Positions 1 through 64,000 of a stretch of DNA of 64,000 bases are shown piece by piece. Numbering within the stretch: the stretch's first letter is position 1; every line of letters starts with the position of its first letter. Both the position numbers and the translations under genes were made by a program. The notes beneath the pieces are model-generated. The model had not been told where the DNA came from and made no database searches. It worked only from the letters and a program-made list of their open reading frames with translations. This DNA comes from Promethearchaeota archaeon (GTDB lineage Archaea; Asgardarchaeota; Lokiarchaeia; Sigyniarchaeales; SOKP01): positions 1 through 64,000 of the forward strand of contig RDOA01000008.1 in the NCBI GenBank assembly GCA_011364925.1, given 5' to 3'.

Positions 1-1302
1 TATTATTCCTTTTGGCCTATATTCGTCGAATTTTTCAGCTTTCTTAAAACTTTCATCTGCTATTGCGATCATTTCCTTTAAAAAGTCGGTTTCTTGTCTC
101 ATTAAGTCCATGAATTCATTATAATCAGTAGTTGACATTTTCATATTTTCCCATAGTGTTCTCGCATCTTTCGGCCCTAATTCCATGTAATAAGTAGTAG
201 TTACTTCTTCATAACTCTTTTTAGTTTTATATATTTCCACTCGTTTGTTTTCCACTAATTTGGCTAAATCACGTAATTGGGTGTAGAGTTCATCTTTCTT
301 CTTTTTATTAGATTCATTGTTTATTTTGATGCTCAGTTCAATACTTTCAGCTAACAATTTTTTCAACTCTGCTAACTTTTCCTCTCTTGGGACAAGGTCT
401 CGTTCAATTTCTTTTATTAAATCGAGCTTCCGTTGATTGTAATATTTCTTCTCTTCTTCAGTGAGCTCACTTTCTTCTAATTGTTTAATAATATCAGTAA
501 GTTCCACAAACAAGGATTCCGATTGCGCATATTCCCGAGCAAATTTTTCATTGAGAGAGGCTCGAATATCTGGGGGTTTTTTAAGCAGCGCAAGAGAATC
601 AGGTTTTACCTCAACGAGTTTTTCTCTCAATTTAACCCATTGTGGACTATATTCTACCGCTTTTTCAAAACATTCGATAGCTTTTTTCGAATTATTTAGG
701 TTTTCATAGATTAATCCTAAGTCAAACCACGCGTAACTGTGTTTTGGGTTAACATCTAAAGATCTTTCAAAATATGCTATAGCTTTTTCGTATTGTCCCA
801 TTTCTTTATACGCTAAGCCAAGACTATGCAAATGGTGTTCACTTTTGGGGTTAATGTTTGAAGCATTCTTACTAAATTTAATTGCTTCTTCGTAATTACC
901 GAGTCTAATGTTAATTTCACCGATTAGATTTAAAATATGTTCGTCAGTTGGATATTTTACTAAATCTTTTTCCAATAATTTAAGTCCTTTTTTATAATAT
1001 TTGGTTGCTTTGCTTCCTTTCGCCAGTTTAGAATAAGCATCACCTACACATGCATAAATCGGACCATATTTAGGGTGTAACTCTAGAGCAGTTGTTCCAA
1101 GCTTGATCATTTCTTCCCATTTTCCTAAATGCGATAGAGATTCCAATAACACACCCCAGCTAATGCTAACATTTGGTTCTAAATTTGTTAATTTAGTAAA
1201 TACTTTCACTGCCCCTTTAAAATCCCCCATCATGTAAGCTTTGGTACCGATAGCATATCCTTCTAAATGAGCAGACGATTTTGGAAATTCGTTCTTCCAC
1301 AT
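1..1302 (-). CDS. TPR-repeat protein with C-terminal coiled-coil region (runs off the window edge; not in the ORF track)
   Basis: Manual translation from ATG at 1302: MWKNEFPKSS...LHSLGLAYKEMGQYEKAIAYFERSLDVNPKHSYAWFDLGLIYENL...; several TPR motifs; frame open to position 1. Confidence 0.85.
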   Translation of the reverse strand, partial: MWKNEFPKSSAHLEGYAIGTKAYMMGDFKGAVKVFTKLTNLEPNVSISWGVLLESLSHLGKWEEMIKLGTTALELHPKYGPIYACVGDAYSKLAKGSKATKYYKKGLKLLEKDLVKYPTDEHILNLIGEINIRLGNYEEAIKFSKNASNINPKSEHHLHSLGLAYKEMGQYEKAIAYFERSLDVNPKHSYAWFDLGLIYENLNNSKKAIECFEKAVEYSPQWVKLREKLVEVKPDSLALLKKPPDIRASLNEKFAREYAQSESLFVELTDIIKQLEESELTEEEKKYYNQRKLDLIKEIERDLVPREEKLAELKKLLAESIELSIKINNESNKKKKDELYTQLRDLAKLVENKRVEIYKTKKSYEEVTTTYYMELGPKDARTLWENMKMSTTDYNEFMDLMRQETDFLKEMIAIADESFKKAEKFDEYRPKGII

Positions 1303-1403
1303 TTTCAATTCATATAATATATAAAGATAAGAAGTAATAAAGTTCAGCTTTTTCAATCTTACTTTTTTTTTATCAAATTAAAATGGTGCCAGATAACAAT
1401 ATT

Positions 1404-1521
1404 CCGTGTGAGCGAGACGAGCGCACCCGTAGAAGACGGGTTTGGTGAGGTGGGGGTGTACGTGCTAAAGGCTTGAATGTGTCGAGGTGGATGATATTCG
1501 TTTCGAGATTGAAAGAAGGAA
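1404..1521 (+). repeat. Intergenic repeat family copy R1 (subtype A, 92-bp internal deletion)
   Basis: 1404-1465 matches 6887-6948; it then joins TAAAGGCTTGAATG...TTTCGAGATTGAAAG. Confidence 0.9.
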
Positions 1522-1606
1522 TGCGTGTGACAAAGTTATTGAAATTAACCCGAAGTACGAAAAAGCATTGGAATTAAGAGAAAAACTACTCAAAAATCGG
1601 ATTTAA
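1520..1606 (+). pseudogene. Orphan 3' fragment of a TPR gene fused to the end of repeat R1
   Basis: Reads NACDKVIEINPKYEKALELREKLLKNRI*, like the last TPR and capping helix of 1738..3945 (ALKLKPNFQDAIEVREQIL). Confidence 0.6.
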
Positions 1607-1737
1607 GATTATTTGAAGGTTTACTTGTTTTACAATACCGGTGAGAGCAAATCTTTTGAGCAACAATTATAACTGGAATTAGGTTATATAAATAATAAGA
1701 GCAAAAAATTTGACAATTTAGGAATCAGAAGATCAAG

Positions 1738-3945
1738 ATGCAAGAAATTTTTAATAAAACTACACCTAAAGTTCAAACTGAGAAGTTTAAAGAAAAAGAT
1801 TTGGTTAACTTATTTGAATACCACAAAGTTTCGGGCTCTGGAGTTCAGACAGATCCATACATAATTGAAAGTAGTGATGTTTTTCCTAAGGTTGATATAA
1901 TAGCAATTAAAAAATCAAATCTTTATATTCAATTTAGGAATCACGATTTAAGATCAATTAAATTTAAAAGATCATCAAATATAACAATTAAAAATTGTAA
2001 TTCTTCGAATCTGCAACTTCTTAATTGTTCTGAAGTAAAAATTTTCGATTCCACTTTCGATTTGCTAGAGATAAATAATTCCGTCAAAATTTCTATCCAT
2101 AATTCCAAGATTTCTTATCTGAAACTATTCAATTCCTTTCTAAACGAATTTGATAATTGTTCAATTAAAAGAATAGATAAACACCATAGCCCTGATAACA
2201 CCTTAAATATAGAAGGACAACTGGAAGATAAAGATAGAAAAAGTAATATATTCCAAAATAATGTCCCCTCGATAATAATCCTGTTTTTAGTATTACTTGT
2301 TTGTGGAGATATTCTTTTTTTTTCGTTCATAACGTACACAGTAACCCCCTATACTTTAATAATCATATCGATAATAACAGCTTCTATTATAAGTTTCATG
2401 GTTATTTCTGTTAAGGAAGCAATAAATTTACAAAAAAAGCTGAAAAAATATTATAACGGAAACATAGATTTGGAGTTTAATAATGGTAAAATTATCCTCG
2501 GTTGTGGATTAATAATATTAGGTTTAGTTTTAGCAAATTTATCAATTTATATTCTTTACACTGATCCCTTATTATGGTTACAAACCGAAATTACAACGAT
2601 TTATCTTCTCTCTTTAATCACAATTGCTTCTGTTATTATAACCATCGGTATAAACTCTATATTAAGAAATATGCGTTCTTTTAGAGATCGTTTTGTTAAA
2701 AAGAAAAGTCCGGTTTATCCTCTATTTCTACTCTATAACATCTTTTATGCTCTCATTTTGAGTTTTATGTATATAAGTGCTTTCCTTTTTAATTTAAATG
2801 ATGCTTTTTTAATTATCGCTCAGTTGCTACTCGCTTATCTTGTGATAAATTTTATCATCGCAGTATTTACAAAATTTAAACTTTCTAAATCTAAAGAATC
2901 TTCGGGGGCAACAAGATCTATCCTTGGGATATTCTTAGTGGGATCAGGAGGCTTTACTTTCCCTTTACTAAATTCTCTTCTCCCTGTTTACATCTATTAC
3001 CTTGGTTTGCTTAATTTCCCTCAAATTGCTATTTACTATTTCTTACTCATGTGTTCATCAGTTATTCTAGCTCTCTTCGGAATAATTTCCTTCCCTAAAA
3101 CTTCAAAATTTTTATCTGCTGTTCAATATAGCAAAAAGGAAAAGTATACTAAATCAATCAAATCCTTTCGATCTGCATTACGAACTGAACCATATAACGA
3201 AATTGGATTGTATAATTTAGGAATGACATATTACAAGAATGAGGAATATGCTAAATCAGTTGAAACTCTAAAGAAAGTTTTGACAATAAACCAAAACTCG
3301 ATACGTACCTTGATCGGTTTAGGATACGCTTTCACTGAGTTAGGAGATTTTGAATCTGCTATTAATTCTTGCGAAAAAGCGATCCATCTAATTAAAAATC
3401 CAGTTATATCAGTCTCAACTAAACTAAGCGATATAATTAAACAAACTTTCGCTCAACCAATTAAGGAGGAATCAGCGTGGCAAGCTTTAAGCTATGTATA
3501 TTCAGTTCAAAACAATTACGAGAAAGTAGTGGAAACAGCGAAGAAGGCGTTAAAGTTAAATCCTAGATATAAAGAAGCGTTGCTCTCTCTTGCATATGGT
3601 TATACTTATTTAGGTGAATATGATAAAGCAATTGAAGCTTGTAATAGTGCTCTAGATTTAGATTCTCGTTTTGGTTATACTTGGCATCACCTTGGAAGAG
3701 CTTATCACTTAAAAGGTGACCTAGACTTAGCATTTCAGATGTTTGAAAAAGCTGTTAAATTGTCTCCTAACGAACATAGAATTCGATTAAATCTTGCTAA
3801 ATTATTCTTAGATAAAAAAGAGTATTCTAGAGCCCTCGAAGAAATTGACATAGCTCTAAAACTTAAGCCAAATTTCCAAGATGCTATTGAGGTTAGAGAA
3901 CAAATTCTAACATTGATAAATGAAGACGACAATGTAAATAATTAA
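1738..3945 (+). CDS. Multi-pass membrane protein with N-terminal beta-helix-like repeats and C-terminal TPR array
   Basis: GSGVQTDPYII plus beta-helix-like repeats, ~8 hydrophobic segments, ~7 TPRs. Confidence 0.85.
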   Translation: MQEIFNKTTPKVQTEKFKEKDLVNLFEYHKVSGSGVQTDPYIIESSDVFPKVDIIAIKKSNLYIQFRNHDLRSIKFKRSSNITIKNCNSSNLQLLNCSEVKIFDSTFDLLEINNSVKISIHNSKISYLKLFNSFLNEFDNCSIKRIDKHHSPDNTLNIEGQLEDKDRKSNIFQNNVPSIIILFLVLLVCGDILFFSFITYTVTPYTLIIISIITASIISFMVISVKEAINLQKKLKKYYNGNIDLEFNNGKIILGCGLIILGLVLANLSIYILYTDPLLWLQTEITTIYLLSLITIASVIITIGINSILRNMRSFRDRFVKKKSPVYPLFLLYNIFYALILSFMYISAFLFNLNDAFLIIAQLLLAYLVINFIIAVFTKFKLSKSKESSGATRSILGIFLVGSGGFTFPLLNSLLPVYIYYLGLLNFPQIAIYYFLLMCSSVILALFGIISFPKTSKFLSAVQYSKKEKYTKSIKSFRSALRTEPYNEIGLYNLGMTYYKNEEYAKSVETLKKVLTINQNSIRTLIGLGYAFTELGDFESAINSCEKAIHLIKNPVISVSTKLSDIIKQTFAQPIKEESAWQALSYVYSVQNNYEKVVETAKKALKLNPRYKEALLSLAYGYTYLGEYDKAIEACNSALDLDSRFGYTWHHLGRAYHLKGDLDLAFQMFEKAVKLSPNEHRIRLNLAKLFLDKKEYSRALEEIDIALKLKPNFQDAIEVREQILTLINEDDNVNN

Positions 3946-3954
3946 TGTAATTTA

Positions 3955-4108
3955 TCGGGCAAAGTATTCAGCCTACCATTCTCAAACGCGCGAGTGTGTG
4001 GCACTCGAAAGAGGAGTTCGAGGTTCAGGCTTAGGGTGAGAGAGGTTTGTGTAAGTTTTAGACGATAAACATCTCGAGATTGAAATGATGAGGGGGTGAG
4101 TTCCTGAA
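3955..4108 (+). repeat. Repeat copy R2 (subtype B)
   Basis: Shares a perfect 48-mer TCTCAAACGC...GAGGTTCA with R3 and R5; starts 10 nt after the 3945 stop. Confidence 0.95.
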
Positions 4109-4118
4109 TGGGGGTTTG

Positions 4119-4877
4119 CTAATTCCAAATCTCATACCAAATAGCCATAAGTAGAAGCGGAGCAAAAAAACCTATAAGGGCTCCCCAGCCTATAAATTCA
4201 GGATTGATCGCCCAGCCTATCAACAATCCAATAAAACAAGTCACAAAGGATACAACAAGAAAAACGATTAAATTGCTTCCTGTTGAGGATATTTTCACTT
4301 GATCTGATTCTTGCTCCTTTCTATATACAAGTTTAAAGTCAGTGTTATCCGCGATTTGATATAGCTTTGGGTCTATATTTTTTTGATTCCTTTGTTCTTC
4401 GGTCATCTTGCGCAGTTTTTTCTTTTTTTTAATGACTTTAGAAAAATCAGAGTAGATGGGATTTTTTCCGAAGGCCATCGTTCTAAGCCAACGCTTATTG
4501 TCAAAGCTTTCAATCTCGTTAATTTGACATTTATATAAGTCGATCCATGCTAAATTTACAAGAGCATCGAGTCCTTTGAGTGTATGAATTGGATTTTTGT
4601 TGAGGACCAGGATTATCAAGTGCGTGAGATTTTCGAGATTTTTAATCTCGCTAATAGAATTATTAGCGAGTATTAGAACTTTTAGATTCTGTAGTGCTTC
4701 TAAACCTTCAATTTCAGATATTTGGTTATTGCTAAGGTTTAACACTTCCAGATTTTGTAAATCTTCGAGTCCCTCTATCGATGAGATTTGCGTAATTTTT
4801 TTCCCGGAAAGATTGAGGGTTAGTTGACCTTTTCTTCTTTTTGTTTTATACGTTTTATTTTGATAAATTACGGACAT
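4119..4877 (-). CDS. Leucine-rich repeat (SDS22-like) protein with C-terminal TM helices
   Basis: LEVLNLSNNQISEIEGLE repeats; paralog of 14125..14817. Confidence 0.9.
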   Translation of the reverse strand: MSVIYQNKTYKTKRRKGQLTLNLSGKKITQISSIEGLEDLQNLEVLNLSNNQISEIEGLEALQNLKVLILANNSISEIKNLENLTHLIILVLNKNPIHTLKGLDALVNLAWIDLYKCQINEIESFDNKRWLRTMAFGKNPIYSDFSKVIKKKKKLRKMTEEQRNQKNIDPKLYQIADNTDFKLVYRKEQESDQVKISSTGSNLIVFLVVSFVTCFIGLLIGWAINPEFIGWGALIGFFAPLLLMAIWYEIWN

Positions 4878-5030
4878 ATATTTTTATCGTCGATATTGCA
4901 TATAAAAGTTTTTCTGCTTTTTACTAGTTAAATCTATGTATTTGCTGGTAAATTCCATTTATAGTTTTTTTACGGAACGCTCATGGAAGTTCCGAATCAT
5001 TATGGCAGTATAGATCTATAAATAGGTACA

Positions 5031-5189
5031 GAGCTTTCGGGCGAGGTATTCAGCCTGCCACTCTCAAACGCGCGAGTGTGTGGCACTCGAAAGAGGAGTT
5101 CGAGGTTCAAACTTAGGGTGATAAAGGCTTGAATGTGTGAGCGGTGGACGATAAGTGTTTCGAAATTGAAAAAGGGAGTGTGTTCCGGA
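5031..5189 (+). repeat. Repeat copy R3 (subtype A)
   Basis: 5034-5153 differs from R5 at 5 of 120 nt; ends GGGAGTGTGTTCCGGA followed by a T-tract. Confidence 0.95.
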
Positions 5190-5335
5190 TTACTATTTTT
5201 TTTTATAATTTAGTGAAGGTTAATAATTTAGCGTTCTAATTTTATATTGATTAAGTGGCATAAAGTAGGTTTATTTAGAGGTGCATTTACATATTTAAGA
5301 AATCCCTTGGGTGGTGGCTTATCTTTGTAGGGATC

Positions 5336-5653
5336 ATGTTGTTAATCATAAGTAGCCTAATTTACGACCTATTAATATTTGTTTGGGAGATTTTTATAGA
5401 ATTTTATTGGGTTGTAATTTTGTTATCTGGGGTGGGTATTGGTAGTCTGGTTATAGGTGGGATAAAGCTGCAATATAACGCACCAAGCTGGATTGTGTTA
5501 ATCGGTGTAATACTAATTTTTATTTCGTTAATTTTAGCATCGCTTTTTATGAGTTTAGGAGGTATTTTATTGAGTTATGTATCGATACCGATGATACTTG
5601 TTGTTATAGGGCTTGTATGTATAGTAGTGGCAGGATTAATCAGAGAAAAATGA
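5336..5653 (+). CDS. Small hydrophobic membrane protein (true start may be slightly upstream)
   Basis: 3-4 TM segments; only gene between R3 and R4. Confidence 0.7.
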   Translation: MLLIISSLIYDLLIFVWEIFIEFYWVVILLSGVGIGSLVIGGIKLQYNAPSWIVLIGVILIFISLILASLFMSLGGILLSYVSIPMILVVIGLVCIVVAGLIREK

Positions 5654-5669
5654 ATTCTAGTTTAAATTA

Positions 5670-5735
5670 GTGAGGGTTTGTGTAAGTTTTGACGATACAG
5701 TTTCGAGATTGAATGTGGAGCGTTGTGTTCCGGAA
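5670..5735 (+). repeat. Repeat copy R4 (subtype B, short)
   Basis: GAGGGTTTGTGTAAGTTTTGACGATACAGTTTCGAGATTGAA...GTGTTCCGGAA. Confidence 0.9.
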
Positions 5736-5841
5736 CTTTATTCTCTTTCATTTTATATGTACCAATTAGTAATCAAAGCAAAATTATTTATTTCTAGATT
5801 GGTTAATATTATCTGAAATTTGTAGAGGAAGTGATGATTCA

Positions 5842-6309
5842 ATGATTTTGAGTGGAATCATTGGCACGATACTCTGGATTAGGTCTAGGCGTTGGTTCAA
5901 AGGCTATAAATCTCCATATCGGTTGTTAATTAGAATAATAATCCAGTTATGTATAGTTGGGCTAATTTCCATACTTTCGGCTACCATAGTCTTTTCTATT
6001 CCGCGTTCTTATGGAGATTATACGATATTTCTACCGTTATCTTATCCTTTCTTGGTGGCTTGGAATATCGATGGGTTGCTTCCTGTGTGGCCTCCTTATC
6101 AATATTATTCCATATCTGTATTTTTTATTCCAATTAAAGGGGGATTATTGAACTCAGAATATGGTTCATTTTCTGCTATCCTAGGGGAAATATTTTTCCA
6201 AAGTATGCCGCTTTTTCTGCTAACGAATATGGTCTTAACAGGGATTCTCCTTCTTCTAAGCGAATTACGGATTTTTCGTTTTAATATTAGTTCTAAATCT
6301 ATTCTATAA
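5842..6309 (+). CDS. Membrane protein, tandem paralog 1
   Basis: 45 of the first 50 aa identical to 6346..6786. Confidence 0.85.
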   Translation: MILSGIIGTILWIRSRRWFKGYKSPYRLLIRIIIQLCIVGLISILSATIVFSIPRSYGDYTIFLPLSYPFLVAWNIDGLLPVWPPYQYYSISVFFIPIKGGLLNSEYGSFSAILGEIFFQSMPLFLLTNMVLTGILLLLSELRIFRFNISSKSIL

Positions 6310-6345
6310 GTAAACAAAATTTTAAAAAAGGAAATGTATTAAAAA

Positions 6346-6786
6346 ATGATTTTATGTGGAATCTTGGGCACAATAATTTGGATTAGGTCGAGGCGCTGGT
6401 TCAAAGGTTATAAATATCTGTATCGGTTATTAATCAGAATAATAATCCAGTTATGTATAGTTGGGCTGATTTCTATACTTTCCGCTACCATCGTCTCTCC
6501 TCCGCGTTTATATGGTGAAATCTCAATTTTTTTACCCTTATCTTATCCAGTATTGCTACAATGGGGTATTTCTGGATATATGGTGTACCCTCCTATTCAT
6601 TATTACACAATAAGCGTGTTAGGTATTGATTTTACAGGTGGGGCGTTAGAATTTGGTGCTTCCGCTTACATTCAAGGGCAAATTTTTATGTATAGTATAC
6701 CGTTATTACTATTACTCAATCTGGTCTTTACAGGAGTTCTACTTCTTCTTAGTGAATTATGGAAGGTTTTTTTTTCTAAGAAGTAG
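6346..6786 (+). CDS. Membrane protein, tandem paralog 2
   Basis: Paralog of 5842..6309. Confidence 0.85.
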   Translation: MILCGILGTIIWIRSRRWFKGYKYLYRLLIRIIIQLCIVGLISILSATIVSPPRLYGEISIFLPLSYPVLLQWGISGYMVYPPIHYYTISVLGIDFTGGALEFGASAYIQGQIFMYSIPLLLLLNLVFTGVLLLLSELWKVFFSKK

Positions 6787-6860
6787 TTTAGTTTCTGAGC
6801 GTAAAAGAGTAAATTAATGAACTCCTGATAAATGAAGGTGCAGACATTATTCTCTTGATA

Positions 6861-7121
6861 AGTGCGAGCGAATGTGGTGAGGTGAACCGTGGGAGCGAGA
6901 CGAGCGCACCCGTAGAAGACGGGTTTGGTGAGGTGGGGGTGTAAGTGCCGAACTTTCGGGCGAGGTATCCAGCCTGCCACTCTCAAACGCGCGAGTGTGT
7001 GGCACTCGAAAGAGGAGTTCGAGGTTCAGGCTTAGGGTGATAAAGGCTTGAATGTATGAGCGGTTGACGATATAATGATTCGAGATTGAGAGGAGGGAGT
7101 GTGTTCCGGAGTTTCTACTCC
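6861..7121 (+). repeat. Repeat copy R5, the longest copy (subtype A); candidate structured ncRNA or non-autonomous element
   Basis: Contains all modules seen in the other copies; multiple hairpins; GC-rich against the AT-rich background; T-tract follows. Confidence 0.95.
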
Positions 7122-7231
7122 ATCTTCTTTTTTATTAAGCAATTTTATTTACTAGGGGTAATTTACTATGTAAAGTTTTAATTTCATATTTTCACAGAAC
7201 ATTCAAAATGTAGAATCAAGAGGGAGGAGAG

Positions 7232-7402
7232 ATGAGTGAGGAAGAGATGGATAAGGTTATAAGGCTGCTTATTGACGAAGTTGCTAAGTTAAAGGACGAG
7301 CATGCCAAATGGAAAGTTATAATCGAAATAATATTTTTAGTTTCGGTTTCGAGTCTGATAATTTCTATTGTCGTATGGCTTGATTTTTTAGGAATAATAT
7401 GA
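7232..7402 (+). CDS. 56-aa helical protein with C-terminal TM segment (not in the ORF track)
   Basis: GGAGG RBS; MSEEEMDKVIRLLIDEVAKLKDEHAKWKVIIEIIFLVSVSSLIISIVVWLDFLGII*; only ORF between R5 and R6. Confidence 0.7.
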   Translation: MSEEEMDKVIRLLIDEVAKLKDEHAKWKVIIEIIFLVSVSSLIISIVVWLDFLGII

Positions 7403-7410
7403 GAAACTCA

Positions 7411-7461
7411 GTTGGCAGACGATATTAGTTTCGAGATTGAAAAAGGGAGTGTATTCCGGAA
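7411..7461 (+). repeat. Repeat copy R6 (3' module only)
   Basis: GACGATATTAGTTTCGAGATTGAAAAAGGGAGTGTATTCCGGAA followed by a T-tract. Confidence 0.9.
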
Positions 7462-7582
7462 TTTACTTTTTTTTACTAATGGATTGATCCAAAAGAGTGA
7501 AAGAGACAGTTTTAACCACCAATACATTTTTTGTACAAAACTGTAATTTTATATAGTCAAACTATTACCATATTATTGAATT

Positions 7583-9220
7583 GTGAAAGATAATATAACG
7601 CCCGAAGGTTCTCCTTACGATATTCTTCTCCTAGAAAAGGATTTTTCTACAATTAGGCTCTTAACGAGATATTTTGAAAGTAAAGGGGTAACCAGCAAGG
7701 CTGTGGTAAGTGGAGTAAAAGGATTGGAAGAATTAGAACACAACACCCCTAGATTAATAGTAATGTGTATAATGTTACCAGATTATAGTGGGTTTGAGCT
7801 CTGTAAAAAGATAAAATCAAATCCAAAATTGAAACATATCCCGGTATTTTTTTGTACTGCATTCCCTGGTTCTGAAGTTGAAAAACATCTTGTTGAGACA
7901 AAAGCAAACGGGTATATACTTAAGCCTTTTAAGCTTAGCGAATTCGATGGAATTCTCGACTTATTAAATCTACCTAAAAGTTTTGTTTGGAGGAAAATTA
8001 ATCAATACATAACATTGAAATTGGAAAATGGGAAAACTCAAATTTACGTAAAAAACAAGTTCGGTAAAGATTCGGTATATGAGACTGCAGATTTGTATCA
8101 AAAAGAAATAGTAGAGGGTCCTTCTGCACGGCCCTTACACGAAAACCACGATATAAATCCAGAGCAGGAGTTTTGGGGTATTTGTTCTAATCTACAGGCG
8201 TGGTACGAGAACGGTTACGATACTCGTTTGCTGCATACTAACTTAGCATTTAATCTATTAAAAGCATTAGTTAAGGCAGGGGATCTAATTGCGAAACGAG
8301 TCTTTAAAACTGAACTTGCTTTTATATTTAACAATCTAGATGTTGGAAAATTCATTGCGTTAGATCTCTCAAATTTATATTTGAATACAATACCAAGTTC
8401 AATTCAAAACTTTAAAAATCTTAAAAAGCTTGATTTAAGTGGAAATCACTTATCCGCACTTCCGGATTCAATTTCTCATCTTCAATTATTGAGAGAATTA
8501 AATTTAAAACATAATGAATTCGCATCCTTTCCCGCATCTGTTCTAAATTTAAAAGCTTTAGAAAAGTTGGATATAAGTAACAACTTGATAACTAGAATTC
8601 CAGAAGAGATAACTGAATTAGAGTTAAAAACCATTAATATGAGTTCGTGTAACTTAACAGAGATACCAGAGATAATAATGGAATTAAAAACTCTAGAGGA
8701 ATTGAACTTAAGTGAAAATAAAACGATCAAACGACTTCCTGAATCAATAGGAAATTTGAAATCATTAAGAGTTTTAGAATTGAGGTGGCTCAGTTTAGAA
8801 GAACTTCCAGAATCTATAGGAAATTTAACTGATTTACTTAAACTAGATTTAACTTACAATTGGCTACAATACTTACCAGAATCTATAGGAAATCTTATTA
8901 ACTTAGAAGAGTTAATTTTATACGCCAATAATTTGAAAGAGCTTCCTAAATCTGTTGAAAATTTAAAAAATCTTAAAAAGTTAATTTTAACAAAAAACTT
9001 GCTAGAAGAACTTCCCAAATTTCTTTCTAATCTTAAAAATCTGAGAGATTTAACATATGAATATAACGAATTCAACAAACACTCTAAAGCAGAGGAAGAG
9101 CTCATTCAAAAGTTTAAAGAACGATTACAACAGGCTAAAGAAGAAAGATGGGATAAAAAGAAGAATAAAGCAAAAAAGAAAGAAAATTTGAAAAGTAAAA
9201 AAACCTTTAAAAGAAATTGA
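7583..9220 (+). CDS. Receiver-like domain + Loki-type linker domain + LRR protein
   Basis: N-terminal REC fold (IMLPDYSGFELC...ILKPF); EFWGICSNLQAWYE motif; ~10 LRRs (LPESIGNL). Confidence 0.85.
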   Translation: MKDNITPEGSPYDILLLEKDFSTIRLLTRYFESKGVTSKAVVSGVKGLEELEHNTPRLIVMCIMLPDYSGFELCKKIKSNPKLKHIPVFFCTAFPGSEVEKHLVETKANGYILKPFKLSEFDGILDLLNLPKSFVWRKINQYITLKLENGKTQIYVKNKFGKDSVYETADLYQKEIVEGPSARPLHENHDINPEQEFWGICSNLQAWYENGYDTRLLHTNLAFNLLKALVKAGDLIAKRVFKTELAFIFNNLDVGKFIALDLSNLYLNTIPSSIQNFKNLKKLDLSGNHLSALPDSISHLQLLRELNLKHNEFASFPASVLNLKALEKLDISNNLITRIPEEITELELKTINMSSCNLTEIPEIIMELKTLEELNLSENKTIKRLPESIGNLKSLRVLELRWLSLEELPESIGNLTDLLKLDLTYNWLQYLPESIGNLINLEELILYANNLKELPKSVENLKNLKKLILTKNLLEELPKFLSNLKNLRDLTYEYNEFNKHSKAEEELIQKFKERLQQAKEERWDKKKNKAKKKENLKSKKTFKRN

Positions 9221-9313
9221 TAAACCAATATATTTATACTCTGTTGTCTTTTTCAATATCTATATTAATAATGAAATTAGCTTTTTCGTTAGTCTGACAA
9301 TTTATAATTAACT

Positions 9314-9814
9314 ATGAATCTTACAGAGCTCAAATCAAAAATTCCAGAGATATTTGAAGAAGTTAAAAAAGATGTTAAAAGTGTTTTAGGTCGACACCGA
9401 GCTGGATTATCTTTAGGATTTGCTGATATGGGAATAACTCCAACAAATATTGTAGGAGGTATGTACTTATATCCAGGCACGGAAATCGTATTAAACATAA
9501 CTCCTTTAGAAATTATGCTCAAATCTCAATCCTATGATATTGTATGGGCTTACATGTATCACTTACTCCTCAACTTATATCTGAAATCTTTGGGCATTCT
9601 TGACGAGATTGAATGCAAACATTTGACTTCATACGTAAGTAAAGAAATTTTCAAAAAAGCAGATCACCCTGCAATAATTATGGCTGAAAAAGGGTTCGGA
9701 TATTATATTCCAAACAATAAGATAATATATATGCCCCCAGCTTCAAAACCTGATGGGATTTCAACTGAATATAAAAAGTGTTTAAATAAAGAAAGTAAAG
9801 ATTATTTTTCTTAA
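9314..9814 (+). CDS. Conserved archaeal hypothetical protein (zincin-like family; HExxH apparently lost)
   Basis: IFEEVKKDV..LGRHRAGLSLG motif recalled from an archaeal family. Confidence 0.7.
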   Translation: MNLTELKSKIPEIFEEVKKDVKSVLGRHRAGLSLGFADMGITPTNIVGGMYLYPGTEIVLNITPLEIMLKSQSYDIVWAYMYHLLLNLYLKSLGILDEIECKHLTSYVSKEIFKKADHPAIIMAEKGFGYYIPNNKIIYMPPASKPDGISTEYKKCLNKESKDYFS

Positions 9815-9845
9815 GGAAGAGAAAATTCTTACTGTTACAAAACAG

Positions 9846-9877
9846 TTCGAAGTTGAAAGGAGGGAGCGTGTTCCGGA
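9846..9877 (+). repeat. Repeat copy R7 (3' core)
   Basis: TTCGAAGTTGAAAGGAGGGAGCGTGTTCCGGA followed by a T-tract. Confidence 0.85.
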
Positions 9878-10008
9878 TTATACTTTTTTTAATTATATAA
9901 GTTAGAATTCACAAAAGATCGTGCGACAAAATTCAAAAATTATAAATTAGTATATTTTTACTATGATCAGAAATAAGTTGAAAAAATAGCCTTCTACTTT
10001 AAAATAAT

Positions 10009-10422
10009 GTGAGGGAGTTAAAAATGGTATTTTTGTGTAAGAGATGTGGAAGAGTGTTAAAATCAGCTAAAAGCATCAAATTAGGGTATGGACCCACTTG
10101 TTATAGAATCATAAAGTTTCATGATAATCCTATTAATATCCAAGAGGAAATTAAGTTTTTAAAGATTGAGATAAATCTGTTAAAGAAAGTGATAAGAGAA
10201 TTAAAATCTAATAAGAGTATATCCTATCAAACCTCTCCAATAATAAAGATAAGAAACCAAGAGAACTATCTCGAGAGAGATGTAAATAAGGGGCACATGA
10301 AAGAAGTAATTCAGGAATTAAAGAGTTGTTTTCAAAATTGTAATGGAGATGTAAAAAGTTTATTACAACCGATCGATATTGAACCGAATCTTATTAAAAC
10401 ATCTCAATTAGCTGTTGTTTAA
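10009..10422 (+). CDS. DUF6011-like Zn-finger and coiled-coil protein (probable start ATG 10023)
   Basis: CKRCGRVLKSAKSIKLGYGPTC motif. Confidence 0.75.
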   Translation: MRELKMVFLCKRCGRVLKSAKSIKLGYGPTCYRIIKFHDNPINIQEEIKFLKIEINLLKKVIRELKSNKSISYQTSPIIKIRNQENYLERDVNKGHMKEVIQELKSCFQNCNGDVKSLLQPIDIEPNLIKTSQLAVV

Positions 10423-10527
10423 ATCGTTCGAAAGATATATTCACACAAATATTTAACTAAAATTTTTTTCTTGTTTTTATTAGAAATACCCATATTAAAG
10501 TATACTTCAATTGGATAATTACAACAA

Positions 10528-11670
10528 TTACCTTTGAGCCTTAAAATAATCCAATACATTTTTAAGGGATTTTTGAACATCATTAACTTTGTTCATATCA
10601 ACCATGACAGTTTGGTCATATAATACAATGTATTTTAGTCCTACTTTAGCATAATTTTCTATTTTACTTATGATTTCATCTGAAGTCCCGGCAAATCCAA
10701 ATTCGCTGTATACATCTTGGGGGATTTTTTCTATGATATTCATCATTTGTTGTTTGTTGTATAAAGAAGGGATAAATTGAACTAAACCATCAAAAGAATC
10801 TCCTATAGGATGTGAAACGCCATATTTTTTAAAATGTTGGGAACCAAGAAATAATCCAGAAATTTTTAGTACTTCAGATTTGAGCATCCTTTTTACATCT
10901 TCGTTGTCCTCATCTATTATAAGGGGCGCAAACATACTAGGAATAAACTTATCTGTATCTCGCTCTGCTTTTTTAGCTGATTCTTGAATAACATTTAATT
11001 TTTCTTTATATACATTTGGCGAAGAGACATGAAATTTGCATGGATACCATCCATCTGCCAACTCTCCTGTCAGGTTTAGCATTTGTGGTCCATGTGCTGC
11101 TACCCATATAGGGGGATATTTATTTTTTCTATAGGGGTTCAATCCTAAGCATGCTCCTTTTAATTTCCAAATCTCACCCTCAAAATTTACATTCTTTTTT
11201 TCTTGCCAGAGTAATTTAATTATTTTTATACATTCCCTTAACCTAGAAACAGGTCTGTTGTAATCAATTCCATATGGAATTGTATTTAGATATTCACCCG
11301 CCCCCATTCCAAGGATTATTCTTCCTTTAGAAAGATTATTTTGAGCTAAAAAAAATTGAGCTAAATCTGCAGGGTGCCTTCTAAAACATTCGGTAACACC
11401 GGAAGCAATCTGTATTTTTTTTGTATTCATGACAACATTCGAAATTATAGTACACATATCGTAAAGATTATTAGGACTTTCTATAGATTTTGCGGCATCT
11501 ATAAACTCAGGATCCCATAGAACTTCTGGAAAAAAATTCATCAAATGATCATCGATTATGACACAGTCAAATCCAGCCTTCTCATAATTCTGAATCATAC
11601 TTAATCCGGCTTTAAATGGAACACCCTCAAAACTTGCATCAATTCCTATTCTAACATCAGATATATCCAT
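10528..11670 (-). CDS. LLM-class (F420/flavin-dependent) oxidoreductase
   Basis: DDH, RRHPADLAQ, GRIILGMGAGE, PPIWVAAHGPQML..ADGW motifs. Confidence 0.9.
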   Translation of the reverse strand: MDISDVRIGIDASFEGVPFKAGLSMIQNYEKAGFDCVIIDDHLMNFFPEVLWDPEFIDAAKSIESPNNLYDMCTIISNVVMNTKKIQIASGVTECFRRHPADLAQFFLAQNNLSKGRIILGMGAGEYLNTIPYGIDYNRPVSRLRECIKIIKLLWQEKKNVNFEGEIWKLKGACLGLNPYRKNKYPPIWVAAHGPQMLNLTGELADGWYPCKFHVSSPNVYKEKLNVIQESAKKAERDTDKFIPSMFAPLIIDEDNEDVKRMLKSEVLKISGLFLGSQHFKKYGVSHPIGDSFDGLVQFIPSLYNKQQMMNIIEKIPQDVYSEFGFAGTSDEIISKIENYAKVGLKYIVLYDQTVMVDMNKVNDVQKSLKNVLDYFKAQR

Positions 11671-11761
11671 AATCCTTTGCCCTCTTTTAAAAAAATATTT
11701 CTTTGAGAATTGAATTATTATATATATTCTTTCAAGTCTATTTAATTATTTGCTTGAAGAA

Positions 11762-11792
11762 TTTCGAAATTGAAAAGGGGGTGTGCTTCGGA
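11762..11792 (+). repeat. Repeat copy R8 (3' core)
   Basis: TTTCGAAATTGAAAAGGGGGTGTGCTTCGGA followed by a T-tract. Confidence 0.8.
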
Positions 11793-11956
11793 ATTTTCAC
11801 TTTTTTTTCGTTTTATTAGTAGTAGAAGGATCTTTTTACCAGTATAATAGCAAGGAATCTTTATATATGTCCTTAGTAGTAATCTATACTAATAAAAAAC
11901 ATACTTAGACATTAACTAACAGAGAAATAAAGCGAGAAAATATCGGATTTAATTAA

Positions 11957-13621
11957 ATGGAATCTAAAAAAGTAAGAGAGGATTATAAGGACTCCGATTG
12001 GTTAAAACATCAGTTTTACGATTTAGGGAGAAGTATTCAAGATATTGCTAACGAGCAGGGAGTATCTATGATAACGATAAGAAAGTGGTTGGATATGTCG
12101 GAGGAGAAGAAGCAAGAGCTGCGGAGGAAACCAGATGTGATGTCTCAACGAAAATCATCGATTTACAAAGGTCTATGGAGGTTTAATCAAGGAAACTTTA
12201 AGAAGGCAAATGAGATCTTTGCCGGAGCCATCAAAAAAAATCCTTCTAATGCGGAGGCATGGCAATATAACGCAATGACATTATACGAGTTAGGGATGTA
12301 TGAAGAAGCGTGTACTCAAATTAAGAAAGCACACGAGATAAATCCCTACTCCATCGAGATTTGCTTTGAATTTATAAAAATCCATTTGAAAATTGGTACC
12401 TATGGGGAATTGCTACAGTTCTGTCAAGAGAATCAGAAGTTAGATCCAGACAGGTTCAAATATAAGTTTGTCGAGGTTCACGCACGATTTAGGCAATACG
12501 CTCTCGCTTTGGAACAGCTTAACGATTTATTGACCACACGACTCGAAGATTCAGATTTACTGAGGGTAAAGGATTATTTGATGCAAGCAAAAAGAAATTC
12601 CAGTAACTATTATATACCTGGTATTCAAACGGGTTTATTGCCACATATTCCTATTGGAGATGAGATTATCTATAGCTCAAACATGAGGATTCATTGGGAA
12701 ATTATTATTCCATCAAGTGAGAGTAAGTGGGCCAAAGTATCAGATGTTCTATCAGATTTGTCGAGCATTTTAGATTTTATATTCGATATAGTGGATGATG
12801 CCGTCGAGGATAAGATTATTAGAGGAGAATTCTCTACTGATGTCTTGATGACCCACGAAGGAATCTTTTTCATGAAGACGAATCCAGAAGAAAAGAGTAA
12901 ATTAAAAATACCCAAATTTATCCCTTGGCAATATATTAAGGTGGAAAAAGATAGTACTCTAGTAGTAGAGGATTATCATATAAAATTTAACTTCAATCAT
13001 TTACCCAATTATATAAAATTTAACTTTAATTATTTACCCAATTATGAATCGAACTCTTCATTCGTCGTTCGGACGCAGAAATTCTACGAATATATTATGG
13101 CTAAGAGATACAAATATACACAGAAGTGTTTAGAAAAAATAAAAAAATATGTAAAAGATTTTAGAGACGCTGATGCTCAAGAATGGTTTAATAGAGGTAA
13201 AAACAGTAATATCTGGCACTCTGACTACAACTTAGGGAATCAATTAGCTGATGCATTTGATCCCGCCAAATTAAGAATGAGACACGGCGATAAAGAAGTG
13301 AGTGATAAAGCTGAGAAAATAATCCTTATGTATTTAAATGAGAACGAGGGGAAAGCATTTACATCCAGCAGCCTTAGAAAGAGAATCGGAGAAACTGTAG
13401 AAGATTTGAAAATCCTAAATTATGTAAACGAAAATCTTGAGGGTATTTTAAACAAGTTAGTATATAACGGTAAGATCCAATTAGAAACTCATAATTTTGG
13501 TAAGTTTTATTATACAATACATTGTCCTTTTTGTCATAAAGAAATTACTAAAGGAGAGAAAATCTGTTCATATTGTCATACATCACTAGAAGAAAAAAGT
13601 GATAAAGGTTTGAATGTGTGA
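11957..13621 (+). CDS. Mosaic protein: N-terminal HTH, TPRs, C-terminal Zn-ribbon
   Basis: SIQDIANEQGVSMITIRKWL HTH; TPRs; CPFC...CSYC; last 7 codons and the stop come from repeat R9. Confidence 0.85.
   Translation: MESKKVREDYKDSDWLKHQFYDLGRSIQDIANEQGVSMITIRKWLDMSEEKKQELRRKPDVMSQRKSSIYKGLWRFNQGNFKKANEIFAGAIKKNPSNAEAWQYNAMTLYELGMYEEACTQIKKAHEINPYSIEICFEFIKIHLKIGTYGELLQFCQENQKLDPDRFKYKFVEVHARFRQYALALEQLNDLLTTRLEDSDLLRVKDYLMQAKRNSSNYYIPGIQTGLLPHIPIGDEIIYSSNMRIHWEIIIPSSESKWAKVSDVLSDLSSILDFIFDIVDDAVEDKIIRGEFSTDVLMTHEGIFFMKTNPEEKSKLKIPKFIPWQYIKVEKDSTLVVEDYHIKFNFNHLPNYIKFNFNYLPNYESNSSFVVRTQKFYEYIMAKRYKYTQKCLEKIKKYVKDFRDADAQEWFNRGKNSNIWHSDYNLGNQLADAFDPAKLRMRHGDKEVSDKAEKIILMYLNENEGKAFTSSSLRKRIGETVEDLKILNYVNENLEGILNKLVYNGKIQLETHNFGKFYYTIHCPFCHKEITKGEKICSYCHTSLEEKSDKGLNV
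12978..13043 (+). repeat. In-frame 33-bp tandem duplication
   Basis: ATATAAAATTTAACTTYAATYATTTACCCAATT x2, encoding IKFNFNHLPNY / IKFNFNYLPNY. Confidence 0.9.
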
Positions 13622-13680
13622 GCGGTGACGAAAAAAATTTCGAAATTGAAAAAGGGAGTGTGTTCCGGAGTTTTTACTCC
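13599..13680 (+). repeat. Repeat copy R9 (subtype A)
   Basis: GTGATAAAGGTTTGAATGTGTGAGCGGTGACGA...TTTCGAAATTGAAAAAGGGAGTGTGTTCCGGAG. Confidence 0.95.
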
Positions 13681-13822
13681 AAACTTTTCTTTTAAATTTT
13701 TCATTTTGTTTTTTTTAGGCTTTCGGCCTTTAGTGTATCTTTTGGGGATAAATGCTAAATAGGTGGGTTACATTTGTGTTGTGTAATCAACAATTAAGAA
13801 AATAGAGGTGAGAGCAGTATAA

Positions 13823-14032
13823 ATGTCAAAATGTCCGTATTGTAAGGGGGATTTTCATTTAGAAGATTTTTTTGAAGTAGTTACTAAGGAGACGAAAAAA
13901 GGAAAAATTAGGGCAGACTTTCGTGATTTTAAGGGAGAGAGTTATAGTGTGAGAGGGTATGGGGTTAAGATGTGGGCTTGTCCTGGTTGTGGTTCGATTT
14001 TGGGGTTTTCAGAAGTGGCTTATGCTACTTAA
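13823..14032 (+). CDS. Small Zn-finger protein
   Basis: CPYC...CPGC; GAGGTG RBS; only gene between R9 and R10. Confidence 0.8.
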   Translation: MSKCPYCKGDFHLEDFFEVVTKETKKGKIRADFRDFKGESYSVRGYGVKMWACPGCGSILGFSEVAYAT

Positions 14033-14058
14033 GGGTAATTTTAAGGGTAAGTTTAGTC

Positions 14059-14113
14059 GAGTTTGTGTGAGAAGAACGTGATTATTGTTTTCGGGATTGA
14101 AAGGTAGGAGTGT
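14059..14113 (+). repeat. Repeat copy R10 (subtype B, diverged)
   Basis: GAGTTTGTGTGAG...TGATTATTGTTTTCGGGATTGAAAGGTAGGAGTGT. Confidence 0.75.
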
Positions 14114-14124
14114 AAACAAACTAG

Positions 14125-14817
14125 TTATGGAAGCAAGAATTTAGATAACGAGGTAGAGATTATAATAAAAATTACCACGGTAAAACATTGCAAACACTCT
14201 AAAAGGCCTTCAGCTCCACTTACTGCGAGGTATGCTCCTGCCCCCGATCCTTGTTCTGGTTTATATTTAAGTTTAAAATGAGTATTTTCCGCTATTTGCC
14301 ATAGCTTTGGGTTTACACCTTTTCTATTCCTCTGTTCTTCGGTCATCTTGCGTAGTTTTTTCCTTTTCGAAACTACTTTATATAAATCCGCGTAGATTGG
14401 ATTCTTCCCTAAGAACATTTTTTCAAGACTTTGTTTATTGCTAAAACTTTCAATTTCGCTTATTTTGCATTTAAAAAAGTCAATCTCTTTCAAATTTTCA
14501 AGAGTATCGAGTCCCTTGAGGATGTAGATTGGATTCTTATTGAGGATGAGCAATTCTAAATTAGTAAGATTTACGAGGTTTTTAATCTCAGTAATCGAAT
14601 TATTAGCGAGAATTAGAACTTTTAGATTTCGTAGTGTTTCCAAACCCTCTATCTCAGAAATGGAGTTATTACTAAGGTTTAATACTTCTAGATCGTGTAA
14701 ATCTTCGAGGCTCTCTATAGATGATATATGCGTAATTTTTTTCCCTGAAAGATTGAGCGTTAAGCGACCTTTTTTTCTTTTTGCTTTGTACGCTTTTTTC
14801 TTAAATAATACAGACAT
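14125..14817 (-). CDS. LRR protein with C-terminal hydrophobic tail
   Basis: Paralog of 4119..4877 over ~185 aa; different C-terminus. Confidence 0.9.
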   Translation of the reverse strand: MSVLFKKKAYKAKRKKGRLTLNLSGKKITHISSIESLEDLHDLEVLNLSNNSISEIEGLETLRNLKVLILANNSITEIKNLVNLTNLELLILNKNPIYILKGLDTLENLKEIDFFKCKISEIESFSNKQSLEKMFLGKNPIYADLYKVVSKRKKLRKMTEEQRNRKGVNPKLWQIAENTHFKLKYKPEQGSGAGAYLAVSGAEGLLECLQCFTVVIFIIISTSLSKFLLP

Positions 14818-15104
14818 ATTAAATTTTTATATAATAATACTATATAAAGGTTTTCGTGATTTTTACCAGTAAAAAAGAGCGAATATTACCAATATAACTC
14901 CGAACTTTTAAATAGGAGTCTGATCAGAGATCTTCTTTATAGTTAGTGGATTCCTGTATAACCTGTATAAAGGAAAATTTTAAAGCGTGAATAAGCCCTA
15001 ATTTTTAATCCAATTTTTTTCATAACTTACTCTAAGATTATGCAAGCCAAAACACTCTTTTTTGATAACTTATTTAAGAATTACCACTTTAGATTGAATA
15101 AAGC

Positions 15105-15157
15105 ATGTGTGTATGCGTGTCAGGCGTTTGGTTCGAAATCGAAAAACTATTCCGGAA
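15105..15157 (+). repeat. Repeat copy R11 (degenerate)
   Basis: ATGTGTG...TTCGAAATCGAAAAA..TATTCCGGAA. Confidence 0.55.
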
Positions 15158-15226
15158 TATAATCAATATAATTTTAAAGTACCCAGTCGTATAGGCACTG
15201 AGAAATTACTCATTATTTATATATTT

Positions 15227-15685
15227 TTAAAGATTTTCAACAATTTTTTTGGCAAAAGCCTTGCATTTTTCAAGTTCTCCATCAATGAGAGGTCCTTCTA
15301 TTCCTTTGACGGCAACTTGTAATCCATTCATGATTTTCTCTAAGTTTGGATTTTTTTCAATTTGCTTTTCCATTTTTTTTACTGCTCTTCTCATAGGACC
15401 GCCAGTATTTATTCCATCTCCACTATGCGTATCAAAAACCACTATTTTTGTACCCGCATCGACATCGAGAGAAGAAATAAACTTCTTAATACTCTTTGCT
15501 TGACTACTCGCATATGTAGGGGAGCCTATCACCAGTGCCTCATAATCCTTAATACGCTCGCTCTCCACAACATCGACTTTCATTACCGTGACGTCATTGC
15601 CCGCTTCTTTAATTACATCTCCCATAGTTTCAGCAGCTTTTTTAGTATTCCCATATTTAGTTTCATACACAATAAGCACTTTCAT
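15227..15685 (-). CDS. Flavodoxin family protein
   Basis: YETKYGNT, IGSPTY motifs. Confidence 0.9.
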   Translation of the reverse strand: MKVLIVYETKYGNTKKAAETMGDVIKEAGNDVTVMKVDVVESERIKDYEALVIGSPTYASSQAKSIKKFISSLDVDAGTKIVVFDTHSGDGINTGGPMRRAVKKMEKQIEKNPNLEKIMNGLQVAVKGIEGPLIDGELEKCKAFAKKIVENL

Positions 15686-15913
15686 AATTCTTCCTCTTTA
15701 TAGTTTTTATTACGATCAAATTCTTTTTGTATAAATTAGTCATTTTTTACTATAAATATTTTTTTCCTTATTTCTAAGATTCCATCATGGAAACCCTTCA
15801 TTGTATTTAGGATTGAATTAGTCATTTGTCTTATCGCCATATGCGTGGTCTACTGGGAATTTTTTGATTTTTGTGAAAATAGATTAAGAGGATGTCTTCC
15901 AAAGATGGAAGTA

Positions 15914-16060
15914 TTCGACAAAACTGTCAGCCTATCGCTCTCGAATGAGCAAATCTGTGTCATTCGAAAGAAAAGCCCGAGGTTCAAGCTTAGAGTGCTA
16001 AAGGCTTGGAAGTGTGAGAAGTTGACGATATATTTTTGGTTCGAAGTTGAGTAGAGAGAT
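15914..16060 (+). repeat. Repeat copy R12 (long, diverged, subtype A)
   Basis: CAGCCTATCGCTCTCGAA...CATTCGAAAGAAAAGCCCGAGGTTCAAGCTTAGAGTGCTAAAGGCTTGG...GACGAT...TTCGAAGTTGA, colinear with R5. Confidence 0.85.
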
Positions 16061-16365
16061 TGGATTTTATTATATTTACTCCCTCGACATCCCACTAAGA
16101 CCTTCTGTGATTTTCTGGAACAAGATAAGGAAAATTATTTTAACACGGATTTAAAAAGACCTATAAAGAATTGAATATTATCTTATTAAATTATAAAGAT
16201 ATGTTTTAAATTTAACTGAGTTTTAAATTTTCGATTCGCACATTGCGAGTTGTATGCGAAGCATATTCCGATTTTCACTTTGAATAAAAAGTTCAATTCT
16301 TTCTATTTTTAGGTAATCGGATTTATAATAGTAACTTGTACAAAAAACTAAAGAGTAGTAGAAAT

Positions 16366-16758
16366 ATGCCAAAGATGAAAAAAAAACAGGTAAAAAGAGG
16401 ACGGAGGAGTTCTACACCTGCTCCCACTCCGACAATCTCAAGAGTAAAAATGCCATATAGAAAAAATGGAGAAATGTTTGCGCGGGTGGTTGATATTTAT
16501 GGTCAAGAGCGGATGGGCGTGTATTGTGAAGATGGTAAACACCGTCGTGGAAGAGTCCGAGGAAAAATTAAAAAAAGAGTTTGGATAAGAAAAGGAGATT
16601 TAGTAATAATTAATCCATGGGATTTTGAAACAACAGTTGATGGTGAATCTGAGAAATGCGAAATATCTTGGAGATATTTACGCCATGAAGTCTCTTATTT
16701 AGAACGAAATAATAGAATTCCTAAATCTTTAGATATTAATAACATTCCAGTCTTCTAA
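16366..16758 (+). CDS. eif1a: Translation initiation factor aIF-1A
   Basis: GEMFARV...CEDGKHRRGRVRGKIKKRVWIRKGDLVIINPWDF; ATG at 16366 preferred over TTG at 16336. Confidence 0.93.
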   Translation: MPKMKKKQVKRGRRSSTPAPTPTISRVKMPYRKNGEMFARVVDIYGQERMGVYCEDGKHRRGRVRGKIKKRVWIRKGDLVIINPWDFETTVDGESEKCEISWRYLRHEVSYLERNNRIPKSLDINNIPVF

Positions 16759-16855
16759 AAATACCATTTTGAACTATATGAAAAGATAAGATTCGATCCT
16801 CTATTCTAATTTATTTTTTGTTCCAACTTCATGGGGATTTGCACTCGAGAATTAA

Positions 16856-16935
16856 TGTGTGTGCGTCATTCGAAAGAGGAATTCGAGGTTTAGGCTTATC
16901 ATGGTAGGGATTTATGAGAAAGTTGGCGATACGAG
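16856..16935 (+). repeat. Repeat copy R13 (degenerate)
   Basis: CATTCGAAAGAGGAATTCGAGGTTTAGGCTTA...GTTGGCGATA. Confidence 0.75.
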
Positions 16936-17003
16936 TGCATTTAAGGATATTTAAGTTGGCAAATAAAATATAGGAAAAGCATTTAATTATAAGAAGAAAC
17001 TAA

Positions 17004-17360
17004 TTGAAGCTTATGGAAGGGAAATATATTAGTCTCGTAACCTACAAGAAAAATGGGGATTCTAGAGCTACTCCAGTGTGGTTCGTGGAAGATGCTGAAA
17101 AACTCTATTTCGTAACAACTCAAGGAAGATATAAATTTAAACGAATAAAGAATAATCCAAATGTTAAAGTTGCACCTGCGAGCATGCGAGGCAAACCTAA
17201 AACCGAATATCTCGATGGAACAGCTCGAGTTCTCTCAGAGGATGAATTTATTCCGATCATCGCGTTGTTTAAAAAAAAATATCGCACATTCAGTTTAATG
17301 TTTAAAACGGACCGAGAGGGAGAAAAGAAACCATTTTTCATCGAAATTACCTTGAAATAA
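17004..17360 (+). CDS. PPOX-class F420-dependent oxidoreductase
   Basis: YISLVTYKKNG...TPVWF...KFKRIKNNPNV. Confidence 0.88.
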   Translation: MKLMEGKYISLVTYKKNGDSRATPVWFVEDAEKLYFVTTQGRYKFKRIKNNPNVKVAPASMRGKPKTEYLDGTARVLSEDEFIPIIALFKKKYRTFSLMFKTDREGEKKPFFIEITLK

Positions 17361-17442
17361 GCCTAGAAAATAATTAGAAGGGACCATATTATTTACGGTT
17401 TCGTTTTAGGCTCTATTGTAATCAAAAGGATTGCACTTGCCA

Positions 17443-17531
17443 GCGAGAGTTTACAACAATCAAAAGAGAAGCTCTCAGACTTAGTGTAATGAGGGCTTTA
17501 ACATGGAAGCCGTCGACGATAAGTCTTTCGA
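17443..17531 (+). repeat. Repeat copy R14 (degenerate)
   Basis: GCGAG..CAAAAGAGAAGCTC..CAGACTTAGTGTAATGAGGGCTT...GACGATAAGTCTTTCGA, colinear with R3. Confidence 0.65.
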
Positions 17532-17586
17532 TTAATAACGAAAATTTCATTAATCTTTTTATTGGTATTTCTCTTTTACTTTTATT

Positions 17587-18252
17587 GTGAATTGGAAAAA
17601 GAAAGTTTTGATAATACTAATTAGTGTTCTCGCGTTGGGAATAATTCTAACTCCTATAGTTAACAATTTTATTGTAATAAATTTTCAAATTTATTATATT
17701 ATAGATTACGATATAGAGGCACAGGATAGAGAGGAGATCATAAGTAGAGTAGAGACATTTAATTATAGCTCATATCTGAATCATATCCCCTGGAGTCACG
17801 ATTTATATAAAAGCTACATTGATGGGGATTATGTGATGTATTTGAAAAATAGCATTGAAAGGGACAATGGATTTCATTGGGCACTTGGGTATGAGCATTA
17901 TCTTAGATATTCATTTACGGCAAGTAATCGTTCCAGTTTGTATTTGACATATAATAATAATACGATCTTTGGCGTGGCAGATCAAGCAAACACCACCCTT
18001 TTATCTATTGATGATTATTTTTGGGACTATGTGGCGTTGTATTTAAATTTCACATGTTTATCGTATGTATATAGCAACAATAGCACGGTGTTATTGAAAA
18101 ACACGATTATTATCCATTTGAAGTTAGAATACGGTTATTTCTGTGGAAGTTTATGTGGGTTGTGGCATGATATTAATCAATATCTAGTTTTAAGTAATTC
18201 TTTAGATGTGATCGTGATTTTTATCTATTCTCTTTTTCCATCAGTTTCTTAA
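17587..18252 (+). CDS. Membrane-anchored hypothetical protein
   Basis: N-terminal TM or signal sequence; CGSLCG motif. Confidence 0.75.
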   Translation: MNWKKKVLIILISVLALGIILTPIVNNFIVINFQIYYIIDYDIEAQDREEIISRVETFNYSSYLNHIPWSHDLYKSYIDGDYVMYLKNSIERDNGFHWALGYEHYLRYSFTASNRSSLYLTYNNNTIFGVADQANTTLLSIDDYFWDYVALYLNFTCLSYVYSNNSTVLLKNTIIIHLKLEYGYFCGSLCGLWHDINQYLVLSNSLDVIVIFIYSLFPSVS

Positions 18253-18426
18253 AGCGATGAATATTATAAGACGATAGAAACTCTAAATTATAATTTAGAA
18301 AGATAGGACGAATTATGAGATAAAAACAAGAATATCTATGGGTATAAAAATACTTAATTTTGAATAGTTTAAAATATCACTTTAACTTATTTATTCCTTG
18401 AAATCAATTGTTGAAGAGGTTGTTAT

Positions 18427-18981
18427 ATGACCCAGAACGAGATTAAAACAGTGAGCTTGCTTGGGCTTAAAATAAATAGTAAAATCGCCGTAATTCTCTT
18501 TTACATAATTTTTCCATCAATGTTAAATTTATTCCCAATGCTGATCTATTATGGATTATCCTTTATTGAATACCCTCCCTTAGATTTATTTGCAAATCCT
18601 ATGTACCTCCTAGCTATAACGCTTTATATCGTGATACCACTTCTCTTAATTCCTCTTTTGATCTATATCTTGGTTGTGTGTATTTTGGCTCGGAAAATTT
18701 CTCGAGCTCAAGAAGTAGATAAGGTGCGCTGGTTCTGTTTTCGTTTAGACAATATTTCTCTCATCGTCCTTTTTGTATTATCTATCGTCAATCTTTTTTT
18801 CGACATTCAAGCATTATTTAGCTATATAGGTAATTTAATCACCTTTATTGGATTCTCACCTCCTCCACAAACCATACTTATTCAGATCTATACCTCGATG
18901 ATAATCATTTTATTTATGATGGGATTTTACATCTATACCTTGATTGTATGTGCGATGAATCGAAGGTTATTAAGGCAATAA
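18427..18981 (+). CDS. 4-TM membrane protein with internal two-fold repeat
   Basis: Hydrophobic segments; repeated L.I....YxLxVC pattern. Confidence 0.75.
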   Translation: MTQNEIKTVSLLGLKINSKIAVILFYIIFPSMLNLFPMLIYYGLSFIEYPPLDLFANPMYLLAITLYIVIPLLLIPLLIYILVVCILARKISRAQEVDKVRWFCFRLDNISLIVLFVLSIVNLFFDIQALFSYIGNLITFIGFSPPPQTILIQIYTSMIIILFMMGFYIYTLIVCAMNRRLLRQ

Positions 18982-19022
18982 ACTCTTTTGATAATCTTTT
19001 TTTTGCCTTTTTTGAGCAAATG

Positions 19023-19074
19023 AGGCTTAGAGTTTTAAGGGTTTGTGTAGTAGTTAGGCGATAGAAGATTCGAT
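19023..19074 (+). repeat. Repeat copy R15 (degenerate, subtype B)
   Basis: AGGCTTAGAG..AAGGGTTTGTGTAG..GGCGATAGAAGATTCGA. Confidence 0.6.
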
Positions 19075-19181
19075 ATAAAAATTCTAATTTTTAAACATTC
19101 TAAAAAACTTCTATAAGAAAAAATCATAACTTTTAATAATCTCGTTCAAAATTCCTGAACAAACAACAGAATCAAGTTGGA

Positions 19182-20033
19182 TTATACCGTGTTATAGCCA
19201 TCATTTGGTTGATACGCTCTAAAATAATCAATCTTAAATGTTTTTGGATAGGGAACTTTTGGATCGTATTGACCTGTCCAAGCCCCTTCGAATCGATGTT
19301 CAAAAATACTAAGTAATAATTGCATCGAGTAATGAGGGGACTGATTAATCGTACGGATTTTTTTATTATCAAGATAAAAATCTAAACATGATGGTTTCCA
19401 TTCTAATCCATAAATATGATATTGAGAAGTGTCGATATTAAAATAATCTTCATAGAATTCATCTCGTATCTGTGGATCACCCCAAGGATGAACCCCGTAT
19501 CGAATGCCTGACGACTTAGAACTTGTATGAGAGCCTACTAACTCAAATATTGCGATTTCTGACGATTTTTTGGGAGAATCTTCATAACCTATCATCCATA
19601 AAGCAACATGATTAGCACTCGTTTTAAGACCCTTTGCTCTGAGTTCAAAATATCCGTATTGTGGAGTATAATTTTGAATATTTTCCTGTTCTTCTCTAAC
19701 CACCAAAGAATCGCTAAATCTGTGTTGACCTAATTTGCTTCCGAGAGGACCTGCAAATTCTCCCGTTTGAATAGAAGAGCATCTCACCTCTCCATCAAAT
19801 TCAGGGCACCATGGCTGTTGTTCTTTTGTGATTTGAAGCACTAAATTTCCGCTCTCAAAATAATAATTTGCTTTTGATTGTTCTCTGGAACTCCAATGAG
19901 GTAAGTAATATGGAATCCAATTATTATTATCAAGAATTGAACCCTCAAATTCATCATTGAACACCAGAGTATAACCTGATCTTTCCAGCGGGTTGGCCGG
20001 AAAATCTCCAAGAGATTGATTTTCATAATTCAT
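19182..20033 (-). CDS. Glycoside hydrolase family 16 protein
   Basis: LVFNDEFEG, YGYFELRAK, EIAIFE, YHIYGLEW, IDYFRAYQ. Confidence 0.88.
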   Translation of the reverse strand: MNYENQSLGDFPANPLERSGYTLVFNDEFEGSILDNNNWIPYYLPHWSSREQSKANYYFESGNLVLQITKEQQPWCPEFDGEVRCSSIQTGEFAGPLGSKLGQHRFSDSLVVREEQENIQNYTPQYGYFELRAKGLKTSANHVALWMIGYEDSPKKSSEIAIFELVGSHTSSKSSGIRYGVHPWGDPQIRDEFYEDYFNIDTSQYHIYGLEWKPSCLDFYLDNKKIRTINQSPHYSMQLLLSIFEHRFEGAWTGQYDPKVPYPKTFKIDYFRAYQPNDGYNTV

Positions 20034-20097
20034 TTTTTTAGATTCCTCAGAAATTCTCTTTTTATTGATGTATGATTTTTAAAAGTCATTATAAAAA

Positions 20098-20964
20098 TTA
20101 TAACATATCAGAAAACAGACTTTTTCTTATACTTTTTCCCGTTTTAGTTGCTGCGATTCCTCCTTTTCCCGTCTCTTTTAATTCATATGGTAATTTACGA
20201 CCAACTTTCATCATAGCATCCACAACTTCATCTGCTGGGATAATGGATGTAACACCTGATAAAGCCATTTCAGCAGCTAAAAATGCGTTAACCACACCTA
20301 TAGCATTCCTTTTAATGCAGGGTGAAATGACTAAACCGGCAACTGGATCACAAACAAGGCCTAATAGATTTTTTAATGTTATTGCAATCGCGTTGTCTAT
20401 CTGAAGATGCGTCCCCCCTGCCATATATGTTATAGCCGCCGCTGCCATTGCAGATGCAACTCCAATTTCAGCTTGGCACCCTCCTTCACTTCCCGAAAGC
20501 ATTGCGTTATTTCCTATAATTGCTCCTATAGCTGCAGCGACGATTAAAGCATTTAATACTTCATCGTCCGACTTATTAAGGATTTCTTTCGCTTTAAAAA
20601 GAACAGCAGGCAGGGTTCCAGAAGAACCTGCTGTAGGACAAGCAACAATTAATCCCATCCCACTATTGTATTCGCCGATAGCCATTGCCCAGCCAACTGC
20701 TTCTTTTAAATTATTTCCGCAAAAAATTCCAGGTGAAAGCATTTTTTTTGCCTGATGGCTTGCTTCTTTGATAGGTAATTCAATATCACTTGTAAGGGCT
20801 TTTTCAAGGGACTGTTTCATGATATTTAGCGACTTATTAAGTTTTTCAATTATAAACTTTTTAGGAACATTATGAAATTCCATTTCATCGTTTATTATTA
20901 ATTCATGTAATGGAATCCCTAGAGTTTTAGATTCATTGAGCAGAATAGAAATTGATTCAAACAT
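20098..20964 (-). CDS. sdaAA: L-serine dehydratase, Fe-S-dependent, alpha subunit
   Basis: PTAGSSG, GGCQAEIG, LGLVCDPVAGLV..PCIKRN. Confidence 0.95.
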   Translation of the reverse strand: MFESISILLNESKTLGIPLHELIINDEMEFHNVPKKFIIEKLNKSLNIMKQSLEKALTSDIELPIKEASHQAKKMLSPGIFCGNNLKEAVGWAMAIGEYNSGMGLIVACPTAGSSGTLPAVLFKAKEILNKSDDEVLNALIVAAAIGAIIGNNAMLSGSEGGCQAEIGVASAMAAAAITYMAGGTHLQIDNAIAITLKNLLGLVCDPVAGLVISPCIKRNAIGVVNAFLAAEMALSGVTSIIPADEVVDAMMKVGRKLPYELKETGKGGIAATKTGKSIRKSLFSDML

Positions 20965-21622
20965 TAATTACCCTCACCCAAATTATTTCTGAATTATCTT
21001 TCAATGCATCAATTACATCTTCTGGTATCGCTGTATCTGCTTCAAGCCACGTTAAAGCTATCTTTTTTTTCAAATTTCTGGAGATTTTCATCGATCCTAT
21101 ATTTAATTTAAATTTTTGAAGCGTGTTTGCTATATTCACAAGTGCTCCAATCCTATCGTGATTTAATATCACTAATGTGTTCGGTTCTCCCCCAAATCCT
21201 GCTTCTAACCCATCAACTTCTTTGATTATTATGTTACCCCCTCCAATTGAGGAACCAATTACATTCATTTTTTCTGTTCCATCAAACATCTCTATGCTAA
21301 CTGAATTTGGATGATAATCTGCTCCTAAATCCACTACTTCAAACGAATAATCAAGGCCTTCTTTTTCAGCAATTTCAAATGCGTGTTTGATCATATCATC
21401 TTCAGGTGTAAATCCCAGTAATCCAGCTAAAATTGCGATATCCGTACCATGACCTTTATATGTCTCTGCAAATGAACCATGAAGCCCTATTTTTACAGAT
21501 TTAGGTTTTTTTCCAAATAATAACCGTGCGACATACGCAATTTGACACGCTCCAGCAGTATGACTTGAGCTTGGACCAACCATGATATGGCCAATAACAT
21601 CAAAGATAGAAGTGTATTTCAT
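20957..21622 (-). CDS. sdaAB: L-serine dehydratase beta subunit (with ACT domain)
   Basis: SIFDVIGHIMVGPSSSHTAGA, GSFAETYKGHGTD. Confidence 0.95.
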   Translation of the reverse strand: MKYTSIFDVIGHIMVGPSSSHTAGACQIAYVARLLFGKKPKSVKIGLHGSFAETYKGHGTDIAILAGLLGFTPEDDMIKHAFEIAEKEGLDYSFEVVDLGADYHPNSVSIEMFDGTEKMNVIGSSIGGGNIIIKEVDGLEAGFGGEPNTLVILNHDRIGALVNIANTLQKFKLNIGSMKISRNLKKKIALTWLEADTAIPEDVIDALKDNSEIIWVRVINV

Positions 21623-21756
21623 AACTTATTTCAACTTAATTTAATATATAAATATTTACGATTCTTGCTTGTACTTAGTTCGAGATCTATTCATTGAAAC
21701 AACATTTTTATTAACGGTTTACTTTTTACTGATCTAAGGCAAAGTTAAATTAAAAC

Positions 21757-22137
21757 TTGTTACGCGTGAATTATAAAAGCAACCCCCAATATTCATTTCC
21801 AAGATACAAAATTTTATTGATTTCTAAGGATAAACCAACCATCCAGTTGATGAACAGCTATTTTGATAGCAAGCAGTTTAGTGTTTATAATGCGTTAAGT
21901 TTTGCTCAAGCTCGGGAGGAATTAAAACGCTATATCCCCCTTTTAATCTTATTGGACAGGAGTCTTCCAGAGGATAACCGGAACATACTCATGGAACAAT
22001 TGAAACTCGATAAAAGGTTGAGTAAAGTTCCGATTAAAATCTTTGTAAGAAAGGAGTTTGAAAGAAAGAGCTTTTTTAAGGTTAGAAAAGAAGCTCAATC
22101 CTACAAAGAAGATATTGTTGATTATTACAAATTTTAA
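21757..22137 (+). CDS. Degenerate single receiver-domain protein
   Basis: KILLIS..PLLILLDRSLP pattern. Confidence 0.65.
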   Translation: MLRVNYKSNPQYSFPRYKILLISKDKPTIQLMNSYFDSKQFSVYNALSFAQAREELKRYIPLLILLDRSLPEDNRNILMEQLKLDKRLSKVPIKIFVRKEFERKSFFKVRKEAQSYKEDIVDYYKF

Positions 22138-22237
22138 ATCTTCTTGACCATCACTTCTAAAAAAATTAGATAATATTTGCGTAGAGATATTCTAAGATTG
22201 AAAGGATTTTTTTAGTTAATTAAATTAATTTAACATT

Positions 22238-22726
22238 ATGAAAATTCTAGTTATTTATTTCACGATGTCAGGAAGGACGAAAAAAACTGCTGAAGCGATC
22301 GCAAGTGCTCTACGCGACCATGAGGTGAGTTTTTTACCTATACAATTGACTGGTAAATTTATCGAAAAGATAAAAAAATTAGATAAATTCGAGAACAACG
22401 ATTATTCAGACATAGAGTCCCAACTTACGGCGCTTAATGCCGTAAACTATGGTTTAATGATAATCGGTATGCCTACCTATGGAAATTTTCCTCCCAAGGT
22501 TTATAGCGAAATCTTAAGGAGGTTGAACGATTTAAACGGGAAAATGGTAGTATTATTCAATACCGCTCGATTTTCTGGTGGAAATTGTCTTGAATATATG
22601 AAAGAAAAGATTGAAGAAGTTGGTGGTAAAGTAATCGAGCAATCTAAATTTAGGAAATTATTCTGGATTGGGACCAAAAATGCGATTAAGTTTGGTAACC
22701 AAATCAATGAGACTATTACTTCATGA
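22238..22726 (+). CDS. Flavodoxin family protein
   Basis: YFTMSGRT, IGMPTY motifs. Confidence 0.85.
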   Translation: MKILVIYFTMSGRTKKTAEAIASALRDHEVSFLPIQLTGKFIEKIKKLDKFENNDYSDIESQLTALNAVNYGLMIIGMPTYGNFPPKVYSEILRRLNDLNGKMVVLFNTARFSGGNCLEYMKEKIEEVGGKVIEQSKFRKLFWIGTKNAIKFGNQINETITS

Positions 22727-22845
22727 AGCAGAGAAAAAATCCATAAAGAGAATTACACTCTAAAATTTAATATTGGTGAAGTTATTAGATTATGAGAGTT
22801 TTTAAAAATTTTAGAGAATTCTTAAAAAGCAAAAAAAAAAAAAGG

Positions 22846-23367
22846 TTATCGATAGGATATTTCCCAAATACCTTTAAACTCTTTCTGATTATTCAACTTT
22901 CCTGAAACAATCACCTCGTGGCATTCATGTAATTTTAATAGGGTGATAAGTGAACTTCGATCGAACTTCACCATCAAGTCGAGAAGGTTGTCATTATCGA
23001 AATCATAAATCTGCGTCGGTTTTTCTTCCGCAGGTATCTCATTGTTAAGTAAAACAGTGCTAAGATCAATGTTTTCTACACTATACCCCTCTGGTAATTC
23101 TATGTAAACGGTTATCCATTTTCCTTTACTATTCAAATTTAGAGTGTGTGGATTAAGCCTTATTGATGCTACTATCACATCATTGTCCTTATCTTTGTCC
23201 TGATCTGGCTTTTCTTCATGTTGTGTATCATCAATATCCTTTTCAATTGGAATATCATCGTCATATTGCGATTCAGTAAAAAATGTGCTAATACCTGAAC
23301 TAAAAATTATCCCAAAACCAAAGAACACAACTAAAATTCCTGCTATTTTTTTCTGCATGAAGCTCAC
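22846..23367 (-). CDS. Membrane-anchored or secreted hypothetical protein
   Basis: N-terminal TM, acidic linker, PHTLNLNSKGKWITVYIELP domain, DFDNDN Ca-binding-like motif. Confidence 0.75.
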   Translation of the reverse strand: MSFMQKKIAGILVVFFGFGIIFSSGISTFFTESQYDDDIPIEKDIDDTQHEEKPDQDKDKDNDVIVASIRLNPHTLNLNSKGKWITVYIELPEGYSVENIDLSTVLLNNEIPAEEKPTQIYDFDNDNLLDLMVKFDRSSLITLLKLHECHEVIVSGKLNNQKEFKGIWEISYR

Positions 23368-23517
23368 ATTTCAGTAAAAAAAAACCCTACAAAATGATAA
23401 AATAACTCATATTTAAATATTTGCTAATTTTTCGACCGATTTTTTCATTTTTTTCTCGGAAATTATTAGAAAATCGCTTTCTGGAGAATTAAATAGAACT
23501 TTGTTCCTTTTTTTCCC

Positions 23518-23540
23518 ATGAATTAATGGAATTAATTCAT
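23518..23540. promoter_or_regulatory. Perfect 10-bp inverted repeat in a divergent intergenic region
   Basis: ATGAATTAAT-GGA-ATTAATTCAT. Confidence 0.35.
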
Positions 23541-23688
23541 CAATTTTTAATGGACAGAAACGACCTAAATAAAAGAATTAAAACTTAAATGACACCCTAA
23601 TGCATTTAAATATTAAGCAGATTTATTTAAAATTTAACAGAACCATCTTTTTTAATTAAGCGTAATCAAATATCTATGGGGAGAAATC

Positions 23689-24252
23689 TTGGATTGGATA
23701 AAACTTGCAAAGATCAAAAACTATTTATCTAACAGGATAGATGAGATAAAGGAGGGAAGTTACGTTCCCTCATATAAACAAATTAAAGCTTTGCCGGAAT
23801 TCAAGGGTGTTAGTGAGGAAACTTTTAATGTCGCTCGAAAGGAGTGGTATTTACGACATTTTGGTATGCGGGCAAAAAAGTTTACCGCACATTTAAAACT
23901 AATCAAGGAGGGCAACCTCTCTGAGTTGGTTCGGAACAATTATATGACGCAGTTGGAAGAGACAAAGCCACAGTACATCTCTGAGAAGGAATATACGGAA
24001 TATGCTATTAAAAAGCTAAAAAAGGATGTTTATAATGGATTGTGTTTTTTAATTCCAGGAGTACTGCTCTTAGCAAATGCACTTGTTGTTATGATTGTTC
24101 TTCATTGGGATTGGAATTATATAGGCGGATATGTTCAACTTGCGTCTATAATTATGTGTATTGGTCTATTTGCAATGGGTATTGGAATTTTAGTTATGAT
24201 TCACCCCAGGATTAAAGCTCGAAAACTTGAAAATGACCTTATGAAATTATAG
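23689..24252 (+). CDS. Hypothetical protein with two C-terminal TM helices
   Basis: ORF length and hydrophobicity pattern. Confidence 0.7.
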   Translation: MDWIKLAKIKNYLSNRIDEIKEGSYVPSYKQIKALPEFKGVSEETFNVARKEWYLRHFGMRAKKFTAHLKLIKEGNLSELVRNNYMTQLEETKPQYISEKEYTEYAIKKLKKDVYNGLCFLIPGVLLLANALVVMIVLHWDWNYIGGYVQLASIIMCIGLFAMGIGILVMIHPRIKARKLENDLMKL

Positions 24253-24462
24253 AGTGTTATCTATCATTCTTCTTTTCGTTAGCTCGGAAATAGTAGTTCT
24301 TATTTTTGATATTCTATCTCACCGGATTTTTATAAATCTTTTTACTGTGGTTAATCTTGTTCTTAATTAAAAGTTACTTCCATAATTACTAGCAAAAGAG
24401 CTGAATCCACTGTTAATATTTCATGTTTAGCAGTGTAGGGTGCTTAGAACAGAAAAGAACGT

Positions 24463-24894
24463 CTAAATCTCCCGAGACAGACGTAAATTTTTTTGTCTAA
24501 ACTTGTCTGCTTTTTTTAAAAGATTTTTAGCGTTTTCAAAGGTTACCTGAGTAATTGCCCTATCGAGGGGTAACCAGAGATAAGCTTCGTGCTCGTAGCT
24601 AATTTTGACATTTTTAGTGTTCGAGTTGATAAGAAAGCACCGTACGTATTTATGAATTCTTTGACCATCGAATGTGAATTTATAGTCATAAGATTCTTCG
24701 AATCCCTTTATGATGATTGCGTCAATAATTCCCGTTTCTTCCCTCAACTCCCTTAAGATTGTTTGTTCATCAGATTCGTTTGCTTCTTTATGACCTTTTA
24801 CAAATTCCCAATGACCTAAACCGTATTTAAGAAGCAAGTACTCGTTTTCGTGGTAAACGATTGCTGCGACTGAATATTCTTCCTTTAAGTTCAT
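24463..24894 (-). CDS. NUDIX hydrolase (Ap4A hydrolase-like)
   Basis: GHWEFVKGHKEANESDEQTILRELREETG, SYEHEAYLW. Confidence 0.92.
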   Translation of the reverse strand: MNLKEEYSVAAIVYHENEYLLLKYGLGHWEFVKGHKEANESDEQTILRELREETGIIDAIIIKGFEESYDYKFTFDGQRIHKYVRCFLINSNTKNVKISYEHEAYLWLPLDRAITQVTFENAKNLLKKADKFRQKNLRLSREI

Positions 24895-24909
24895 TTCTCA
24901 ATTATATTA

Positions 24910-24954
24910 CGATAGTCAGATAATTAGAAATAAACCACCGTACTTCATATATTT
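24910..24954 (+). repeat. 45-bp imperfect direct repeat, left copy
   Basis: CGATAGTCAGATAATTAGAAATA-N10-CTTCATATATTT, repeated at 26158-26202. Confidence 0.9.
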
Positions 24955-25144
24955 GCAACATTTGATTCAAATATCCATCTTGTTTATCTTTATTTCTTAA
25001 TCAAAATATCATTCCTCGTCATTTATTTTAAGACCAGAAATATCAATTTAATATTCGTTTATTAACATAAATTTATATATCAAATTAATCGTTTTATTCT
25101 TGGTAGGACTATTTATTAATCCATGGTTAATTAAGTACTGAGGT

Positions 25145-26119
25145 ATGAACCGATTGGAAGATTCTAAATCTCTCTATGAAAAAGCAGGAAGGCCTAAAGA
25201 AGCAAAATATAAGATATTATTTACAGGTTTGGATGGGGCAGGAAAAACAAGCATAATCTTGGCTCTGCAGAGGGAATTCTCAAAAATAGCTTTAATTGAA
25301 CCAACGAGGGGTGCTGAAAGGAGCAATTTTACATTATTAGGAAGAGAGATTACAGAATGGGATTTAGGAGGTCAAAAAAATTATCTTATTTCCTACCTAA
25401 AAAGCCCCGGCAAATATTTTGATGAGACAGCAATTGCAATTTATGTTATTGATATATTAGACACGTCTCGTATTGTTGAATCTCTGAGTTATTTCTATAA
25501 TGTCATTGATAAATTCAGAGAATTGAAAATTGAACCCTATATCAACATTTTCTTTCATAAATATGATCCCAAGTTAATCCAAAGCGTAGAAGAACAAATT
25601 CAATCTAAAATTTTTGGGCTAAAAAGAGAAATTACTCAGAAAGTGAATTATAATAAGATTCAATATTTTACAACTTCAATATATAATCCATATTCAATCA
25701 TGAATGCAATGTCTAAAATTTTACTTGATTTATTTCCAAAATCAGAGTTGTTACAAAAAACAATTGAAGAATTTGCGAGAAAACTGGATTGTGAAGGGTT
25801 AATGGTTATTGATAAAAATTCGATTATTTTAGGTTCCTTCTTCAAAGATGACGAGTCAAAAAAACTTTTAAGCAGTACAATTGCATACTTTTTGACTCTT
25901 AATGATGTATTTGATGAGATGGACATAGAACAACAAGAAGATCAACTTGTTCTTGGAAAAATGGGAAGATATTTCTTATTCAAACCAATCCTCTTAAGAG
26001 AAACATCCATAGCATACTATATGCTAGTATTAAAGAAACACAATCCATTTAATATCTATTATATAAACAAAGATTTTCAGACATTCGCTAATATGTTCAA
26101 GGATATTGTTAATAGTTAA
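25145..26119 (+). CDS. Arf/Rag-like small GTPase with C-terminal roadblock-like domain
   Basis: GLDGAGKT, WDLGGQ, HKYD; paralog of 33888..34853. Confidence 0.92.
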   Translation: MNRLEDSKSLYEKAGRPKEAKYKILFTGLDGAGKTSIILALQREFSKIALIEPTRGAERSNFTLLGREITEWDLGGQKNYLISYLKSPGKYFDETAIAIYVIDILDTSRIVESLSYFYNVIDKFRELKIEPYINIFFHKYDPKLIQSVEEQIQSKIFGLKREITQKVNYNKIQYFTTSIYNPYSIMNAMSKILLDLFPKSELLQKTIEEFARKLDCEGLMVIDKNSIILGSFFKDDESKKLLSSTIAYFLTLNDVFDEMDIEQQEDQLVLGKMGRYFLFKPILLRETSIAYYMLVLKKHNPFNIYYINKDFQTFANMFKDIVNS

Positions 26120-26157
26120 TCTCAACAGCGCAAAAATTATCATCATAATCAATATTT

Positions 26158-26202
26158 CGATAGTCAGATAATTAGAAATACCCCGTTGTTCTTCATATAT
26201 TT
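26158..26202 (+). repeat. 45-bp imperfect direct repeat, right copy
   Basis: 23/23 and 12/12 identical blocks with the same 10-nt spacer length as 24910-24954. Confidence 0.9.
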
Positions 26203-26228
26203 TACTTTTCCTAGCAACTAAATCTTCA

Positions 26229-27173
26229 TTAGATAGGAAATCTTTTCATTCGTATAGCAAGCAATTGAAACCCTGCGTTCACCAAATCGGGTAAGTTGTG
26301 TTCCAATCCAAATTCTATATAGCCTAGACAAGATCGCCCATATAAGAACTTCATCCGGTTTTCGAAGTTGGCATTAATTTCTCCCTTGTAATTAGCTAGA
26401 ATTTCTTCTATGAAATCATCCCCCTCGTCAAAGAACAGAAAATCTGCTGCTGGATCGTAAATCCTGGCTTCTTCAAAATCTACAATTCCGGTTATTATAA
26501 AATTTTCGGGATCAACTAATATATTACTAATGTCAAAATCTCCGTGTATAATTGCGTATTTGAACTTAAAATTTTCTTTTTCATTAAGGAAAGCATTAAA
26601 TAGGCTTATGATCCATTTTTTTTGAGTAAGGTTCATGGAATTGAATAAAGAACTTTGGATTTTATCAAAATAATTCTCCCAATACCTTCTATATTCCTTG
26701 TAAAAGTCAGAATTGTCAACCGCTCGATTTCTTATAGACTCATTTAATAATTCATCGGAGTGAAGCTCCGAAAGAAAAATACTGATTTCTTTAGCGATTT
26801 GAGGCTTTATAGGCTGAGGAATTTTATGGAAACATTGTGATAAGGGAATCCCCTCTATTTTTTCGTATCCCATGAGAGGGCAATCAGGATCTAAGGACAA
26901 ATAAAGAATGTCGGGGACAGTAACGGAAACGTGTTTTCGGATGTGTTCTAACATTTTTAGTTCGTTTTGTATTAATTTTACGCCTTTCTGATTACGCAAC
27001 ACCTTATCAGGGATTCGGAAAATATATCGGTTTTTGACTTCGAATACGTTATAAGTCCCATGGTAGAAAAAGTTGATATCTTCTTCTTCGATATCTGGGA
27101 AAAATCTATATAACGCCTTGATGACATCCGCCCTTGAGATATCACTCGCTCGATTTTCTTCAAAGAATGCCAT
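26229..27173 (-). CDS. Aminoglycoside/choline kinase-like phosphotransferase (APH family)
   Basis: IHGDFDISNIL, GIVDFEE, DPAADF. Confidence 0.9.
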   Translation of the reverse strand: MAFFEENRASDISRADVIKALYRFFPDIEEEDINFFYHGTYNVFEVKNRYIFRIPDKVLRNQKGVKLIQNELKMLEHIRKHVSVTVPDILYLSLDPDCPLMGYEKIEGIPLSQCFHKIPQPIKPQIAKEISIFLSELHSDELLNESIRNRAVDNSDFYKEYRRYWENYFDKIQSSLFNSMNLTQKKWIISLFNAFLNEKENFKFKYAIIHGDFDISNILVDPENFIITGIVDFEEARIYDPAADFLFFDEGDDFIEEILANYKGEINANFENRMKFLYGRSCLGYIEFGLEHNLPDLVNAGFQLLAIRMKRFPI

Positions 27174-27295
27174 TTTTATTACTTCATTGCTTTTCTCGGT
27201 TTTTTAAAGGTCTTGATCAAAATATTTATTTACGTTTATATGTTATTCTAATACTAGTATAGAATTGAGGGATTCTATTTAAAGAGGTTATAAAT

Positions 27296-27712
27296 TTGAG
27301 TCCAACAGATTATGAATATAACGATTTGGAAGGAGCAGTTTTAAAAGTTAAACTAAATTTAAAGAAGAAGGGGAATGAATACGGGATTCTTAATATATCA
27401 ACATCCCAAATCAAGAAATTAGCAGAAATAATTAATCTAATGACTTCCTCCCCTCAGACAAAGCCTGAATTTAGTCAAAAAATAGAAAAATATCTTTCTC
27501 CGAGATTTAACGAAATTCTGGGTATAATCTATGTGAATAAGACCCTCCCTGATCAAATTGGGATCGAATTTTCTAAGGAAAACCAAAAAGAAATACTCAA
27601 AGGGTTTGGATTTGCTTCAGTATTAGAAAAATTGAAGGATAAAAAAGTTGAATACGAAGAAATTTTTCAAAATATGAAAAATATGAAAATGGCTAAATTT
27701 CCTAAAACATGA
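27296..27712 (+). CDS. Hypothetical protein
   Basis: 138-aa ORF; GAGGT RBS upstream of TTG. Confidence 0.7.
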   Translation: MSPTDYEYNDLEGAVLKVKLNLKKKGNEYGILNISTSQIKKLAEIINLMTSSPQTKPEFSQKIEKYLSPRFNEILGIIYVNKTLPDQIGIEFSKENQKEILKGFGFASVLEKLKDKKVEYEEIFQNMKNMKMAKFPKT

Positions 27713-28033
27713 ATATCTAAAATTTTTATTTTCTTTATTAAAATTTCGCTGAATTACGGTTGCTGTTATTCATTTTAGGTTTTAATATTAGATTAGAGTA
27801 AATTGCATCATCTAGACGGAACGATGGTACATCTTTTATAGCATTATTTACAAATACAGTAATTATTTCGCTTTTATCAATTTCCAAGTCTTATTTAACT
27901 ATTTATTTGAGAAGTGCAACAATTATTTAAGAGTCCAATCAAAGTTTCGATCTGAAAACTAAATATGTATTTCTGATCTAATAATACTTAATAACAAAAA
28001 ATTAAACTAACCAAAAAAAGGAGGTATGAAATC

Positions 28034-28111
28034 ATGAATAAAGCTGAAAAAAAAGATGTAATGTATGTCAAGAAGTTTAATCCCGAACATTTTGTATCTT
28101 TAAGATTTTAA
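28034..28111 (+). CDS. Putative 25-aa peptide
   Basis: GGAGGT 8 nt upstream; MNKAEKKDVMYVKKFNPEHFVSLRF*. Confidence 0.4.
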   Translation: MNKAEKKDVMYVKKFNPEHFVSLRF

Positions 28112-28230
28112 TAATTATTTCTTTATAATTTTTAATCTATTACAAGGAATTTTGTTTGAACACTCTCTTTCTCTCTACTCTTCTTTGTTTCTTATAAACT
28201 CTTTATAGAATAATGTATAAATATATTTGA

Positions 28231-29463
28231 TTACTCTTGCATACTCTCAAGTTGATTAGATTCGGATATTTCATTGATTGATTTCATATATTTTTCTATT
28301 TGTAAGTATAAATTATTACAAAATTCTTCAAACTCCATCGGATTAAATGTAGCGCCAGCTTCTCTGTGAACATCTAACTTTTTCAAATCAGCCCAACTTA
28401 ACCCAACACCTAATATGGGAATGATTGTCAATCCCTTTTCTCGAGCGATATTTAACTCTGTGTTACAATCGTTGGAATTCAACGATTTTTCCGTCGACAT
28501 GAACACTAGTAATTCACAACGTGGTACTATTTTTTGCATCCAAGCGTCAATATTTCCCGTTAAATCAGCTTCGCAATAATATACGTAGCGTATTCCTTTT
28601 TGTCCTTCTAAGAATTGGGCAATTTCGTTGATCCGGTATCTCCTGTAATCATCAACCGCATGAGTGATAAAAACGCGAATTCCGCGCTTAAAAGTAGACC
28701 CTAATTCTACAAACTTTCCTGAAACTATTATTCCTATTAAAGCAATTATAAGTACAAAAAGTGCGTAAACCTGTAATTGACTCACGATAAAAAATGTGAA
28801 AGAATTCACCCATCTAACGAAGACGGCCCCAAAAAACATCACACCGCTTAAAATAAAATATGACGTTCTTATTCTCTCTCCAAAGAATACTAAATAGCTA
28901 GCCCCAATTGAAACTAATATAAGAGATGCGTACATAAACAGTAGATAAAAAGTATCGTTGAATAAAGAAGTGGCATCGAGAATTAAATTAAACATTGTGT
29001 TTATAAAATACAAAACTGCGAAAGCTATCATATAGTTTCCATAATATCTTCTGTTACTAATTCCAAATAACACGAAAGCGATAATTAAAACAAAGAAATG
29101 GCTGTATATAATGGCTAACATTAACCAATATAAGTTTGGAAGCGAAATTATTTTAGGATTCCATAAATAAAAAGGTAAACTAAATCCTAACAATGTATTA
29201 ATGAAGTCGTATCCGATTTGAGCCAGAATAAAATAGACGTAGACGATAATGCAAATAATTCTTAGAAACTTTAATCGTTTGAACTTTCTTTTATCTGTCT
29301 CTAACTCTACGCTTCCTAAGATCAAAAAGGACAACTGACTTAAACTAAGAGCAAAATAAAGATATAATATTGTATTATTCTGAAGAATTAAATAATGTAA
29401 AGGAAAAAATAAATTGACGAGAAGCACTAAACCAATCTTATATTTTTTTTGGATAGTTAACAC
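28231..29463 (-). CDS. Multi-pass membrane protein with C-terminal TIR-like domain
   Basis: ~8 TM segments, then RVFITHA...LVFMSTEKSLNSNDCNTELNIAREKGLTIIPI. Confidence 0.8.
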   Translation of the reverse strand: MLTIQKKYKIGLVLLVNLFFPLHYLILQNNTILYLYFALSLSQLSFLILGSVELETDKRKFKRLKFLRIICIIVYVYFILAQIGYDFINTLLGFSLPFYLWNPKIISLPNLYWLMLAIIYSHFFVLIIAFVLFGISNRRYYGNYMIAFAVLYFINTMFNLILDATSLFNDTFYLLFMYASLILVSIGASYLVFFGERIRTSYFILSGVMFFGAVFVRWVNSFTFFIVSQLQVYALFVLIIALIGIIVSGKFVELGSTFKRGIRVFITHAVDDYRRYRINEIAQFLEGQKGIRYVYYCEADLTGNIDAWMQKIVPRCELLVFMSTEKSLNSNDCNTELNIAREKGLTIIPILGVGLSWADLKKLDVHREAGATFNPMEFEEFCNNLYLQIEKYMKSINEISESNQLESMQE

Positions 29464-29684
29464 CCATTTAACTTGAGTAAATTATTTGGTTCTCTTTCTT
29501 TAGTATTTTACCCGCATTAATAAATTTTTGGATAAATTTGTCATAATTAAAGTTTTCATTATATCGGCTCTAAATGATTTTTTACTCCACAATACTCAAA
29601 AGGGAGATATATTACCTTTGCTGGTTGAGAGATTGGTTTTAACATCTGAAGACAGAGAAAACCAATAAATATTATCTATTTTAC

Positions 29685-29891
29685 CTACGTTACGCTGTGG
29701 AGATAAAGTGCAAGTAGTATGATACCGATAATGAGTAAAATTGCTCCTGGTACAAGAAATAAACAGATAAAGATTAAGTCAAACGCAGCCGGGCTGGTAT
29801 TCATTCCTACTATACCTAAAATTAGTAGTAATATCCCTACAACCAGTGAAATTAACCCTATAGCTTTTTTGTTAATTGCCATTAAGATCAC
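29685..29891 (-). CDS. Small 2-TM membrane protein
   Basis: Two hydrophobic helices. Confidence 0.65.
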   Translation of the reverse strand: MILMAINKKAIGLISLVVGILLLILGIVGMNTSPAAFDLIFICLFLVPGAILLIIGIILLALYLHSVT

Positions 29892-29968
29892 GCTATTTGT
29901 TAGCTCGCTAGAAATATGTGTTTACTATATATATAATGTTTAGCCTTTCTTGATTCCATAGTATAATC

Positions 29969-30187
29969 TTACATCGCTTTTCTAGTAACTCCTATTATGG
30001 CATTACAATGAGAACATACACTCATGTCGAGTGAAACCTCACCAGTTTTCGCAGAGTGGATAAAAATTGGAGTCTTTATCCGCATAGTTATAAGATCGCG
30101 AGTTATTAATAGACCTTTCTCATCCCTTTCGAGACTAATTTCCTTCTTGCACATTGGGCAAAGAATTGAGCTTGGAAGTTTGAACAT
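29969..30187 (-). CDS. Small Zn-finger protein
   Basis: CPMC...CSHCNAIIG; same layout as 13823..14032. Confidence 0.7.
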   Translation of the reverse strand: MFKLPSSILCPMCKKEISLERDEKGLLITRDLITMRIKTPIFIHSAKTGEVSLDMSVCSHCNAIIGVTRKAM

Positions 30188-30280
30188 AATTTCTTATCAC
30201 TATATATTACAATTTTGTAAAGTTGTATGATAAGTGATTCCTAAACAAAATAAAAATATACCGTTTTTAACGAATATTCG

Positions 30281-30709
30281 TCACATTACTTCCACTGATG
30301 GGACAGCGATTAGGGTTACAATTGCCTTGGAAACCAAGGTTTCGTTAATTTTTGAAACGATGAATACATTAGATTCTGATATAATTATTTTCTTTCCAGG
30401 ATTGATAACTTTAGACTTGCAAACAAGAACTTCGCCAATCGCGGGTTTGAAAAAATTTATTTTAAACTCAATAGTGAGAATTCGGAAATCGTTTGCAACA
30501 ATAGTATAAGCAGCGTATCCCGCTGTGTGATCCGCAATCGTGGCGATTACACCAGCGTGTACAAAGCCGTCTTGTTGTTGATATTCTGAGCGAATTTTAA
30601 GCCTTGATTCAAACACGCCATCGTCAACCTTGTCTGCTTGAAAGCCGAGATAAGCGGGAAATCCAAGAACAAAGTCTCTTTTTAAAAAATTAATTCTTTC
30701 TTCCTTCAT
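30281..30709 (-). CDS. PaaI family thioesterase
   Basis: QQDGFVHAGVIATIADHTAGYA, TIEFKINF. Confidence 0.92.
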   Translation of the reverse strand: MKEERINFLKRDFVLGFPAYLGFQADKVDDGVFESRLKIRSEYQQQDGFVHAGVIATIADHTAGYAAYTIVANDFRILTIEFKINFFKPAIGEVLVCKSKVINPGKKIIISESNVFIVSKINETLVSKAIVTLIAVPSVEVM

Positions 30710-30929
30710 TTTAATACAAACTATAAATTACCCTTTATTTATGGCAAGTAAATATTGAAATAAATCTTGATTTTAAAAATTTTGGGGTACAAAATCAAAA
30801 TCTTTTAACAAATCCTAGTTTTTCTAACTAAGCTCGCCTGCTTATTTACACATGATAGGTATAGTACATTTAAATACTACAATCGTTACCTAAGCGTGAC
30901 GATTCTAAAAAATTAAATTTGAAATATCC

Positions 30930-31748
30930 ATGAATAAATTCTTACAAAGAATCTTTTTGTTAACGATTCTTAGTCTCTTGTCAGTAGAAATTCTTTCTTA
31001 TTTCACCTTGCAGATCCCTGTATTTCCTCGTAACGAGAATACCAAAAATCTGAGAGCTAGTGAAAGTAGCGTAAAATGGAGTGGTAATATTTTGCTGGAG
31101 TACAATAATTATTATGAAATTTATGGATTTGTAGATCGTACCTTTTCTTTTAATTTCAATTCAATTGATTCAAATAATGGTAGCGTTTATGTCGACCTTA
31201 TCTTTTTAGTCATGGAAGAAAATACCTATAATACCTTCTTATTTAGCCTTAATCATTCAAATAATCTTTTCCAGGTTACTAATTCACACCCAATCAGAGA
31301 TTGCATGGTAGGTGGTGAATCTCATCATTGTGGGGGTTCATATTATCCCACTCAAGCCCAAACTCTCCATATGGTTTTTATTAACCTCGACTCAAATCAA
31401 AAAACAAGCAGTCTGACTTACTCAATTCAATTCGAAGAGAAAATAGGTTCAGAACCAGATCAAGGCGAAGATGAAGATACCTATATTCCAATAGAAGTTT
31501 TACCCGGTTACACCATTATCTTTCCGCTTTTAATACTTGTTGGGACAGCTACTGCGATTGGCACTATTCTAACTTTCATTATTGTCAAGAACTATTCTAA
31601 CCATCACAAACTCCAAATAGAAAAGACACTGGGAGTAACGCAAGTATATGTTAAATCAGATCCAGTATTATACTGTTCTTGGTGCGGTTTTAAGCTTGTA
31701 AGAGTCGTAAAGTATTGTCCCCGTTGCGGAAAAGAAATAGAATACTAA
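30930..31748 (+). CDS. Single-pass membrane protein with cytoplasmic Zn-ribbon
   Basis: Signal/TM, ectodomain, TM, CSWCG...CPRCG. Confidence 0.8.
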   Translation: MNKFLQRIFLLTILSLLSVEILSYFTLQIPVFPRNENTKNLRASESSVKWSGNILLEYNNYYEIYGFVDRTFSFNFNSIDSNNGSVYVDLIFLVMEENTYNTFLFSLNHSNNLFQVTNSHPIRDCMVGGESHHCGGSYYPTQAQTLHMVFINLDSNQKTSSLTYSIQFEEKIGSEPDQGEDEDTYIPIEVLPGYTIIFPLLILVGTATAIGTILTFIIVKNYSNHHKLQIEKTLGVTQVYVKSDPVLYCSWCGFKLVRVVKYCPRCGKEIEY

Positions 31749-31819
31749 TATCTAGCGTTTTCAAACCTTCTAATTCTTAAGCCAAAAATCGAAAAATTAT
31801 AAGTTTTTATGGCTATATA

Positions 31820-33013
31820 TTGCATGTAATTATATTTTTATGTAGAATAATATCAGACGAACAATTAGGAAAAATCTTTACTAACGGTGAAGCTAAAATA
31901 CTGCTAGATTTGTTTTCAGGAGCAGGTGGTTTGTCTTGTGGATTTGAATTAGCAAATTTCAAAATCGATTTAGCTATTGAATTAGATAATATTCATTATA
32001 AGTCTTATAAATTTAACCACCCCGATACATTAAGCCTTAACGAAGATATAACTAAATTTAACTGCAATGAGTTTGAGGAGACCTATATTAAGGGGAAAGA
32101 GGTTGAAGGTATAATCGGAGGTCCTCCATGTACAGGATTTTCGTCAGTAGGGAACAGAAGATCAAACGATCCACGCAATATGTTAGTATTTTTCTTTATA
32201 AAATGGGTAGAATACTTTAAACCCTTATTTTTTGTTATGGAAAATGTAAAAGGCATACTTACTATGGGTAGAGGACTAGTAGTAGAAAAAATCAAAAAGA
32301 TGTATAAGGACATCGGTTACAAGTGCAAATTGCAAACCTTATTAGCCGCAGATTACGGAGTCCCGCAATTAAGAGAGAGAGTCTTATTTATCGGGGCAAA
32401 GAATAATAATATTCAGCAGATCAATATCAAAAAAACTCATAAAGAAGATTCATATCAAAAAAATTCTTCTGACATAAATCCTTTACCATCTTTTCTAAAA
32501 GTTGGGGATGCTCTTTCAGATATTCTTGATCTTACTCCATACAGGGAAAACAACGGAAACGATATAGGTATAGAATATAATAAACCGCCTCAAACTAGTT
32601 ATCAAGCGTACTTAAGAAAACACTCAGACAAACTTTACGAGCATGTCGCTCCAAATCATAGCAAGAAAGTTGCAACTAGAATTTCTCACATTGAGCAAGG
32701 TAAAAATCACGCTTCTTTACCAAAAGAACTGCAGTTAAAAGGAGGTTATTCTAATATATATGGTAGGCTTCATTTAAATAAACCGGCAGACACTATAACG
32801 GGTAATTGTGGTTGCGTAAGCGCACCGGGAAGATTCATTCACCCTACTCAAAATCGGGCGATTTCGGTTAGAGAAGCTGCTCGGCTTCAGTCGTTTCCAG
32901 ACAATTATCGTTTTTTCGGAAGTATGAGAGATAGATACAAGCAAATTGGAAACGCAGTACCTCCTTTATTGGCTAACGCGATTGCGAAAGCAATAAAAGA
33001 TGTTGTCAATTGA
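31820..33013 (+). CDS. dcm: DNA (cytosine-5)-methyltransferase
   Basis: DLFSGAGG, GGPPC, ENV, QLRER, RLQSFPD, QIGNAVPP; start uncertain. Confidence 0.95.
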   Translation: MHVIIFLCRIISDEQLGKIFTNGEAKILLDLFSGAGGLSCGFELANFKIDLAIELDNIHYKSYKFNHPDTLSLNEDITKFNCNEFEETYIKGKEVEGIIGGPPCTGFSSVGNRRSNDPRNMLVFFFIKWVEYFKPLFFVMENVKGILTMGRGLVVEKIKKMYKDIGYKCKLQTLLAADYGVPQLRERVLFIGAKNNNIQQINIKKTHKEDSYQKNSSDINPLPSFLKVGDALSDILDLTPYRENNGNDIGIEYNKPPQTSYQAYLRKHSDKLYEHVAPNHSKKVATRISHIEQGKNHASLPKELQLKGGYSNIYGRLHLNKPADTITGNCGCVSAPGRFIHPTQNRAISVREAARLQSFPDNYRFFGSMRDRYKQIGNAVPPLLANAIAKAIKDVVN

Positions 33014-33044
33014 TATAATACTTACTTTATTTGTCTTCGCTACT

Positions 33045-33266
33045 CTAAAATCTTAAGTAGGAATTAGCTGAACGGTACCTATTTTTTCTGTAAGGTTTCT
33101 CAGGGGCGTTAAAGAAGCATTTAGGGCAAAAAATTGTCAAAAGAGTGTCATTCCAGATGAACAATGCTTTCTTTATGGAATATTGAGGGTGATTTTCCAA
33201 AAACTCATCGAAAGAAATAAATTTTTCACAGTCAGGACATTTTCGTACTGAAGGCGGAAGCGTCAT
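33045..33266 (-). CDS. Small Zn-finger protein
   Basis: CPDC...CPKC. Confidence 0.7.
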   Translation of the reverse strand: MTLPPSVRKCPDCEKFISFDEFLENHPQYSIKKALFIWNDTLLTIFCPKCFFNAPEKPYRKNRYRSANSYLRF

Positions 33267-33357
33267 AACTGTACTTCCTAAATCTTGTATATTAAAAATA
33301 CATGGGTGTTAACCAAGTAATTTTTAACTTTACTTCATTATAAATATTTGATTTGTT

Positions 33358-33807
33358 ATGCCCGACAATGATAACACCCTTGAAAACTACGTAGAACCCG
33401 ATGCGGTTATCGAGTATATCTTTATCGAGAGAGCTGAAGAACAAAATAAACCTATTAACGACGATCAGGGATATATTATGGGATTTTTTAACATCTTTTT
33501 CTCTGGTACTTTTAAGAATAATTATCTAGCTGAGTTCAAAAATCAAATATTAAACGAACTAAATTATAGCTTAAAGACGTACGATCACTTTAAATCAAAA
33601 GCTATTGATATGACTCTCTATAAATTCGGGTTAGTTGACAACGAACGAAATATCACTGAATTCACAGAAATGAGCGAATCATTTTTTAAAGAATTGATAG
33701 CTTCATTGAGAAATTTAATGATTGTTGGGAATAATTTTGACATTGAAAATTTCAAGCGTCACCACATATTTAATCAATGGTTTGATACTTACACAAATAA
33801 AATTTAA
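33358..33807 (+). CDS. Hypothetical protein
   Basis: 149-aa ORF with typical composition. Confidence 0.7.
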   Translation: MPDNDNTLENYVEPDAVIEYIFIERAEEQNKPINDDQGYIMGFFNIFFSGTFKNNYLAEFKNQILNELNYSLKTYDHFKSKAIDMTLYKFGLVDNERNITEFTEMSESFFKELIASLRNLMIVGNNFDIENFKRHHIFNQWFDTYTNKI

Positions 33808-33887
33808 ATATCAGCTTTACCGTTTAATTCTTGGCGGAGTTATATGCCAGATAAATCCATGGAAATTATATGCTGAGGTGAAATCTG

Positions 33888-34853
33888 TTGGTGGATTCTT
33901 TAATATTTTATGAAAAGGATGGAGAACCTAAAGAGAAAACATATAAAATTTTATTTACAGGTTTGGATAGTGCTGGAAAAACGAGTATAATTTTAACTTT
34001 ACAGAGAGAGTTTTCTAAGATAGCCTTAATCGAACCAACGAGGGGTGCTGAGAGAAGAAGTTTTACATTGTTCGGAAAGAAGATCACGGAATGGGATTTA
34101 GGCGGTCAAAAGAGTTATTTAATTTCCTATTTAAAAAACCCTGGTAAATTTTTTGACGGTACCGAAATCGTAATCTACGTTATTGATATTTTGGATGCCT
34201 CTCGTACTAAAGAATCTTTAGAGTATTTGTACGAACTCGTGGATAAATTTAAAGAGTTAGGGATTGAACCGTACATAAACATCTTTTTTCATAAATATGA
34301 CCCAAAATTAATCCAGAGCGTTGAAAAACAGATTAAATCAGAAATTCTTACGCTAAATAAAGAAATTATAAAGAATTTGGATTACAAAAAGCTACAGTTC
34401 TTTACGACCTCAATTTATAATCCGTATACGATTATGAACGCTATGTCTAAAATTTTATTAGAGTTATTTCCTAAAGCAGAGTTATTAAGAAAAACCATTG
34501 ATCAGTTTGCGAATAAACTAAAATGTGAGGGTTTACTAATTACTGACAATAATTCGATTATTTTAGGTTCATGGTTCAAAGATAAGGAATCCAAAAAACT
34601 TTTAAGTGGCACCATTGCTTACTTCTTAACGCTTAACGATGTGTTTGAAGATATGGTAATGGATCAAAGAGAGGATCAAATCGTCGTCAGAAAAATGGGA
34701 AAATATTTCTTATTCAAGCCATTCGTCTTAGAGACAACGAAGATACCGTATTATATGCTTGTATTAAAGAGTAATGATCCAATGGGACTATATTTTATTA
34801 ATAAAGATTTCGAGACTTTTGTAAAAATCTTCGGTAAAATCATCAAGAGCTAG
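33888..34853 (+). CDS. Arf/Rag-like small GTPase with C-terminal roadblock-like domain
   Basis: GLDSAGKT, WDLGGQ, HKYD; GAGGTG RBS before TTG. Confidence 0.92.
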   Translation: MVDSLIFYEKDGEPKEKTYKILFTGLDSAGKTSIILTLQREFSKIALIEPTRGAERRSFTLFGKKITEWDLGGQKSYLISYLKNPGKFFDGTEIVIYVIDILDASRTKESLEYLYELVDKFKELGIEPYINIFFHKYDPKLIQSVEKQIKSEILTLNKEIIKNLDYKKLQFFTTSIYNPYTIMNAMSKILLELFPKAELLRKTIDQFANKLKCEGLLITDNNSIILGSWFKDKESKKLLSGTIAYFLTLNDVFEDMVMDQREDQIVVRKMGKYFLFKPFVLETTKIPYYMLVLKSNDPMGLYFINKDFETFVKIFGKIIKS

Positions 34854-34938
34854 TTTCATATCTTTATATTTTGATATATCATTGAAATATTACTGATATA
34901 TAAATCCTATTAAGTAATTTTTTTTAAACGGCTTATTT

Positions 34939-35466
34939 ATGGAGGTAAAGAAAAATCTAAGAACAACAAAAGTCCTAATGGAGTTATATAACGGAGAAAA
35001 AATTAGATCACCGCTCCTTTTGTCAAAAGCTTTAGAGTTAATTGACGATATTCCAACTTCGATTGAATTAAAGGAAAATTTCATTAGGTTTGAAAACGAG
35101 TTTAATCAGCAAATTCTCTTAAAACGAGTATTCTACGATGTTTGGGGACTGGAACTTATATTTGATGGAGGATTCAGAAAAAGGATAAATTTAGTGTATA
35201 AATATTTAAGAACCCGGACCGTAAAGGCAATAGTGATTAACTTCTTTTATGGGATTTTTATTGGCAACTTAACTTTAGGTTTTCTTTCTTCAACAGATTT
35301 TGAGTCGCGAAACCAGCAATTAAAGAAAATTATCTCTTTAATTAATACGAAATTAAAAAGATTTGCTCTCTGTAAGTATTGTGGAGTAAAATTATCAGAC
35401 AATTTTAAAGTAAAGTGTAAATTTTGCGGAATTGAACTTAACTTTTCCGAGCTTCTACTATTGTAG
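34939..35466 (+). CDS. Hypothetical protein with C-terminal Zn-ribbon
   Basis: CKYCG...CKFCG. Confidence 0.7.
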   Translation: MEVKKNLRTTKVLMELYNGEKIRSPLLLSKALELIDDIPTSIELKENFIRFENEFNQQILLKRVFYDVWGLELIFDGGFRKRINLVYKYLRTRTVKAIVINFFYGIFIGNLTLGFLSSTDFESRNQQLKKIISLINTKLKRFALCKYCGVKLSDNFKVKCKFCGIELNFSELLLL

Positions 35467-35547
35467 TTATAAAACTAAGTTTATATTTTTTTTCTCTAAA
35501 CGGTTTTTCTCCAATTTCCTAATATATAAATCCTGTAGTTTAATAAG

Positions 35548-35994
35548 TCATTTTTTTTTTAACCATTTTGGAATCCTATATTCATCGACAATAATACAGT
35601 TTCCATGCTCCCAATCAGGATACGGTTTAATATCCAAAACAGGAGTATCATCAAATGCATCAAGGCCTTTCACAAAAAGAATATTTCCTTCTCGCTTAAT
35701 TAGCTCAACTAATGTTAAGCCAATAGGATTAGGATGAATAGGAGCCCTTGTTGCAAAGACACCAATAGCTTCTGTCTCGTGCTTCTTGCTAGGATGGTGT
35801 AAATAATTGGTATCCTTTATCTGATGCATCCAAAAGATTATGTAAATATGTGAGAAGTTTTCGATCCCATCCAATGCCTTTTTTAATTCTTCATTTACTA
35901 TTATTTTTGTAACAAGACTTCTATCTTTATCGTCCTCGTTAGGTGAGATTCTCTTAATATAACCTACTGGTTTAATTTGGAGATTATTATGCAT
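35548..35994 (-). CDS. tsaA: tRNA (t6A37) methyltransferase TrmO/TsaA family
   Basis: GVFATRAPIHPNPIGLT, GLDAFDDTPVLDIKPY. Confidence 0.92.
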   Translation of the reverse strand: MHNNLQIKPVGYIKRISPNEDDKDRSLVTKIIVNEELKKALDGIENFSHIYIIFWMHQIKDTNYLHHPSKKHETEAIGVFATRAPIHPNPIGLTLVELIKREGNILFVKGLDAFDDTPVLDIKPYPDWEHGNCIIVDEYRIPKWLKKK

Positions 35995-36122
35995 AAGCTA
36001 AATTAAAAAACTCGAATATAAAAAATATTTGAATATCGAAATTCTGAATGTTTATATACTTTAAGATTAAATTATATGCATTTAGATTAGCTTATATCCC
36101 TAAGAACAAAATCAGAGAGATT

Positions 36123-36380
36123 ATGATAAAAAAATGCGAACTATGTGGGGATGAAATTATAGGATTTCCGTACAAATGTAAATACTGTAATAATGTTTAC
36201 TGTTTAAAACATCGGTTACCAGAAAATCACGCGTGCAAGCTTTCAAGCTCAAAAAGATTAGTCCCTCAAAAACTAGAGGTAAGTGGTATTTACTATCATG
36301 ATGATGATGTGTTAAAACGCTCCCAGAAATCTAAAAAAGTGAGAAAAAAGAAAAAACAAAGAAAAAAGAAAAATCCCTGA
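36123..36380 (+). CDS. AN1-type Zn-finger protein with basic tail
   Basis: CELCG..FPYKCKYCNNVYCLKHRLPENHAC; start at ATG 36123 preferred. Confidence 0.85.
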   Translation: MIKKCELCGDEIIGFPYKCKYCNNVYCLKHRLPENHACKLSSSKRLVPQKLEVSGIYYHDDDVLKRSQKSKKVRKKKKQRKKKNP

Positions 36381-36445
36381 CTATAACCTCACTTCTTTGT
36401 AAAAGCAGTTAAGAAGAAAAAAATTAATGGTAAAGATTATAACTT

Positions 36446-36655
36446 TTACCTTTTAATTAGGTGGAATATGTAAATTCTATCTGAACCATGCACATTTATA
36501 AGCTCAAATCCGTTTTTGTTCATGAAATCTTCGATATAAGCTAAAACATTAGAATAAAACTTTTCTTTGTCATACTTTATAGTTTTAACTTCAGTTCTAT
36601 TAGCATGATACAGCGAATGAGTAAGTATATTTACTGAAATAGTATTTATTTCCAT
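36446..36655 (-). CDS. Small hypothetical protein
   Basis: 69-aa ORF with purine-rich RBS-like upstream sequence. Confidence 0.55.
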   Translation of the reverse strand: MEINTISVNILTHSLYHANRTEVKTIKYDKEKFYSNVLAYIEDFMNKNGFELINVHGSDRIYIFHLIKR

Positions 36656-36818
36656 TTATCCTTACCTTTCGATTAATAATTTTGGTTTGAATGTCCGTAA
36701 AATTTAACTTCAAAATATGAATTATGAACATTTAACTTTTGCTCTAAATATGTTAAGAAACAAGAATAAAAAAAAGTAATTTATTTGTTCAAAAGCATAA
36801 ATTTCGTTCCCTCAGGGA

Positions 36819-37862
36819 TTAAATATATCTTTGGCTAATGTTCGTTTGAAAAAATTGTTCTCTCTGATTCATTCTCCGATTTGTTTGCGTACTACCTCCT
36901 CTTTTCGACACAATGTAAAATTGGACTAACGAGTTTCCATGTACAAGAGTGTTACCTCTCCATTTGCTATCTATAGACTCAAACTCTACAACTTCACCAA
37001 GGCCAATACCTTTTCTAGCGCTAAAGTTTAACTTAAGATTTTGTAAAGTCTTAATTAATTGGACTTCGCTTAGATCTGGATTTCCATTAAAAGGTTTGTC
37101 TTTAAATCTCAAGGATTCGATCGCAAACGCTTTAAGGATGTCTTTACTCATTACACCCCAAACTTGTGCGTTTGCGTAAAATTCGATGCCAATAAACTCA
37201 CCGTTAATAAAGGCTGCGATACCACACTGGTTCTCTACATTTTTAAACGAAGACACGATTTTTTCTGTTTCTCTATCAATATTTTCAGTCATTTCAAGAT
37301 AACTCTGCGTAGGAGCAATCTTATTATTATAATTCATCTCAGTTCTATATGCTTGGATTTCGTCCCAAACTGAACCTTGACCCGCAGATGAGATGGCGGC
37401 GTACGCAACATTAGGATGGAGTCTCGTGCTCGATGCTTTAAATCCTCTCCCCTTCCGATAGTTCCATCTCGATTGTTCTACACACTTAGCAGGAATCGTG
37501 TATTTTTGCTCCATTGATCCTTTATTGGAACCAGATATGTTTTGTTTTCCTCCGGCTGCCAATAGGATTGGTTCCCATATGGTTCGATCTTGTTTTCCCC
37601 CGTGAACTGTTACCCCAAATGGGATTAAAACCTGTTGATCACTATTATTTATAACTTCCAGTTGACTAACCGTATCTGTTTCATTTATACTAATTAAGCC
37701 AAGTTCTTCGGCTTCCTTAACGCTGATAAATTCCAAGGTTTTACCCTTATAAATGATCGGGATTACGGTCATATTACCTTGAGATTGAGGTTTACCAAAT
37801 TCTAAAACTTCTAATGGCTTTTCAAACAACATTTCTACAATTTGAACGCTTATATTCTTCAT
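36819..37862 (-). CDS. ARPP-1 (DUF6569)-like domain protein
   Basis: VSQLEVINNS..VLIPFG...GGKQDRT, CVEQSRW, QGSVWDEI motifs. Confidence 0.75.
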   Translation of the reverse strand: MKNISVQIVEMLFEKPLEVLEFGKPQSQGNMTVIPIIYKGKTLEFISVKEAEELGLISINETDTVSQLEVINNSDQQVLIPFGVTVHGGKQDRTIWEPILLAAGGKQNISGSNKGSMEQKYTIPAKCVEQSRWNYRKGRGFKASSTRLHPNVAYAAISSAGQGSVWDEIQAYRTEMNYNNKIAPTQSYLEMTENIDRETEKIVSSFKNVENQCGIAAFINGEFIGIEFYANAQVWGVMSKDILKAFAIESLRFKDKPFNGNPDLSEVQLIKTLQNLKLNFSARKGIGLGEVVEFESIDSKWRGNTLVHGNSLVQFYIVSKRGGSTQTNRRMNQREQFFQTNISQRYI

Positions 37863-38293
37863 TTCTCACTTTCCTCCTTTTTATTAATTTTGCGTTCTTT
37901 TTTATGCACTTCATCAAAATTAGCTTCTTCATAAAGAGGGTCTATAAATTGGTTAGCAATTTCTTTTCCGTTTTTTGTTAGTTCAACCCCATAAGAGATT
38001 TTCAATTTTCCAGTGTCAGTTACCTTATCAACAGTTGCGCCTTTTAATTTTGAAGCTTCTTCCTCTGAAACTTCCATTTTTTGAGTTCTAATGATTCCTC
38101 CTCTCTTAAGCGCCCCAATATGATAATTAATGTTTTGACGTTCTACTTCCAGTTTATTTGCCAAGTCCACAGCTCGTTGAGACCTTGTTGAAAGCTCCCT
38201 AAGTATTTCTACTCTCATAGGATTTCGAAACACAAGACCTACCTTTTCAAAGATTGGCTTTTTTTTTTCTTTTTTTTCATTTTTTTCTGGCAT
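37859..38293 (-). CDS. ArsR-type winged HTH regulator
   Basis: NPMRVEILREL...DLANKLEVERQNINYHIGALKRGGII; 4-bp overlap with the downstream gene. Confidence 0.85.
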   Translation of the reverse strand: MPEKNEKKEKKKPIFEKVGLVFRNPMRVEILRELSTRSQRAVDLANKLEVERQNINYHIGALKRGGIIRTQKMEVSEEEASKLKGATVDKVTDTGKLKISYGVELTKNGKEIANQFIDPLYEEANFDEVHKKERKINKKEESEK

Positions 38294-38889
38294 AAAAAAT
38301 CACAATCGTTTTTTACTGTAAAAATCTTTTTTACTATAAAAACAATTATTACTTTTCCTATTTAAATATTTGTATCCCCTACAAATTTTTTGTGGAAAAA
38401 TAAGATTAAACAAAAAGCAGATATAATGAAGGATTGGTGATCCCTAAAAATTAAAATTTTTATTTAAATGTCAATAGTGACCTTTTCTTGAGCGAAAGCA
38501 TTTGAAGTTCTAACACCATTCCTAAAGGAAATCAATTTCCCTCGTTTCATATCCTTTAACTTCTCTAAATCATTAAAAATGTTCCTTTTTAAAAATAAAT
38601 TAAGATATTTACCCTCATATAATGTCATATCTAACGATTGAAGAAACTCAGGATGACGAAAAATTTTCCAATTGATGTTTTGCATAGTATTACTGGAATA
38701 AAAGTTCGGGATTATAAAGAAGATGACACTGAGAGTTTTCTATTATTTCGAGTTCTTATAACAAACAAGTTCTAATTCGAATAATTTAACTTAGTTGATA
38801 CTTTTTCTAACCAAATTAGGATATTTTTATTTATGGACCCAGCTAAAATTGGGATGTTTACGTTCATCAATAAATAATTATACGGAAGC

Positions 38890-40365
38890 ATGGTAATGGA
38901 AAATTCAGATATAATTCACACGTTTTTGCACCCAAAATCTGTTGCTGTTATTGGAGCCTCAAAGAAATTAGCAAAGGGAGGGTTTCGAATAACAACCAAT
39001 CTCATTACTAACAATTTTAAAGGAAAAGTTTACCTTGTCAATCCTAATGCAAAAGGTAATCTATACAATCTAGAATTCAAAAAGTCTATTTTGGACATCG
39101 AGGATGATATAGATATTGCGATATTTTACGTTCCAAATCGATTTATTCCTCATCTTCTGGAAGAATGTATAGAAAAGGGGGTTAAAGGTGCTATAATTGA
39201 GGCATCAGGGTTCGAAGAAGTCGGTAGTAAAGGATTGGAGTTAAAAAAAAAACTTATAGAAATTACAGATAATTTCACAAAAATACGAATCTTAGGTCCT
39301 AATTGCATGGGATTAAGCACTTTTATTGGCGATAGTGACAGCGAACAAAAAGAAGCCTTTTTTTCTGGATTTGGGCCTTTTTCAACTTTTAAAAGGGGGA
39401 ACATAGGATTAATTAGTCAATCAGGAATGTTGAATGGGGGTTACTTAATGCACATAATGACGCAGTATCCTCATTTAGGATTCAGATATTCGTGTTCAAT
39501 CGGAAATAAGACTGACATTAGCGAATTAGAGTTTTTAGAATACATGTTATCTGATGACACGGTAAATGTCATTGCGATATACCTAGAATCCTTTAAAGAT
39601 CCGAGGAAATTTATAGAACTGTGTAAAAAAGCTAAATCCATGCCAAACAAAACGATTATTTTACTTAGAGGCGGAGTAACTAGCCAGGGTCAAAAAGCTA
39701 CGCGTAGTCATACCGGTTCAATGGCTGAAAACGCGCGATTAATCCAAGGAATTATTAAGCAATCGGGCGTGATTTATGTAAATAATTTTTACGAATTATT
39801 TCAGTTTGCTCGGTCGTTTTCGATCATGTATAAAACGGGACAAGCATTTCCTAAAAAGGGGAATGTTTCGTTTTTAGCGGGTTCTGGAGGTGCTGGGACA
39901 TTAATCGCCGATCTTACTATGATACACGGTTTAAAGCTCCCAATTTTACACGATAAAACGTATAGTGTTCTCGTAGAAGTTTTCCCAGAGTGGATGCCTC
40001 CAAATAGGTTTGCGTTTGTAGACATTTGGCCGGCAATGGAAAAAGCCATGATGCGTAGGGAAAAACCAGAAGTTGTTTTAAGCAGAGTTTATAAAGCTTT
40101 AATAGAGGATCCTAATGTAGAGGGAATATTTAACATGTTATTTTGTTCAAAACAATTCAATGCGCTAAATGATATCGACGAACTCATCAAGGTAGCAGAA
40201 AAATCTCCAAAACCCTTTTATTTCTGGTTAGTTGGCGAAGCAAAGGAGGTGCAAAGAATTTCTGATCAGTTAGGAAAACACAATATCCTTGATTTCCCCA
40301 GTTTAGAAGATATGGTTAAAAACTTTAAGACCTTGGTTCAAAACTCGAATAACTTTATAAATTAA
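38890..40365 (+). CDS. Acyl-CoA synthetase (NDP-forming) alpha subunit / CoA-binding protein
   Basis: PKSVAVIGAS, GPNCMG, SQSG, SHTGSMA. Confidence 0.92.
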   Translation: MVMENSDIIHTFLHPKSVAVIGASKKLAKGGFRITTNLITNNFKGKVYLVNPNAKGNLYNLEFKKSILDIEDDIDIAIFYVPNRFIPHLLEECIEKGVKGAIIEASGFEEVGSKGLELKKKLIEITDNFTKIRILGPNCMGLSTFIGDSDSEQKEAFFSGFGPFSTFKRGNIGLISQSGMLNGGYLMHIMTQYPHLGFRYSCSIGNKTDISELEFLEYMLSDDTVNVIAIYLESFKDPRKFIELCKKAKSMPNKTIILLRGGVTSQGQKATRSHTGSMAENARLIQGIIKQSGVIYVNNFYELFQFARSFSIMYKTGQAFPKKGNVSFLAGSGGAGTLIADLTMIHGLKLPILHDKTYSVLVEVFPEWMPPNRFAFVDIWPAMEKAMMRREKPEVVLSRVYKALIEDPNVEGIFNMLFCSKQFNALNDIDELIKVAEKSPKPFYFWLVGEAKEVQRISDQLGKHNILDFPSLEDMVKNFKTLVQNSNNFIN

Positions 40366-40411
40366 CTCTCTAATCTTCCGATTACCCTAAATAAAAAAAA
40401 AAAAATAATCT

Positions 40412-41122
40412 CTATAAAATCTCCTTATTTTTCTGTAACTTCCAAACTCCAAATCCTTGAACTAAAAAACAGAGTAAGAAGGAATATTGAGAGATTTTTT
40501 GCATAGATGCTTGTAATATTAATCCGTCCAGAGTTATGGATTTTGGTATACTGATCAATACTATTGTATAGATCGCTGCGACAGCTAACAGCGCGACATA
40601 AACAAAACCATACAAGTTAGGATAGTCATTATTGTAGAAAACTGCGATTGTAAAAAACAATATACCCACTATGCCAGTAATATTGAACAAATTCGCAAAC
40701 ATTAAATGCGTTCTATTAAAAAGATCCCAGGGAGTAAAAATAGTTACGATCAAGAATACAACTGAAGTTAGGCTAATTAAAGATCCAATTCTGGCTATTA
40801 AATACTGTTTTTTATCTTTTTTAAAATACGATGAGAATATTAGAGCGAAGGGTATAAAGGAAAAGCTTAGAATTAATGCTGTAATTGTAAAAATTGTAAA
40901 TGATACGAAATTTGGAGCCCCAGATAGTGCAAATACGCGCCCTAAATCGCTAAAGAAGTTTCCCCAGAAATAATATCCTGGACTTAAAGGATTTACCAAA
41001 GTGCCTCCCGCGTAAAAAAACATCGCTATCGCCGTAAAAACTATATATTGTGTGGGTCCAAAAATTATAGATACCGACGCAAATAGTTTCCAATTTTTAA
41101 TCATCTTCAATAAAACCACCAT
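40412..41122 (-). CDS. DUF998-like membrane protein
   Basis: YAGG..GYYFWGNFFSDLG motif; ~5 TM segments. Confidence 0.75.
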   Translation of the reverse strand: MVVLLKMIKNWKLFASVSIIFGPTQYIVFTAIAMFFYAGGTLVNPLSPGYYFWGNFFSDLGRVFALSGAPNFVSFTIFTITALILSFSFIPFALIFSSYFKKDKKQYLIARIGSLISLTSVVFLIVTIFTPWDLFNRTHLMFANLFNITGIVGILFFTIAVFYNNDYPNLYGFVYVALLAVAAIYTIVLISIPKSITLDGLILQASMQKISQYSFLLCFLVQGFGVWKLQKNKEIL

Positions 41123-41260
41123 AAAGTTATTTGCATAATAATTTTAAATTAATATTTTTAAAGCTCGAAAATAATACATCGTGCTATAACTATCCTTAGA
41201 ATTAAAAAAATCAAAAAAAAGGTTAAAATCAACTCTAACTCATGTCGTTAAATCCGTATC

Positions 41261-42079
41261 CTACGCGTATTTAGGTTTTGAAATGAAACCTATAAATATG
41301 AGTAAATTGACGCCAATATCGATTAATTCAGCAATAATTCCAAAAGATAGGTTTGCGTTAATTAAGATCGTTCGGACTAAATTTGAGATCAGAAAACATA
41401 TAAACGCTAATCCAATAATTAATCCATGTGCTTGGGTAAGCCGTTTGTTTTTATACATAAACAAAAACATGAACGCAATCGCAATATAGCTTAAAATCGT
41501 GATGAATGGAAACACGAGGTTAAGAAAGTTTAATGTGGGCGCTAATACGATAATCAAAGCTGTTACTATAACAAACCCAAGCATAATCCTCAATCTTAGC
41601 TTGCTAAACTGCTTCTTATTCATCTCTTTATCCTTATTCATGTTAATGTAGACAAGAACTGCTTCTAAACCGATATATAATATCGGAATTAAGTTTACGA
41701 TGATTACGAAAAACCTGATTTTTGTTAAAAGCAAAACAAATTCAGTACTAAAGGTTCCAGATATAATTACTAAATTGTAAAAGATATCATAGACTTTTGC
41801 GCAAGTAAGTATTCCAAAAAAGGCTCCGAATAAAAAATAAGCATCTGATAGATATATTGCTTCTTGCTTAAACCATTTTCGAAAAAGAACGAACGACAAT
41901 ACTCCTAATATCAAGATTCTCACGAGTATTGCCACTAAGCCTATCCACAGACCTTCAATGCCAAAAAACGCTGCAACTAAGCTAGACCAATACAAAGAGA
42001 ACAATACGCTAAAGAAAATCATTAAAACAAGAATTAAGGCAAAAATGCTGCAAATAAATTTTTTTCGTTTACTCTCCAT
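41261..42079 (-). CDS. Multi-pass membrane protein
   Basis: ~8 TM segments. Confidence 0.8.
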   Translation of the reverse strand: MESKRKKFICSIFALILVLMIFFSVLFSLYWSSLVAAFFGIEGLWIGLVAILVRILILGVLSFVLFRKWFKQEAIYLSDAYFLFGAFFGILTCAKVYDIFYNLVIISGTFSTEFVLLLTKIRFFVIIVNLIPILYIGLEAVLVYINMNKDKEMNKKQFSKLRLRIMLGFVIVTALIIVLAPTLNFLNLVFPFITILSYIAIAFMFLFMYKNKRLTQAHGLIIGLAFICFLISNLVRTILINANLSFGIIAELIDIGVNLLIFIGFISKPKYA

Positions 42080-42283
42080 TATTAAAAACCTTTTAACAAC
42101 GATTATGTGTCTATTTTTTTTTCTAAAATATTTTAACTATTCTAAACATAATTTTGTAAATAGCTTTTAAAAACCCGAATTTTTTTCCATTGGCTTAATT
42201 TTAAGAAGATGAATTTCTATTATTTAAGAAAGAGTTTAGCTAAACATAAGATTATTTAGGGAAATATCTGCGTAGAATAAGGG

Positions 42284-43663
42284 TTGGGTATGGTTTATTT
42301 TAAAATTAATGGATTAGGATATAACTGCGGTTATATCGAAAGTAAATGCCCAAAAGAAAAGACTTCTTGTATTGAATGCATTAAAGATCGTTTAAGAGAT
42401 CTTGGATTTGAATTTGATTCGACAATAGAAATCTTTAAACTCGATTCTATCGAAAAACAGTTAGAGTTAGAAAGAGATACCATTTGGCAAAAATTTTTGG
42501 ATGTATTAAACATTAAGCACATTCTAATAATGGACAAGGAATCAGGATTAACCGTGATAAACTACACAGTATCAGGAGTAGATGTTGATGTAGAGCTTCT
42601 GAGTGGGTTTATACAAGCTAATATAACATTTTCTGAATCAGGAGAAGCGTCTAAGCAAAACCTCGTATCCTCTTACGAAAATCTTTTTTACGAATTCCAA
42701 TATAAAAGTTTTAATATTCTGCTTAAAGATGGGAATCATGTTCGAATTTGCTTAATACTCGACCATAAGGCGTCTAATAAACTTCGAAATCACACATTTC
42801 GATTTGTAGAGGAATTTGAAGAGAAATTTGAAGAGGAACTTATTACTTTACGAAACACTGGTTCTATTAATTTCAATAACATGATAGATGATATTGTGGA
42901 TAGTTTTAACATAAATCTTACATTTCCAATGACTTTAGTACACTCAATTCCGCCATATGAGTTAGAAAAAGTAAAAAGAAGCATACTGCAGAAAGCGATA
43001 TTTAATTTAGCAAAAGAAATGCTTGCGGTAAAACCGTTCTTCTTTATATACAACATGCTACAGCGTATTAAGAAAATTGTAAATATCGATGATGAAGTTA
43101 TCCTCTTTGAGATTCACCAACTCTTAGAAAGACAAATCATTACTCCAACACCTATAGAAGCGATTGCAGATACCATAGAATCTGGTCAGTTGGCTGATAA
43201 GAAGAAAGAAACTAAAACTAGTTCAATATCATCTATTATTATAAGTAAAACGGATACTGATGAACTAAAAAGCAAATTAGACACAATGGACAAATTTTCA
43301 GCACAGAAGTTAATTAAGGAATTGATGCGAAAAGCTAAAGCAGCAGAAAAAGAATCAACTTATCAAGTAACTCTTAACGAATACAATAAAGCTTTATTTA
43401 TAGCTAAGGACTTTAAACTCAAAGATGAGATTAGCAAGATTAACCAAAAAATCTTTAATTTAGAGCACAAATCTAAAAATATAGAATTAGACTTTAATAT
43501 TGAAAAAGCAGAAAATGCTGAAAAATATGGCGATTTTATCAACAGCATCAATTATTATCAAAAAGCTTTAGAAATCCTTGACGAATTCATAGTTTATAAT
43601 ATTATCGACCCTAGAATAAAGAAGTTTAAGAAAAAAATCGCACAACTTCGAGAAGAGATCTGA
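42284..43663 (+). CDS. Longin-like domain protein with N-terminal Cys cluster and C-terminal helical (TPR/MIT-like) region
   Basis: ILIMDKESGL...LLSGFIQANITFS...FQYKSFNILL..G..VRICLIL, a typical Asgard longin-like pattern. Confidence 0.7.
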   Translation: MGMVYFKINGLGYNCGYIESKCPKEKTSCIECIKDRLRDLGFEFDSTIEIFKLDSIEKQLELERDTIWQKFLDVLNIKHILIMDKESGLTVINYTVSGVDVDVELLSGFIQANITFSESGEASKQNLVSSYENLFYEFQYKSFNILLKDGNHVRICLILDHKASNKLRNHTFRFVEEFEEKFEEELITLRNTGSINFNNMIDDIVDSFNINLTFPMTLVHSIPPYELEKVKRSILQKAIFNLAKEMLAVKPFFFIYNMLQRIKKIVNIDDEVILFEIHQLLERQIITPTPIEAIADTIESGQLADKKKETKTSSISSIIISKTDTDELKSKLDTMDKFSAQKLIKELMRKAKAAEKESTYQVTLNEYNKALFIAKDFKLKDEISKINQKIFNLEHKSKNIELDFNIEKAENAEKYGDFINSINYYQKALEILDEFIVYNIIDPRIKKFKKKIAQLREEI

Positions 43664-43795
43664 TCTTCATTTATAGATACTGCTGTAGAATCAAACATGC
43701 TTTTATTAACCTAAAACCTTTTTTACGTGTTAATATTACACAATTTAACTGAAACAGAACTGTTTGAATTTTAATATAAATAATTTGCACTCATT

Positions 43796-44302
43796 ATGGA
43801 AACAGTAAAAATCATCGTTTCTGGAGATGGCGGAGTAGGAAAAACGTCATTTTTGAATCGTTTAGTCAATAATAGTTTTGACGATTTTAGTGAATTAACA
43901 AAAGGCGTCGATTTTTACTCAAAAAGGATATTTGTTAATGGAACCGAATTTAATTTCATAATGTGGGATTTTGCTGGCCAAGATCGATTTAAAACATTGT
44001 TAAACGACTTTGTTGAAGGTTCACTTGCTGCTTTTATTCTTTTTGACTTATCAAGAATTAATACCATAGAAAATGTATATGAGTGGATAATTAATTTAGA
44101 ATCATTCGGACAAATTCCTATAATATTAATAGGAACAAAGGTGGACTTGATAACCCCATATCAATCCCAAACAATTGATACTTACATCTCAGAAATTAAG
44201 AAAGAGTATGAGAATGTAATCTCTTATATAAAAATATCATCGAAGACTGGGGAAAATATAAAAAATGCTTTTGAAATTTTAATAGGAAATTTGTTTCGAT
44301 AA
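43796..44302 (+). CDS. Rab-like small GTPase
   Basis: GDGGVGKT, TKGVDF, WDFAGQ, TKVD, SSK. Confidence 0.93.
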   Translation: METVKIIVSGDGGVGKTSFLNRLVNNSFDDFSELTKGVDFYSKRIFVNGTEFNFIMWDFAGQDRFKTLLNDFVEGSLAAFILFDLSRINTIENVYEWIINLESFGQIPIILIGTKVDLITPYQSQTIDTYISEIKKEYENVISYIKISSKTGENIKNAFEILIGNLFR

Positions 44303-44327
44303 ATAATTCTCCATATAGATGGAATAG

Positions 44328-45362
44328 TTACACTTTTTCAACCCATCCAAATTCATCCTTTATGTCTAAACGTTGAATTCCCACGAGAAGCTCATATAAT
44401 TTACGCGTAAATTCCCCCGGTTCCCCTTCACTAAAAATCCTTTTTTTATCGTCTACCGCAACAGATTTAATCGGAGTGATAACAGCCGCTGTACCTGAGC
44501 AGAAAGTTTCGGTACAAGAATCTTCAAATAATTCTTTATATGAAATGTCCCTTTCTTCAGTGTTCATACCAATTTTCTTTGAAGCTAGCTCTAGTATTGA
44601 TTTTCGAGTAATACCAGGTAAAATCGTTCCTGCAGCTTTGGGTGTAGTAAGAACCCCATTAATCACAGCAAAAAAATTGGCAGTTCCTACCTCGTCGATG
44701 AACTCCATATGGACGGCGTCTAGGAATATTACTTGGGCAAACCCCTTTTCCTTCGTTTCTTTTGCGGGTAACATTGACCCCGCGTAATTACAACACGTTT
44801 TAGATGCTCCTGTTCCCCCAGGAGCGGCTCTGGTGTATTTTTTAGTGATTTCTAAATCTATACCCTTAAAGCCTTCTGGAAAATAAGGTCCTACAGGAAC
44901 TGTAAAAATTATTAATTTATATTCTTTAGCGGGTTTAACTCCAACTATAGGTCCCGTTCCTATCATCAGAGGGCGAATATAGAGTGCTCCACCACTATCG
45001 TAAGGAGGTATAAAATCCGTGTTTGCTTTTACTACTTCTTTTACAGCAGAAACAAAATCGTCCGTATTATAATTCGGCATTAATAATCGGTCAGCACTGT
45101 CGTTAAACCTTTTTGCGTTTTCAATAGGTCTAAAAAGCACTATCTCACCATTTTTCGTCTTTAAAGCCTTCATCCCTTCAAAAATTCCCTGTCCATAGTT
45201 CAAAATGCAAGCAGCGGGAGATATTTCAAAATTTCCGAAAGGAACTAATCTTCCTTTATCCCATTTACCATCCTTATAATCTGAAACAAACATTTCTTTG
45301 GTTTTAATAAAGTCGAACCCTAAAGAATAATAGTCAATATCATTAGCATCCATAAATATCAA
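44328..45362 (-). CDS. ilvE: Branched-chain amino acid aminotransferase
   Basis: NYGQGIFEGMKA, LYIRP, ILPGITR, GTAAVITP. Confidence 0.95.
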   Translation of the reverse strand: MIFMDANDIDYYSLGFDFIKTKEMFVSDYKDGKWDKGRLVPFGNFEISPAACILNYGQGIFEGMKALKTKNGEIVLFRPIENAKRFNDSADRLLMPNYNTDDFVSAVKEVVKANTDFIPPYDSGGALYIRPLMIGTGPIVGVKPAKEYKLIIFTVPVGPYFPEGFKGIDLEITKKYTRAAPGGTGASKTCCNYAGSMLPAKETKEKGFAQVIFLDAVHMEFIDEVGTANFFAVINGVLTTPKAAGTILPGITRKSILELASKKIGMNTEERDISYKELFEDSCTETFCSGTAAVITPIKSVAVDDKKRIFSEGEPGEFTRKLYELLVGIQRLDIKDEFGWVEKV

Positions 45363-45552
45363 ATCAATGTTTTATTTATCAGATTTATTTAATGAAGAGT
45401 TCACTAAAAAACCTTATTGATAATACTAAGGGTATTTTCAAACGAATATTAATTATAGGTTATCAGAAAAATCAATAAAGATAAATAAAAAAAATTTGAT
45501 TTATAAATTAATTTTAAATTTGCCTTTTAAACGAAATTAACGCCTAAGAATT

Positions 45553-46497
45553 ATGGCTGTAATACCCCGCAAATCTAACGAGTTTAAACTGGTTATTGCA
45601 GGATTGGATAACGCTGGTAAAACGAGCGCTCTAATAGCGTTAAGACAAAAATATAATTTTTACGAGCGAGTCAAGAATTTAAAACCAACGATAAAAATTG
45701 ATTATAGCTCCTTTAAATTTCTTAATAAATACCGAATTAATCTCTGGGATATGGGAGGACAAAAAAAATTCAGAAAGATCTATATTAATAATCCGATTTA
45801 TTTTGAAGACACAGATTACATTTATTATCTTATAGACATTCAAGATGAAGTCAAATTTGAGGAAGCTATTGAATATCTCCACGAATTACTTAAAATCTTT
45901 AGGAATCTGGCTTATCCTAACGAAGTAATAGTCTGTTTTAACAAGTACGATCCCCAATTCAGAAATAACGAGGAATTTAGAGATCGAACAGATATGATTA
46001 AAAATTTGGTCAAATCACAAAACAAAGATATTAAATTTGAATTTTATAACACATCATATTACGACATTTCATCGATTTCGAAAGCATTGTCTCGCTCGTT
46101 AAATAGTTTGTTAAATTTAAATGAAATAGATAACGGTTTAAATAATTTAGTAAGTAACTTTAATTGTAGATATGCAATATTATACACAGATTCAGGAATC
46201 ATTATTTCTGATCATTATTTAGACACTATGGACATAAGAGAGTTTGAAGATAAAATAAGCCATAAAATTAGCGGGGATCTTGAATTCTTTCAGATGTTAA
46301 AGGATGAAAATGTTAATATCGACGATAGAATCACATTTTCCCATGATAAAACTGACTATGTTAAAAAATTTTCAATCCTATCAGAGAATATGGACAATAC
46401 TCTGTATATTGGGGTAAGTACGACAGTTAATAGTATTAATGAGGTTAAAATCGAATTAGAAAAACTAAGTAATGTCTTACAAACAAGTTTTGTATAA
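45553..46497 (+). CDS. Arf-like small GTPase with C-terminal roadblock-like domain
   Basis: GLDNAGKT, WDMGGQ, NKYD. Confidence 0.9.
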   Translation: MAVIPRKSNEFKLVIAGLDNAGKTSALIALRQKYNFYERVKNLKPTIKIDYSSFKFLNKYRINLWDMGGQKKFRKIYINNPIYFEDTDYIYYLIDIQDEVKFEEAIEYLHELLKIFRNLAYPNEVIVCFNKYDPQFRNNEEFRDRTDMIKNLVKSQNKDIKFEFYNTSYYDISSISKALSRSLNSLLNLNEIDNGLNNLVSNFNCRYAILYTDSGIIISDHYLDTMDIREFEDKISHKISGDLEFFQMLKDENVNIDDRITFSHDKTDYVKKFSILSENMDNTLYIGVSTTVNSINEVKIELEKLSNVLQTSFV

Positions 46498-46614
46498 ACA
46501 TAATGGAAACCAGATGTACTATTATTTAATTCGATTTTGACCCATTTGACCTTTTTTCTATTAAGTCTCACACTCAATCAAAAGCTTTTTCTTGAGTATA
46601 GGTTTTCTTCATTT

Positions 46615-47496
46615 ATGGCTCTTCAAAAAATGACTGCCAAAAAAATCATCGAGAAAAAGAGAAAAGGAGAAAAAATCGTAACCATTACTTCTTATGACTA
46701 TTCGTTTGCTAAAATTGTCGACGATTGTGGGATTGACTTAATTCTCGTAGGTGACTCCCTTTCCATGGTTGTTCTTGGATACAAAAATACATTAGCAGTG
46801 ACCATGGACGAAATGATTCACCACACTAAAGCAGTGACAAGAGGCGTTTCAAATGCGATGGTAGTTGGAGATATGCCCTTTTTGTCCTATAAAATTGGAG
46901 TCAAAAAAGCAGTCCAAAACGCGGGAAGATTTATTCAAGAAGGAGGAGCAGAAGCGGTAAAAGTTGAGGGTGGAGCTAAAATCTGTCCGACTATAAAAGC
47001 AATGATAGATGCAGATATACAAGTAATGGGCCATATTGGTCTAACTCCTCAAGCAATATATGAATTTGGAGGTTTCTTAGTACAAGGAAAGACCATCGAA
47101 GGAGCGAAAACTTTAATTATTGATGCTAAGAAGTTGGAAAAAACGGGAGTGTTTTCAATAGTACTTGAGAGTATACCGTGGCAAATTGCAAAATTAATAA
47201 CTCAATCGGTAGATATTCCTACCATTGGTATAGGGGCTGGTTCGTATTGTGATGGACAAATATTAGTTATTAACGATATGTTGGGGCTTTTTACAGACTT
47301 CAAACCAAAATTTCTAAAATATTTTGGAGATATTGGTAATTCCGTCAAAATGGCCGTTAACGACTACCAAAACGAGGTAAAAAGTGGTCTCTATCCTGAT
47401 ATAGAACACTCCTATGAATTCCCAAAAGAAGATTTGAATGAGATCGAAGAATGGTTTGAAAACACTGATCTCGAAAATGAAGTAGGCGAAAAGTAG
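46615..47496 (+). CDS. panB: 3-methyl-2-oxobutanoate hydroxymethyltransferase
   Basis: [27 protein letters not shown]; ATG at 46615 preferred. Confidence 0.96.
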
Positions 47497-47720
47497 GGTA
47501 AATTAATCGTAAGAATCTAACAATATAGGAGTATAGTAAATAGTAAATTATTTCAATTTTGTTTGTTATCACCAAACGCATGAGATGTATCTAGAGAATA
47601 AGATTTTAATTATCCAAAAGTATAATTAAATAAATTTTTATTAATAATTATAACATAAGAACTTTGTTTGAAGATTTATTTAGCAAATTAAAGATCGAAT
47701 AAATTAACGGAAGATTTAAA

Positions 47721-49463
47721 ATGGCCGAAGAATACGATTTTTTGTTTAAATCGATTGTGGTAGGTGATGGCGGAGTTGGTAAAACAGCACTTACGCTCCG
47801 TTTCTCAAAAGGTTTTTTCACTGAAGATTACAAAATGACAATCGGTGTTGATTTCCACGTAAAGACAATTTCAATTGATACATCTGAAGGGCCTATCAAG
47901 TGTAAGCTCCAACTCTGGGATACTGGGGGTCAAGAACGATTTAGCTCGATAAGACCAATGTACTATAGAGGATCGTTAGGAACTGTACTCGTTTTTGATC
48001 TCACAAATTCAGAAAGTTTTGGACATTTACCACAATGGATACAAGAAGTCAGAGCTAACATAAAAGCTGATATTCCGGTGCTTCTTGTCGGAAATAAAAG
48101 CGATCTAGTTGACCAGAGAGCCGTCTCGGCGGAGGATGTAAGTAAATTTACAAGAGACTTTAACCTATATTATATGGAAACTTCGGCTAAAACGGGTGAT
48201 GGAGTTGGAGATTGTTTTTACATTCTTGCATGCTTAATGATAGGACAGGGTGTTCCTGAACAATTAATTGCAAACTCAATCGTTTTTGCTCCAGGACAAT
48301 TTGCTACACCAGCCGTTCAAATTTCTTCGCAACCAATAGTTACTAAGGAACCTCAAAGCAATTATATCGCACCATCTGTTCCAGGACATATCCAAAACTT
48401 GAAAGAGGAGCCTGAAATAGAGTTTGAGGCACCACCAGTTCCTGAACCGAAGTTATCAAAAGTTCGAGGTCCAACGTCTCCTTTCATTTCCGATTCAGAG
48501 ATTGAATTTGAGGCTCCACCTGTTCCTGAACCACCACTAAAAGCGAAACCGCAACCTACTCCCGAAATCTCTCTACCTGAACCAACTGAAATAGAGTTTA
48601 AAACTCCTGATGAAATTATGATCAAAGAAGCTATAAAATCCGAACTTGATACATTAACAAGCGGTGACAATGTCTATAAACCTAAGACTGCACCTTTTAC
48701 ACCCAATGCTCCAGAACCTACAGCACCTCCTAAAGAATTTCAGAGTTCTTATTCAGAAGAACCAATCGAGAGATCTCCTATCCACACACCATTTCGCGTT
48801 ATTAAAAGAGAAGAGTCTCCTAAACCTCAACCAGCTTCAATGACGTTTGAACCTAGCCCTTCACCTCAACCAGAATCAACTGAATCTTTAGAATCAACCT
48901 CTGATTCGTTGATCGACTATATGCCTCAAACAATTTTAACGAAAAAAGAGAAGAAAAAGCAAGCAAAGGAAAAGAAAAAACAAGAAAAAGAGAAAGCAAA
49001 AATAGAAAAAGAGAAGAAAATGCTCGAAGAAAGGGAGAAACAAGAAGAATTGATCAAAGAAATGAAAAAATCTAAAAAATCTAAAAAGGAAAAACCCATC
49101 GTAACCCAAACATCAGAACCAACGCAAGCACCTACTATAAGTCGACCAGAAACTGGTATGAATTCCTTATTCCAAACCCTCACCCAAAAATCTGAAGTCT
49201 CCCCACCAGATCAGAGTGTCCCATTTATACCTTTTTCGGGAACAAGCAAAACTAAAGAAGAAGGGACATCTAAATTAAGAATCATCCCAAATGTAGCAGA
49301 CATTGATGCAAACTCTAACGGTTTCACAGCTTTTACTTCGTCTCAATCCAATCCAGATGAAGAACCAAAAGCTAAAACTAAAGATCTCTTAATTTGCGAG
49401 CAGTGTGGTTCAATCTTATCTGCTGATTATGCATATTGTAACAAATGTGGTAATAAGTTATAG
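47721..49463 (+). CDS. Rab-like GTPase with long Pro-rich disordered region, K/E coiled coil and C-terminal Zn-ribbon
   Basis: GDGGVGKT, TIGVDF, WDTGGQERF, NKSD, ETSAK; CEQC...CNKC. Confidence 0.92.
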   Translation: MAEEYDFLFKSIVVGDGGVGKTALTLRFSKGFFTEDYKMTIGVDFHVKTISIDTSEGPIKCKLQLWDTGGQERFSSIRPMYYRGSLGTVLVFDLTNSESFGHLPQWIQEVRANIKADIPVLLVGNKSDLVDQRAVSAEDVSKFTRDFNLYYMETSAKTGDGVGDCFYILACLMIGQGVPEQLIANSIVFAPGQFATPAVQISSQPIVTKEPQSNYIAPSVPGHIQNLKEEPEIEFEAPPVPEPKLSKVRGPTSPFISDSEIEFEAPPVPEPPLKAKPQPTPEISLPEPTEIEFKTPDEIMIKEAIKSELDTLTSGDNVYKPKTAPFTPNAPEPTAPPKEFQSSYSEEPIERSPIHTPFRVIKREESPKPQPASMTFEPSPSPQPESTESLESTSDSLIDYMPQTILTKKEKKKQAKEKKKQEKEKAKIEKEKKMLEEREKQEELIKEMKKSKKSKKEKPIVTQTSEPTQAPTISRPETGMNSLFQTLTQKSEVSPPDQSVPFIPFSGTSKTKEEGTSKLRIIPNVADIDANSNGFTAFTSSQSNPDEEPKAKTKDLLICEQCGSILSADYAYCNKCGNKL

Positions 49464-49499
49464 TTTATACGAATCCTTTATTCCTTTTTTATTATCTTC

Positions 49500-50282
49500 C
49501 TAAAGATTTTTACCACAAATGGGACAAGTACTCCATATTTTCTTAATCTTTGAATTACAATAAGGACAAGTTTTTAAATCTGGGTCTATTTGAGTTTGAA
49601 GTTTTCCAAAAATGGTTACATTATCTTCAGCACTATAACTTTTTGGCTGATGCGGTGGCTGAATCTCTCTACTATTTGTGTAAATTTGAGAAGATGTATC
49701 TATGGGTTCTTGCAGTTTTTCTTGAATTCTAAGATTTCGTTCTTGGTCTATAGTATCAGGTAGCTCTAACATTTCGTTGTATTCGCTTGAAACAGCAGCT
49801 CCTTGAGGAATTTGTTGGTTAACCTCAGATTCTTCGATAGGAATACCGACTTCGTAATGAAAATATTTGCCCTCGTTATTTTCAATCACTGTTTCGCCAT
49901 GAGCCAAAAGAACTTCAATATAATAGATAATTATAGAACCCATTGGGACATCATTTATTTCGGCAATAAAATAATCCAATTCTTGTTCCATTCGCAAGCG
50001 ATACCATGACTTTCCATGATCAGCACTAAAAATTAGAAGGACTCTTTCTAATGTGGTACTGAAATCTTCCTCTGTGATTTTAACAACAATTTTAATCGTT
50101 TTTTTTAAAATTTCTGTTTGTCCAACAGATTCCGCTGCCTTTGTAGAATCCCATGCAGCGCCACATTTAGGGCAGTTAGTAAACCAATTTGGGTATACAA
50201 ATTGACAATTGGTGCAATTTTTCGTAAAATATCTAGTAGTTTTTATTCCAAGTGTTTTTTTTTTATCTTTTCCCATTATCAA
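49500..50282 (-). CDS. Protein with N- and C-terminal Zn-ribbons
   Basis: CTNC..CPKC and CPYC..CPIC. Confidence 0.8.
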   Translation of the reverse strand: MIMGKDKKKTLGIKTTRYFTKNCTNCQFVYPNWFTNCPKCGAAWDSTKAAESVGQTEILKKTIKIVVKITEEDFSTTLERVLLIFSADHGKSWYRLRMEQELDYFIAEINDVPMGSIIIYYIEVLLAHGETVIENNEGKYFHYEVGIPIEESEVNQQIPQGAAVSSEYNEMLELPDTIDQERNLRIQEKLQEPIDTSSQIYTNSREIQPPHQPKSYSAEDNVTIFGKLQTQIDPDLKTCPYCNSKIKKIWSTCPICGKNL

Positions 50283-50393
50283 TTCATATCTAAAGAGGAA
50301 TTTTACCCTAATGAATTAGGTTAAATTATTAAATTACGATTCAATTAATAAATATATTTCTGATAGCTATATTAAAAGTCTAACTTCTTCTTA

Positions 50394-51569
50394 TTATAAT
50401 TTTAGTTTTTTTACAATTTTTTCTAAATCATCAGCAAAACGAGATAAGTGTTGTCTTTTTACATGAGGCATTACAACAATTCTAATTAAATTTAAGTCAT
50501 TGAATTTCCCTAACATCCACAAATTTTTGCGTAGCGCTTGTTCGAGCTCACACACACTATCTCCGTTTTCAGTGGTGATGCCTACAATATTCAATACGGG
50601 ATTAGTAGCGATTTTTACCCCTTGAATTTCAGATATTCTTTGCACTAAGTATTCAGTGTTTTCCATACACTTTTTAACGATTTCTTTGAATCCATTAATG
50701 CCTAAATACTTTAAAATCACCCAAAACGCAATAATTGGACCTCCAGGTCTAGTGCCGACGATATGAAAATGCTTAAATGATCCACCAGCTAAATACGGGA
50801 TTTCAAAACCTGTCCTCTGTAATATTGAAGCATCTTTGATAAAATAACCACCTGAAGGAATTACTCCTAGTCCCATTTTATGAGGATCAGCTGTAATTGA
50901 ATCTACTGTATTTACGGAAAAATCCCATGAAGGAACCTTATAACCCAGCCTTTTAAGAAAGGGCAAAACAAATCCTCCGAATGCGGCATCTATGTGAAAG
51001 AAAATGTCTTTCCCTTCAATCAATTTCCCTATTTTTTCAATAGGGTCAACTAATCCTAAGGAGGTAGTACCCGCAACTCCAACAATCGCGCATGTATTTT
51101 TGTTAATTAATGATTCAAAGTGATCTAAATCTACTTGATAATTTTCTAAGAGTTTAGCTTTTCTCAATTTAAGGTTCAAGAAGTCTGCAGCTTTATCAAA
51201 AGAAAGATGAGCAGAAGCTGGAACCACAATTTCGGGCTTTTTTATGTCAGGTCGTAAATTTCTAGCTATTCTCATCGCTATCAGATTAGCTTCAGACCCT
51301 CCTGTAGTGAATGCCCCAATAATATTATTGTTTCCGAATAAATCACCAATTTCTAAAACTAGTTCCTCCTCAAGTTCTGCTGTGCCTAAAAATAACCCTG
51401 GGTCACCTAAATTCTTAGAAATATACTTTAGATAGATTTCCTTAGCAAGATCTAAAGGTTCTGTGCACATAGATCCTAAGATTGACCCTGAATCGTAAGA
51501 AAAATCTTTCTCTAACTTCTTGTCAAGCAATTCGAGTATCTCTCGTTTCTCTAAGCCTTCTTCTTGCAT
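50394..51569 (-). CDS. mfnA: L-tyrosine/L-aspartate decarboxylase (PLP-dependent)
   Basis: ILGSMCT, NLGDPGLF, GGSEAN, HIDAAFGG, DPHKMG. Confidence 0.93.
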   Translation of the reverse strand: MQEEGLEKREILELLDKKLEKDFSYDSGSILGSMCTEPLDLAKEIYLKYISKNLGDPGLFLGTAELEEELVLEIGDLFGNNNIIGAFTTGGSEANLIAMRIARNLRPDIKKPEIVVPASAHLSFDKAADFLNLKLRKAKLLENYQVDLDHFESLINKNTCAIVGVAGTTSLGLVDPIEKIGKLIEGKDIFFHIDAAFGGFVLPFLKRLGYKVPSWDFSVNTVDSITADPHKMGLGVIPSGGYFIKDASILQRTGFEIPYLAGGSFKHFHIVGTRPGGPIIAFWVILKYLGINGFKEIVKKCMENTEYLVQRISEIQGVKIATNPVLNIVGITTENGDSVCELEQALRKNLWMLGKFNDLNLIRIVVMPHVKRQHLSRFADDLEKIVKKLKL

Positions 51570-51693
51570 TTTTTATGGGGGTGATACGACTAAGTTACTT
51601 CAATTCTAAAAAGTAAAAAGCTTAAAAGAATTAAAATTTTACAATTAGAGATTTAAATTTAGAAAAAATTTTCAAAGCTGTAAAATTATGTGG

Positions 51694-52029
51694 CTAAACA
51701 AATCGTTTTGAGTCCCTTTTAGTAAACTTATCTATAACGAGAGATAATTCTCTATTTAAATCTATTTTATAGTAATTAGCCACACAACTTATAGAAAAAA
51801 TAACATCAGCTAATTCTTCTCCTAGATTTTTTTCCGCTTCGTCTGTTTTTTTAGGTTTATGACCTTCGAGATGGTTTATTTCTTTTGCTAATTCACCTAC
51901 TTCTTCCACTATTGCACTTAACATAGAGAGAGGAGGCCAATATCCACCATGAGCCACTATCCACTTGTCAATTAATTTTTGATGTTCTAAAAGAGAAATA
52001 TTTTTGTTCATATATATTTTAATAAACAA
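51694..52029 (-). CDS. MazG-like nucleotide pyrophosphohydrolase
   Basis: EEVGELAKE, GEELADV. Confidence 0.9.
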   Translation of the reverse strand: MFIKIYMNKNISLLEHQKLIDKWIVAHGGYWPPLSMLSAIVEEVGELAKEINHLEGHKPKKTDEAEKNLGEELADVIFSISCVANYYKIDLNRELSLVIDKFTKRDSKRFV

Positions 52030-52049
52030 AGCTATTTATTGTCAGATAT

Positions 52050-54188
52050 TTACGAATGTAAAGTATACCGTTTTCTCGATTCCCATTCAGCTTTCTTACC
52101 TAAATTATATCTATTTACTTCGCTATAGTACCCCGTAATTCTCGAATACACCTTAACGTCTCCAGATTGACAAATTGGACAATTAAAAGTTCCACCCCGG
52201 AACATTTTTCTGCAATGAGGGCAAAAAGTAAAATCAGTTGTGTAAGCGAAATACGCTGTGTTTGTATTGAGACAAATGTTTTTAGTCAACTCCCATAAGC
52301 CATGAATATCTGGATTCTGCTCACCGAGCCAAATATGAGTAATTACACCTCCTTCTACAATGGGGTGCAAATCTCCTTGCTTTTTAATCCTTTCAGGTAA
52401 ACTTATATCAGCATCATATCTGAAATGGCTAGAATTTGTATAGTATGCTGACTCACCTGAAGATTGCGGGATTGCTTGTTTAGGGAAATGCTTCAAATCT
52501 AATCTTGCAAATCTTCCGGAACTAGATTCAGCAGGTTGTTCCCATAAAGAAAAGCTAATTCTTTCCCTCTCTGTCATGAAATTGCACTTAGCTACCATAT
52601 ATTCTAAAACTTTTTTTCCTAATTTATATGCAGTCTCATTTTCATGTAATTCGTATCCAGTCAATCCCTTCATGGCTTCGTTCAAACCAGTAAAGCCGAT
52701 CGAAAGGTTTTGATCTTTTAAATTAAAAATTGATTTTCCATTAATTTCGCCACTACATAAGGGTAGATGCCCCGATCTTAAACGCTTTTCCATTAAGCTC
52801 CATTTTTTTAGTAAAATCCTCGCAGAAAGCTCTATTTTTTCATCTAAAATCCTAAAATAATCATCTTCATTATTAGCCATATATGCATATCTTGGTAAAT
52901 TAAGACTAACGCTTTGAAGTGAGCCAATTGAGACATAATTCTCCCATACATTAGCATTCTTTCTTTCTTCGGAATCTAATATACATTTACTAATAATCTG
53001 ATTTCCACTTAAAAATTTTCGACAACATTGGCTATGAATTTCGTCTGGCATCCATTCAGGACACATATTAAGAAAATAGGGAGTCCCCATTTTCGCAACT
53101 TCTTCCATTAACTTAATGTAGGATGGTTCGAACTCTTTTAACCATTCCTTTTTAATTTTTATTTCGTGTTTCGGAAACGCAAACAGCTTTCCATCGTAAT
53201 CTCCTTGGATATAAACGTCGGTAAGAGCATCAAAAAGTTTTAAACACTCCTCTTTATAATCCTCATACTTTCCAATGACTTTACCATGGGGACCAATAGC
53301 GGGGATGTTTAGCAACCCGTCAGGTATTGTGGGAGTACATGATATTGATGTAAAGGGTACTTGACCTCCTCGAGCTGCAAAAATTTGATTTGTTTCAAAT
53401 ATTAAGCATTGCATAGATTGTTCGATTTCTCCCGCGGAAAGACCATGTGCATAAGGAGCGAGGAATGTAGTAATATAGTCGTACCCCTGACCGCCTGAAA
53501 ATTCGCCCTGAATAGTGCCTAACCATTTAGCTAAGTGTGTTACTGCTACCCTTAAACTTCCTGCAGGACCCGATCGATTACAATGAGCCCAACTATTTAC
53601 AGGTGGTAATCCGTGTTCAAGAATCATACGTGGATCCCATTCCTGACAAAAAGGTCGAAGGTCGAAATATCTAAGCATATGTACGTGAATATCTCCACAT
53701 AAATGGGCTTGTGCTTCTTCAGAGTCTAAAATTCTTAGGAGAGCGTATTCATCAGAAATTCTATTTGCAGCCCAATGATGAATACTCTCTGGGTTCATAT
53801 CTTGATTAGCGTTTTCATTAATACCCTTCTCAAGTATTGCTTCATAATCCATTAAAGGCATACCGATTCGAGTATATAGCTTACGTTCATCCTCGTAGTG
53901 TTCTTCTGATAAAATTGAGCACACAATTTCTCGTATGTGTGGGCCTGATAAAAATGATATATTAGAGGAAATAATTCTCCTCACAACTAATTGCGTAATT
54001 CTGTCAGCAGATTCTAAATCGAGCCCTGTTTCGCGCATAATGCTTTCTTTTATTTTTAAAGGGTTAAAAGGTACTACATCGCCTTCTGTTCGTGAAACTC
54101 TCGGTAATAAATTCTTTAAAAATCCACTTTCTAACAGCTTTTTTTCGTTAGTAGTTTCAGATTCTGGAGTTAAAACCATAACAATCAT
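52050..54188 (-). CDS. nrdD: Anaerobic (class III) ribonucleoside-triphosphate reductase with ATP cone
   Basis: ATP cone, PAES, YYTNS, CPHC..CPIC, SRITGY glycyl-radical motif. Confidence 0.95.
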   Translation of the reverse strand: MIVMVLTPESETTNEKKLLESGFLKNLLPRVSRTEGDVVPFNPLKIKESIMRETGLDLESADRITQLVVRRIISSNISFLSGPHIREIVCSILSEEHYEDERKLYTRIGMPLMDYEAILEKGINENANQDMNPESIHHWAANRISDEYALLRILDSEEAQAHLCGDIHVHMLRYFDLRPFCQEWDPRMILEHGLPPVNSWAHCNRSGPAGSLRVAVTHLAKWLGTIQGEFSGGQGYDYITTFLAPYAHGLSAGEIEQSMQCLIFETNQIFAARGGQVPFTSISCTPTIPDGLLNIPAIGPHGKVIGKYEDYKEECLKLFDALTDVYIQGDYDGKLFAFPKHEIKIKKEWLKEFEPSYIKLMEEVAKMGTPYFLNMCPEWMPDEIHSQCCRKFLSGNQIISKCILDSEERKNANVWENYVSIGSLQSVSLNLPRYAYMANNEDDYFRILDEKIELSARILLKKWSLMEKRLRSGHLPLCSGEINGKSIFNLKDQNLSIGFTGLNEAMKGLTGYELHENETAYKLGKKVLEYMVAKCNFMTERERISFSLWEQPAESSSGRFARLDLKHFPKQAIPQSSGESAYYTNSSHFRYDADISLPERIKKQGDLHPIVEGGVITHIWLGEQNPDIHGLWELTKNICLNTNTAYFAYTTDFTFCPHCRKMFRGGTFNCPICQSGDVKVYSRITGYYSEVNRYNLGKKAEWESRKRYTLHS

Positions 54189-54603
54189 CTTTTTTTTTAA
54201 TTTATTATTTCCACTTATATGATAACGGAAAATTACCGTTAAGAAAAACTAAAATTTTCGTCGGTTTGATTAAGCGAAATAATAGCTTAAATGAATATAT
54301 ATTCTCGTTAATACATTGCCTCTTTTGATATAAAAATCTATTTCTTTTTCCAATTTAAACTTAATCTATTAAATAATTGTTCACAACCTAAAAACTCTGT
54401 CAGGAAAATCACAGAAAAATCCATATTGTCACCGTTAAATTTGGGTACGTTATCACAAATCTCGATATTTTACTCGCAAACTTAAAATTGTCGTCTTAAC
54501 TGGTTTTGTAATTTTCAATTTATGGGTGAAAAATTTAAAAAATATTGATTACGAGTATATTTAAAGAAAAATTAGATGAGATTAAGTTAAAAAACCAGTT
54601 AAA

Positions 54604-54933
54604 ATGAAGAAAAATCCCGTAAACAAAAGTTCTATCAATGGTATAGAGGCATTGACTGGAATCTATCGAAAAACCTTAATCTATAACGATAATCTGATGT
54701 TATGTCATTTTTTCTTAGAAAAGAATTCAGAAGTTCCCCTTCATTCGCACAAGGAACACCAAATTGGGTATGTAATTAAAGGAAAATTAAATTTTTTCAC
54801 TGAAGATGGAGAATTTATGGCTGAAGAAGGAGACAGTTATGTTTTTGAATCAAATGAAAAACATGGGGCTAAAATCTTGGAAGATTCGGAAGTAATAGAT
54901 GTTTTTAGCCCATCAAGGGAAGATTACAAATAA
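54604..54933 (+). CDS. Cupin domain protein
   Basis: PLHSHKEHQIGYV, DVFSPSREDY. Confidence 0.9.
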   Translation: MKKNPVNKSSINGIEALTGIYRKTLIYNDNLMLCHFFLEKNSEVPLHSHKEHQIGYVIKGKLNFFTEDGEFMAEEGDSYVFESNEKHGAKILEDSEVIDVFSPSREDYK

Positions 54934-54966
54934 CACTGAATAGATGTAGATAAACTTAATAAAGAT

Positions 54967-55338
54967 TTACCACTGATACGCAGCGACAACAAAAACGGCA
55001 ATCATACAGAAAATAAATTGTGCTAATAGCCAGTCGATGAACAGTTTTCTTTTTTGATCTCTATTTTCCTTAACTTTCGCTGCTAATGCAAAACTAATTG
55101 CTGAATTGGTTCCAGTGAAGATTATCAGTGCAAATGTGGATGCGTTTAATCTTAATGTAATCATATCTAGGATATAATCAAAAATAAAAAAAACACTTAA
55201 CAAGGCTAACATCGCTATTAAAAATATCCATCCCGAAAATTGAATGACTTTCTCAAATACGATTTCCTCTTCAGATAATCCTCCTGGTAACCTTGTCGTT
55301 TTTTTCTTTACTTTTGACATGTCTTTAATACCATACAA
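54967..55338 (-). CDS. Membrane protein
   Basis: 3 TM segments. Confidence 0.75.
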   Translation of the reverse strand: MYGIKDMSKVKKKTTRLPGGLSEEEIVFEKVIQFSGWIFLIAMLALLSVFFIFDYILDMITLRLNASTFALIIFTGTNSAISFALAAKVKENRDQKRKLFIDWLLAQFIFCMIAVFVVAAYQW

Positions 55339-55404
55339 ATTATAAACAATTGAATGCTTAATGATTCTTAACTCTTTTTTTTTCTATAAACTCATTTCAA
55401 AATA

Positions 55405-55884
55405 TTAAGGTTTATTTTTTAGAAATAAAATCGCCTTTGCTATATCTCCCTCGCTATCAATTAATGCAGCATTAGCCTCTTCCTTACTTACTTTTGCTTG
55501 AGTAGCTACTAACATTATATCATTTTCAGTAATAATCGTTTTTGTTTCAGATTCTTCGATTATTCCCTCTTCTTCCTCTTCTTCCCTTTCCCCAAACTGA
55601 ACCTCGCCTACGGGATATTCCTCTGCTTCTCCTATCACTTGATAAATTTCTTGACCCATTTGCTTCATTAATACGACTTCGGGTTGATCTATTACGAGTG
55701 TTTTATCGTAACTTTCGATTATTACGCGTGTGGCGTTAACTTGTTCCATATCTATTCCTTGTTGCTGCATTCGACGACGCATCTGTCGTGATGCAAATTG
55801 TTGACCTTCTCTTTTTTTTGTTGCTTGTGGACGTGTAGGTTTACTTTTTTCCTTTTTTTGCATCTCTTTAGGCAATTTTACCAT
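55405..55884 (-). CDS. nac: Nascent polypeptide-associated complex protein
   Basis: RQMRRRMQQQGIDM, NAC domain, C-terminal UBA-like domain (GDIAKAIL). Confidence 0.93.
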   Translation of the reverse strand: MVKLPKEMQKKEKSKPTRPQATKKREGQQFASRQMRRRMQQQGIDMEQVNATRVIIESYDKTLVIDQPEVVLMKQMGQEIYQVIGEAEEYPVGEVQFGEREEEEEEGIIEESETKTIITENDIMLVATQAKVSKEEANAALIDSEGDIAKAILFLKNKP

Positions 55885-55932
55885 TTTTTCAACAACTCCA
55901 AACGATATTATATTATAATTATCTATTTATTT

Positions 55933-56424
55933 TTATAATTTTGATTTATTGTTTCCTTTCCTAACTTTTATAGCAACTCCAGTTTTAAAACTTTGAACAT
56001 ATGGAACTGGGATCATTAGCTTTCCAATCGCTAAAGTTTCATTTTCCTGATTCACAACAATAACTTCATCTAAAGGTCTTAAATTTTCATCAATCTCAAT
56101 AATGTGTTTACAGAAGACATTTCGACCTATTCTAATGAAATCAGATACTTCACTCATAACCACAGCTCTGAGTTTTGGTGAAGGGATATTCTTAGCTATT
56201 TTATCAGCTGAAAATAAACTTAGTGTAAAAAAACCATTTGTAGGTCTTAAATTTAATATAAGGTTGTTTTTATAATATACATGCTTTATTTTGCCTGTAT
56301 TTTTAGAAAATTCAAAATGAATCTCATTTTCATCTTCAAACAGAATATCTGTGATCGGTTGACCAAATTGGTAATCAGAAATCGCTTTTGCTTTTCTTAA
56401 AGCAAATAGCATTTTGGTTTCCAT
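55933..56424 (-). CDS. PUA domain protein
   Basis: ISDYQFG, GRNVFCKH, LRPLDEVIVV. Confidence 0.9.
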   Translation of the reverse strand: METKMLFALRKAKAISDYQFGQPITDILFEDENEIHFEFSKNTGKIKHVYYKNNLILNLRPTNGFFTLSLFSADKIAKNIPSPKLRAVVMSEVSDFIRIGRNVFCKHIIEIDENLRPLDEVIVVNQENETLAIGKLMIPVPYVQSFKTGVAIKVRKGNNKSKL

Positions 56425-56484
56425 ATTGACATATTGTTGTATAACTTTACATTAAAATAAAATGGATTAATACAGATAAGAAGG

Positions 56485-57696
56485 TTAAGTATACATTCTT
56501 GATTGAACAGACTGATCTTTCATTTTATTCATTACTTTATTTACAGCTTCAACAAAATCTTCTTTGACGATTTGCTCTGCATCTTTCCTGATTGCAAACA
56601 TTCCAGCTTCAGTGCATATGGCTTTGATATCCGCTCCAGTAGCCCCCTCGGTTAATTCAACTAACCTATTAAAGTTAACTTCACCTTCAATATTTAAAGC
56701 TCTAGTGTGAATTTTGAATATTGATTTTCTTGATTCTTCGTCTGGTATGGGAAAATCAATCATTCGATCAAATCTACCTGGTCTTAATAAAGCAGGATCT
56801 AAGATATCGATTCGATTTGTTGCTCCAATTATTTTTACATCACCTCTTTGCTCAAATCCGTCTAATTCGCTTAACAATTGCATTAAGGTCCTCTGAACTT
56901 CCCTATCTCCAGAAGTGGCAATTTTTAATCTTTGTGAACCAATTGCGTCTAATTCGTCAATAAATAAAATTGTGGGCGCTTTTTGTTTTGCTAAATTGAA
57001 AATTTCTCTTACTAAGCGAGCACCTTCACCAATAAATTTCTGAACTAATTCAGAACCAATTATTCTGATAAAAGTCGCTTCAGTTTCGTGAGCAACTGCT
57101 TTTGCTACGAGAGTCTTACCTGTACCCGGGGGTCCATAAAGCAAAACTCCTTTAGGAGGATCGATTCCTACTTTTTTAAATAAATCCGGTTTTAAAAGAG
57201 GTAATTCGACAGTTTCTCTTACTTCTTGTATTTGATCACTTAATCCACCTACGTCTTCGTAAGAGATGTCTGGAATTTCGTCTATTACTTCCATTCCTTT
57301 CACAAATGGATCCAATTTAGTCGGTAGAATCTCCATAATTGCGAAAGTTCTCTGATTTAAGGCGACTCGCATACCAGGAGTTAAATTCTCATTTTTCACT
57401 TTTCTACTGGGGTTAACAACAAAACTAGGTCCTGTGGAGCTCTTAACAATGACTTTTCCCGTGTCTTCTAACATATCAATTACAGTAGCTGACACTAATG
57501 GAGGCTCTCTTAATCTGTCAATCTCATTTCTTAGACTATTTAATTCCTGCTCTAATCTTAAACGCTCTGCATCTAAAAGTTGCTTCTCCGTTTCAAGATT
57601 TCTTAATCTTTTTTCTAAATGCCTCGTATAGGTGATTAGATATTCTTCATCTTTCGAAGTTTCTTCCTTTTTTCTCCTGTCCTTAGTCGTTGTCAA
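56485..57696 (-). CDS. pan: Proteasome-activating nucleotidase
   Basis: Coiled coil, [21 protein letters not shown]-terminal HbYX (MYT). Confidence 0.97.
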
Positions 57697-57938
57697 ATAT
57701 TATCTTCCCCATCTTTTACTTATTTCAATTCTAAGATAAAAATCTAAATTAATAATAACAATTTATTCATTTAAACTTAAGGTAATACGCTAATATCAGA
57801 AAGCAGTTGAGTAATAAAAAATTTTTGGATTATATTTTATAACGAGTTCTATTTAGAAACCATAAATTATAAGAGTTCTATATCCCAATCTTATTTGTGA
57901 AGTTTTTCCTTTAAAATTACCAAGAGCAGTGTTATTCT

Positions 57939-58475
57939 ATGTCGAAAAAGAAGGGAAACGAATATGAGAAGGAATGTCCAATTTGTGGTGGAATAATATG
58001 GGGACAAGGAGAAAAGGTTCTCATTGAAGGAGCAAAAATTACCGTGTGTCAAAGTTGTGCTCAATTTGGCGTAAAAATTAAACCTAAACCTAAAATTGCG
58101 GATAATATGCAAAAAATTTATCCTAAACCTAAACCATCCTCGAAACGAATAGTTCATTCCAGAGATTTGGACGAGAGTGTAGAGATTGTTAACGATTATG
58201 TCAGGAGAATTAAAAAAGCTCGGAATGCTCGCGGACTGAATCAAGATCAGTTTGCTCAAAAACTAAACGAGAAACCTTCTTTATTGAGAAGAATTGAAGC
58301 TGGGAAAGTCGAGCCTACAATACAGTTGGCAAAAAAGATAGAACAAGTTTATAGCATTGTACTTCTTAAGCAGGTAGATGAAATCGAACCTTCAAATAAG
58401 CAAAGCCAGTATATGAAGAAATCTAGTGGCTCTTCTTTAGGTGATATCGCTTATGTTAAAAAGAAGAAGAAATAG
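57939..58475 (+). CDS. mbf1: Archaeal multiprotein bridging factor MBF1
   Basis: CPICG...CQSC Zn ribbon plus Cro-type HTH; SLGD tail. Confidence 0.92.
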   Translation: MSKKKGNEYEKECPICGGIIWGQGEKVLIEGAKITVCQSCAQFGVKIKPKPKIADNMQKIYPKPKPSSKRIVHSRDLDESVEIVNDYVRRIKKARNARGLNQDQFAQKLNEKPSLLRRIEAGKVEPTIQLAKKIEQVYSIVLLKQVDEIEPSNKQSQYMKKSSGSSLGDIAYVKKKKK

Positions 58476-58607
58476 CATCTAATTGAAAAAAGAAAGTCAA
58501 GATCTATCTCGTTGGATTGAAGGTCTTTAGATAAATAGTACCTTTACTAATCCTTAAGTTTATTTTGTATATATAATATTCTCTAGAGGATAACTCAAGG
58601 AATTAGG

Positions 58608-59180
58608 TTATAAATCAAGATTTTCAATAAGAACAATTTTTTCTTTTAGAAATTGGATTAGTTCTTGATTGTCTTGTGCTTCTAGCGGACCCCCACAGTC
58701 GGGACATCTAAAATTCAATTCAAAAGCCTGATCAAAATTAAATTTGTTACTAGAACTCGAGCATTCTTTACAGACAAAAAAATAGTTGCTTTCTTCAAAT
58801 TTTAATCTCTCTCTTAATTTTGTCTCCATTAATTTCCTTTTCTCCATTAATATTTCTTCAAACAAGTCAAATTCATGCCACCAATAATAAATAAACCATC
58901 CCGTAGATTTATCTCTAATTCTTCTAAATTGAGCGAGCTTGCTACTATATAGTTTGTAAAGCGTTTTTCGTACAGTATTAAGTTTCAAAAATTCCCCATC
59001 ATTATCTTCAAAGATTATATCAGGTTTTAAATTTTTAAGGCGATCTTTAATGTTTTCAGTGATACCCTCATCAGTTATATCCTCCTCTTCTGAATTTAAT
59101 AATTCAATTCCAACTTCAATAGCTATTTCGCCACCTATTATAAACAAAAAAGATCTTAATAGAGGGTTCATTTCTTTCAT
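58608..59180 (-). CDS. tfe: Transcription factor E (TFIIE-alpha)
   Basis: LNTVRKTLYKLY, RDKSTGWFIYYW, FRCPDCG. Confidence 0.95.
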   Translation of the reverse strand: MKEMNPLLRSFLFIIGGEIAIEVGIELLNSEEEDITDEGITENIKDRLKNLKPDIIFEDNDGEFLKLNTVRKTLYKLYSSKLAQFRRIRDKSTGWFIYYWWHEFDLFEEILMEKRKLMETKLRERLKFEESNYFFVCKECSSSSNKFNFDQAFELNFRCPDCGGPLEAQDNQELIQFLKEKIVLIENLDL

Positions 59181-59283
59181 AATTCTTTATCTTCCCATTC
59201 TTATCTATTCTTCTTACTATTAAAACTTACATTAAAATTAAATTTTTTTAAATTTAAAATACTAAAATTAATTTTCCTGACTC

Positions 59284-60066
59284 TTAAACTATAATTGAGT
59301 ACTGTTTTTCTATCACTTCACCATCAACATCAAGAGAACGAAACATTTTTCCTTTTCGCACAGCCATGATTCTTAATAAGGAAGAATTTTTGATGTTCTT
59401 AGGGATCTCAATCTCATTTATTTTATAATTATTAAATATTATAAGGGATTTCCAATTTTTAGGAATCTCAGAAATAAAATCAGGAACCGCTGAATCTAAC
59501 ACCATCTTTAGGTTAGTAGCAGTGGTGCTTAATGTACCACTGCAAAATTGAATTCTTTTGCTCAAATCATCATCTTCAACTTTTTTTTTCGATGGTTGGG
59601 GGATGCTCTTTTTCGTAGTTACCTTACAATTTGGATTAATACCAAAAGATAAGAGTAAGTAGCTGTTTTTTCTAAAAATATCTATCGCTTGTAATAATTG
59701 ATTCTTTTTTACCTTGTCAATAATGTCAGCTTTATAATTTTTCGTTTGACCTGTAGATTTTTTCAATTCCCATGTTAACCCAAGATGTGATATTGTTTCT
59801 TTTAAATCCTCACCTGATATCAACTTTCCTTTAATCTCAAATTCAAGTTCGGAACTAGAGATCGATTTACCTACTAGTTCTAAAATCAAATCTTCATATT
59901 CATGAGTTCCTTTAAGCGTGATTTTTCCACTGGTTTTAGAGATCTTTAGCGCGGGACCAATAAAATCTCCTTTTGAGTATCTATAGAAATGTCTATGAAT
60001 ACTCATATAGTTTTTCGGTGGATTCTCTAAAATGGGGTTCTTGATTAACTCACTTAAAAAATGCAT
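59284..60066 (-). CDS. Conserved hypothetical protein
   Basis: 260-aa ORF; HRHFYRYSKGDF.GP motif. Confidence 0.75.
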   Translation of the reverse strand: MHFLSELIKNPILENPPKNYMSIHRHFYRYSKGDFIGPALKISKTSGKITLKGTHEYEDLILELVGKSISSSELEFEIKGKLISGEDLKETISHLGLTWELKKSTGQTKNYKADIIDKVKKNQLLQAIDIFRKNSYLLLSFGINPNCKVTTKKSIPQPSKKKVEDDDLSKRIQFCSGTLSTTATNLKMVLDSAVPDFISEIPKNWKSLIIFNNYKINEIEIPKNIKNSSLLRIMAVRKGKMFRSLDVDGEVIEKQYSIIV

Positions 60067-60160
60067 CTTAACTCGTTAAATTATTTCTCTAATAATATAT
60101 ATCTAAACAATGATATTATAAATAGAACATAACTTTAAATTTTAATTTATGCATTAAGTA

Positions 60161-61057
60161 GTGAGCAAAATTAAAACAGAAGATTCTATTGTTTCGAGCA
60201 TCGTCAGCTATTTAGAGGATAATTTTAAAAATAATCTCGTTAGTGTGTTCGGTATTGGAAGCTATTTTGATAAATCACTTCCATTTGATTGGAAAATCAC
60301 TGATATTGATGTAATTGTCATAGTAAACTCCCTCGATACAATCCCGAAGCCTGAATGGACTGAAGTTCGATATGAAACTAAATTTATTAATAATTTCAAA
60401 GTCTGGTTGGGATACAATACACTTGAAGGGTTAAAAAATAAGGAAATTTTCAACAAAGAATCGTTTGCTAACTACGAATGGAGCCTTATAGACTTAAAGT
60501 GTCCAAAAAATTCTCAAATCTTATATGGTAAGGATATAAGAAGCCAGCTCCCAAAGGTCTCTGAATTAAAGTATAATTTTGATGATATTTTTGCGAGGAG
60601 CCTTTATCATCTAGATAAGAGTCTTAAGGAATTTAGTGGTTTAAGAGTATCGAATAAGGACATTTTAGCGTCTAAGAGAGAATTTACTAAGGCTGTGTTC
60701 AAATTCGGATTCTATCTATGTAAATATTTCGATAACGAGTACTACTTAACCTCAATTCTTGATATATCAAAACATATAGAAAATTTGCCTTTAGACAAGA
60801 TGGTGCGAAAAAAAATGCTATATTTTACGAAAGAGTCGGTTCTTTTTAGGAGAACAAATAAATTCTCTACAGATTTTAAAAATATTCAAAAAAACTATAC
60901 ATTTTTTATTATTTCTCTTCTTCGAAACGGAATCCTCCATCGACAATTAGAATATCAAGAACTAATTAGCTATCTTAAGGAATTACTCAATGGGTTGCCA
61001 TATCTCACAAGCTACATAAAAATTGCTAAAAAGATCTATAATTCCTCTAAAAATTAA
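60161..61057 (+). CDS. Nucleotidyltransferase (Pol-beta/MNT-like) domain protein
   Basis: GIGSYF...DIDVIVIV. Confidence 0.75.
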   Translation: MSKIKTEDSIVSSIVSYLEDNFKNNLVSVFGIGSYFDKSLPFDWKITDIDVIVIVNSLDTIPKPEWTEVRYETKFINNFKVWLGYNTLEGLKNKEIFNKESFANYEWSLIDLKCPKNSQILYGKDIRSQLPKVSELKYNFDDIFARSLYHLDKSLKEFSGLRVSNKDILASKREFTKAVFKFGFYLCKYFDNEYYLTSILDISKHIENLPLDKMVRKKMLYFTKESVLFRRTNKFSTDFKNIQKNYTFFIISLLRNGILHRQLEYQELISYLKELLNGLPYLTSYIKIAKKIYNSSKN

Positions 61058-61173
61058 AAAAGATAAATAACTATTTTCACTTATCCCAACAGATATAAAA
61101 TCAGATTAATAAACTTAAAAAAAAATAAAATATAAGATATTATTTAAACCACTAAAATAAGAAACGATGTTTA

Positions 61174-61401
61174 ATGTTATTTTTAAACTTCCAAATCGAT
61201 GGTTTTCAAGTTCCTTCAATGACTATTTGGGTCTTAGCATGGGTTTTTCTTGTTATTGGATTCTTTTCATTAGCAATATTAATCATTTATACAAAATATG
61301 GAAGAGAATTATCAATTAGGCTCTCAATTATCTCTATTATCATTTCAGCTATTTTATTAGGATTTGCGTTCCATTTCTTCCTCATCACATTTGGAATATA
61401 A
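61174..61401 (+). CDS. Small 2-TM membrane protein
   Basis: Hydrophobic ORF. Confidence 0.7.
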   Translation: MLFLNFQIDGFQVPSMTIWVLAWVFLVIGFFSLAILIIYTKYGRELSIRLSIISIIISAILLGFAFHFFLITFGI

Positions 61402-61587
61402 TTTTGAGTTTTTATCTGCTAAAATATAGTACCTATCTTCTCCAGTTCCGTGCGTGCTACTCTGTCGCTGGAGCTTTTCTTCACAAAAATTAATTAAAAT
61501 GATGATAAAAATTTATAAAAGAAGGATGAATTTTTCTCTTAATTTAATAATTTAATAAAATTCTATTCAATAAGAAGGAGAAGATAA

Positions 61588-62037
61588 ATGTTATTTCAGA
61601 TAATTAATATTGGTGATCCTTTATTTTTCGTTTTGTGGTTAATCTTAGCAACGGTGATAGTATTTCTCATTATGTACATTGCTGTTCTTGTGGTAGTTTC
61701 AAAAACTAAAGCGCGAGACAAGTGGTTTTTAATTCTGCTATTGGCCTTTATAGCTGTTTTAGTGCTTCCCATTATCGTAGGAGCAATTATGTGGGTCTTA
61801 AATTTATTAGGCGAAGGATTAGCAGCTTTGAGAAATGCCATTGAGCCAGGTGCAGGACATAACTATTTACAGCTTTTTGCACCGATTATATTCTTTCTTT
61901 TGCTATTAGCTTTAACTAAATTCTTGCTGGGCATTTCTTGGGAGCACGCATTGTGGGTATCGCTATTAACATTATTCATTTTGTATATTATTTACTCTCT
62001 AATTCCAGAATTGTATGGTTTTATCCAATTCGGATAA
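61588..62037 (+). CDS. 4-TM membrane protein
   Basis: Hydrophobic ORF; AGGAG RBS; T-tract after the stop. Confidence 0.78.
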   Translation: MLFQIINIGDPLFFVLWLILATVIVFLIMYIAVLVVVSKTKARDKWFLILLLAFIAVLVLPIIVGAIMWVLNLLGEGLAALRNAIEPGAGHNYLQLFAPIIFFLLLLALTKFLLGISWEHALWVSLLTLFILYIIYSLIPELYGFIQFG

Positions 62038-62123
62038 TATAGAGATTAAATTATACTTTTTTTTCTTTTTTTGAAAAAATGGTGTCTTGTAGTAAAATAA
62101 AAATTAAAATTTTAAAAAGAATA

Positions 62124-64000
62124 CTATATTTTTTCTTTCAATTTAAGTCTAGGAGCTAATCCAAGAGACATCATTTCTTGAAGTAAAAGCTTAAAGGCAT
62201 AAGAACATACAACCTTCGATATCACGGTCCCTTCTCCACATACTGGGCAATATCTCTTGTCTCTATTTCGATCGTACACTGCTAAAAGCCCACATTTTTC
62301 ACATACTAAAATAACCGTTCGATCTGACTCATCAAGTAGTCTTTCCTTTAATAACAGAGCCGACCCATGACCTACTAAACAATCTCTTTCCATTTCACCG
62401 AATCGTAAGCCCCCTTCTCTTGCTCTACCTTCTGTCGGTTGCCTTGTCAAAATCTGAACTGGTCCTCTCGCTCTTGCGTGCAGTTTATCCGCTACAAGAT
62501 GGTATAATTTCTGATAATAGATTGGAGCGCAATAAATTCCTGCTTCGTATTTTTTTCCAGTAATCCCGTTATACATTACTTCTCTGCCGTTAAATTCAAA
62601 ACCTGCTTCCACCAATTGGTCTTGAAGTTTTGTGATATCTTTCCACTCGAACGCAGTGGCATCGCCTAATTTACCAGTTGTACATGCTATTTTGCCACTG
62701 ATCCCTTCAAATAATTGACCCAAAGTCATTCTTGATGGCATGGCGTGGGGATTTACTATAATATCCGGAATTACTCCATTTGAAGTGAACGGCATGTCTT
62801 CTGCTGGTTGAACGAGACCAAGTACTCCCTTTTGGCCGTGTCGAGAAGAAAATTTGTCTCCTAACTCTGGAATTCTCAAATCTCTAACTTTAATTTTAAC
62901 TAATTTGTTCCCATCAACAGTTTCTGAAATGATCACAGTATCTACTATTCCTTTTTCGTTATGTCGCATATTCTTTGAAGTTTCGCGTCTATTCGGTTGC
63001 ATCAATTCAAATTCTTCGTAAGATTTAATGAACCGAGGCGGAGATGTTCGACCAATAAGTACATCACCTCCATTAACAGCGGTTTCAGGTTCAATAATAC
63101 CGTCTTCTTCAGATAATAACCTATACGATTCAGCAGATTTGAATCCTCTCACACCTCTCTCAGGAATCTCGAATTTATCCAATTCTCCTCCGGGATACTT
63201 TCTTTCTTCAGCATCATAAGTTCTAAAGAAGTGACTACGCGCTAATCCGCGTTCTATAGAAGCTTTGTTTATTATAATTGCATCTTCAATGTTATATCCT
63301 TCGTAACTCATCATTCCAATTACAAAATTTTGACCCGCTGGTCGCCGATTGATTCCAATTATCTCCATTGGACTTGTTTTCACTAAAGGCTGTTGAGGAT
63401 AATGGAGTGTGTGGCCACGAGTATCAAGCCTTAAATGCATATTTGCAGCAAACAGACCTAGTGCTTGCTTAACCATCCCTGCTTCATAAGTATTTCGGGG
63501 AGACTGATTGTGTTCTGGAAATGGAATAATCGAAGCACATATTCCAAGAATTGCTGCTGGAGATATTTCAAGATGAGTGTGTTCTGCAGTAATTTCCTCT
63601 TCAAACATAGCAATGAACGCGTTTTCTTCTTCTTCAGCATCCAGATATTCTATAACACCTTTTTGGATTAAATCTGACCAGTTATATTTACCTTGTTTAA
63701 GTTTCTCAATATCTTCATTTGTGATAAGGAGTTGTTGGTTTTTGATGATAAATAATGGTCTGGTCGCTCTTCCAGCATCACAATTTATTTGAATTTCTCT
63801 TGAATCGTGATAATAACCAATATTAACGTGTTGACCAATTTCACCTTTACGTCTCTTCTCTCGTAGCTGATTAGTGAAGGGATTGTATTTTTGATGAATT
63901 CCGACTAATTTACCATTAAGGAAGACATTTACTTTTTCTCCTCTTACGTTTTTCACTTCGTTAATAGGTATTACGCCCAGATCGATTAATATATTCTCGA
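62124..64000 (-). CDS. rpoB: DNA-directed RNA polymerase subunit B (Rpo2), 3' part; frame open to the window edge
   Basis: GDKFSSRHGQKG, GGLRFGEMERD, HNQSPR, C-terminal Zn finger. Confidence 0.97.
   Translation of the reverse strand, partial: ENILIDLGVIPINEVKNVRGEKVNVFLNGKLVGIHQKYNPFTNQLREKRRKGEIGQHVNIGYYHDSREIQINCDAGRATRPLFIIKNQQLLITNEDIEKLKQGKYNWSDLIQKGVIEYLDAEEEENAFIAMFEEEITAEHTHLEISPAAILGICASIIPFPEHNQSPRNTYEAGMVKQALGLFAANMHLRLDTRGHTLHYPQQPLVKTSPMEIIGINRRPAGQNFVIGMMSYEGYNIEDAIIINKASIERGLARSHFFRTYDAEERKYPGGELDKFEIPERGVRGFKSAESYRLLSEEDGIIEPETAVNGGDVLIGRTSPPRFIKSYEEFELMQPNRRETSKNMRHNEKGIVDTVIISETVDGNKLVKIKVRDLRIPELGDKFSSRHGQKGVLGLVQPAEDMPFTSNGVIPDIIVNPHAMPSRMTLGQLFEGISGKIACTTGKLGDATAFEWKDITKLQDQLVEAGFEFNGREVMYNGITGKKYEAGIYCAPIYYQKLYHLVADKLHARARGPVQILTRQPTEGRAREGGLRFGEMERDCLVGHGSALLLKERLLDESDRTVILVCEKCGLLAVYDRNRDKRYCPVCGEGTVISKVVCSYAFKLLLQEMMSLGLAPRLKLKEKI

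What the first reader, a model, noticed from the sequence alone, without database searches (positions are those of the whole stretch)
1404..19074. Candidate new gene-cassette array: ~15 co-oriented, 3'-anchored non-coding repeats delimiting 1-2 gene units
Seen: copies at ~1404, 3955, 5031, 5670, 6861, 7411, 9846, 11762, 13599, 14059, 15105, 15914, 16856, 17443 and 19023, all on the + strand, with none convincing in the remaining 45 kb. They share the 3' module GACGAT-N6-10-TTCGARATTGA-(purine run)-GAGTGTGTTCCGGA plus T-tract and range from ~30 to ~260 nt by loss from the 5' side. Each interval holds only 1-2 genes, mostly TPR, LRR, membrane and Zn-finger proteins. Knowledge: this layout resembles integron arrays or tandem accretion at an att site, but the repeats lack the attC order RYYYAAC...GTTRRRY, and the intervals are genes rather than CRISPR spacers. 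Inference: an undescribed site-specific capture/shuffling system, or a family of 5'-truncated retro- or rolling-circle elements, that builds a hypervariable island of interaction-domain genes in an Asgard archaeon. The enzyme would lie outside this window.
Basis: partly seen in the sequence, partly recalled or inferred. Interest (0 to 1): 0.93.

Follow-up and report, generated by a model that had tools for sequence, protein, structure and literature searches.

The report
23S rRNA-tail copies delimit gene island
The repeats are spare, shortened copies of the tail of the 23S ribosomal RNA gene; they separate small gene packets that pile up and get reshuffled right behind that gene in this Asgard archaeon, and no dedicated integrase was found.

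Summary
The repeats are real: 12 copies are solid and 3 weak. All are on the + strand and confined to window 1.4-19.1 kb in a 3.9-Mb Lokiarchaeia genome. They are not a new element. Each is a 5'-truncated copy of the last ≤140 nt of the 23S rRNA gene plus its 3' trailer. The genome's own 23S runs off another contig. The island (≥37 kb) ends at a core gene block that directly follows 23S in seven relatives. Units are shared and reordered between genomes, one related contig lacks a unit in register, and copies decay away from 23S. Copy starts spread from -142 to +101, so there is no fixed crossover. No attC, IntI, RT, serine recombinase, HUH or IS110 was found; only XerA. Best model (0.55): microhomology-type capture duplicates the tail, then RadA recombination in 23S and the repeats moves units. 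The layout recurs in three more Asgard families. This scan noted it earlier on other Asgard DNA; my literature searches did not find it. It is a new variant of tandem accretion at RNA-gene 3' ends.

The parts
1404..1526 (+). Copy 1: 23S 3' fragment (-118..-54 relative to the 23S end) fused by an internal deletion to trailer (+33..about +100)
3955..4109 (+). Copy 2: starts at -49 in 23S, 10 nt behind the stop codon of the TPR gene
5024..5209 (+). Copy 3: -62..+143 with intact stem strand and T-tract
5656..5753 (+). Copy 4: trailer only, begins right at the stop codon of the upstream gene; same junction in G031
6864..7135 (+). Copy 5, longest: 23S domain VI end (about -140; 6876-7006 clear) plus full trailer, GGAGT/ACTCC hairpin and T-tract
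7413..7477 (+). Copy 6: distal trailer
9843..9897 (+). Copy 7: distal trailer
11760..11808 (+). Copy 8: distal trailer
13598..13692 (+). Copy 9: trailer +31..+145; supplies the last codons and stop of the 554-aa ORF
14057..14113 (+). Copy 10, weak and decayed
   Evidence: E 0.076 in window
15089..15160 (+). Copy 11, weak and decayed
   Evidence: E 0.2 in window
15927..16065 (+). Copy 12: -36..+95, decayed
16859..16936 (+). Copy 13: -10..+67; in register (906 nt) with copy 12
17443..17531 (+). Copy 14, decayed
19023..19080 (+). Copy 15, weak
1..1356 (-). TPR protein (runs off the contig); first assembled unit
1738..3945 (+). Membrane plus TPR protein, 735 aa
4119..4877 (-). LRR protein with a membrane tail; paralogue at 14125-14817 (59% aa)
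5336..5653 (+). 105-aa membrane protein; same repeat-bounded unit among other neighbours in G031
5842..6786 (+). Two tandem paralogous membrane proteins (155 and 146 aa) with no repeat between them
7232..7402 (+). 56-aa membrane peptide ORF
7583..9814 (+). Receiver-domain plus LRR protein (545 aa) and a 166-aa protein of no Pfam family
10009..11670 (.). DUF6011 Zn-finger gene (+) and luciferase-like monooxygenase (-)
11957..13621 (+). TPR plus Zn-ribbon protein, 554 aa
13823..14032 (+). 69-aa Cys-rich protein; repeat-bounded unit also in G031 (twice) and G034
14125..14817 (-). LRR protein
15227..15685 (-). Flavodoxin; repeat-bounded in the opposite orientation in L126
16336..16758 (+). Second aIF-1A (67% to the copy on contig C53); unit absent in register in a run X5 contig
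17004..18981 (+). PNPOx-like gene and two membrane or secreted proteins (last two units)
19100..36800 (.). Distal, repeat-less part of the island; several of its genes are repeat-bounded units in relatives
36819..47500 (.). Conserved core block (ARPP-1-domain gene, acyl-CoA ligase and others) closing the island; genes of this block follow 23S directly in island-free relatives

Best explanation
An additive gene island anchored at the 3' end of the 23S rRNA gene, run by general recombination rather than by a dedicated enzyme. SHOWN: the repeats are copies of the 23S end plus trailer; the island lies between 23S and a core block; units are exchanged and reordered with breakpoints in the repeats; copies erode with distance from 23S; there is no fixed crossover point. 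INFERRED step 1 (birth): foreign or paralogous DNA is joined behind the trailer's T-tract and rejoined, by microhomology or template switching, at a variable point within about ±140 nt of the 23S end. This leaves an intact gene in front and a 5'-truncated copy of the old tail behind the new unit. Incoming DNA from relatives can use the conserved 23S as a homologous anchor. INFERRED step 2 (traffic): RadA-type crossovers between repeats, or between 23S/trailer copies of related cells, delete, re-insert and swap units. INFERRED step 3 (trimming): deletions shorten each copy up to the stop codon of the upstream gene, because the retained T-tract can serve as its terminator; old copies fade.
For: Identity: relatives hold a copy at 81-91% in which full-length RF02540 ends; alignment. 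The trailer pairs with this genome's 23S leader on C44 at -80 to -93 kcal/mol against about -45±5 for shuffles. The own 23S runs off C44 after about 780 nt, next to the genes that precede 23S in relatives. Empty sites in G001, G007, G017, G019, G022, G029 and G035; filled sites in G008, G020, G034, G032 and others. In G020 a near-full tail copy (-122, 95% to its own) sits in front of the gene that follows the real 23S directly in G034. Units F49/50, F51 and F52 occur in different order in G008 and G002; unit F63 keeps both junctions in G000 and G031 among different neighbours. A contig of run X5 joins 15985 to 16892, exactly in register between copies 12 and 13. 5' starts are continuous from -142 to +101 over 44 copies; stop-to-repeat distance has a median of 30 nt for co-oriented genes against 162 nt for genes on the other strand. 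Age gradient: Spearman -0.67, p=0.006. No RT, serine recombinase, Y1 or IS110 in G000, and none shared by five array-bearing genomes; one XerA-like gene far away; RadA present.
Against: No recombination event was observed. The genomes compared are different species, not before/after pairs. The X5 joint is a single contig from a 92-96% relative laid at 88% likeness. Many copies offer only 30-60 nt at 70-85% identity, which is short for RadA (general knowledge). The flavodoxin unit is inverted relative to the repeats in L126, which crossovers between direct repeats cannot produce, so independent captures are needed. G000 lacks DprA, so the route of DNA entry is unknown. All array-bearing assemblies are fragmented MAGs; an enzyme could hide in the gap right behind 23S. 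No circular junction was among the joints listed. The age gradient rests on 15 copies and on hand-set boundaries.
Confidence: 0.55

Rival explanations
1. A site-specific recombinase acting in trans (host XerA, or the integrase of an unassembled element that targets the 23S 3' end) inserts elements in tandem. Later deletions blur the att copies and remove the integrase genes.
For: The architecture equals tandem accretion at ssrA or tRNA, where many islands have lost their integration module (PMC3146451). Three long copies start near -118, -122 and about -130/-142. XerA is present. The sequence right behind 23S is unassembled in G000.
Against: Starts are continuous over 240 nt. No integrase remnant was seen in any unit examined, nor directly behind an assembled 23S in G008, G020 or G034. 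No attC boxes. The conserved modules are explained by pairing with the rRNA leader. XerA is also present in organisms without arrays.
Confidence: 0.17
2. RNA-templated capture: read-through or spliced pre-23S transcripts, or mRNA-trailer chimeras, are copied back into DNA, giving 3'-anchored, 5'-truncated tails fused just behind stop codons.
For: 3'-anchoring with 5' truncation; very short stop-to-repeat distances; the repeat is a highly transcribed pre-rRNA segment with a bulge-helix-bulge-like stem (PMC7038931).
Against: No RT in G000, G014 or G031. 19 of 43 junctions follow a gene on the opposite strand with its upstream region kept, and units include intergenic DNA and divergent gene pairs. 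Copies keep sequence down to and beyond the T-tract.
Confidence: 0.1
3. Passive by-product: repeated local duplications and deletions at a fragile site behind a highly transcribed gene leave tail copies, but the repeats play no part in moving genes.
For: Proximal copies are of the genome's own lineage (92-97% to copy 5). Island GC (32.6%) equals genome GC (33.0%). Some island genes have paralogues in the genome.
Against: Units are shared across species with breakpoints inside the repeats and in changed order. In-register loss of one unit. Most unit genes have no close paralogue in G000. One orphan copy in G008 is closer to another lineage's 23S (87%) than to its own (79%).
Confidence: 0.13
4. 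An independent non-autonomous mobile element (MITE, Helitron-like, retroposon) or an assembly artefact.
For: A few relatives carry one or two copies in small islands away from 23S. Contigs often break at these repeats.
Against: The sequence is the rRNA tail itself. There is no dispersal and no minus-strand copy in G000. Copies are diverged from each other. Independent contigs of runs X1 and X2 run through units and into repeats with 0-11 differences.
Confidence: 0.05

Closest known systems
Tandem ssrA-specific genomic islands of Dehalococcoides (PMC3146451) and tandem accretion at tRNA/tmRNA 3' ends generally
   Same: Copies of the 3' end of a conserved RNA gene lie downstream of it in the same orientation, bound strain-specific gene blocks, and give way distally to a fixed region.
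   Different: The target is 23S rRNA plus about 150 nt of trailer. Copies vary from 30 to 270 nt with no fixed crossover (ssrA: 20-bp repeat, one insertion site). No integration module in any unit. Units hold 1-2 genes.
Integrons and CALINs, including archaeal ones enriched in Asgard archaea (Ghaly et al. 2022, PMC9668308)
   Same: Array of 1-2-gene cassettes, repeat close behind the stop codon, polarity with age, reshuffling.
   Different: No attC R''/R' boxes, no folded site, no IntI. Genes lie in both orientations with their own upstream regions. The repeat is host rRNA sequence.
Pelagibacter/SAR11 hypervariable region HVR2 around 16S-23S and 5S (bioRxiv 10.64898/2026.04.03.716430)
   Same: Hypervariable region next to single-copy, unlinked rRNA genes, with an age gradient.
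   Different: That paper assigns the anchors to tRNAs, and the passages read describe no internal copies of the rRNA tail delimiting single-gene units.
Archaeal pre-23S processing stem (PMC7038931)
   Same: The repeat's conserved modules are the 3' strand of this stem and pair with the genome's 23S leader.
   Different: Here that strand is present in about 15 extra copies between protein genes.
Homology-facilitated illegitimate recombination / microhomology-mediated templated insertion (from my own knowledge; not read here)
   Same: One homologous anchor and one variable illegitimate joint add foreign DNA without an integrase.
   Different: Usually described as single events with deletion of recipient DNA, not as a standing array at an rRNA gene.

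Membership tests
23S rRNA 3' end plus 3' trailer (RF02540 / pre-23S stem) | Sequence identity with the end of full-length 23S genes | tested here: met
   81-91% to relatives' copies in which RF02540 ends
23S rRNA 3' end plus 3' trailer (RF02540 / pre-23S stem) | Trailer pairs with the 5' leader of the same 23S gene | tested here: met
   Duplex -80 to -93 kcal/mol against about -45±5 for shuffles; leader at C44:37406-37565
23S rRNA 3' end plus 3' trailer (RF02540 / pre-23S stem) | Canonical bulge-helix-bulge motif cut by EndA | tested here: inconclusive
   A 3-nt bulge on the leader and a 4-nt bulge on the trailer are predicted, with more than 4 bp between them; cleavage not testable
Integron / CALIN | attC sites with RYYYAAC...GTTRRRY | tested here: not met
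   0 of 15 copies on either strand
Integron / CALIN | IntI integrase in the genome | tested here: not met
   One PF00589 gene, best match archaeal XerA (1e-53), on another contig; MAG caveat
Integron / CALIN | Polar array of 1-2-gene cassettes that are reshuffled | tested here: met
tRNA/tmRNA-type tandem accreted islands | Direct copies of the 3' end of a conserved RNA gene downstream of it, bounding variable blocks | tested here: met
   adjacency in G000 itself is inferred across an assembly gap
tRNA/tmRNA-type tandem accreted islands | Fixed crossover and constant att core | tested here: not met
   Starts from -142 to +101, n=44
tRNA/tmRNA-type tandem accreted islands | Integrase module beside attL in at least some units | tested here: not met
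   None in five array-bearing genomes
tRNA/tmRNA-type tandem accreted islands | Excised circular intermediates | tested here: inconclusive
   No circle junction among the joints listed from contigs; one in-register loss
Retro-element / group II intron fragments | RT gene; domain V/VI RNA | tested here: not met
   No RVT_1 in G000; no Rfam hit at E≤1
IS200/IS605, IS110, MITE-like elements | Cognate transposase; dispersed copies on both strands | tested here: not met
   IS91-type Y2 enzymes and target-site duplications were not searched
CRISPR array | Constant short repeats with 25-50-nt spacers | tested here: not met
   Intervals of 0.3-2.4 kb hold genes; repeats are 30-270 nt

The most novel reading that the evidence does not exclude
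Several Asgard lineages run a standing, selected, integrase-free gene-capture platform: the 23S tail works as a reusable att-like site and terminator, units travel as circles between species, and the rRNA promoter or the pre-rRNA processing machinery takes part in expressing or creating cassettes. It would feed TPR, LRR, small-GTPase and translation-factor paralogues into the genome.
Probability: 0.2. Interest if true: 0.85.

Novelty: new variant of a known kind. Interest (0 to 1): 0.6.

Why it matters
It identifies a defined hotspot of gene gain in Asgard archaea that mobile-element finders miss, since it has no integrase, attC or tRNA, and Rfam did not see the fragments. It holds interaction-domain genes, an extra aIF-1A and, distally, Rag/Arf-like GTPase paralogues. 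It suggests why assemblies of this genus often break at 23S and warns of orphan '23S fragments'. It is directly testable with one primer in 23S and long reads. The finding is not unique to this window, since the scan has noted it in other Asgard genomes, and the mechanism may be ordinary recombination.

Tried and rejected
Rfam cmscan on the window: 0 hits at E≤1, a false negative for 130-nt LSU fragments. Folding the longest copy alone: not better than shuffles (z -0.57 RNA, -1.57 DNA), so no attC-like hairpin. Group II intron tail and RNase P were considered by eye and dropped once 23S identity was shown. Terminator scan: 8 sites against 10.1 expected, uninformative. Idea that the G008:C26 orphan copy marks Campbell integration through a cargo paralogue: rejected, the flanking 235-aa genes are unrelated. 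Typing trailers to donor species: mostly own-lineage or mosaic, with one suggestive foreign copy, not decisive. Leader-trailer energies do not discriminate lineages. Search for degenerate copies in 19-37 kb: none. No RNA holder was listed, so expression is untested. Six complete 23S loci of three family-f2 genomes: no array within 20 kb, only one distal 150-nt duplicate in G050. Literature searches for an rRNA-anchored cassette array gave nothing relevant; the library lacks most subscription papers. Searches failed on slips or machine errors and were repeated.


Full report
OBSERVATION. The repeat finder and blastn recover the listed copies. A profile built from 38 copies of other genomes only finds 10 window copies at genome-wide E<0.05, all on contig C101, + strand. 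Copy 1404 is 97% identical to part of copy 6861, and 17443 is found by a profile of six other window copies. 14059, 15105 and 19023 are weak. Nothing comparable lies elsewhere in the 3.92-Mb assembly.

WHAT THE REPEAT IS. In 29 of 36 same-genus genomes the longest copy has a match, typically one long hit at 81-91%. Where the contig continues upstream, a full-length archaeal LSU rRNA (RF02540, about 2550 bits) ends inside that hit. Window 6876-7006 is thus the last 130 nt of 23S and 7007-7135 is the trailer. Reads of runs X1, X2 and X5 continue upstream of 6876 with 23S sequence. Duplex energies are -80 to -93 kcal/mol against about -45 for shuffles. Such leader-trailer stems are the archaeal rRNA processing stems (PMC7038931). 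A hairpin and T-tract follow; calling it a terminator is inference. cmscan on the window did not detect the fragments.

WHERE IT LIES. G000's 23S runs off the end of C44 after about 780 nt, behind the same genes that precede 23S in relatives. The window contig starts 1.4 kb before copy 1, and one X1 contig joins a trailer to window position 1. Adjacency is therefore inferred across an assembly gap. At 36.8 kb a conserved block begins. Genes of this block follow 23S directly in G001, G007, G017, G019, G022, G029 and G035 (the G035 tail is at a contig end and taken as native). Arrays of tail copies precede the block in G002, G005, G008, G014, G031, G034, L126 and L128, or follow an assembled 23S in G008, G020, G034 and G032. 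On a core-protein tree G000, G034, G031, G008 and G002 group together (support 90/92), apart from the empty-site genomes. The nearest named relatives are Promethearchaeota MAGs (80-87% aa, including SOKP01).

DYNAMICS. G020 has a -122 copy in front of the gene that follows the real 23S in G034, with two other genes in between: insertion at the proximal end. Units F49/50, F51 and F52 are ordered differently in G008 and G002. The unit at 5336-5653 keeps both its junctions in G031 among other neighbours. The unit at 13823 is repeat-bounded in three genomes. A contig of run X5, from a relative at 92-96%, joins 15985 to 16892, exactly in register between copies 12 and 13, and lacks the aIF-1A unit. 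Further joints near unit edges (13598-16159 in two studies, 14070-15210, 10477-16190) have unknown sequence in between and are weaker. Similarity to native tails falls with distance from the contig start (Spearman -0.67, p=0.006). Genes in the repeat-less distal zone are repeat-bounded in relatives, which fits erosion. The flavodoxin unit is inverted in L126, so captures recur independently. Island GC equals genome GC, and proximal copies are own-lineage.

MECHANISM. 5' starts of 44 copies run continuously from -142 to +101 relative to the 23S end (HMM starts, imprecise in the trailer; longer duplicates would break assemblies). Repeats begin a median 30 nt after the stop codon of co-oriented genes and 162 nt from the start of genes on the other strand. 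No copy has attC boxes. G000 holds one tyrosine recombinase, best matched to archaeal XerA, on another contig. It has no RVT_1, resolvase, Y1 transposase, IS110 or DprA match, and none of the first four is shared by five array-bearing genomes. RadA homologues are present. I favour illegitimate capture that duplicates the tail, followed by homologous exchange in 23S and the repeats, then trimming (0.55). Rivals are a trans-acting site-specific enzyme (0.17), a passive by-product (0.13), RNA-templated capture (0.10) and an independent element or artefact (0.05). None of the recombination steps was observed.

SPREAD. In 36 further Asgard 23S loci with at least 3 kb of downstream sequence, self-search found co-oriented copies of the genome's own 23S end in three other families: f12 (4 genomes), f23 (2) and f25 (1), 16 copies, all in the rRNA's orientation. 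None was found in f8, f10, f13, f18, f21, f22, or in two other genera of f1 (two short distal hits were disregarded). Three complete f2 genomes have no array. Family names are withheld by the tool.

PRIOR KNOWLEDGE. The closest described systems are tandem islands at ssrA or tRNA ends (PMC3146451), which have a fixed 20-bp repeat and integration modules, and archaeal integrons (PMC9668308), which need attC and IntI. Wu et al. (PMC8813620) describe an Asgard element inserted between 16S rRNA and a tRNA, not tail arrays. Searches for an rRNA-anchored array found nothing. I had reached the 23S reading before opening the scan's notes. These show the same finding on Thor-, Hod- and Loki-type DNA; they are leads, not support. 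They prompted the stem test, the phylum survey and two papers.

VERDICT. Real, and works like tandem accretion or an integron, but belongs to neither family. New variant of a known kind; interest 0.6.

Noticed in passing
window:25145-26119 and 33888-34853: Two Rag/Arf-like small GTPase paralogues (71% aa) in the distal island; the homologue in L128 (85% nt) is flanked by 23S-tail copies on both sides.
   Followed up: partly
window:16336-16758: Second aIF-1A gene, 67% to the copy on contig C53; G014 carries it in its array without a repeat directly upstream.
   Followed up: partly
window:19182-21622: GH16-family gene followed by two genes that look like split L-serine dehydratase alpha/beta subunits (judged from the sequence, not tested), in the distal island.
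   Followed up: no
L022:2627-3637 (G008:C3:77822-78373): A strong DprA hit (2e-55) lies inside the 23S-downstream island of G008 only.
   Followed up: no
L048:14264-14341 (G008:C26): Orphan 23S fragment (-63..+14) in a small insertion within a core region, closer to another lineage's 23S (87%) than to the host's (79%).
   Followed up: partly
L051, L057, L058, L060: One or two tail copies in small accessory islands away from 23S in G034, G020, G005 and G002, suggesting that blocks leave the array.
   Followed up: partly
L070:8206-8409 (G019:C95): Orphan 23S fragment (-240..-10) without trailer in a genome whose 23S site is empty.
   Followed up: no
L061-L063 (G008:C23) and L067 (G005:C91): Very long open frames (over 3500 aa, one piece of 6610 aa; 3232 aa in G005) with no match in G000.
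   Followed up: no
L021, L024-L026, L033, L036: 23S genes of this genus are about 3.33-3.37 kb, with a large insertion near the 3' end and no 16S or 5S gene nearby in the 20-kb loci.
   Followed up: no
L043:5264-5403: Single 150-nt duplicate (83%) of the distal 23S trailer 4.7 kb behind 23S in complete genome G050.
   Followed up: no
window:5842-6786: Tandem paralogous membrane genes (87% nt at their 5' ends) duplicated without a repeat between them.
   Followed up: no

What the first reader, a model, noticed from the sequence alone, without database searches (positions are those of the whole stretch)
5145..5204. Conserved 3' core holds two spaced palindromes (TTTCGAAA ... TTCCGGA), a possible recombination or protein-binding site
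Seen: even the shortest copies (R6, R7, R8) keep TTCGA(R)RTTGA-purines-GTGTG-TTCCGGA with ~17 nt between the palindromes, and similarity stops within a few nt after CCGGA. Inference: this ~32-nt core is the functional site and the fixed breakpoint lies at its right edge; the 5' extension is dispensable.
Basis: partly seen in the sequence, partly recalled or inferred. Interest (0 to 1): 0.7.

Follow-up and report, generated by a model that had tools for sequence, protein, structure and literature searches.

The report
Spare 23S rRNA tail end
The "two-palindrome core" is the last ~60 bases of the transcript that follows the 23S ribosomal RNA gene (the strand that pairs with the rRNA leader, then a stop signal), copied many times in one direction between accessory genes behind that gene in an Asgard archaeon.

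Summary
The motif is real. At 5147-5204 it reads GACGATA, TTTCGAAATTGA, GGGAGTGTGTTCCGGA, then T9. Eight good and four degraded copies lie on the + strand of window 1.4-17.6 kb, and none elsewhere in the 3.9-Mb assembly.

It is not a free-standing palindromic site. In congeners (Promethearchaeia MAGs) the long form sits at the 3' end of the 23S rRNA gene: about 145 nt of 23S (H99-H101) plus a 125-190-nt trailer. The whole trailer is complementary to the 23S 5' leader, with compensatory changes between species. This genome's own leader (contig C44) pairs with every good window core in three colinear blocks (z -3.6 to -7.6).

So the core is the distal 3' strand of the pre-23S processing helix plus a small hairpin and oligo-T.

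- **Palindromes:** they are incidental. TTCGAG replaces TTCGAA in half the copies, and resident trailers read TTCTGGA or TTCCTGA.
- **Setting:** window 1-36.8 kb is a variable zone between the 23S gene and a conserved block. Copies never mix strands (50/50 multi-copy contigs), neighbouring genes face both ways, and no recombinase is nearby.

This scan has noted similar 23S-tail arrays in other Asgard genomes.

The parts
5031..5087 (+). 23S rRNA-derived part of the copy that holds the finding (homologous to the last ~57 nt of the 23S gene)
   Evidence: Aligns to the end of the Rfam LSU_rRNA_archaea match in congeners. blastn to the 23S ends of G020, G016 and G008.
5088..5146 (+). Proximal trailer: 3' strand of the pre-23S processing helix
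   Evidence: Homologous to the trailer of congeners. The equivalent stretch of copy c7110 pairs with the G000 leader on C44.
5147..5153 (+). GACGATA block, pairs with leader UAUCGUC
   Evidence: RNAduplex of the core against the C44 leader.
5158..5169 (+). Box A, TTTCGAAATTGA (the first 'palindrome'), pairs with leader UUUCAAUUUCGAAAU
   Evidence: It reads TTCGAG in half of the copies that have it.
5174..5189 (+). Box B, GGGAGTGTGTTCCGGA (contains the second 'palindrome'), pairs with leader GGAACAUACUCCCC
   Evidence: Compensatory leader/trailer changes between G008 and G020.
5190..5204 (+). Short-type 3' module, TTACTA + T9 (oligo-T, terminator-like)
   Evidence: A T5+ run is present in 70/80 copies against an A5+ run in 1/80.
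6862..7133 (+). Longest copy (c7110): 23S H99-H101-like 6862-7006, trailer 7007-7133, ending in hairpin GGAGT-TTCT-ACTCC and a T-run
   Evidence: Duplex with the C44 leader is -102.9 kcal/mol.
3955..4110 (+). Long copy with a damaged end (GTGAGTTCCTGA, no T-run)
5696..5757 (+). Core copy c5734
   Evidence: Model R1, 54 bits.
7424..7475 (+). Core copy c7460 (short type)
9840..9900 (+). Core copy c9877 (short type)
11757..11815 (+). Core copy c11792
13599..13692 (+). Copy c13669 (hairpin type); the upstream ORF 11957-13621 ends inside it
1404..1527 (+). Copy c1542: 23S-tail module joined directly to the distal trailer (internal deletion), with the 3' end lost
   Evidence: (D16, D11).
15927..16088 (+). 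Degraded long copy c16075
16842..16931 (+). Degraded copy, cut at the 3' end
17440..17522 (+). Degraded copy, cut at the 3' end
1..36800 (.). Variable gene zone between the unassembled 23S gene and the conserved syntenic block that starts at gene 36819-37862(-)
   Evidence: Synteny with G016, G002 and G014. In G016 the 23S trailer lies about 1.2 kb from the ortholog of 36819-37862.

Best explanation
The core is the terminal module of the pre-23S rRNA transcription unit, present here as a spare, 5'-truncated copy.

Shown. In congeners the same sequence follows the 23S gene directly. The trailer is the 3' strand of a long leader/trailer processing helix. The blocks GACGATA, box A and box B pair with three colinear blocks of the 23S leader. 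A small hairpin (GGAGT/ACTCC) and an oligo-T tract then end the unit.

Inferred. The sharp right edge is the end of that functional unit, where transcription stops at the oligo-T. It is not a cut site set by the palindromes.

Inferred. The dispersed copies arose as DNA was added step by step just behind the 23S gene. Each addition had to leave the 23S gene with a working tail, so it duplicated tail sequence. The older tail was pushed downstream, where its dispensable 5' part eroded.

Inferred. What survives (leader-pairing blocks plus T-run, always in the direction of 23S transcription) most likely still works as an rRNA-type stop or insulator module against read-through. It also offers portable homology at which ordinary recombination can add, lose or exchange gene blocks.
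For: Identity:
- 20 of 41 relatives hold the long form, usually once, directly 3' of the 23S gene.
- The Rfam LSU model ends about 122 nt into the element.
- Trailer/leader duplexes: -120 kcal/mol in G008, -96 in G020, -103 for G000 C44 against window c7110.
- Box B covaries with the leader: GGAACACAAC/GUUGUGUUCC in G008 against AGAACAUAC/GUAUGUUCU in G020. That is two double substitutions and a matched 1-bp deletion.
- All eight window cores pair with the G000 leader, 0/200 shuffles as good.
- The element does not fold unusually well on its own (z -0.38), as expected for one strand of a two-strand helix.

End module:
- T5+ run in 70/80 copies, A5+ run in 1/80.
- Hairpin with G-U wobbles and two double compensatory variants, GGAGA/TCTCC and GUAGU/ACUAC.
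- G008 and a metagenome contig carry two or three box-B + T-run modules in tandem with no gene between them.

Accretion zone:
- Both flanks are conserved and the middle varies from about 1.2 kb to over 36 kb among species.
- Strand is uniform in 50/50 multi-copy metagenome contigs and in all MAG arrays.
- Neighbouring genes face both ways.
- Copies far from the window start are the most degraded.

Constraint: in an orthologous cassette of G000 and G049 the coding DNA is 70% identical, yet boxes A and B are about 90% identical, and the 5' extent differs.
Against: - No transcript data: termination and read-through are inferred from sequence only.
- Archaeal termination needs little more than oligo-T, so the strong conservation of box B in dispersed copies is not explained by termination alone.
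- Copies 10-17 kb downstream should not be needed as fail-safe stops.
- Model R1 included the T-run, so the 70/80 count is partly circular.
- The 23S gene of this genome is not assembled (C44 ends inside it). That C101 lies just behind it rests on synteny with relatives.
- No donor molecule carrying a tail copy was found.
- Conservation of the blocks could reflect gene conversion rather than function.
Confidence: 0.6

Rival explanations
1. The core is a dedicated site-specific recombination site, like attC or att. A recombinase encoded elsewhere recognises box B and the palindromes and crosses over at or just after CCGGA, inserting and excising circular gene cassettes at the 23S tail.
For: - Co-oriented repeats bound units of 0.35-2.6 kb.
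- Two 93%-identical long copies switch to different conserved 3' modules exactly after CCGGA, and all four combinations of long/short 5' part with hairpin/short 3' part occur.
- Closely related strains differ immediately after the tail.
- Compact cores of several species resemble each other more than their own resident trailers.
Against: - No tyrosine integrase lies on C101 or beside the 23S gene in G008, G016 or G020. The single conserved PF00589 gene per genome is elsewhere.
- No recombinase appears among recurrent array proteins.
- There is no GTTRRRY box and no R''/L''-L'/R' hairpin, and no self-folding signal.
- There is no single break point: hairpin-type pairs diverge after ACTCC, and short-type pairs after the T-run.
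- A flavodoxin gene is inverted relative to the cores between G000 and G048.
- Shared cassettes keep the same order in G000 and G049.
Confidence: 0.2
2. The copies are non-functional scars of past insertions or duplications. They are kept similar only by gene conversion with the resident tail and with each other.
For: - A G000-specific spacer (GAAAAAAGGGAG) is shared by four copies next to unrelated genes.
- c5189 is a long copy 93% identical to c7110, while its ortholog in G049 is box-B-only.
- Distal copies decay.
Against: - The blocks that pair with the leader and the T-run are kept while spacers vary, across more than 15 species and 72 metagenome contigs.
- G020 and G016 cassette cores differ from their own resident trailer (GTGTGTTCC against GTATGTTCT), so they are not being homogenised to it.
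Confidence: 0.12
3. The dispersed cores act as RNA. In the 3' ends of cassette or read-through transcripts they pair with the abundant 23S leader. This would tie accessory-gene expression or RNA stability to rRNA synthesis, or offer substitute 3' strands for processing.
For: Every good copy keeps 30-40 nt of three-block complementarity to this genome's own leader. The conserved positions are the pairing ones.
Against: There is no expression data. The complementarity is inherited from the parent sequence and needs no new function. Copies that lack box A are common.
Confidence: 0.05
4. This is the first reader's reading in its narrow form: two palindromes bind a dimeric DNA-binding protein (regulator or methylation/restriction target) that controls the downstream gene.
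For: In the window 11 of 12 copies lie 27-260 nt upstream of a + strand gene. A C5 cytosine methylase gene lies at 31820-33013.
Against: - The palindromes are not conserved.
- Genus-wide the downstream neighbour is co-oriented in only 42 of 72 cases.
- TCGA, CCGG, TTCGAA and TCCGGA show no skew in the genome.
- Spacing between the boxes ranges from 17 to about 52 nt.
Confidence: 0.03

Closest known systems
Archaeal pre-rRNA leader/trailer processing helix (bulge-helix-bulge stems cut by the splicing endonuclease EndA; PMC7038931, PMC10351888, PMC8339473)
   Same: The parent sequence follows the 23S gene directly, is complementary to the 5' leader over about 165 nt, and covaries with it.
   Different: The window copies are detached from any 23S gene, truncated at the 5' end, repeated 12 times, and interleaved with protein genes.
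Additive flexible genomic islands marked by recurring repeats of an RNA gene's 3' end (e.g. last 20 bp of tRNA-Lys in 'Ca. Methylopumilus', PMC10872708); tandem islands at tRNA/tmRNA genes
   Same: There are co-oriented direct repeats of the 3' end of a stable-RNA gene. They precede a variable island of mostly unknown or accessory genes whose size differs between strains.
   Different: The anchor is the 23S rRNA tail and trailer, not a tRNA. The repeats are 40-270 nt with ragged 5' ends. No integrase was found in or next to the island.
Chromosomal integron cassette arrays with attC sites, including archaeal integrons (PMC9668308)
   Same: It is an array of small units, each ending in a co-oriented conserved repeat, with many short ORFs of unknown function.
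   Different: There is no intI/attI platform, no R''/L''-L'/R' hairpin and no GTTRRRY. The repeats derive from an rRNA gene, and genes face both ways with their own AT-rich upstream regions.
Tandem terminators behind rRNA genes (bacterial rrnB T1/T2; repeated Pol I terminator boxes in eukaryotes; own knowledge, not tested here)
   Same: Orientation-fixed repeats of a short box plus a T-rich tract lie downstream of the large rRNA gene, some in tandem with no cargo between them.
   Different: Here most copies are separated by genes and spread over 17 kb or more. No termination factor or activity is known.

Membership tests
pre-23S rRNA 3' trailer / processing-helix strand | Lies immediately 3' of the 23S rRNA gene | tested here: met
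   Met for the parent sequence in congeners G008, G020, G016, G009 and metagenome contigs. The window copies themselves have no 23S body upstream, so they are derived copies.
pre-23S rRNA 3' trailer / processing-helix strand | Extended complementarity to the 23S 5' leader, kept by compensatory change | tested here: met
   Duplexes of -96 to -120 kcal/mol. Two double substitutions and a matched indel between G008 and G020. The window cores against the G000 leader give z -3.6 to -7.6.
Archaeal oligo-T terminator | Run of at least 5 T on the non-template strand at the transcript end | tested here: met
   T9 at 5196-5204. T5+ in 70/80 copies against A5+ in 1/80; the search model included the T-run.
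Archaeal oligo-T terminator | Transcripts actually end there | not testable with these tools
   No transcriptome is available for this uncultured lineage.
Integron attC site | Linked intI tyrosine recombinase and attI at the head of the array | tested here: not met
   PF00589 is absent from C101. The genes upstream of the 23S gene in G008 and G016 are housekeeping genes.
Integron attC site | Imperfect palindrome R''-L''...L'-R' with R' = GTTRRRY that folds as a single-strand hairpin | tested here: not met
   No such boxes are in the alignment. The fold z-score is -0.38.
Integrative element at an RNA-gene 3' end (att duplication) | Direct repeats of the 3' part of the target RNA gene bounding inserted DNA, with the intact gene at one end | tested here: met
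   G016 has 23S + trailer, one 109-aa gene, then a second core. G020 has two full tails 2 kb apart. G008 has 18 or more cores behind the 23S gene.
Integrative element at an RNA-gene 3' end (att duplication) | Element-encoded integrase next to one att copy | tested here: not met
   None in the window (0-37 kb), in the arrays of relatives, or among recurrent array proteins.
MITE / IS-derived repeat | Terminal inverted repeats, target-site duplication, dispersal around the genome in both orientations | tested here: not met
   The family is confined to one locus and one strand.
Any Rfam family | Match at or near the gathering score | tested here: not met
   No hit in the window at gathering threshold, and none at E<=5 in 1-19 kb other than two chance snoRNA hits.

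The most novel reading that the evidence does not exclude
The 23S tail core is the working joint of an integrase-less (or unknown-enzyme) gene-capture system of Asgard archaea. In this reading an rRNA gene end, not a tRNA or attI, anchors a stack of exchangeable cassettes. The retained leader-pairing blocks give the cassettes an rRNA-linked RNA function (processing, stability or termination).
Probability: 0.25. Interest if true: 0.8.

Novelty: new variant of a known kind. Interest (0 to 1): 0.5.

Why it matters
The motif itself turns out to be an ordinary kind of sequence: the end of an rRNA precursor. What is unusual is its reuse.

In this Promethearchaeia genus the 23S gene end heads a fast-changing stack of accessory genes (TPR, LRR, Ras/Roc GTPases, small unknown proteins). 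The stack is punctuated by one-directional spare tails, with no integrase in sight. This scan has also noted such arrays in other Asgard classes.

If the tails are the joints at which genes are added or swapped, this would be a gene-accretion route in the archaeal lineage closest to eukaryotes that resembles tRNA-anchored islands but uses an rRNA gene.

There is also a practical point. Such copies mimic a structured ncRNA or a split rRNA gene, and they break MAG assemblies near rRNA genes.

Tried and rejected
- **Rfam:** gathering threshold on the window and E<=5 on 1-19 kb gave nothing.
- **Self-folding ncRNA:** the MFE is no better than shuffles, z -0.38.
- **Other element types** (group II intron end, retron, DGR, TnpB omega-RNA, MITE): rejected. 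The family is confined to one locus and one strand, has no associated RT or TnpB, and has a clear rRNA origin.
- **Integron:** no IntI and no attC features.
- **Viral or plasmid donor carrying the tail:** two IMG/VR scans gave one chance hit and none.
- **Exact 16-mer scan of 185k genomes:** mostly chance hits. Only Promethearchaeota/Promethearchaeia MAGs are real.
- **Recurrent proteins in 100 arrays:** only TPR, LRR, GTPase, PNPOx and unknown proteins, no recombinase.
- **Repeated 16S tail:** none within 1.5 kb behind the 16S gene of G008 and G016.
- **Restriction/methylation skew of TCGA and CCGG:** none.
- **Hairpin covariation over all 80 copies:** only modest (82% paired against 79% in shuffles), because short-type copies lack the hairpin.
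- **Gene-orientation test:** neither a promoter nor a gene-specific terminator role explains the polarity.
- **Literature:** no paper in the library describes 23S-tail arrays in Asgard archaea.

Full report
**1. What is there**

Window 5147-5204 reads GACGATA-aagtg-TTTCGAAATTGA-aaaa-GGGAGTGTGTTCCGGA-ttacta-T9.

- The 3' box is far over-represented: 15 hits against 1.25 expected, 0/100 shuffles.
- Repeat finding and an nhmmer profile give eight strong copies, ending at 4107, 5189, 5734, 7110, 7460, 9877, 11792 and 13669.
- A rearranged copy lies at 1404-1527, and three degraded copies lie at 15927-16088, 16842-16931 and 17440-17522.
- All copies are on the + strand.
- None of the other 111 contigs of the 3.9-Mb assembly (33% G+C) holds a copy.
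- The longest copy is 6862-7133.
- Copies start at very different points of that reference, but most end in the same place.

**2. What it is**

Rfam finds nothing, and the long copy does not fold better than shuffled sequence (z -0.38).

The answer came from relatives. In 20 of 41 related genomes the long form is present, usually once, and there it sits at the 3' end of the 23S rRNA gene. The Rfam archaeal LSU model runs to its last position about 122 nt into the element. So window 6862-7006 corresponds to the last helices of 23S after the large ES39 expansion, and 7007-7133 to the 3' trailer.

The organism is an Asgard archaeon. Exact-match hits fall in Promethearchaeota/Promethearchaeia MAGs, and the window encodes aIF-1A, small GTPases, and LRR and TPR proteins. 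In G008 the 16S and 23S genes lie 50 kb apart.

**3. What the conserved blocks do in the parent sequence**

- In G008 and G020 the whole trailer is complementary to the 23S 5' leader, at -120 and -96 kcal/mol over about 165 nt.
- Box B pairs with a leader block. The pair reads GGAACACAAC/GUUGUGUUCC in G008 and AGAACAUAC/GUAUGUUCU in G020. That is two double compensatory substitutions and a matched one-pair deletion.
- This genome's own 23S gene is not assembled. Its leader and first ~780 nt are at the end of contig C44.
- The C44 leader carries UAUCGUC, UUUCAAUUUCGAAAU and GGAACAUACUCCCC in the order expected for an antiparallel helix. They match GACGAUA, box A and box B.
- All eight window cores pair with it, at -32 to -49 kcal/mol and z -3.6 to -7.6, with 0/200 shuffles as good.

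The first "palindrome" pairs with an identical palindrome in the leader. The second lies at the edge of box B and runs into a small hairpin (GGAGU-loop-ACUCC) that is followed by oligo-U. The hairpin shows G-U wobbles and two double compensatory variants, GGAGA/TCTCC and GTAGT/ACTAC. The overall statistics are modest, because a second, hairpin-less 3' variant (CCGGATTATA-T7) is common.

This is the known layout of archaeal pre-rRNA: leader/trailer processing helices (PMC7038931, PMC10351888, PMC8339473), followed by an oligo-T stop (own knowledge).

**4. The palindromes are incidental**

- Among 80 copies from 27 loci, 17 have TTCGAA, 19 have the non-palindromic TTCGAG, and 35 have no box A. 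TCCGGA is present in 53.
- Resident trailers read TTCTGGA, TTCCTGA, TTCCAAGA or TTCTGAA.
- Spacing between the boxes is 17-19 nt in compact copies but about 52 nt in resident trailers.
- TCGA, CCGG, TTCGAA and TCCGGA occur in the genome at expected rates.

What is conserved is the set of leader-pairing blocks and the T-run: T5+ in 70/80 copies against A5+ in 1/80. The search model included the T-run, so that count is partly circular.

**5. The setting**

Genes from window 36.8 to 55 kb are syntenic with G016, G002 and G014. In G016 the ortholog of gene 36819-37862 lies about 1.2 kb from the 23S trailer. Between them are just one 109-aa gene and a second core. The other side of the 23S gene is also conserved and encodes housekeeping genes: DUF72, PanE, GNAT, PPS, aRF1 and Get3.

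So window 1-36.8 kb is a variable zone behind the 23S gene. It ranges from about 1.2 kb in G016, to 19 kb or more in G014, to 36 kb or more in G000 and G008.

- A covariance model of the compact core finds it in 15 of 42 genomes of the genus, often in arrays and often at contig ends.
- An exact 23-mer finds 72 marine-sediment metagenome contigs holding 177 cores. All 50 multi-copy contigs have every copy on one strand.
- Neighbouring genes face both ways: upstream 37 co-oriented against 36 opposite, downstream 42 against 30. The polarity therefore follows the 23S gene, not the cassette genes.
- Where an upstream gene is co-oriented, its stop codon sits close to the core, at a median of about 24 nt.
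- The 16S tail shows no such repeats within 1.5 kb.

**6. Edges**

About a quarter of copies lack box A and very few are cut at the 3' end. Copies 5023-5189 and 6942-7110 are 93% identical yet part company exactly after CCGGA, one taking the short 3' module and the other the hairpin module. Resident trailers of strains whose 23S genes are 97-98% identical lose similarity right after ACTCC.

However, there is no single break point. Hairpin-type copies stay alike through ACTCCA, and short-type copies through the T-run.

**7. Function of the dispersed copies (inferred)**

An orthologous cassette in G000 (5274-5687) and G049 is 70% identical in coding DNA. Its flanking boxes are about 90% identical and the spacers cannot be aligned. 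The left copy is long in G000 and box-B-only in G049. So the 3' module is either constrained or refreshed by conversion, and the 5' side is fluid.

G008 and a metagenome contig carry two or three box-B + T-run modules in tandem behind the resident tail, with no gene between them. That looks like fail-safe stops.

No recombinase lies in the window's variable zone, beside the 23S gene in relatives, or among proteins that recur in about 100 arrays. No viral contig carries the tail. A flavodoxin gene is inverted relative to the cores between G000 and G048, which a strictly directional cassette mechanism does not predict.

I therefore favour this account:
- DNA is added serially just behind the 23S gene.
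- Each surviving event keeps a working tail on the 23S gene and leaves an older tail downstream.
- The retained end module serves as a stop or insulator and as homology for ordinary recombination.

A dedicated recombination site, neutral scars kept alike by conversion, and an RNA-level role through leader pairing remain open.

**8. Comparison and novelty**

The closest described systems are additive flexible genomic islands marked by repeats of a tRNA gene's last 20 bp (PMC10872708), and integron arrays, including archaeal ones (PMC9668308). The membership tests for integron and integrase-borne islands fail on the enzyme and on site structure.

I found no paper on 23S-tail arrays in Asgard archaea. 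Earlier notes of this scan describe the same kind of 23S-tail-bounded arrays in other Asgard genomes. I reached the rRNA origin independently before reading them, and did not test their claims on their DNA.

**9. Verdict**

The "core" is the distal strand of the pre-23S processing helix plus its stop signal, in a spare copy. The palindromes are by-products. The sharp right edge marks the end of the rRNA transcription unit.

As a motif it is ordinary. As part of an rRNA-anchored, integrase-less gene stack it is a new variant of a known kind.

Noticed in passing
G000 contig C44:37084-38344 (not in the window): The 23S leader and about the first 780 nt of the 23S gene sit at a contig end, yet the whole-genome Rfam LSU search reported no match. 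Compared with G008, about 2.5 kb of extra DNA lies between the DUF72 gene and the leader.
   Followed up: partly
window 31820-33013 (+), with 30930-31748 (+) upstream: A C-5 cytosine DNA methylase gene (PF00145, E 3e-70) lies next to a zinc-ribbon protein. This may be a restriction-modification pair inside the variable zone.
   Followed up: no
whole genome G000: The tetranucleotide ACGT occurs at 0.47 of its Markov expectation and GGCC at 0.74, while CCGG and TCGA are at about 1.0. This hints at restriction avoidance.
   Followed up: no
window 15227-15685 (-) vs L035:1409-1882 (G048): An 83%-identical flavodoxin gene is co-oriented with the cores in G048, with its stop 3 nt from a core. In this window it is inverted relative to them.
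   Followed up: partly
window 16336-16758 (+) vs L022:13306-13719 (G014): An aIF-1A-family gene (86% identical protein) lies inside the tail-bounded array in both genomes. It could be a second copy or the only copy; this was not checked.
   Followed up: no
L016:14930-15230 (G008, upstream of the 23S leader): Two short tandem repeat arrays lie in the 23S promoter/leader region: TAATTTTCTGTAATATAACTAG about 4 times, and TCCTTAA about 4 times.
   Followed up: no
window 4119-4877 (-) and 14125-14817 (-); 5842-6309 and 6346-6786 (+): There are paralogous gene pairs inside the array (LRR proteins with 75% DNA identity; two unknown 146-155 aa proteins). Local duplication therefore also shapes the zone.
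   Followed up: no
L187:5420-5570 (metagenome contig, resident 23S trailer): In this strain the resident trailer is itself compact and of the short type (GCGAAATTGAGAAGTTGTGTTCCTGATTTTAA). So forms that are 'cassette-type' in one lineage are resident in another.
   Followed up: partly

Follow-up and report, generated by a model that had tools for sequence, protein, structure and literature searches.

A partial copy of the 23S rRNA 3' end and trailer within a co-oriented repeat array of an Asgard archaeal genome

Chloroplast 4.5S rRNA is a functional ribosome component that is processed from the rRNA operon, and in some lineages rRNAs are fragmented at the ES39 site. Supersized ES39 expansions are known in Asgard archaea (PMC7594248), and the leader-trailer helices of archaeal pre-rRNA are cut at BHB motifs (reviewed in PMC8339473 and PMC7038931). 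Partial duplications of rRNA genes around inserted DNA have been described under the term 'insertion with long target duplication' (Lim, Furuta and Kobayashi 2012, PMC3457768), and in Haloquadratum a partial tRNA-Thr copy without a nearby integrase borders an integrated element (PMC3119063).

Here we analyzed a 64-kb stretch of contig C101 (the window) from genome G000, a MAG that is 100% complete by marker genes (assembly of 3.9 Mb, 112 contigs); the genes of the window include an aIF-1A gene and other archaeal and Asgard-type genes. An element at 6864-7133 resembles the archaeal LSU 3' domain in sequence, in secondary structure and in the last ~40 nt derived from ES39, but it stands apart from any 23S body, among protein genes, and has a decayed ES39 tail and an A-C mismatch in H101. 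It comprises the 23S region that chloroplast 4.5S rRNA represents as a separate piece (after H98, H99-H101), but the 4.5S rRNA is a working part of the ribosome and the window copy most likely is not. As in archaeal pre-rRNA processing stems, window 7007-7121 is complementary over ~86 bp to the 23S leader; however, the stem is unusually long here (~170 nt of trailer), and its 3' strand alone, without the partner strand, has been multiplied at least ten times. The cases of Lim and colleagues share with this locus a direct rRNA duplication, a few hundred nt long, on either side of foreign DNA and without the involvement of a transposase or integrase, but those were single events in bacteria, whereas the events here are iterated into arrays that are anchored at the 23S 3' end with its trailer and occur across one archaeal genus as well as in another family. 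Truncated tRNA-gene copies are similar in that 5'-truncated, co-oriented copies of a stable RNA lie downstream of the intact gene and delimit variable DNA; in contrast, the target is here the 23S 3' end plus trailer, the truncation points are scattered, and the units consist of one or two genes with no integrase or element hallmark genes. Integron cassette arrays likewise show co-oriented repeats 3' of small gene units in a polarised arrangement, but the present array has no IntI and no attC-type bipartite inverted repeat, and its repeats are derived from rRNA and trailer and vary in length.

Rfam scans of the 64-kb window at the gathering threshold and of 18 kb at E <= 10 both gave no match for the element, and a phage database search gave no match. 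The LSU fragment surfaced only in a short scan (421 nt, window 6780-7200), where 6902-6992 matched positions 2885-2973 of the LSU_rRNA_archaea model (RF02540) with 50.5 bits and an E value of 1.1e-13, the gathering score of this model being 50. Whole-window Rfam scans at the gathering threshold can evidently overlook short rRNA fragments. The relatives are MAGs labelled Promethearchaeota or Candidatus Hermodarchaeota. Homologues of the element were searched in 60 relatives, and one strong full-length match per genome was found in 30 of the 36 genomes of the genus; many of these full-length matches in relatives lie within ~1.3 kb of a contig end. In all 15 best-per-genome homologues, from which the structure alignment was built, a stretch of 150-170 nt separates the element from the H94-H97 body of 23S rRNA upstream, a body that the window element does not have. 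The LSU match terminates inside the homologous element in G008, G016, G036, G025 and G019, and full matches to the archaeal model (2525-2545 bits) span L045 6806-10173, L054 6829-10182 and L047 13467-10134, all of them ending within the element. Position 2987 of the model ends at L045:10173, which corresponds to alignment column 150 and to window 7006. The variable stretch that precedes the element in G008 is an insertion of ~190 nt between model positions 2882 and 2883, the site of ES39/H98. Judged by homology, window 6864-7133 is the counterpart of an archaeal 23S 3' end plus trailer and not a new RNA gene. Its features are as follows.

6864-6900, + strand: tail of the ES39/H98 expansion, decayed; lies within the ~190-nt insertion of G008
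6904-6907 with 6989-6992, + strand: H99 (GCGC/GCGC), from the RF02540 match and covariation
6909-6923, + strand: H100, from the RF02540 match; hairpin CCCGT/ACGGG
6923-6988, + strand: long imperfect stem, equal to H101
6929-6985, + strand: H101, from the RF02540 match and covariation
6948-6959, + strand: cap CCGAA-CT-TTCGG inside the long stem
6992-7008, + strand: hairpin CGAGTG/CACTCG
6993-7006, + strand: 3' terminal nucleotides of 23S rRNA, equivalent of the mature end at ~7006
7005-7023, + strand: competing hairpin CTCGAA/TTCGAG
7007-7121, + strand: 23S 3' trailer, the 3' strand of a long processing stem that pairs with the leader on contig C44
7066-7109, + strand: repeated 3' module, with GGGAGTGTGTTCC at 7095-7107
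7108-7121, + strand: terminal hairpin GGAGT/ACTCC, followed by the T-tract
7122-7133, + strand: pyrimidine/oligo-T tract, terminator of the rRNA unit, with TTTTTT at 7128-7133

The initial annotation had described a chain of hairpins on a G-rich strand, and all of these hairpins are present in the window sequence; the + strand contains 37.5% G vs 17% C across the annotated range. By the criterion that this annotation itself had set, the fold is not unusually stable. With 200 dinucleotide shuffles as the control, the minimum free energy of -88 kcal/mol compares with -85 +/- 4.8 kcal/mol (z -0.64), 53 of the shuffles fold as well as the 275-nt element on the + strand, and the - strand reaches -57 kcal/mol with a z of -0.78. 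In the proposed comparison of strands, the + strand fold is 31 kcal/mol more stable than that of the - strand because of G-U pairs, which suggests that the feature arose at the RNA level and on the + strand. Across the 15 homologues H100 is invariant and always paired, and for H99 and H101 99.8% of the cells are paired over the 29 pairs of H99-H101. Five of these pairs are compensatory with both sides changed, and the covariation score was reached in none of 500 shuffles. The predicted covariation is accordingly real, but it belongs to the helices of rRNA and not to a new RNA.

The remaining hairpins differ in conservation. As a conserved pairing the cap CCGAA/TTCGG was not borne out, being paired in only 76% of the cells of the 15 homologues; the conserved pairing at this site is GUGCC/GGUAU, which covaries with GUAGG/CCUAU. 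The hairpin at 6992-7008 is paired in 83% of the cells with no compensatory change. The hairpin at 7005-7023, its supposed mutually exclusive partner, is paired in 55.6%, no better than slid controls; both hairpins exist in this sequence, but the second is not conserved, so that only the window copy has the mutually exclusive pair. The unit ends at an archaeal oligo-T terminator, as had been proposed, and the T-run is also found in all aligned native copies. What survives of the suggested structured ncRNA is its RNA-type nature and its strand; it is not a discrete new ncRNA of ~260 nt, but a 23S tail with its trailer. The helices that make up the hairpin chain are those of rRNA, taken over from the parent 23S gene, and the hairpins, G-richness and covariation of the element need no new explanation.

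Several other identities were considered and rejected. An independent ncRNA gene is contradicted by the z values of -0.64 and -0.78 and by truncated copies that start inside H101 without its 5' strand. A new conserved ncRNA, which was our initial reading of the compensatory changes, was abandoned when the homologues turned out to sit at the 23S end in relatives. A conserved AT-rich box ~25-30 nt upstream in relatives had the appearance of a TATA-like promoter of the element's own, but the box lies inside ES39 of 23S. The hairpin GGCGCG-GUGA-CGCG resembles an Alu-domain helix of SRP RNA; it also lies in ES39, and 32 of 40 genus members carry SRP RNA at another locus. RNase P RNA was found elsewhere in G000, on contig C27.

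We then considered the trailer, which extends ~125 nt beyond the 23S end (7007-7133). The window trailer forms 86 bp with the leader on contig C44 (the 200 nt before the 5' end of 23S) at -92.8 kcal/mol, with a z of -8.4 compared with -0.64 for self-folding of the element; with this leader the sister copies reach z values between -3 and -8.6, and an intergenic stretch used as a control gives -0.3. The leader-trailer duplex is continuous in four genomes (200-250 nt upstream of 23S), down to the 3' module, whose GGGAGTGTGTTCC lies opposite GGAACATACTCCCC of the leader. A compensatory change from GGAAC/GTTCC to AGAAC/GTTCT affects both strands in four relatives, and G008 has a matching GTTGT/ACAAC at the 3' module. 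The natural partner of the trailer is the 23S leader and not the trailer itself. The trailer is rich in G and U because it pairs with an A/C-rich leader in the processing stem, and its role as a strand of this stem likewise explains why native copies conserve the 3' module. Since the leader is single-copy in G000, only the trailer side has multiplied.

BLAST and nhmmer searches of the whole G000 assembly (3.9 Mb, 112 contigs) detected homologues of the element on C101 only, between 1.4 and 17.5 kb and all on the + strand. There are at least ten co-oriented copies, which have the terminator-proximal end in common and are cut back variably on the 5' side.

1404-1527, + strand: internally deleted copy, with the 5' strand of H99, H100 and the start of H101, then the distal trailer
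3955-4122, + strand: 5'-truncated sister copy, starting in the 3' strand of H101
5024-5207, + strand: 5'-truncated sister copy, starting inside the H101 loop; 91-93% identical to the full copy
6864-7136, + strand: full copy
7414-7475, + strand: 3' module alone (last ~55 nt; families D4 and D5)
9835-9892 and 11757-11808, + strand: further copies of the 3' module only
13598-13692, + strand: trailer-only copy
15927-16090, + strand: older, diverged 5'-truncated copy with ~75% identity
16859-16921 and 17441-17508, + strand: degenerate copies of the 3' module

The internally deleted copy, which is made up of families D12, D7 and D8, is 97% identical to 6887-6948 before the jump to the distal trailer. 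On the 5' side the copies begin at scattered points between element positions 7 and 241, often inside H101; as the truncated copies cut through this helix, the hairpin chain is not what the copies have in common. Copies lie directly 3' of + strand genes, the units of the array consist of one or two genes, and some of the genes between copies are on the opposite strand.

Comparable arrays were found in relatives. Co-oriented, terminator-anchored and 5'-truncated copies lie downstream of 23S in G008, G020, G031, G034 and G014. In the closed genome G050, which belongs to another family (L114-L119, G050:C1:85900-116000), three co-oriented copies of its own 23S trailer are located 4.6, 19.7 and 23.2 kb after the 23S end, and the genes between them encode LRR, PRTase-CE and HD-domain proteins and no integrase. 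G060 showed no such array of trailer copies downstream of its 23S gene.

The element had also been proposed as an ssDNA substrate for an HUH nuclease or a hairpin-recognising recombinase. Genes for such enzymes were not found nearby, and the truncated copies are without one strand of the main hairpin, so that this proposal was not upheld. No Y1 HUH transposase (PF01797) was detected in the G000 genome, and its sole tyrosine recombinase is on contig C27, with none on C101. PF00589 genes number one or two per genome (none in G020) and are all on contigs other than those of the arrays; the arrays of five relatives have none nearby. Recombinase, transposase and reverse transcriptase domains were not found in the ORFs scanned in window 1-41 kb or in the first 20 kb downstream of the G050 23S gene, nor did the surroundings of the arrays in relatives yield an integrase, HUH transposase or other mobile-element domain. 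An integrative element whose tyrosine integrase uses the RNA gene as an att site was rejected, as no integrase is near any array, and the missing Y1 transposase led us to discard an HUH/IS200-type element. Retroposed, 5'-truncated cDNA copies appear unlikely, since every copy has the same orientation at a single locus and some of the genes between them run the other way.

To place the array relative to the 23S gene, we compared gene order with that of relatives. Contig C44 ends 784 nt into 23S, and the remainder of the single 23S gene is unassembled. The genes that lie upstream of 23S in relatives are on C44, and those that lie downstream are at 40.4-48.8 kb of C101 in the same order. The synteny of the two contigs identifies C101 as the DNA downstream of the 23S gene. 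In relatives, the conserved downstream flank is found 0.9-10 kb after 23S and starts 0.9-5.5 kb after it; in G000, as shown by synteny, ~40 kb of variable genes (the island at C101 1-40 kb) stand between the 23S gene and this flank.

At the alignment columns that are invariant in the genus, the window copy was compared with 14 native copies. It is changed at 10 of 104 such columns, native copies at 0-3. Eight of the ten changes are in the ES39 tail (8 of its 27 invariant columns) and destroy a hairpin that is invariant in 14 species: the native GGGGCGCG-GUGA-CGCG reads GAAUGUG-GUGA-GGUG in the window copy. H99-H101, by comparison, are changed at 2 of 77 invariant columns, and the only unpaired cell of the window sequence in these helices is A6952 with C6961, the A-C mismatch in H101. 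Variants private to the window copy include A6952, C6969 and the altered ES39 tail. The copy lies 6.9 kb into C101, after protein genes and three other partial copies. In the fully assembled G020, the native 23S end is followed by a 1.8-kb insert and then by a copy that starts at CGAACCGTGGG; this secondary copy lies ~2 kb after the native one and has an insertion of five G in H101. Because it is missing the 23S body, has a decayed ES39 tail and is analogous to the copy in G020, the window copy is very probably secondary and non-ribosomal, with the native 23S 3' end of G000 not in the assembly. Recent copying, gene conversion or retained function would likewise be compatible with the near-intact state of H99-H101.

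The opposite reading, that the element is the genuine, functional 23S 3' end, would require either that the contig is chimeric upstream of 6864 or that the 23S rRNA is split at ES39, with the H99-H101 piece made separately as in chloroplast 4.5S rRNA. It is consistent with the finding that no other H99-H101 sequence exists anywhere in the G000 assembly, with the small number of departures from the genus consensus in these helices, with a trailer fully complementary to the 23S leader of G000 itself, and with a copy that begins at ES39, the site prone to rRNA fragmentation in some lineages. However, the DNA upstream of 6864 holds protein genes and three partial copies instead of 23S, the otherwise invariant ES39 hairpin is destroyed, H101 contains a mismatch, and G020 has native and secondary copies side by side. 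MAG contigs often break in rRNA genes, as C44 does, and the absence of the native copy from the assembly is therefore expected. We regard a genuine end as quite improbable. Retention of the copy as a trans-acting RNA, transcribed alone or as a 3' UTR, whose trailer would pair with the 23S leader and compete with pre-23S processing, or alternatively would couple cassette transcripts to this processing (BHB cleavage, ligation), appears very improbable. In its favour, significant complementarity to the leader, itself present once, was seen for every copy tested (z -3 to -8.6), copies come immediately after + strand genes, even the shortest of them retain the 3' module, and one junction of cassette and module is conserved in three species; yet homology by itself accounts for this complementarity, which weakens as copies age, and older copies decay as expected without selection. 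The possibility that the element is an attC-like site, or the hairpin end recognised by an HUH or tyrosine recombinase, of a dedicated folded-ssDNA cassette system is suggested by the integron-like architecture of co-oriented repeats between one- or two-gene units and by two short palindromes in the 3' module. This we consider extremely improbable, given the outcome of the enzyme searches in G000, around the arrays of five relatives and in the ORFs scanned, 5' limits that are scattered and not fixed as in site-specific crossover, and palindromes that are accounted for by leader pairing.

Taken together, our results make it likely, with good confidence, that the element is a secondary, partial copy of the 23S 3' unit with inherited hairpins, one member of an array of insertion and duplication scars. 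The feature itself is real and its identity ordinary; the iterated array of 23S termini is the unusual part. The value of the analysis is mainly corrective, in that a candidate structured RNA or ssDNA substrate becomes a 23S tail and a strand of the processing stem. It also gives the repeat family an origin, since copies of the 23S 3' end and trailer delimit the neighbouring cassette array, and it recasts this array as a hotspot of insertion and duplication at the rRNA terminus, found in several congeneric species as well as in one closed genome from a different family.

In this explanation, the window copy comprises the last ~40 nt of ES39, H99-H101, the 23S terminus (~7006), the whole trailer and the oligo-T terminator. 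The copies of the array may be the scars of repeated DNA insertion at the 23S 3' end, each with a long stretch of the target duplicated. Possible routes are 'insertion with long target duplication', the integration by single crossover of circles that bear a homologous tract, and template switching at the rRNA terminator, all three of which would use host recombination or replication functions and no dedicated recombinase. Of these, insertion with target duplication would be nearest to a process already described, and the other two would lead to the same products. The window copy presumably does not work as rRNA, but it is predicted to provide a ready-made 3' end, through its oligo-T terminator, for the + strand gene at 6346-6786, and may serve as a homology tract for further rearrangement. 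More tentatively, and on balance doubtfully, the 23S 3' end and trailer could be a landing pad at which Lokiarchaeia-type Asgard archaea repeatedly gain genes, with the 3' strand of the processing stem and the terminator duplicated each time. Polarised arrays of one- or two-gene units, with LRR, TPR, zinc-ribbon, extra aIF-1A and defence-like genes, would then be built without a dedicated recombinase, and the copies might persist as terminators or through pairing with the pre-23S leader. If true, this would amount to an rRNA-anchored, host-driven analogue of the integron.

Some of the genes associated with the arrays recur between species. A gene for a 69-aa zinc-ribbon protein is located between trailer copies at window 13823-14032. 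Its homologues (57-64% aa identity) are found between repeat copies in G034 (L066) and in G031 (L065, two copies), and the junction from the zinc-ribbon stop codon to the 3' module is conserved in the three species. A second aIF-1A gene lies in the old end of the array (window 16336-16758); it is 67% identical to the copy on contig C53 and 86% to a gene in the array of G014 (L068). In relatives, an extra aIF-1A gene and genes for GH16 and DUF6011 proteins are again found either downstream of 23S or beside trailer copies. The gene at window 7583-9220 joins a response-regulator receiver domain to a long LRR region, and LRR proteins are also encoded in the arrays of G008 and G034, and in G050 directly downstream of 23S (L118 2167-4287 and 5141-6520).

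Further observations concern the genomic setting. The Archaea_SRP model (RF01857) had no match in G000, the MAG of 100% completeness; in the 32 of 40 genus members where SRP RNA was found, it scored 45-85 bits, under the gathering score of 96.5. In the closed genomes G044 and G055 of the same order (L115, L116), a 16S rRNA gene lies 300-600 nt after the 23S 3' end; in the genus of the window, 23S is followed by protein genes, as opposed to this 23S-16S order. The island on C101 additionally contains two Gtr1/RagA-type GTPase paralogues (window 25145-26119 and 33888-34853), a TIR-domain multi-pass membrane protein at 28231-29463 and a C-5 cytosine DNA methylase at 31820-33013.
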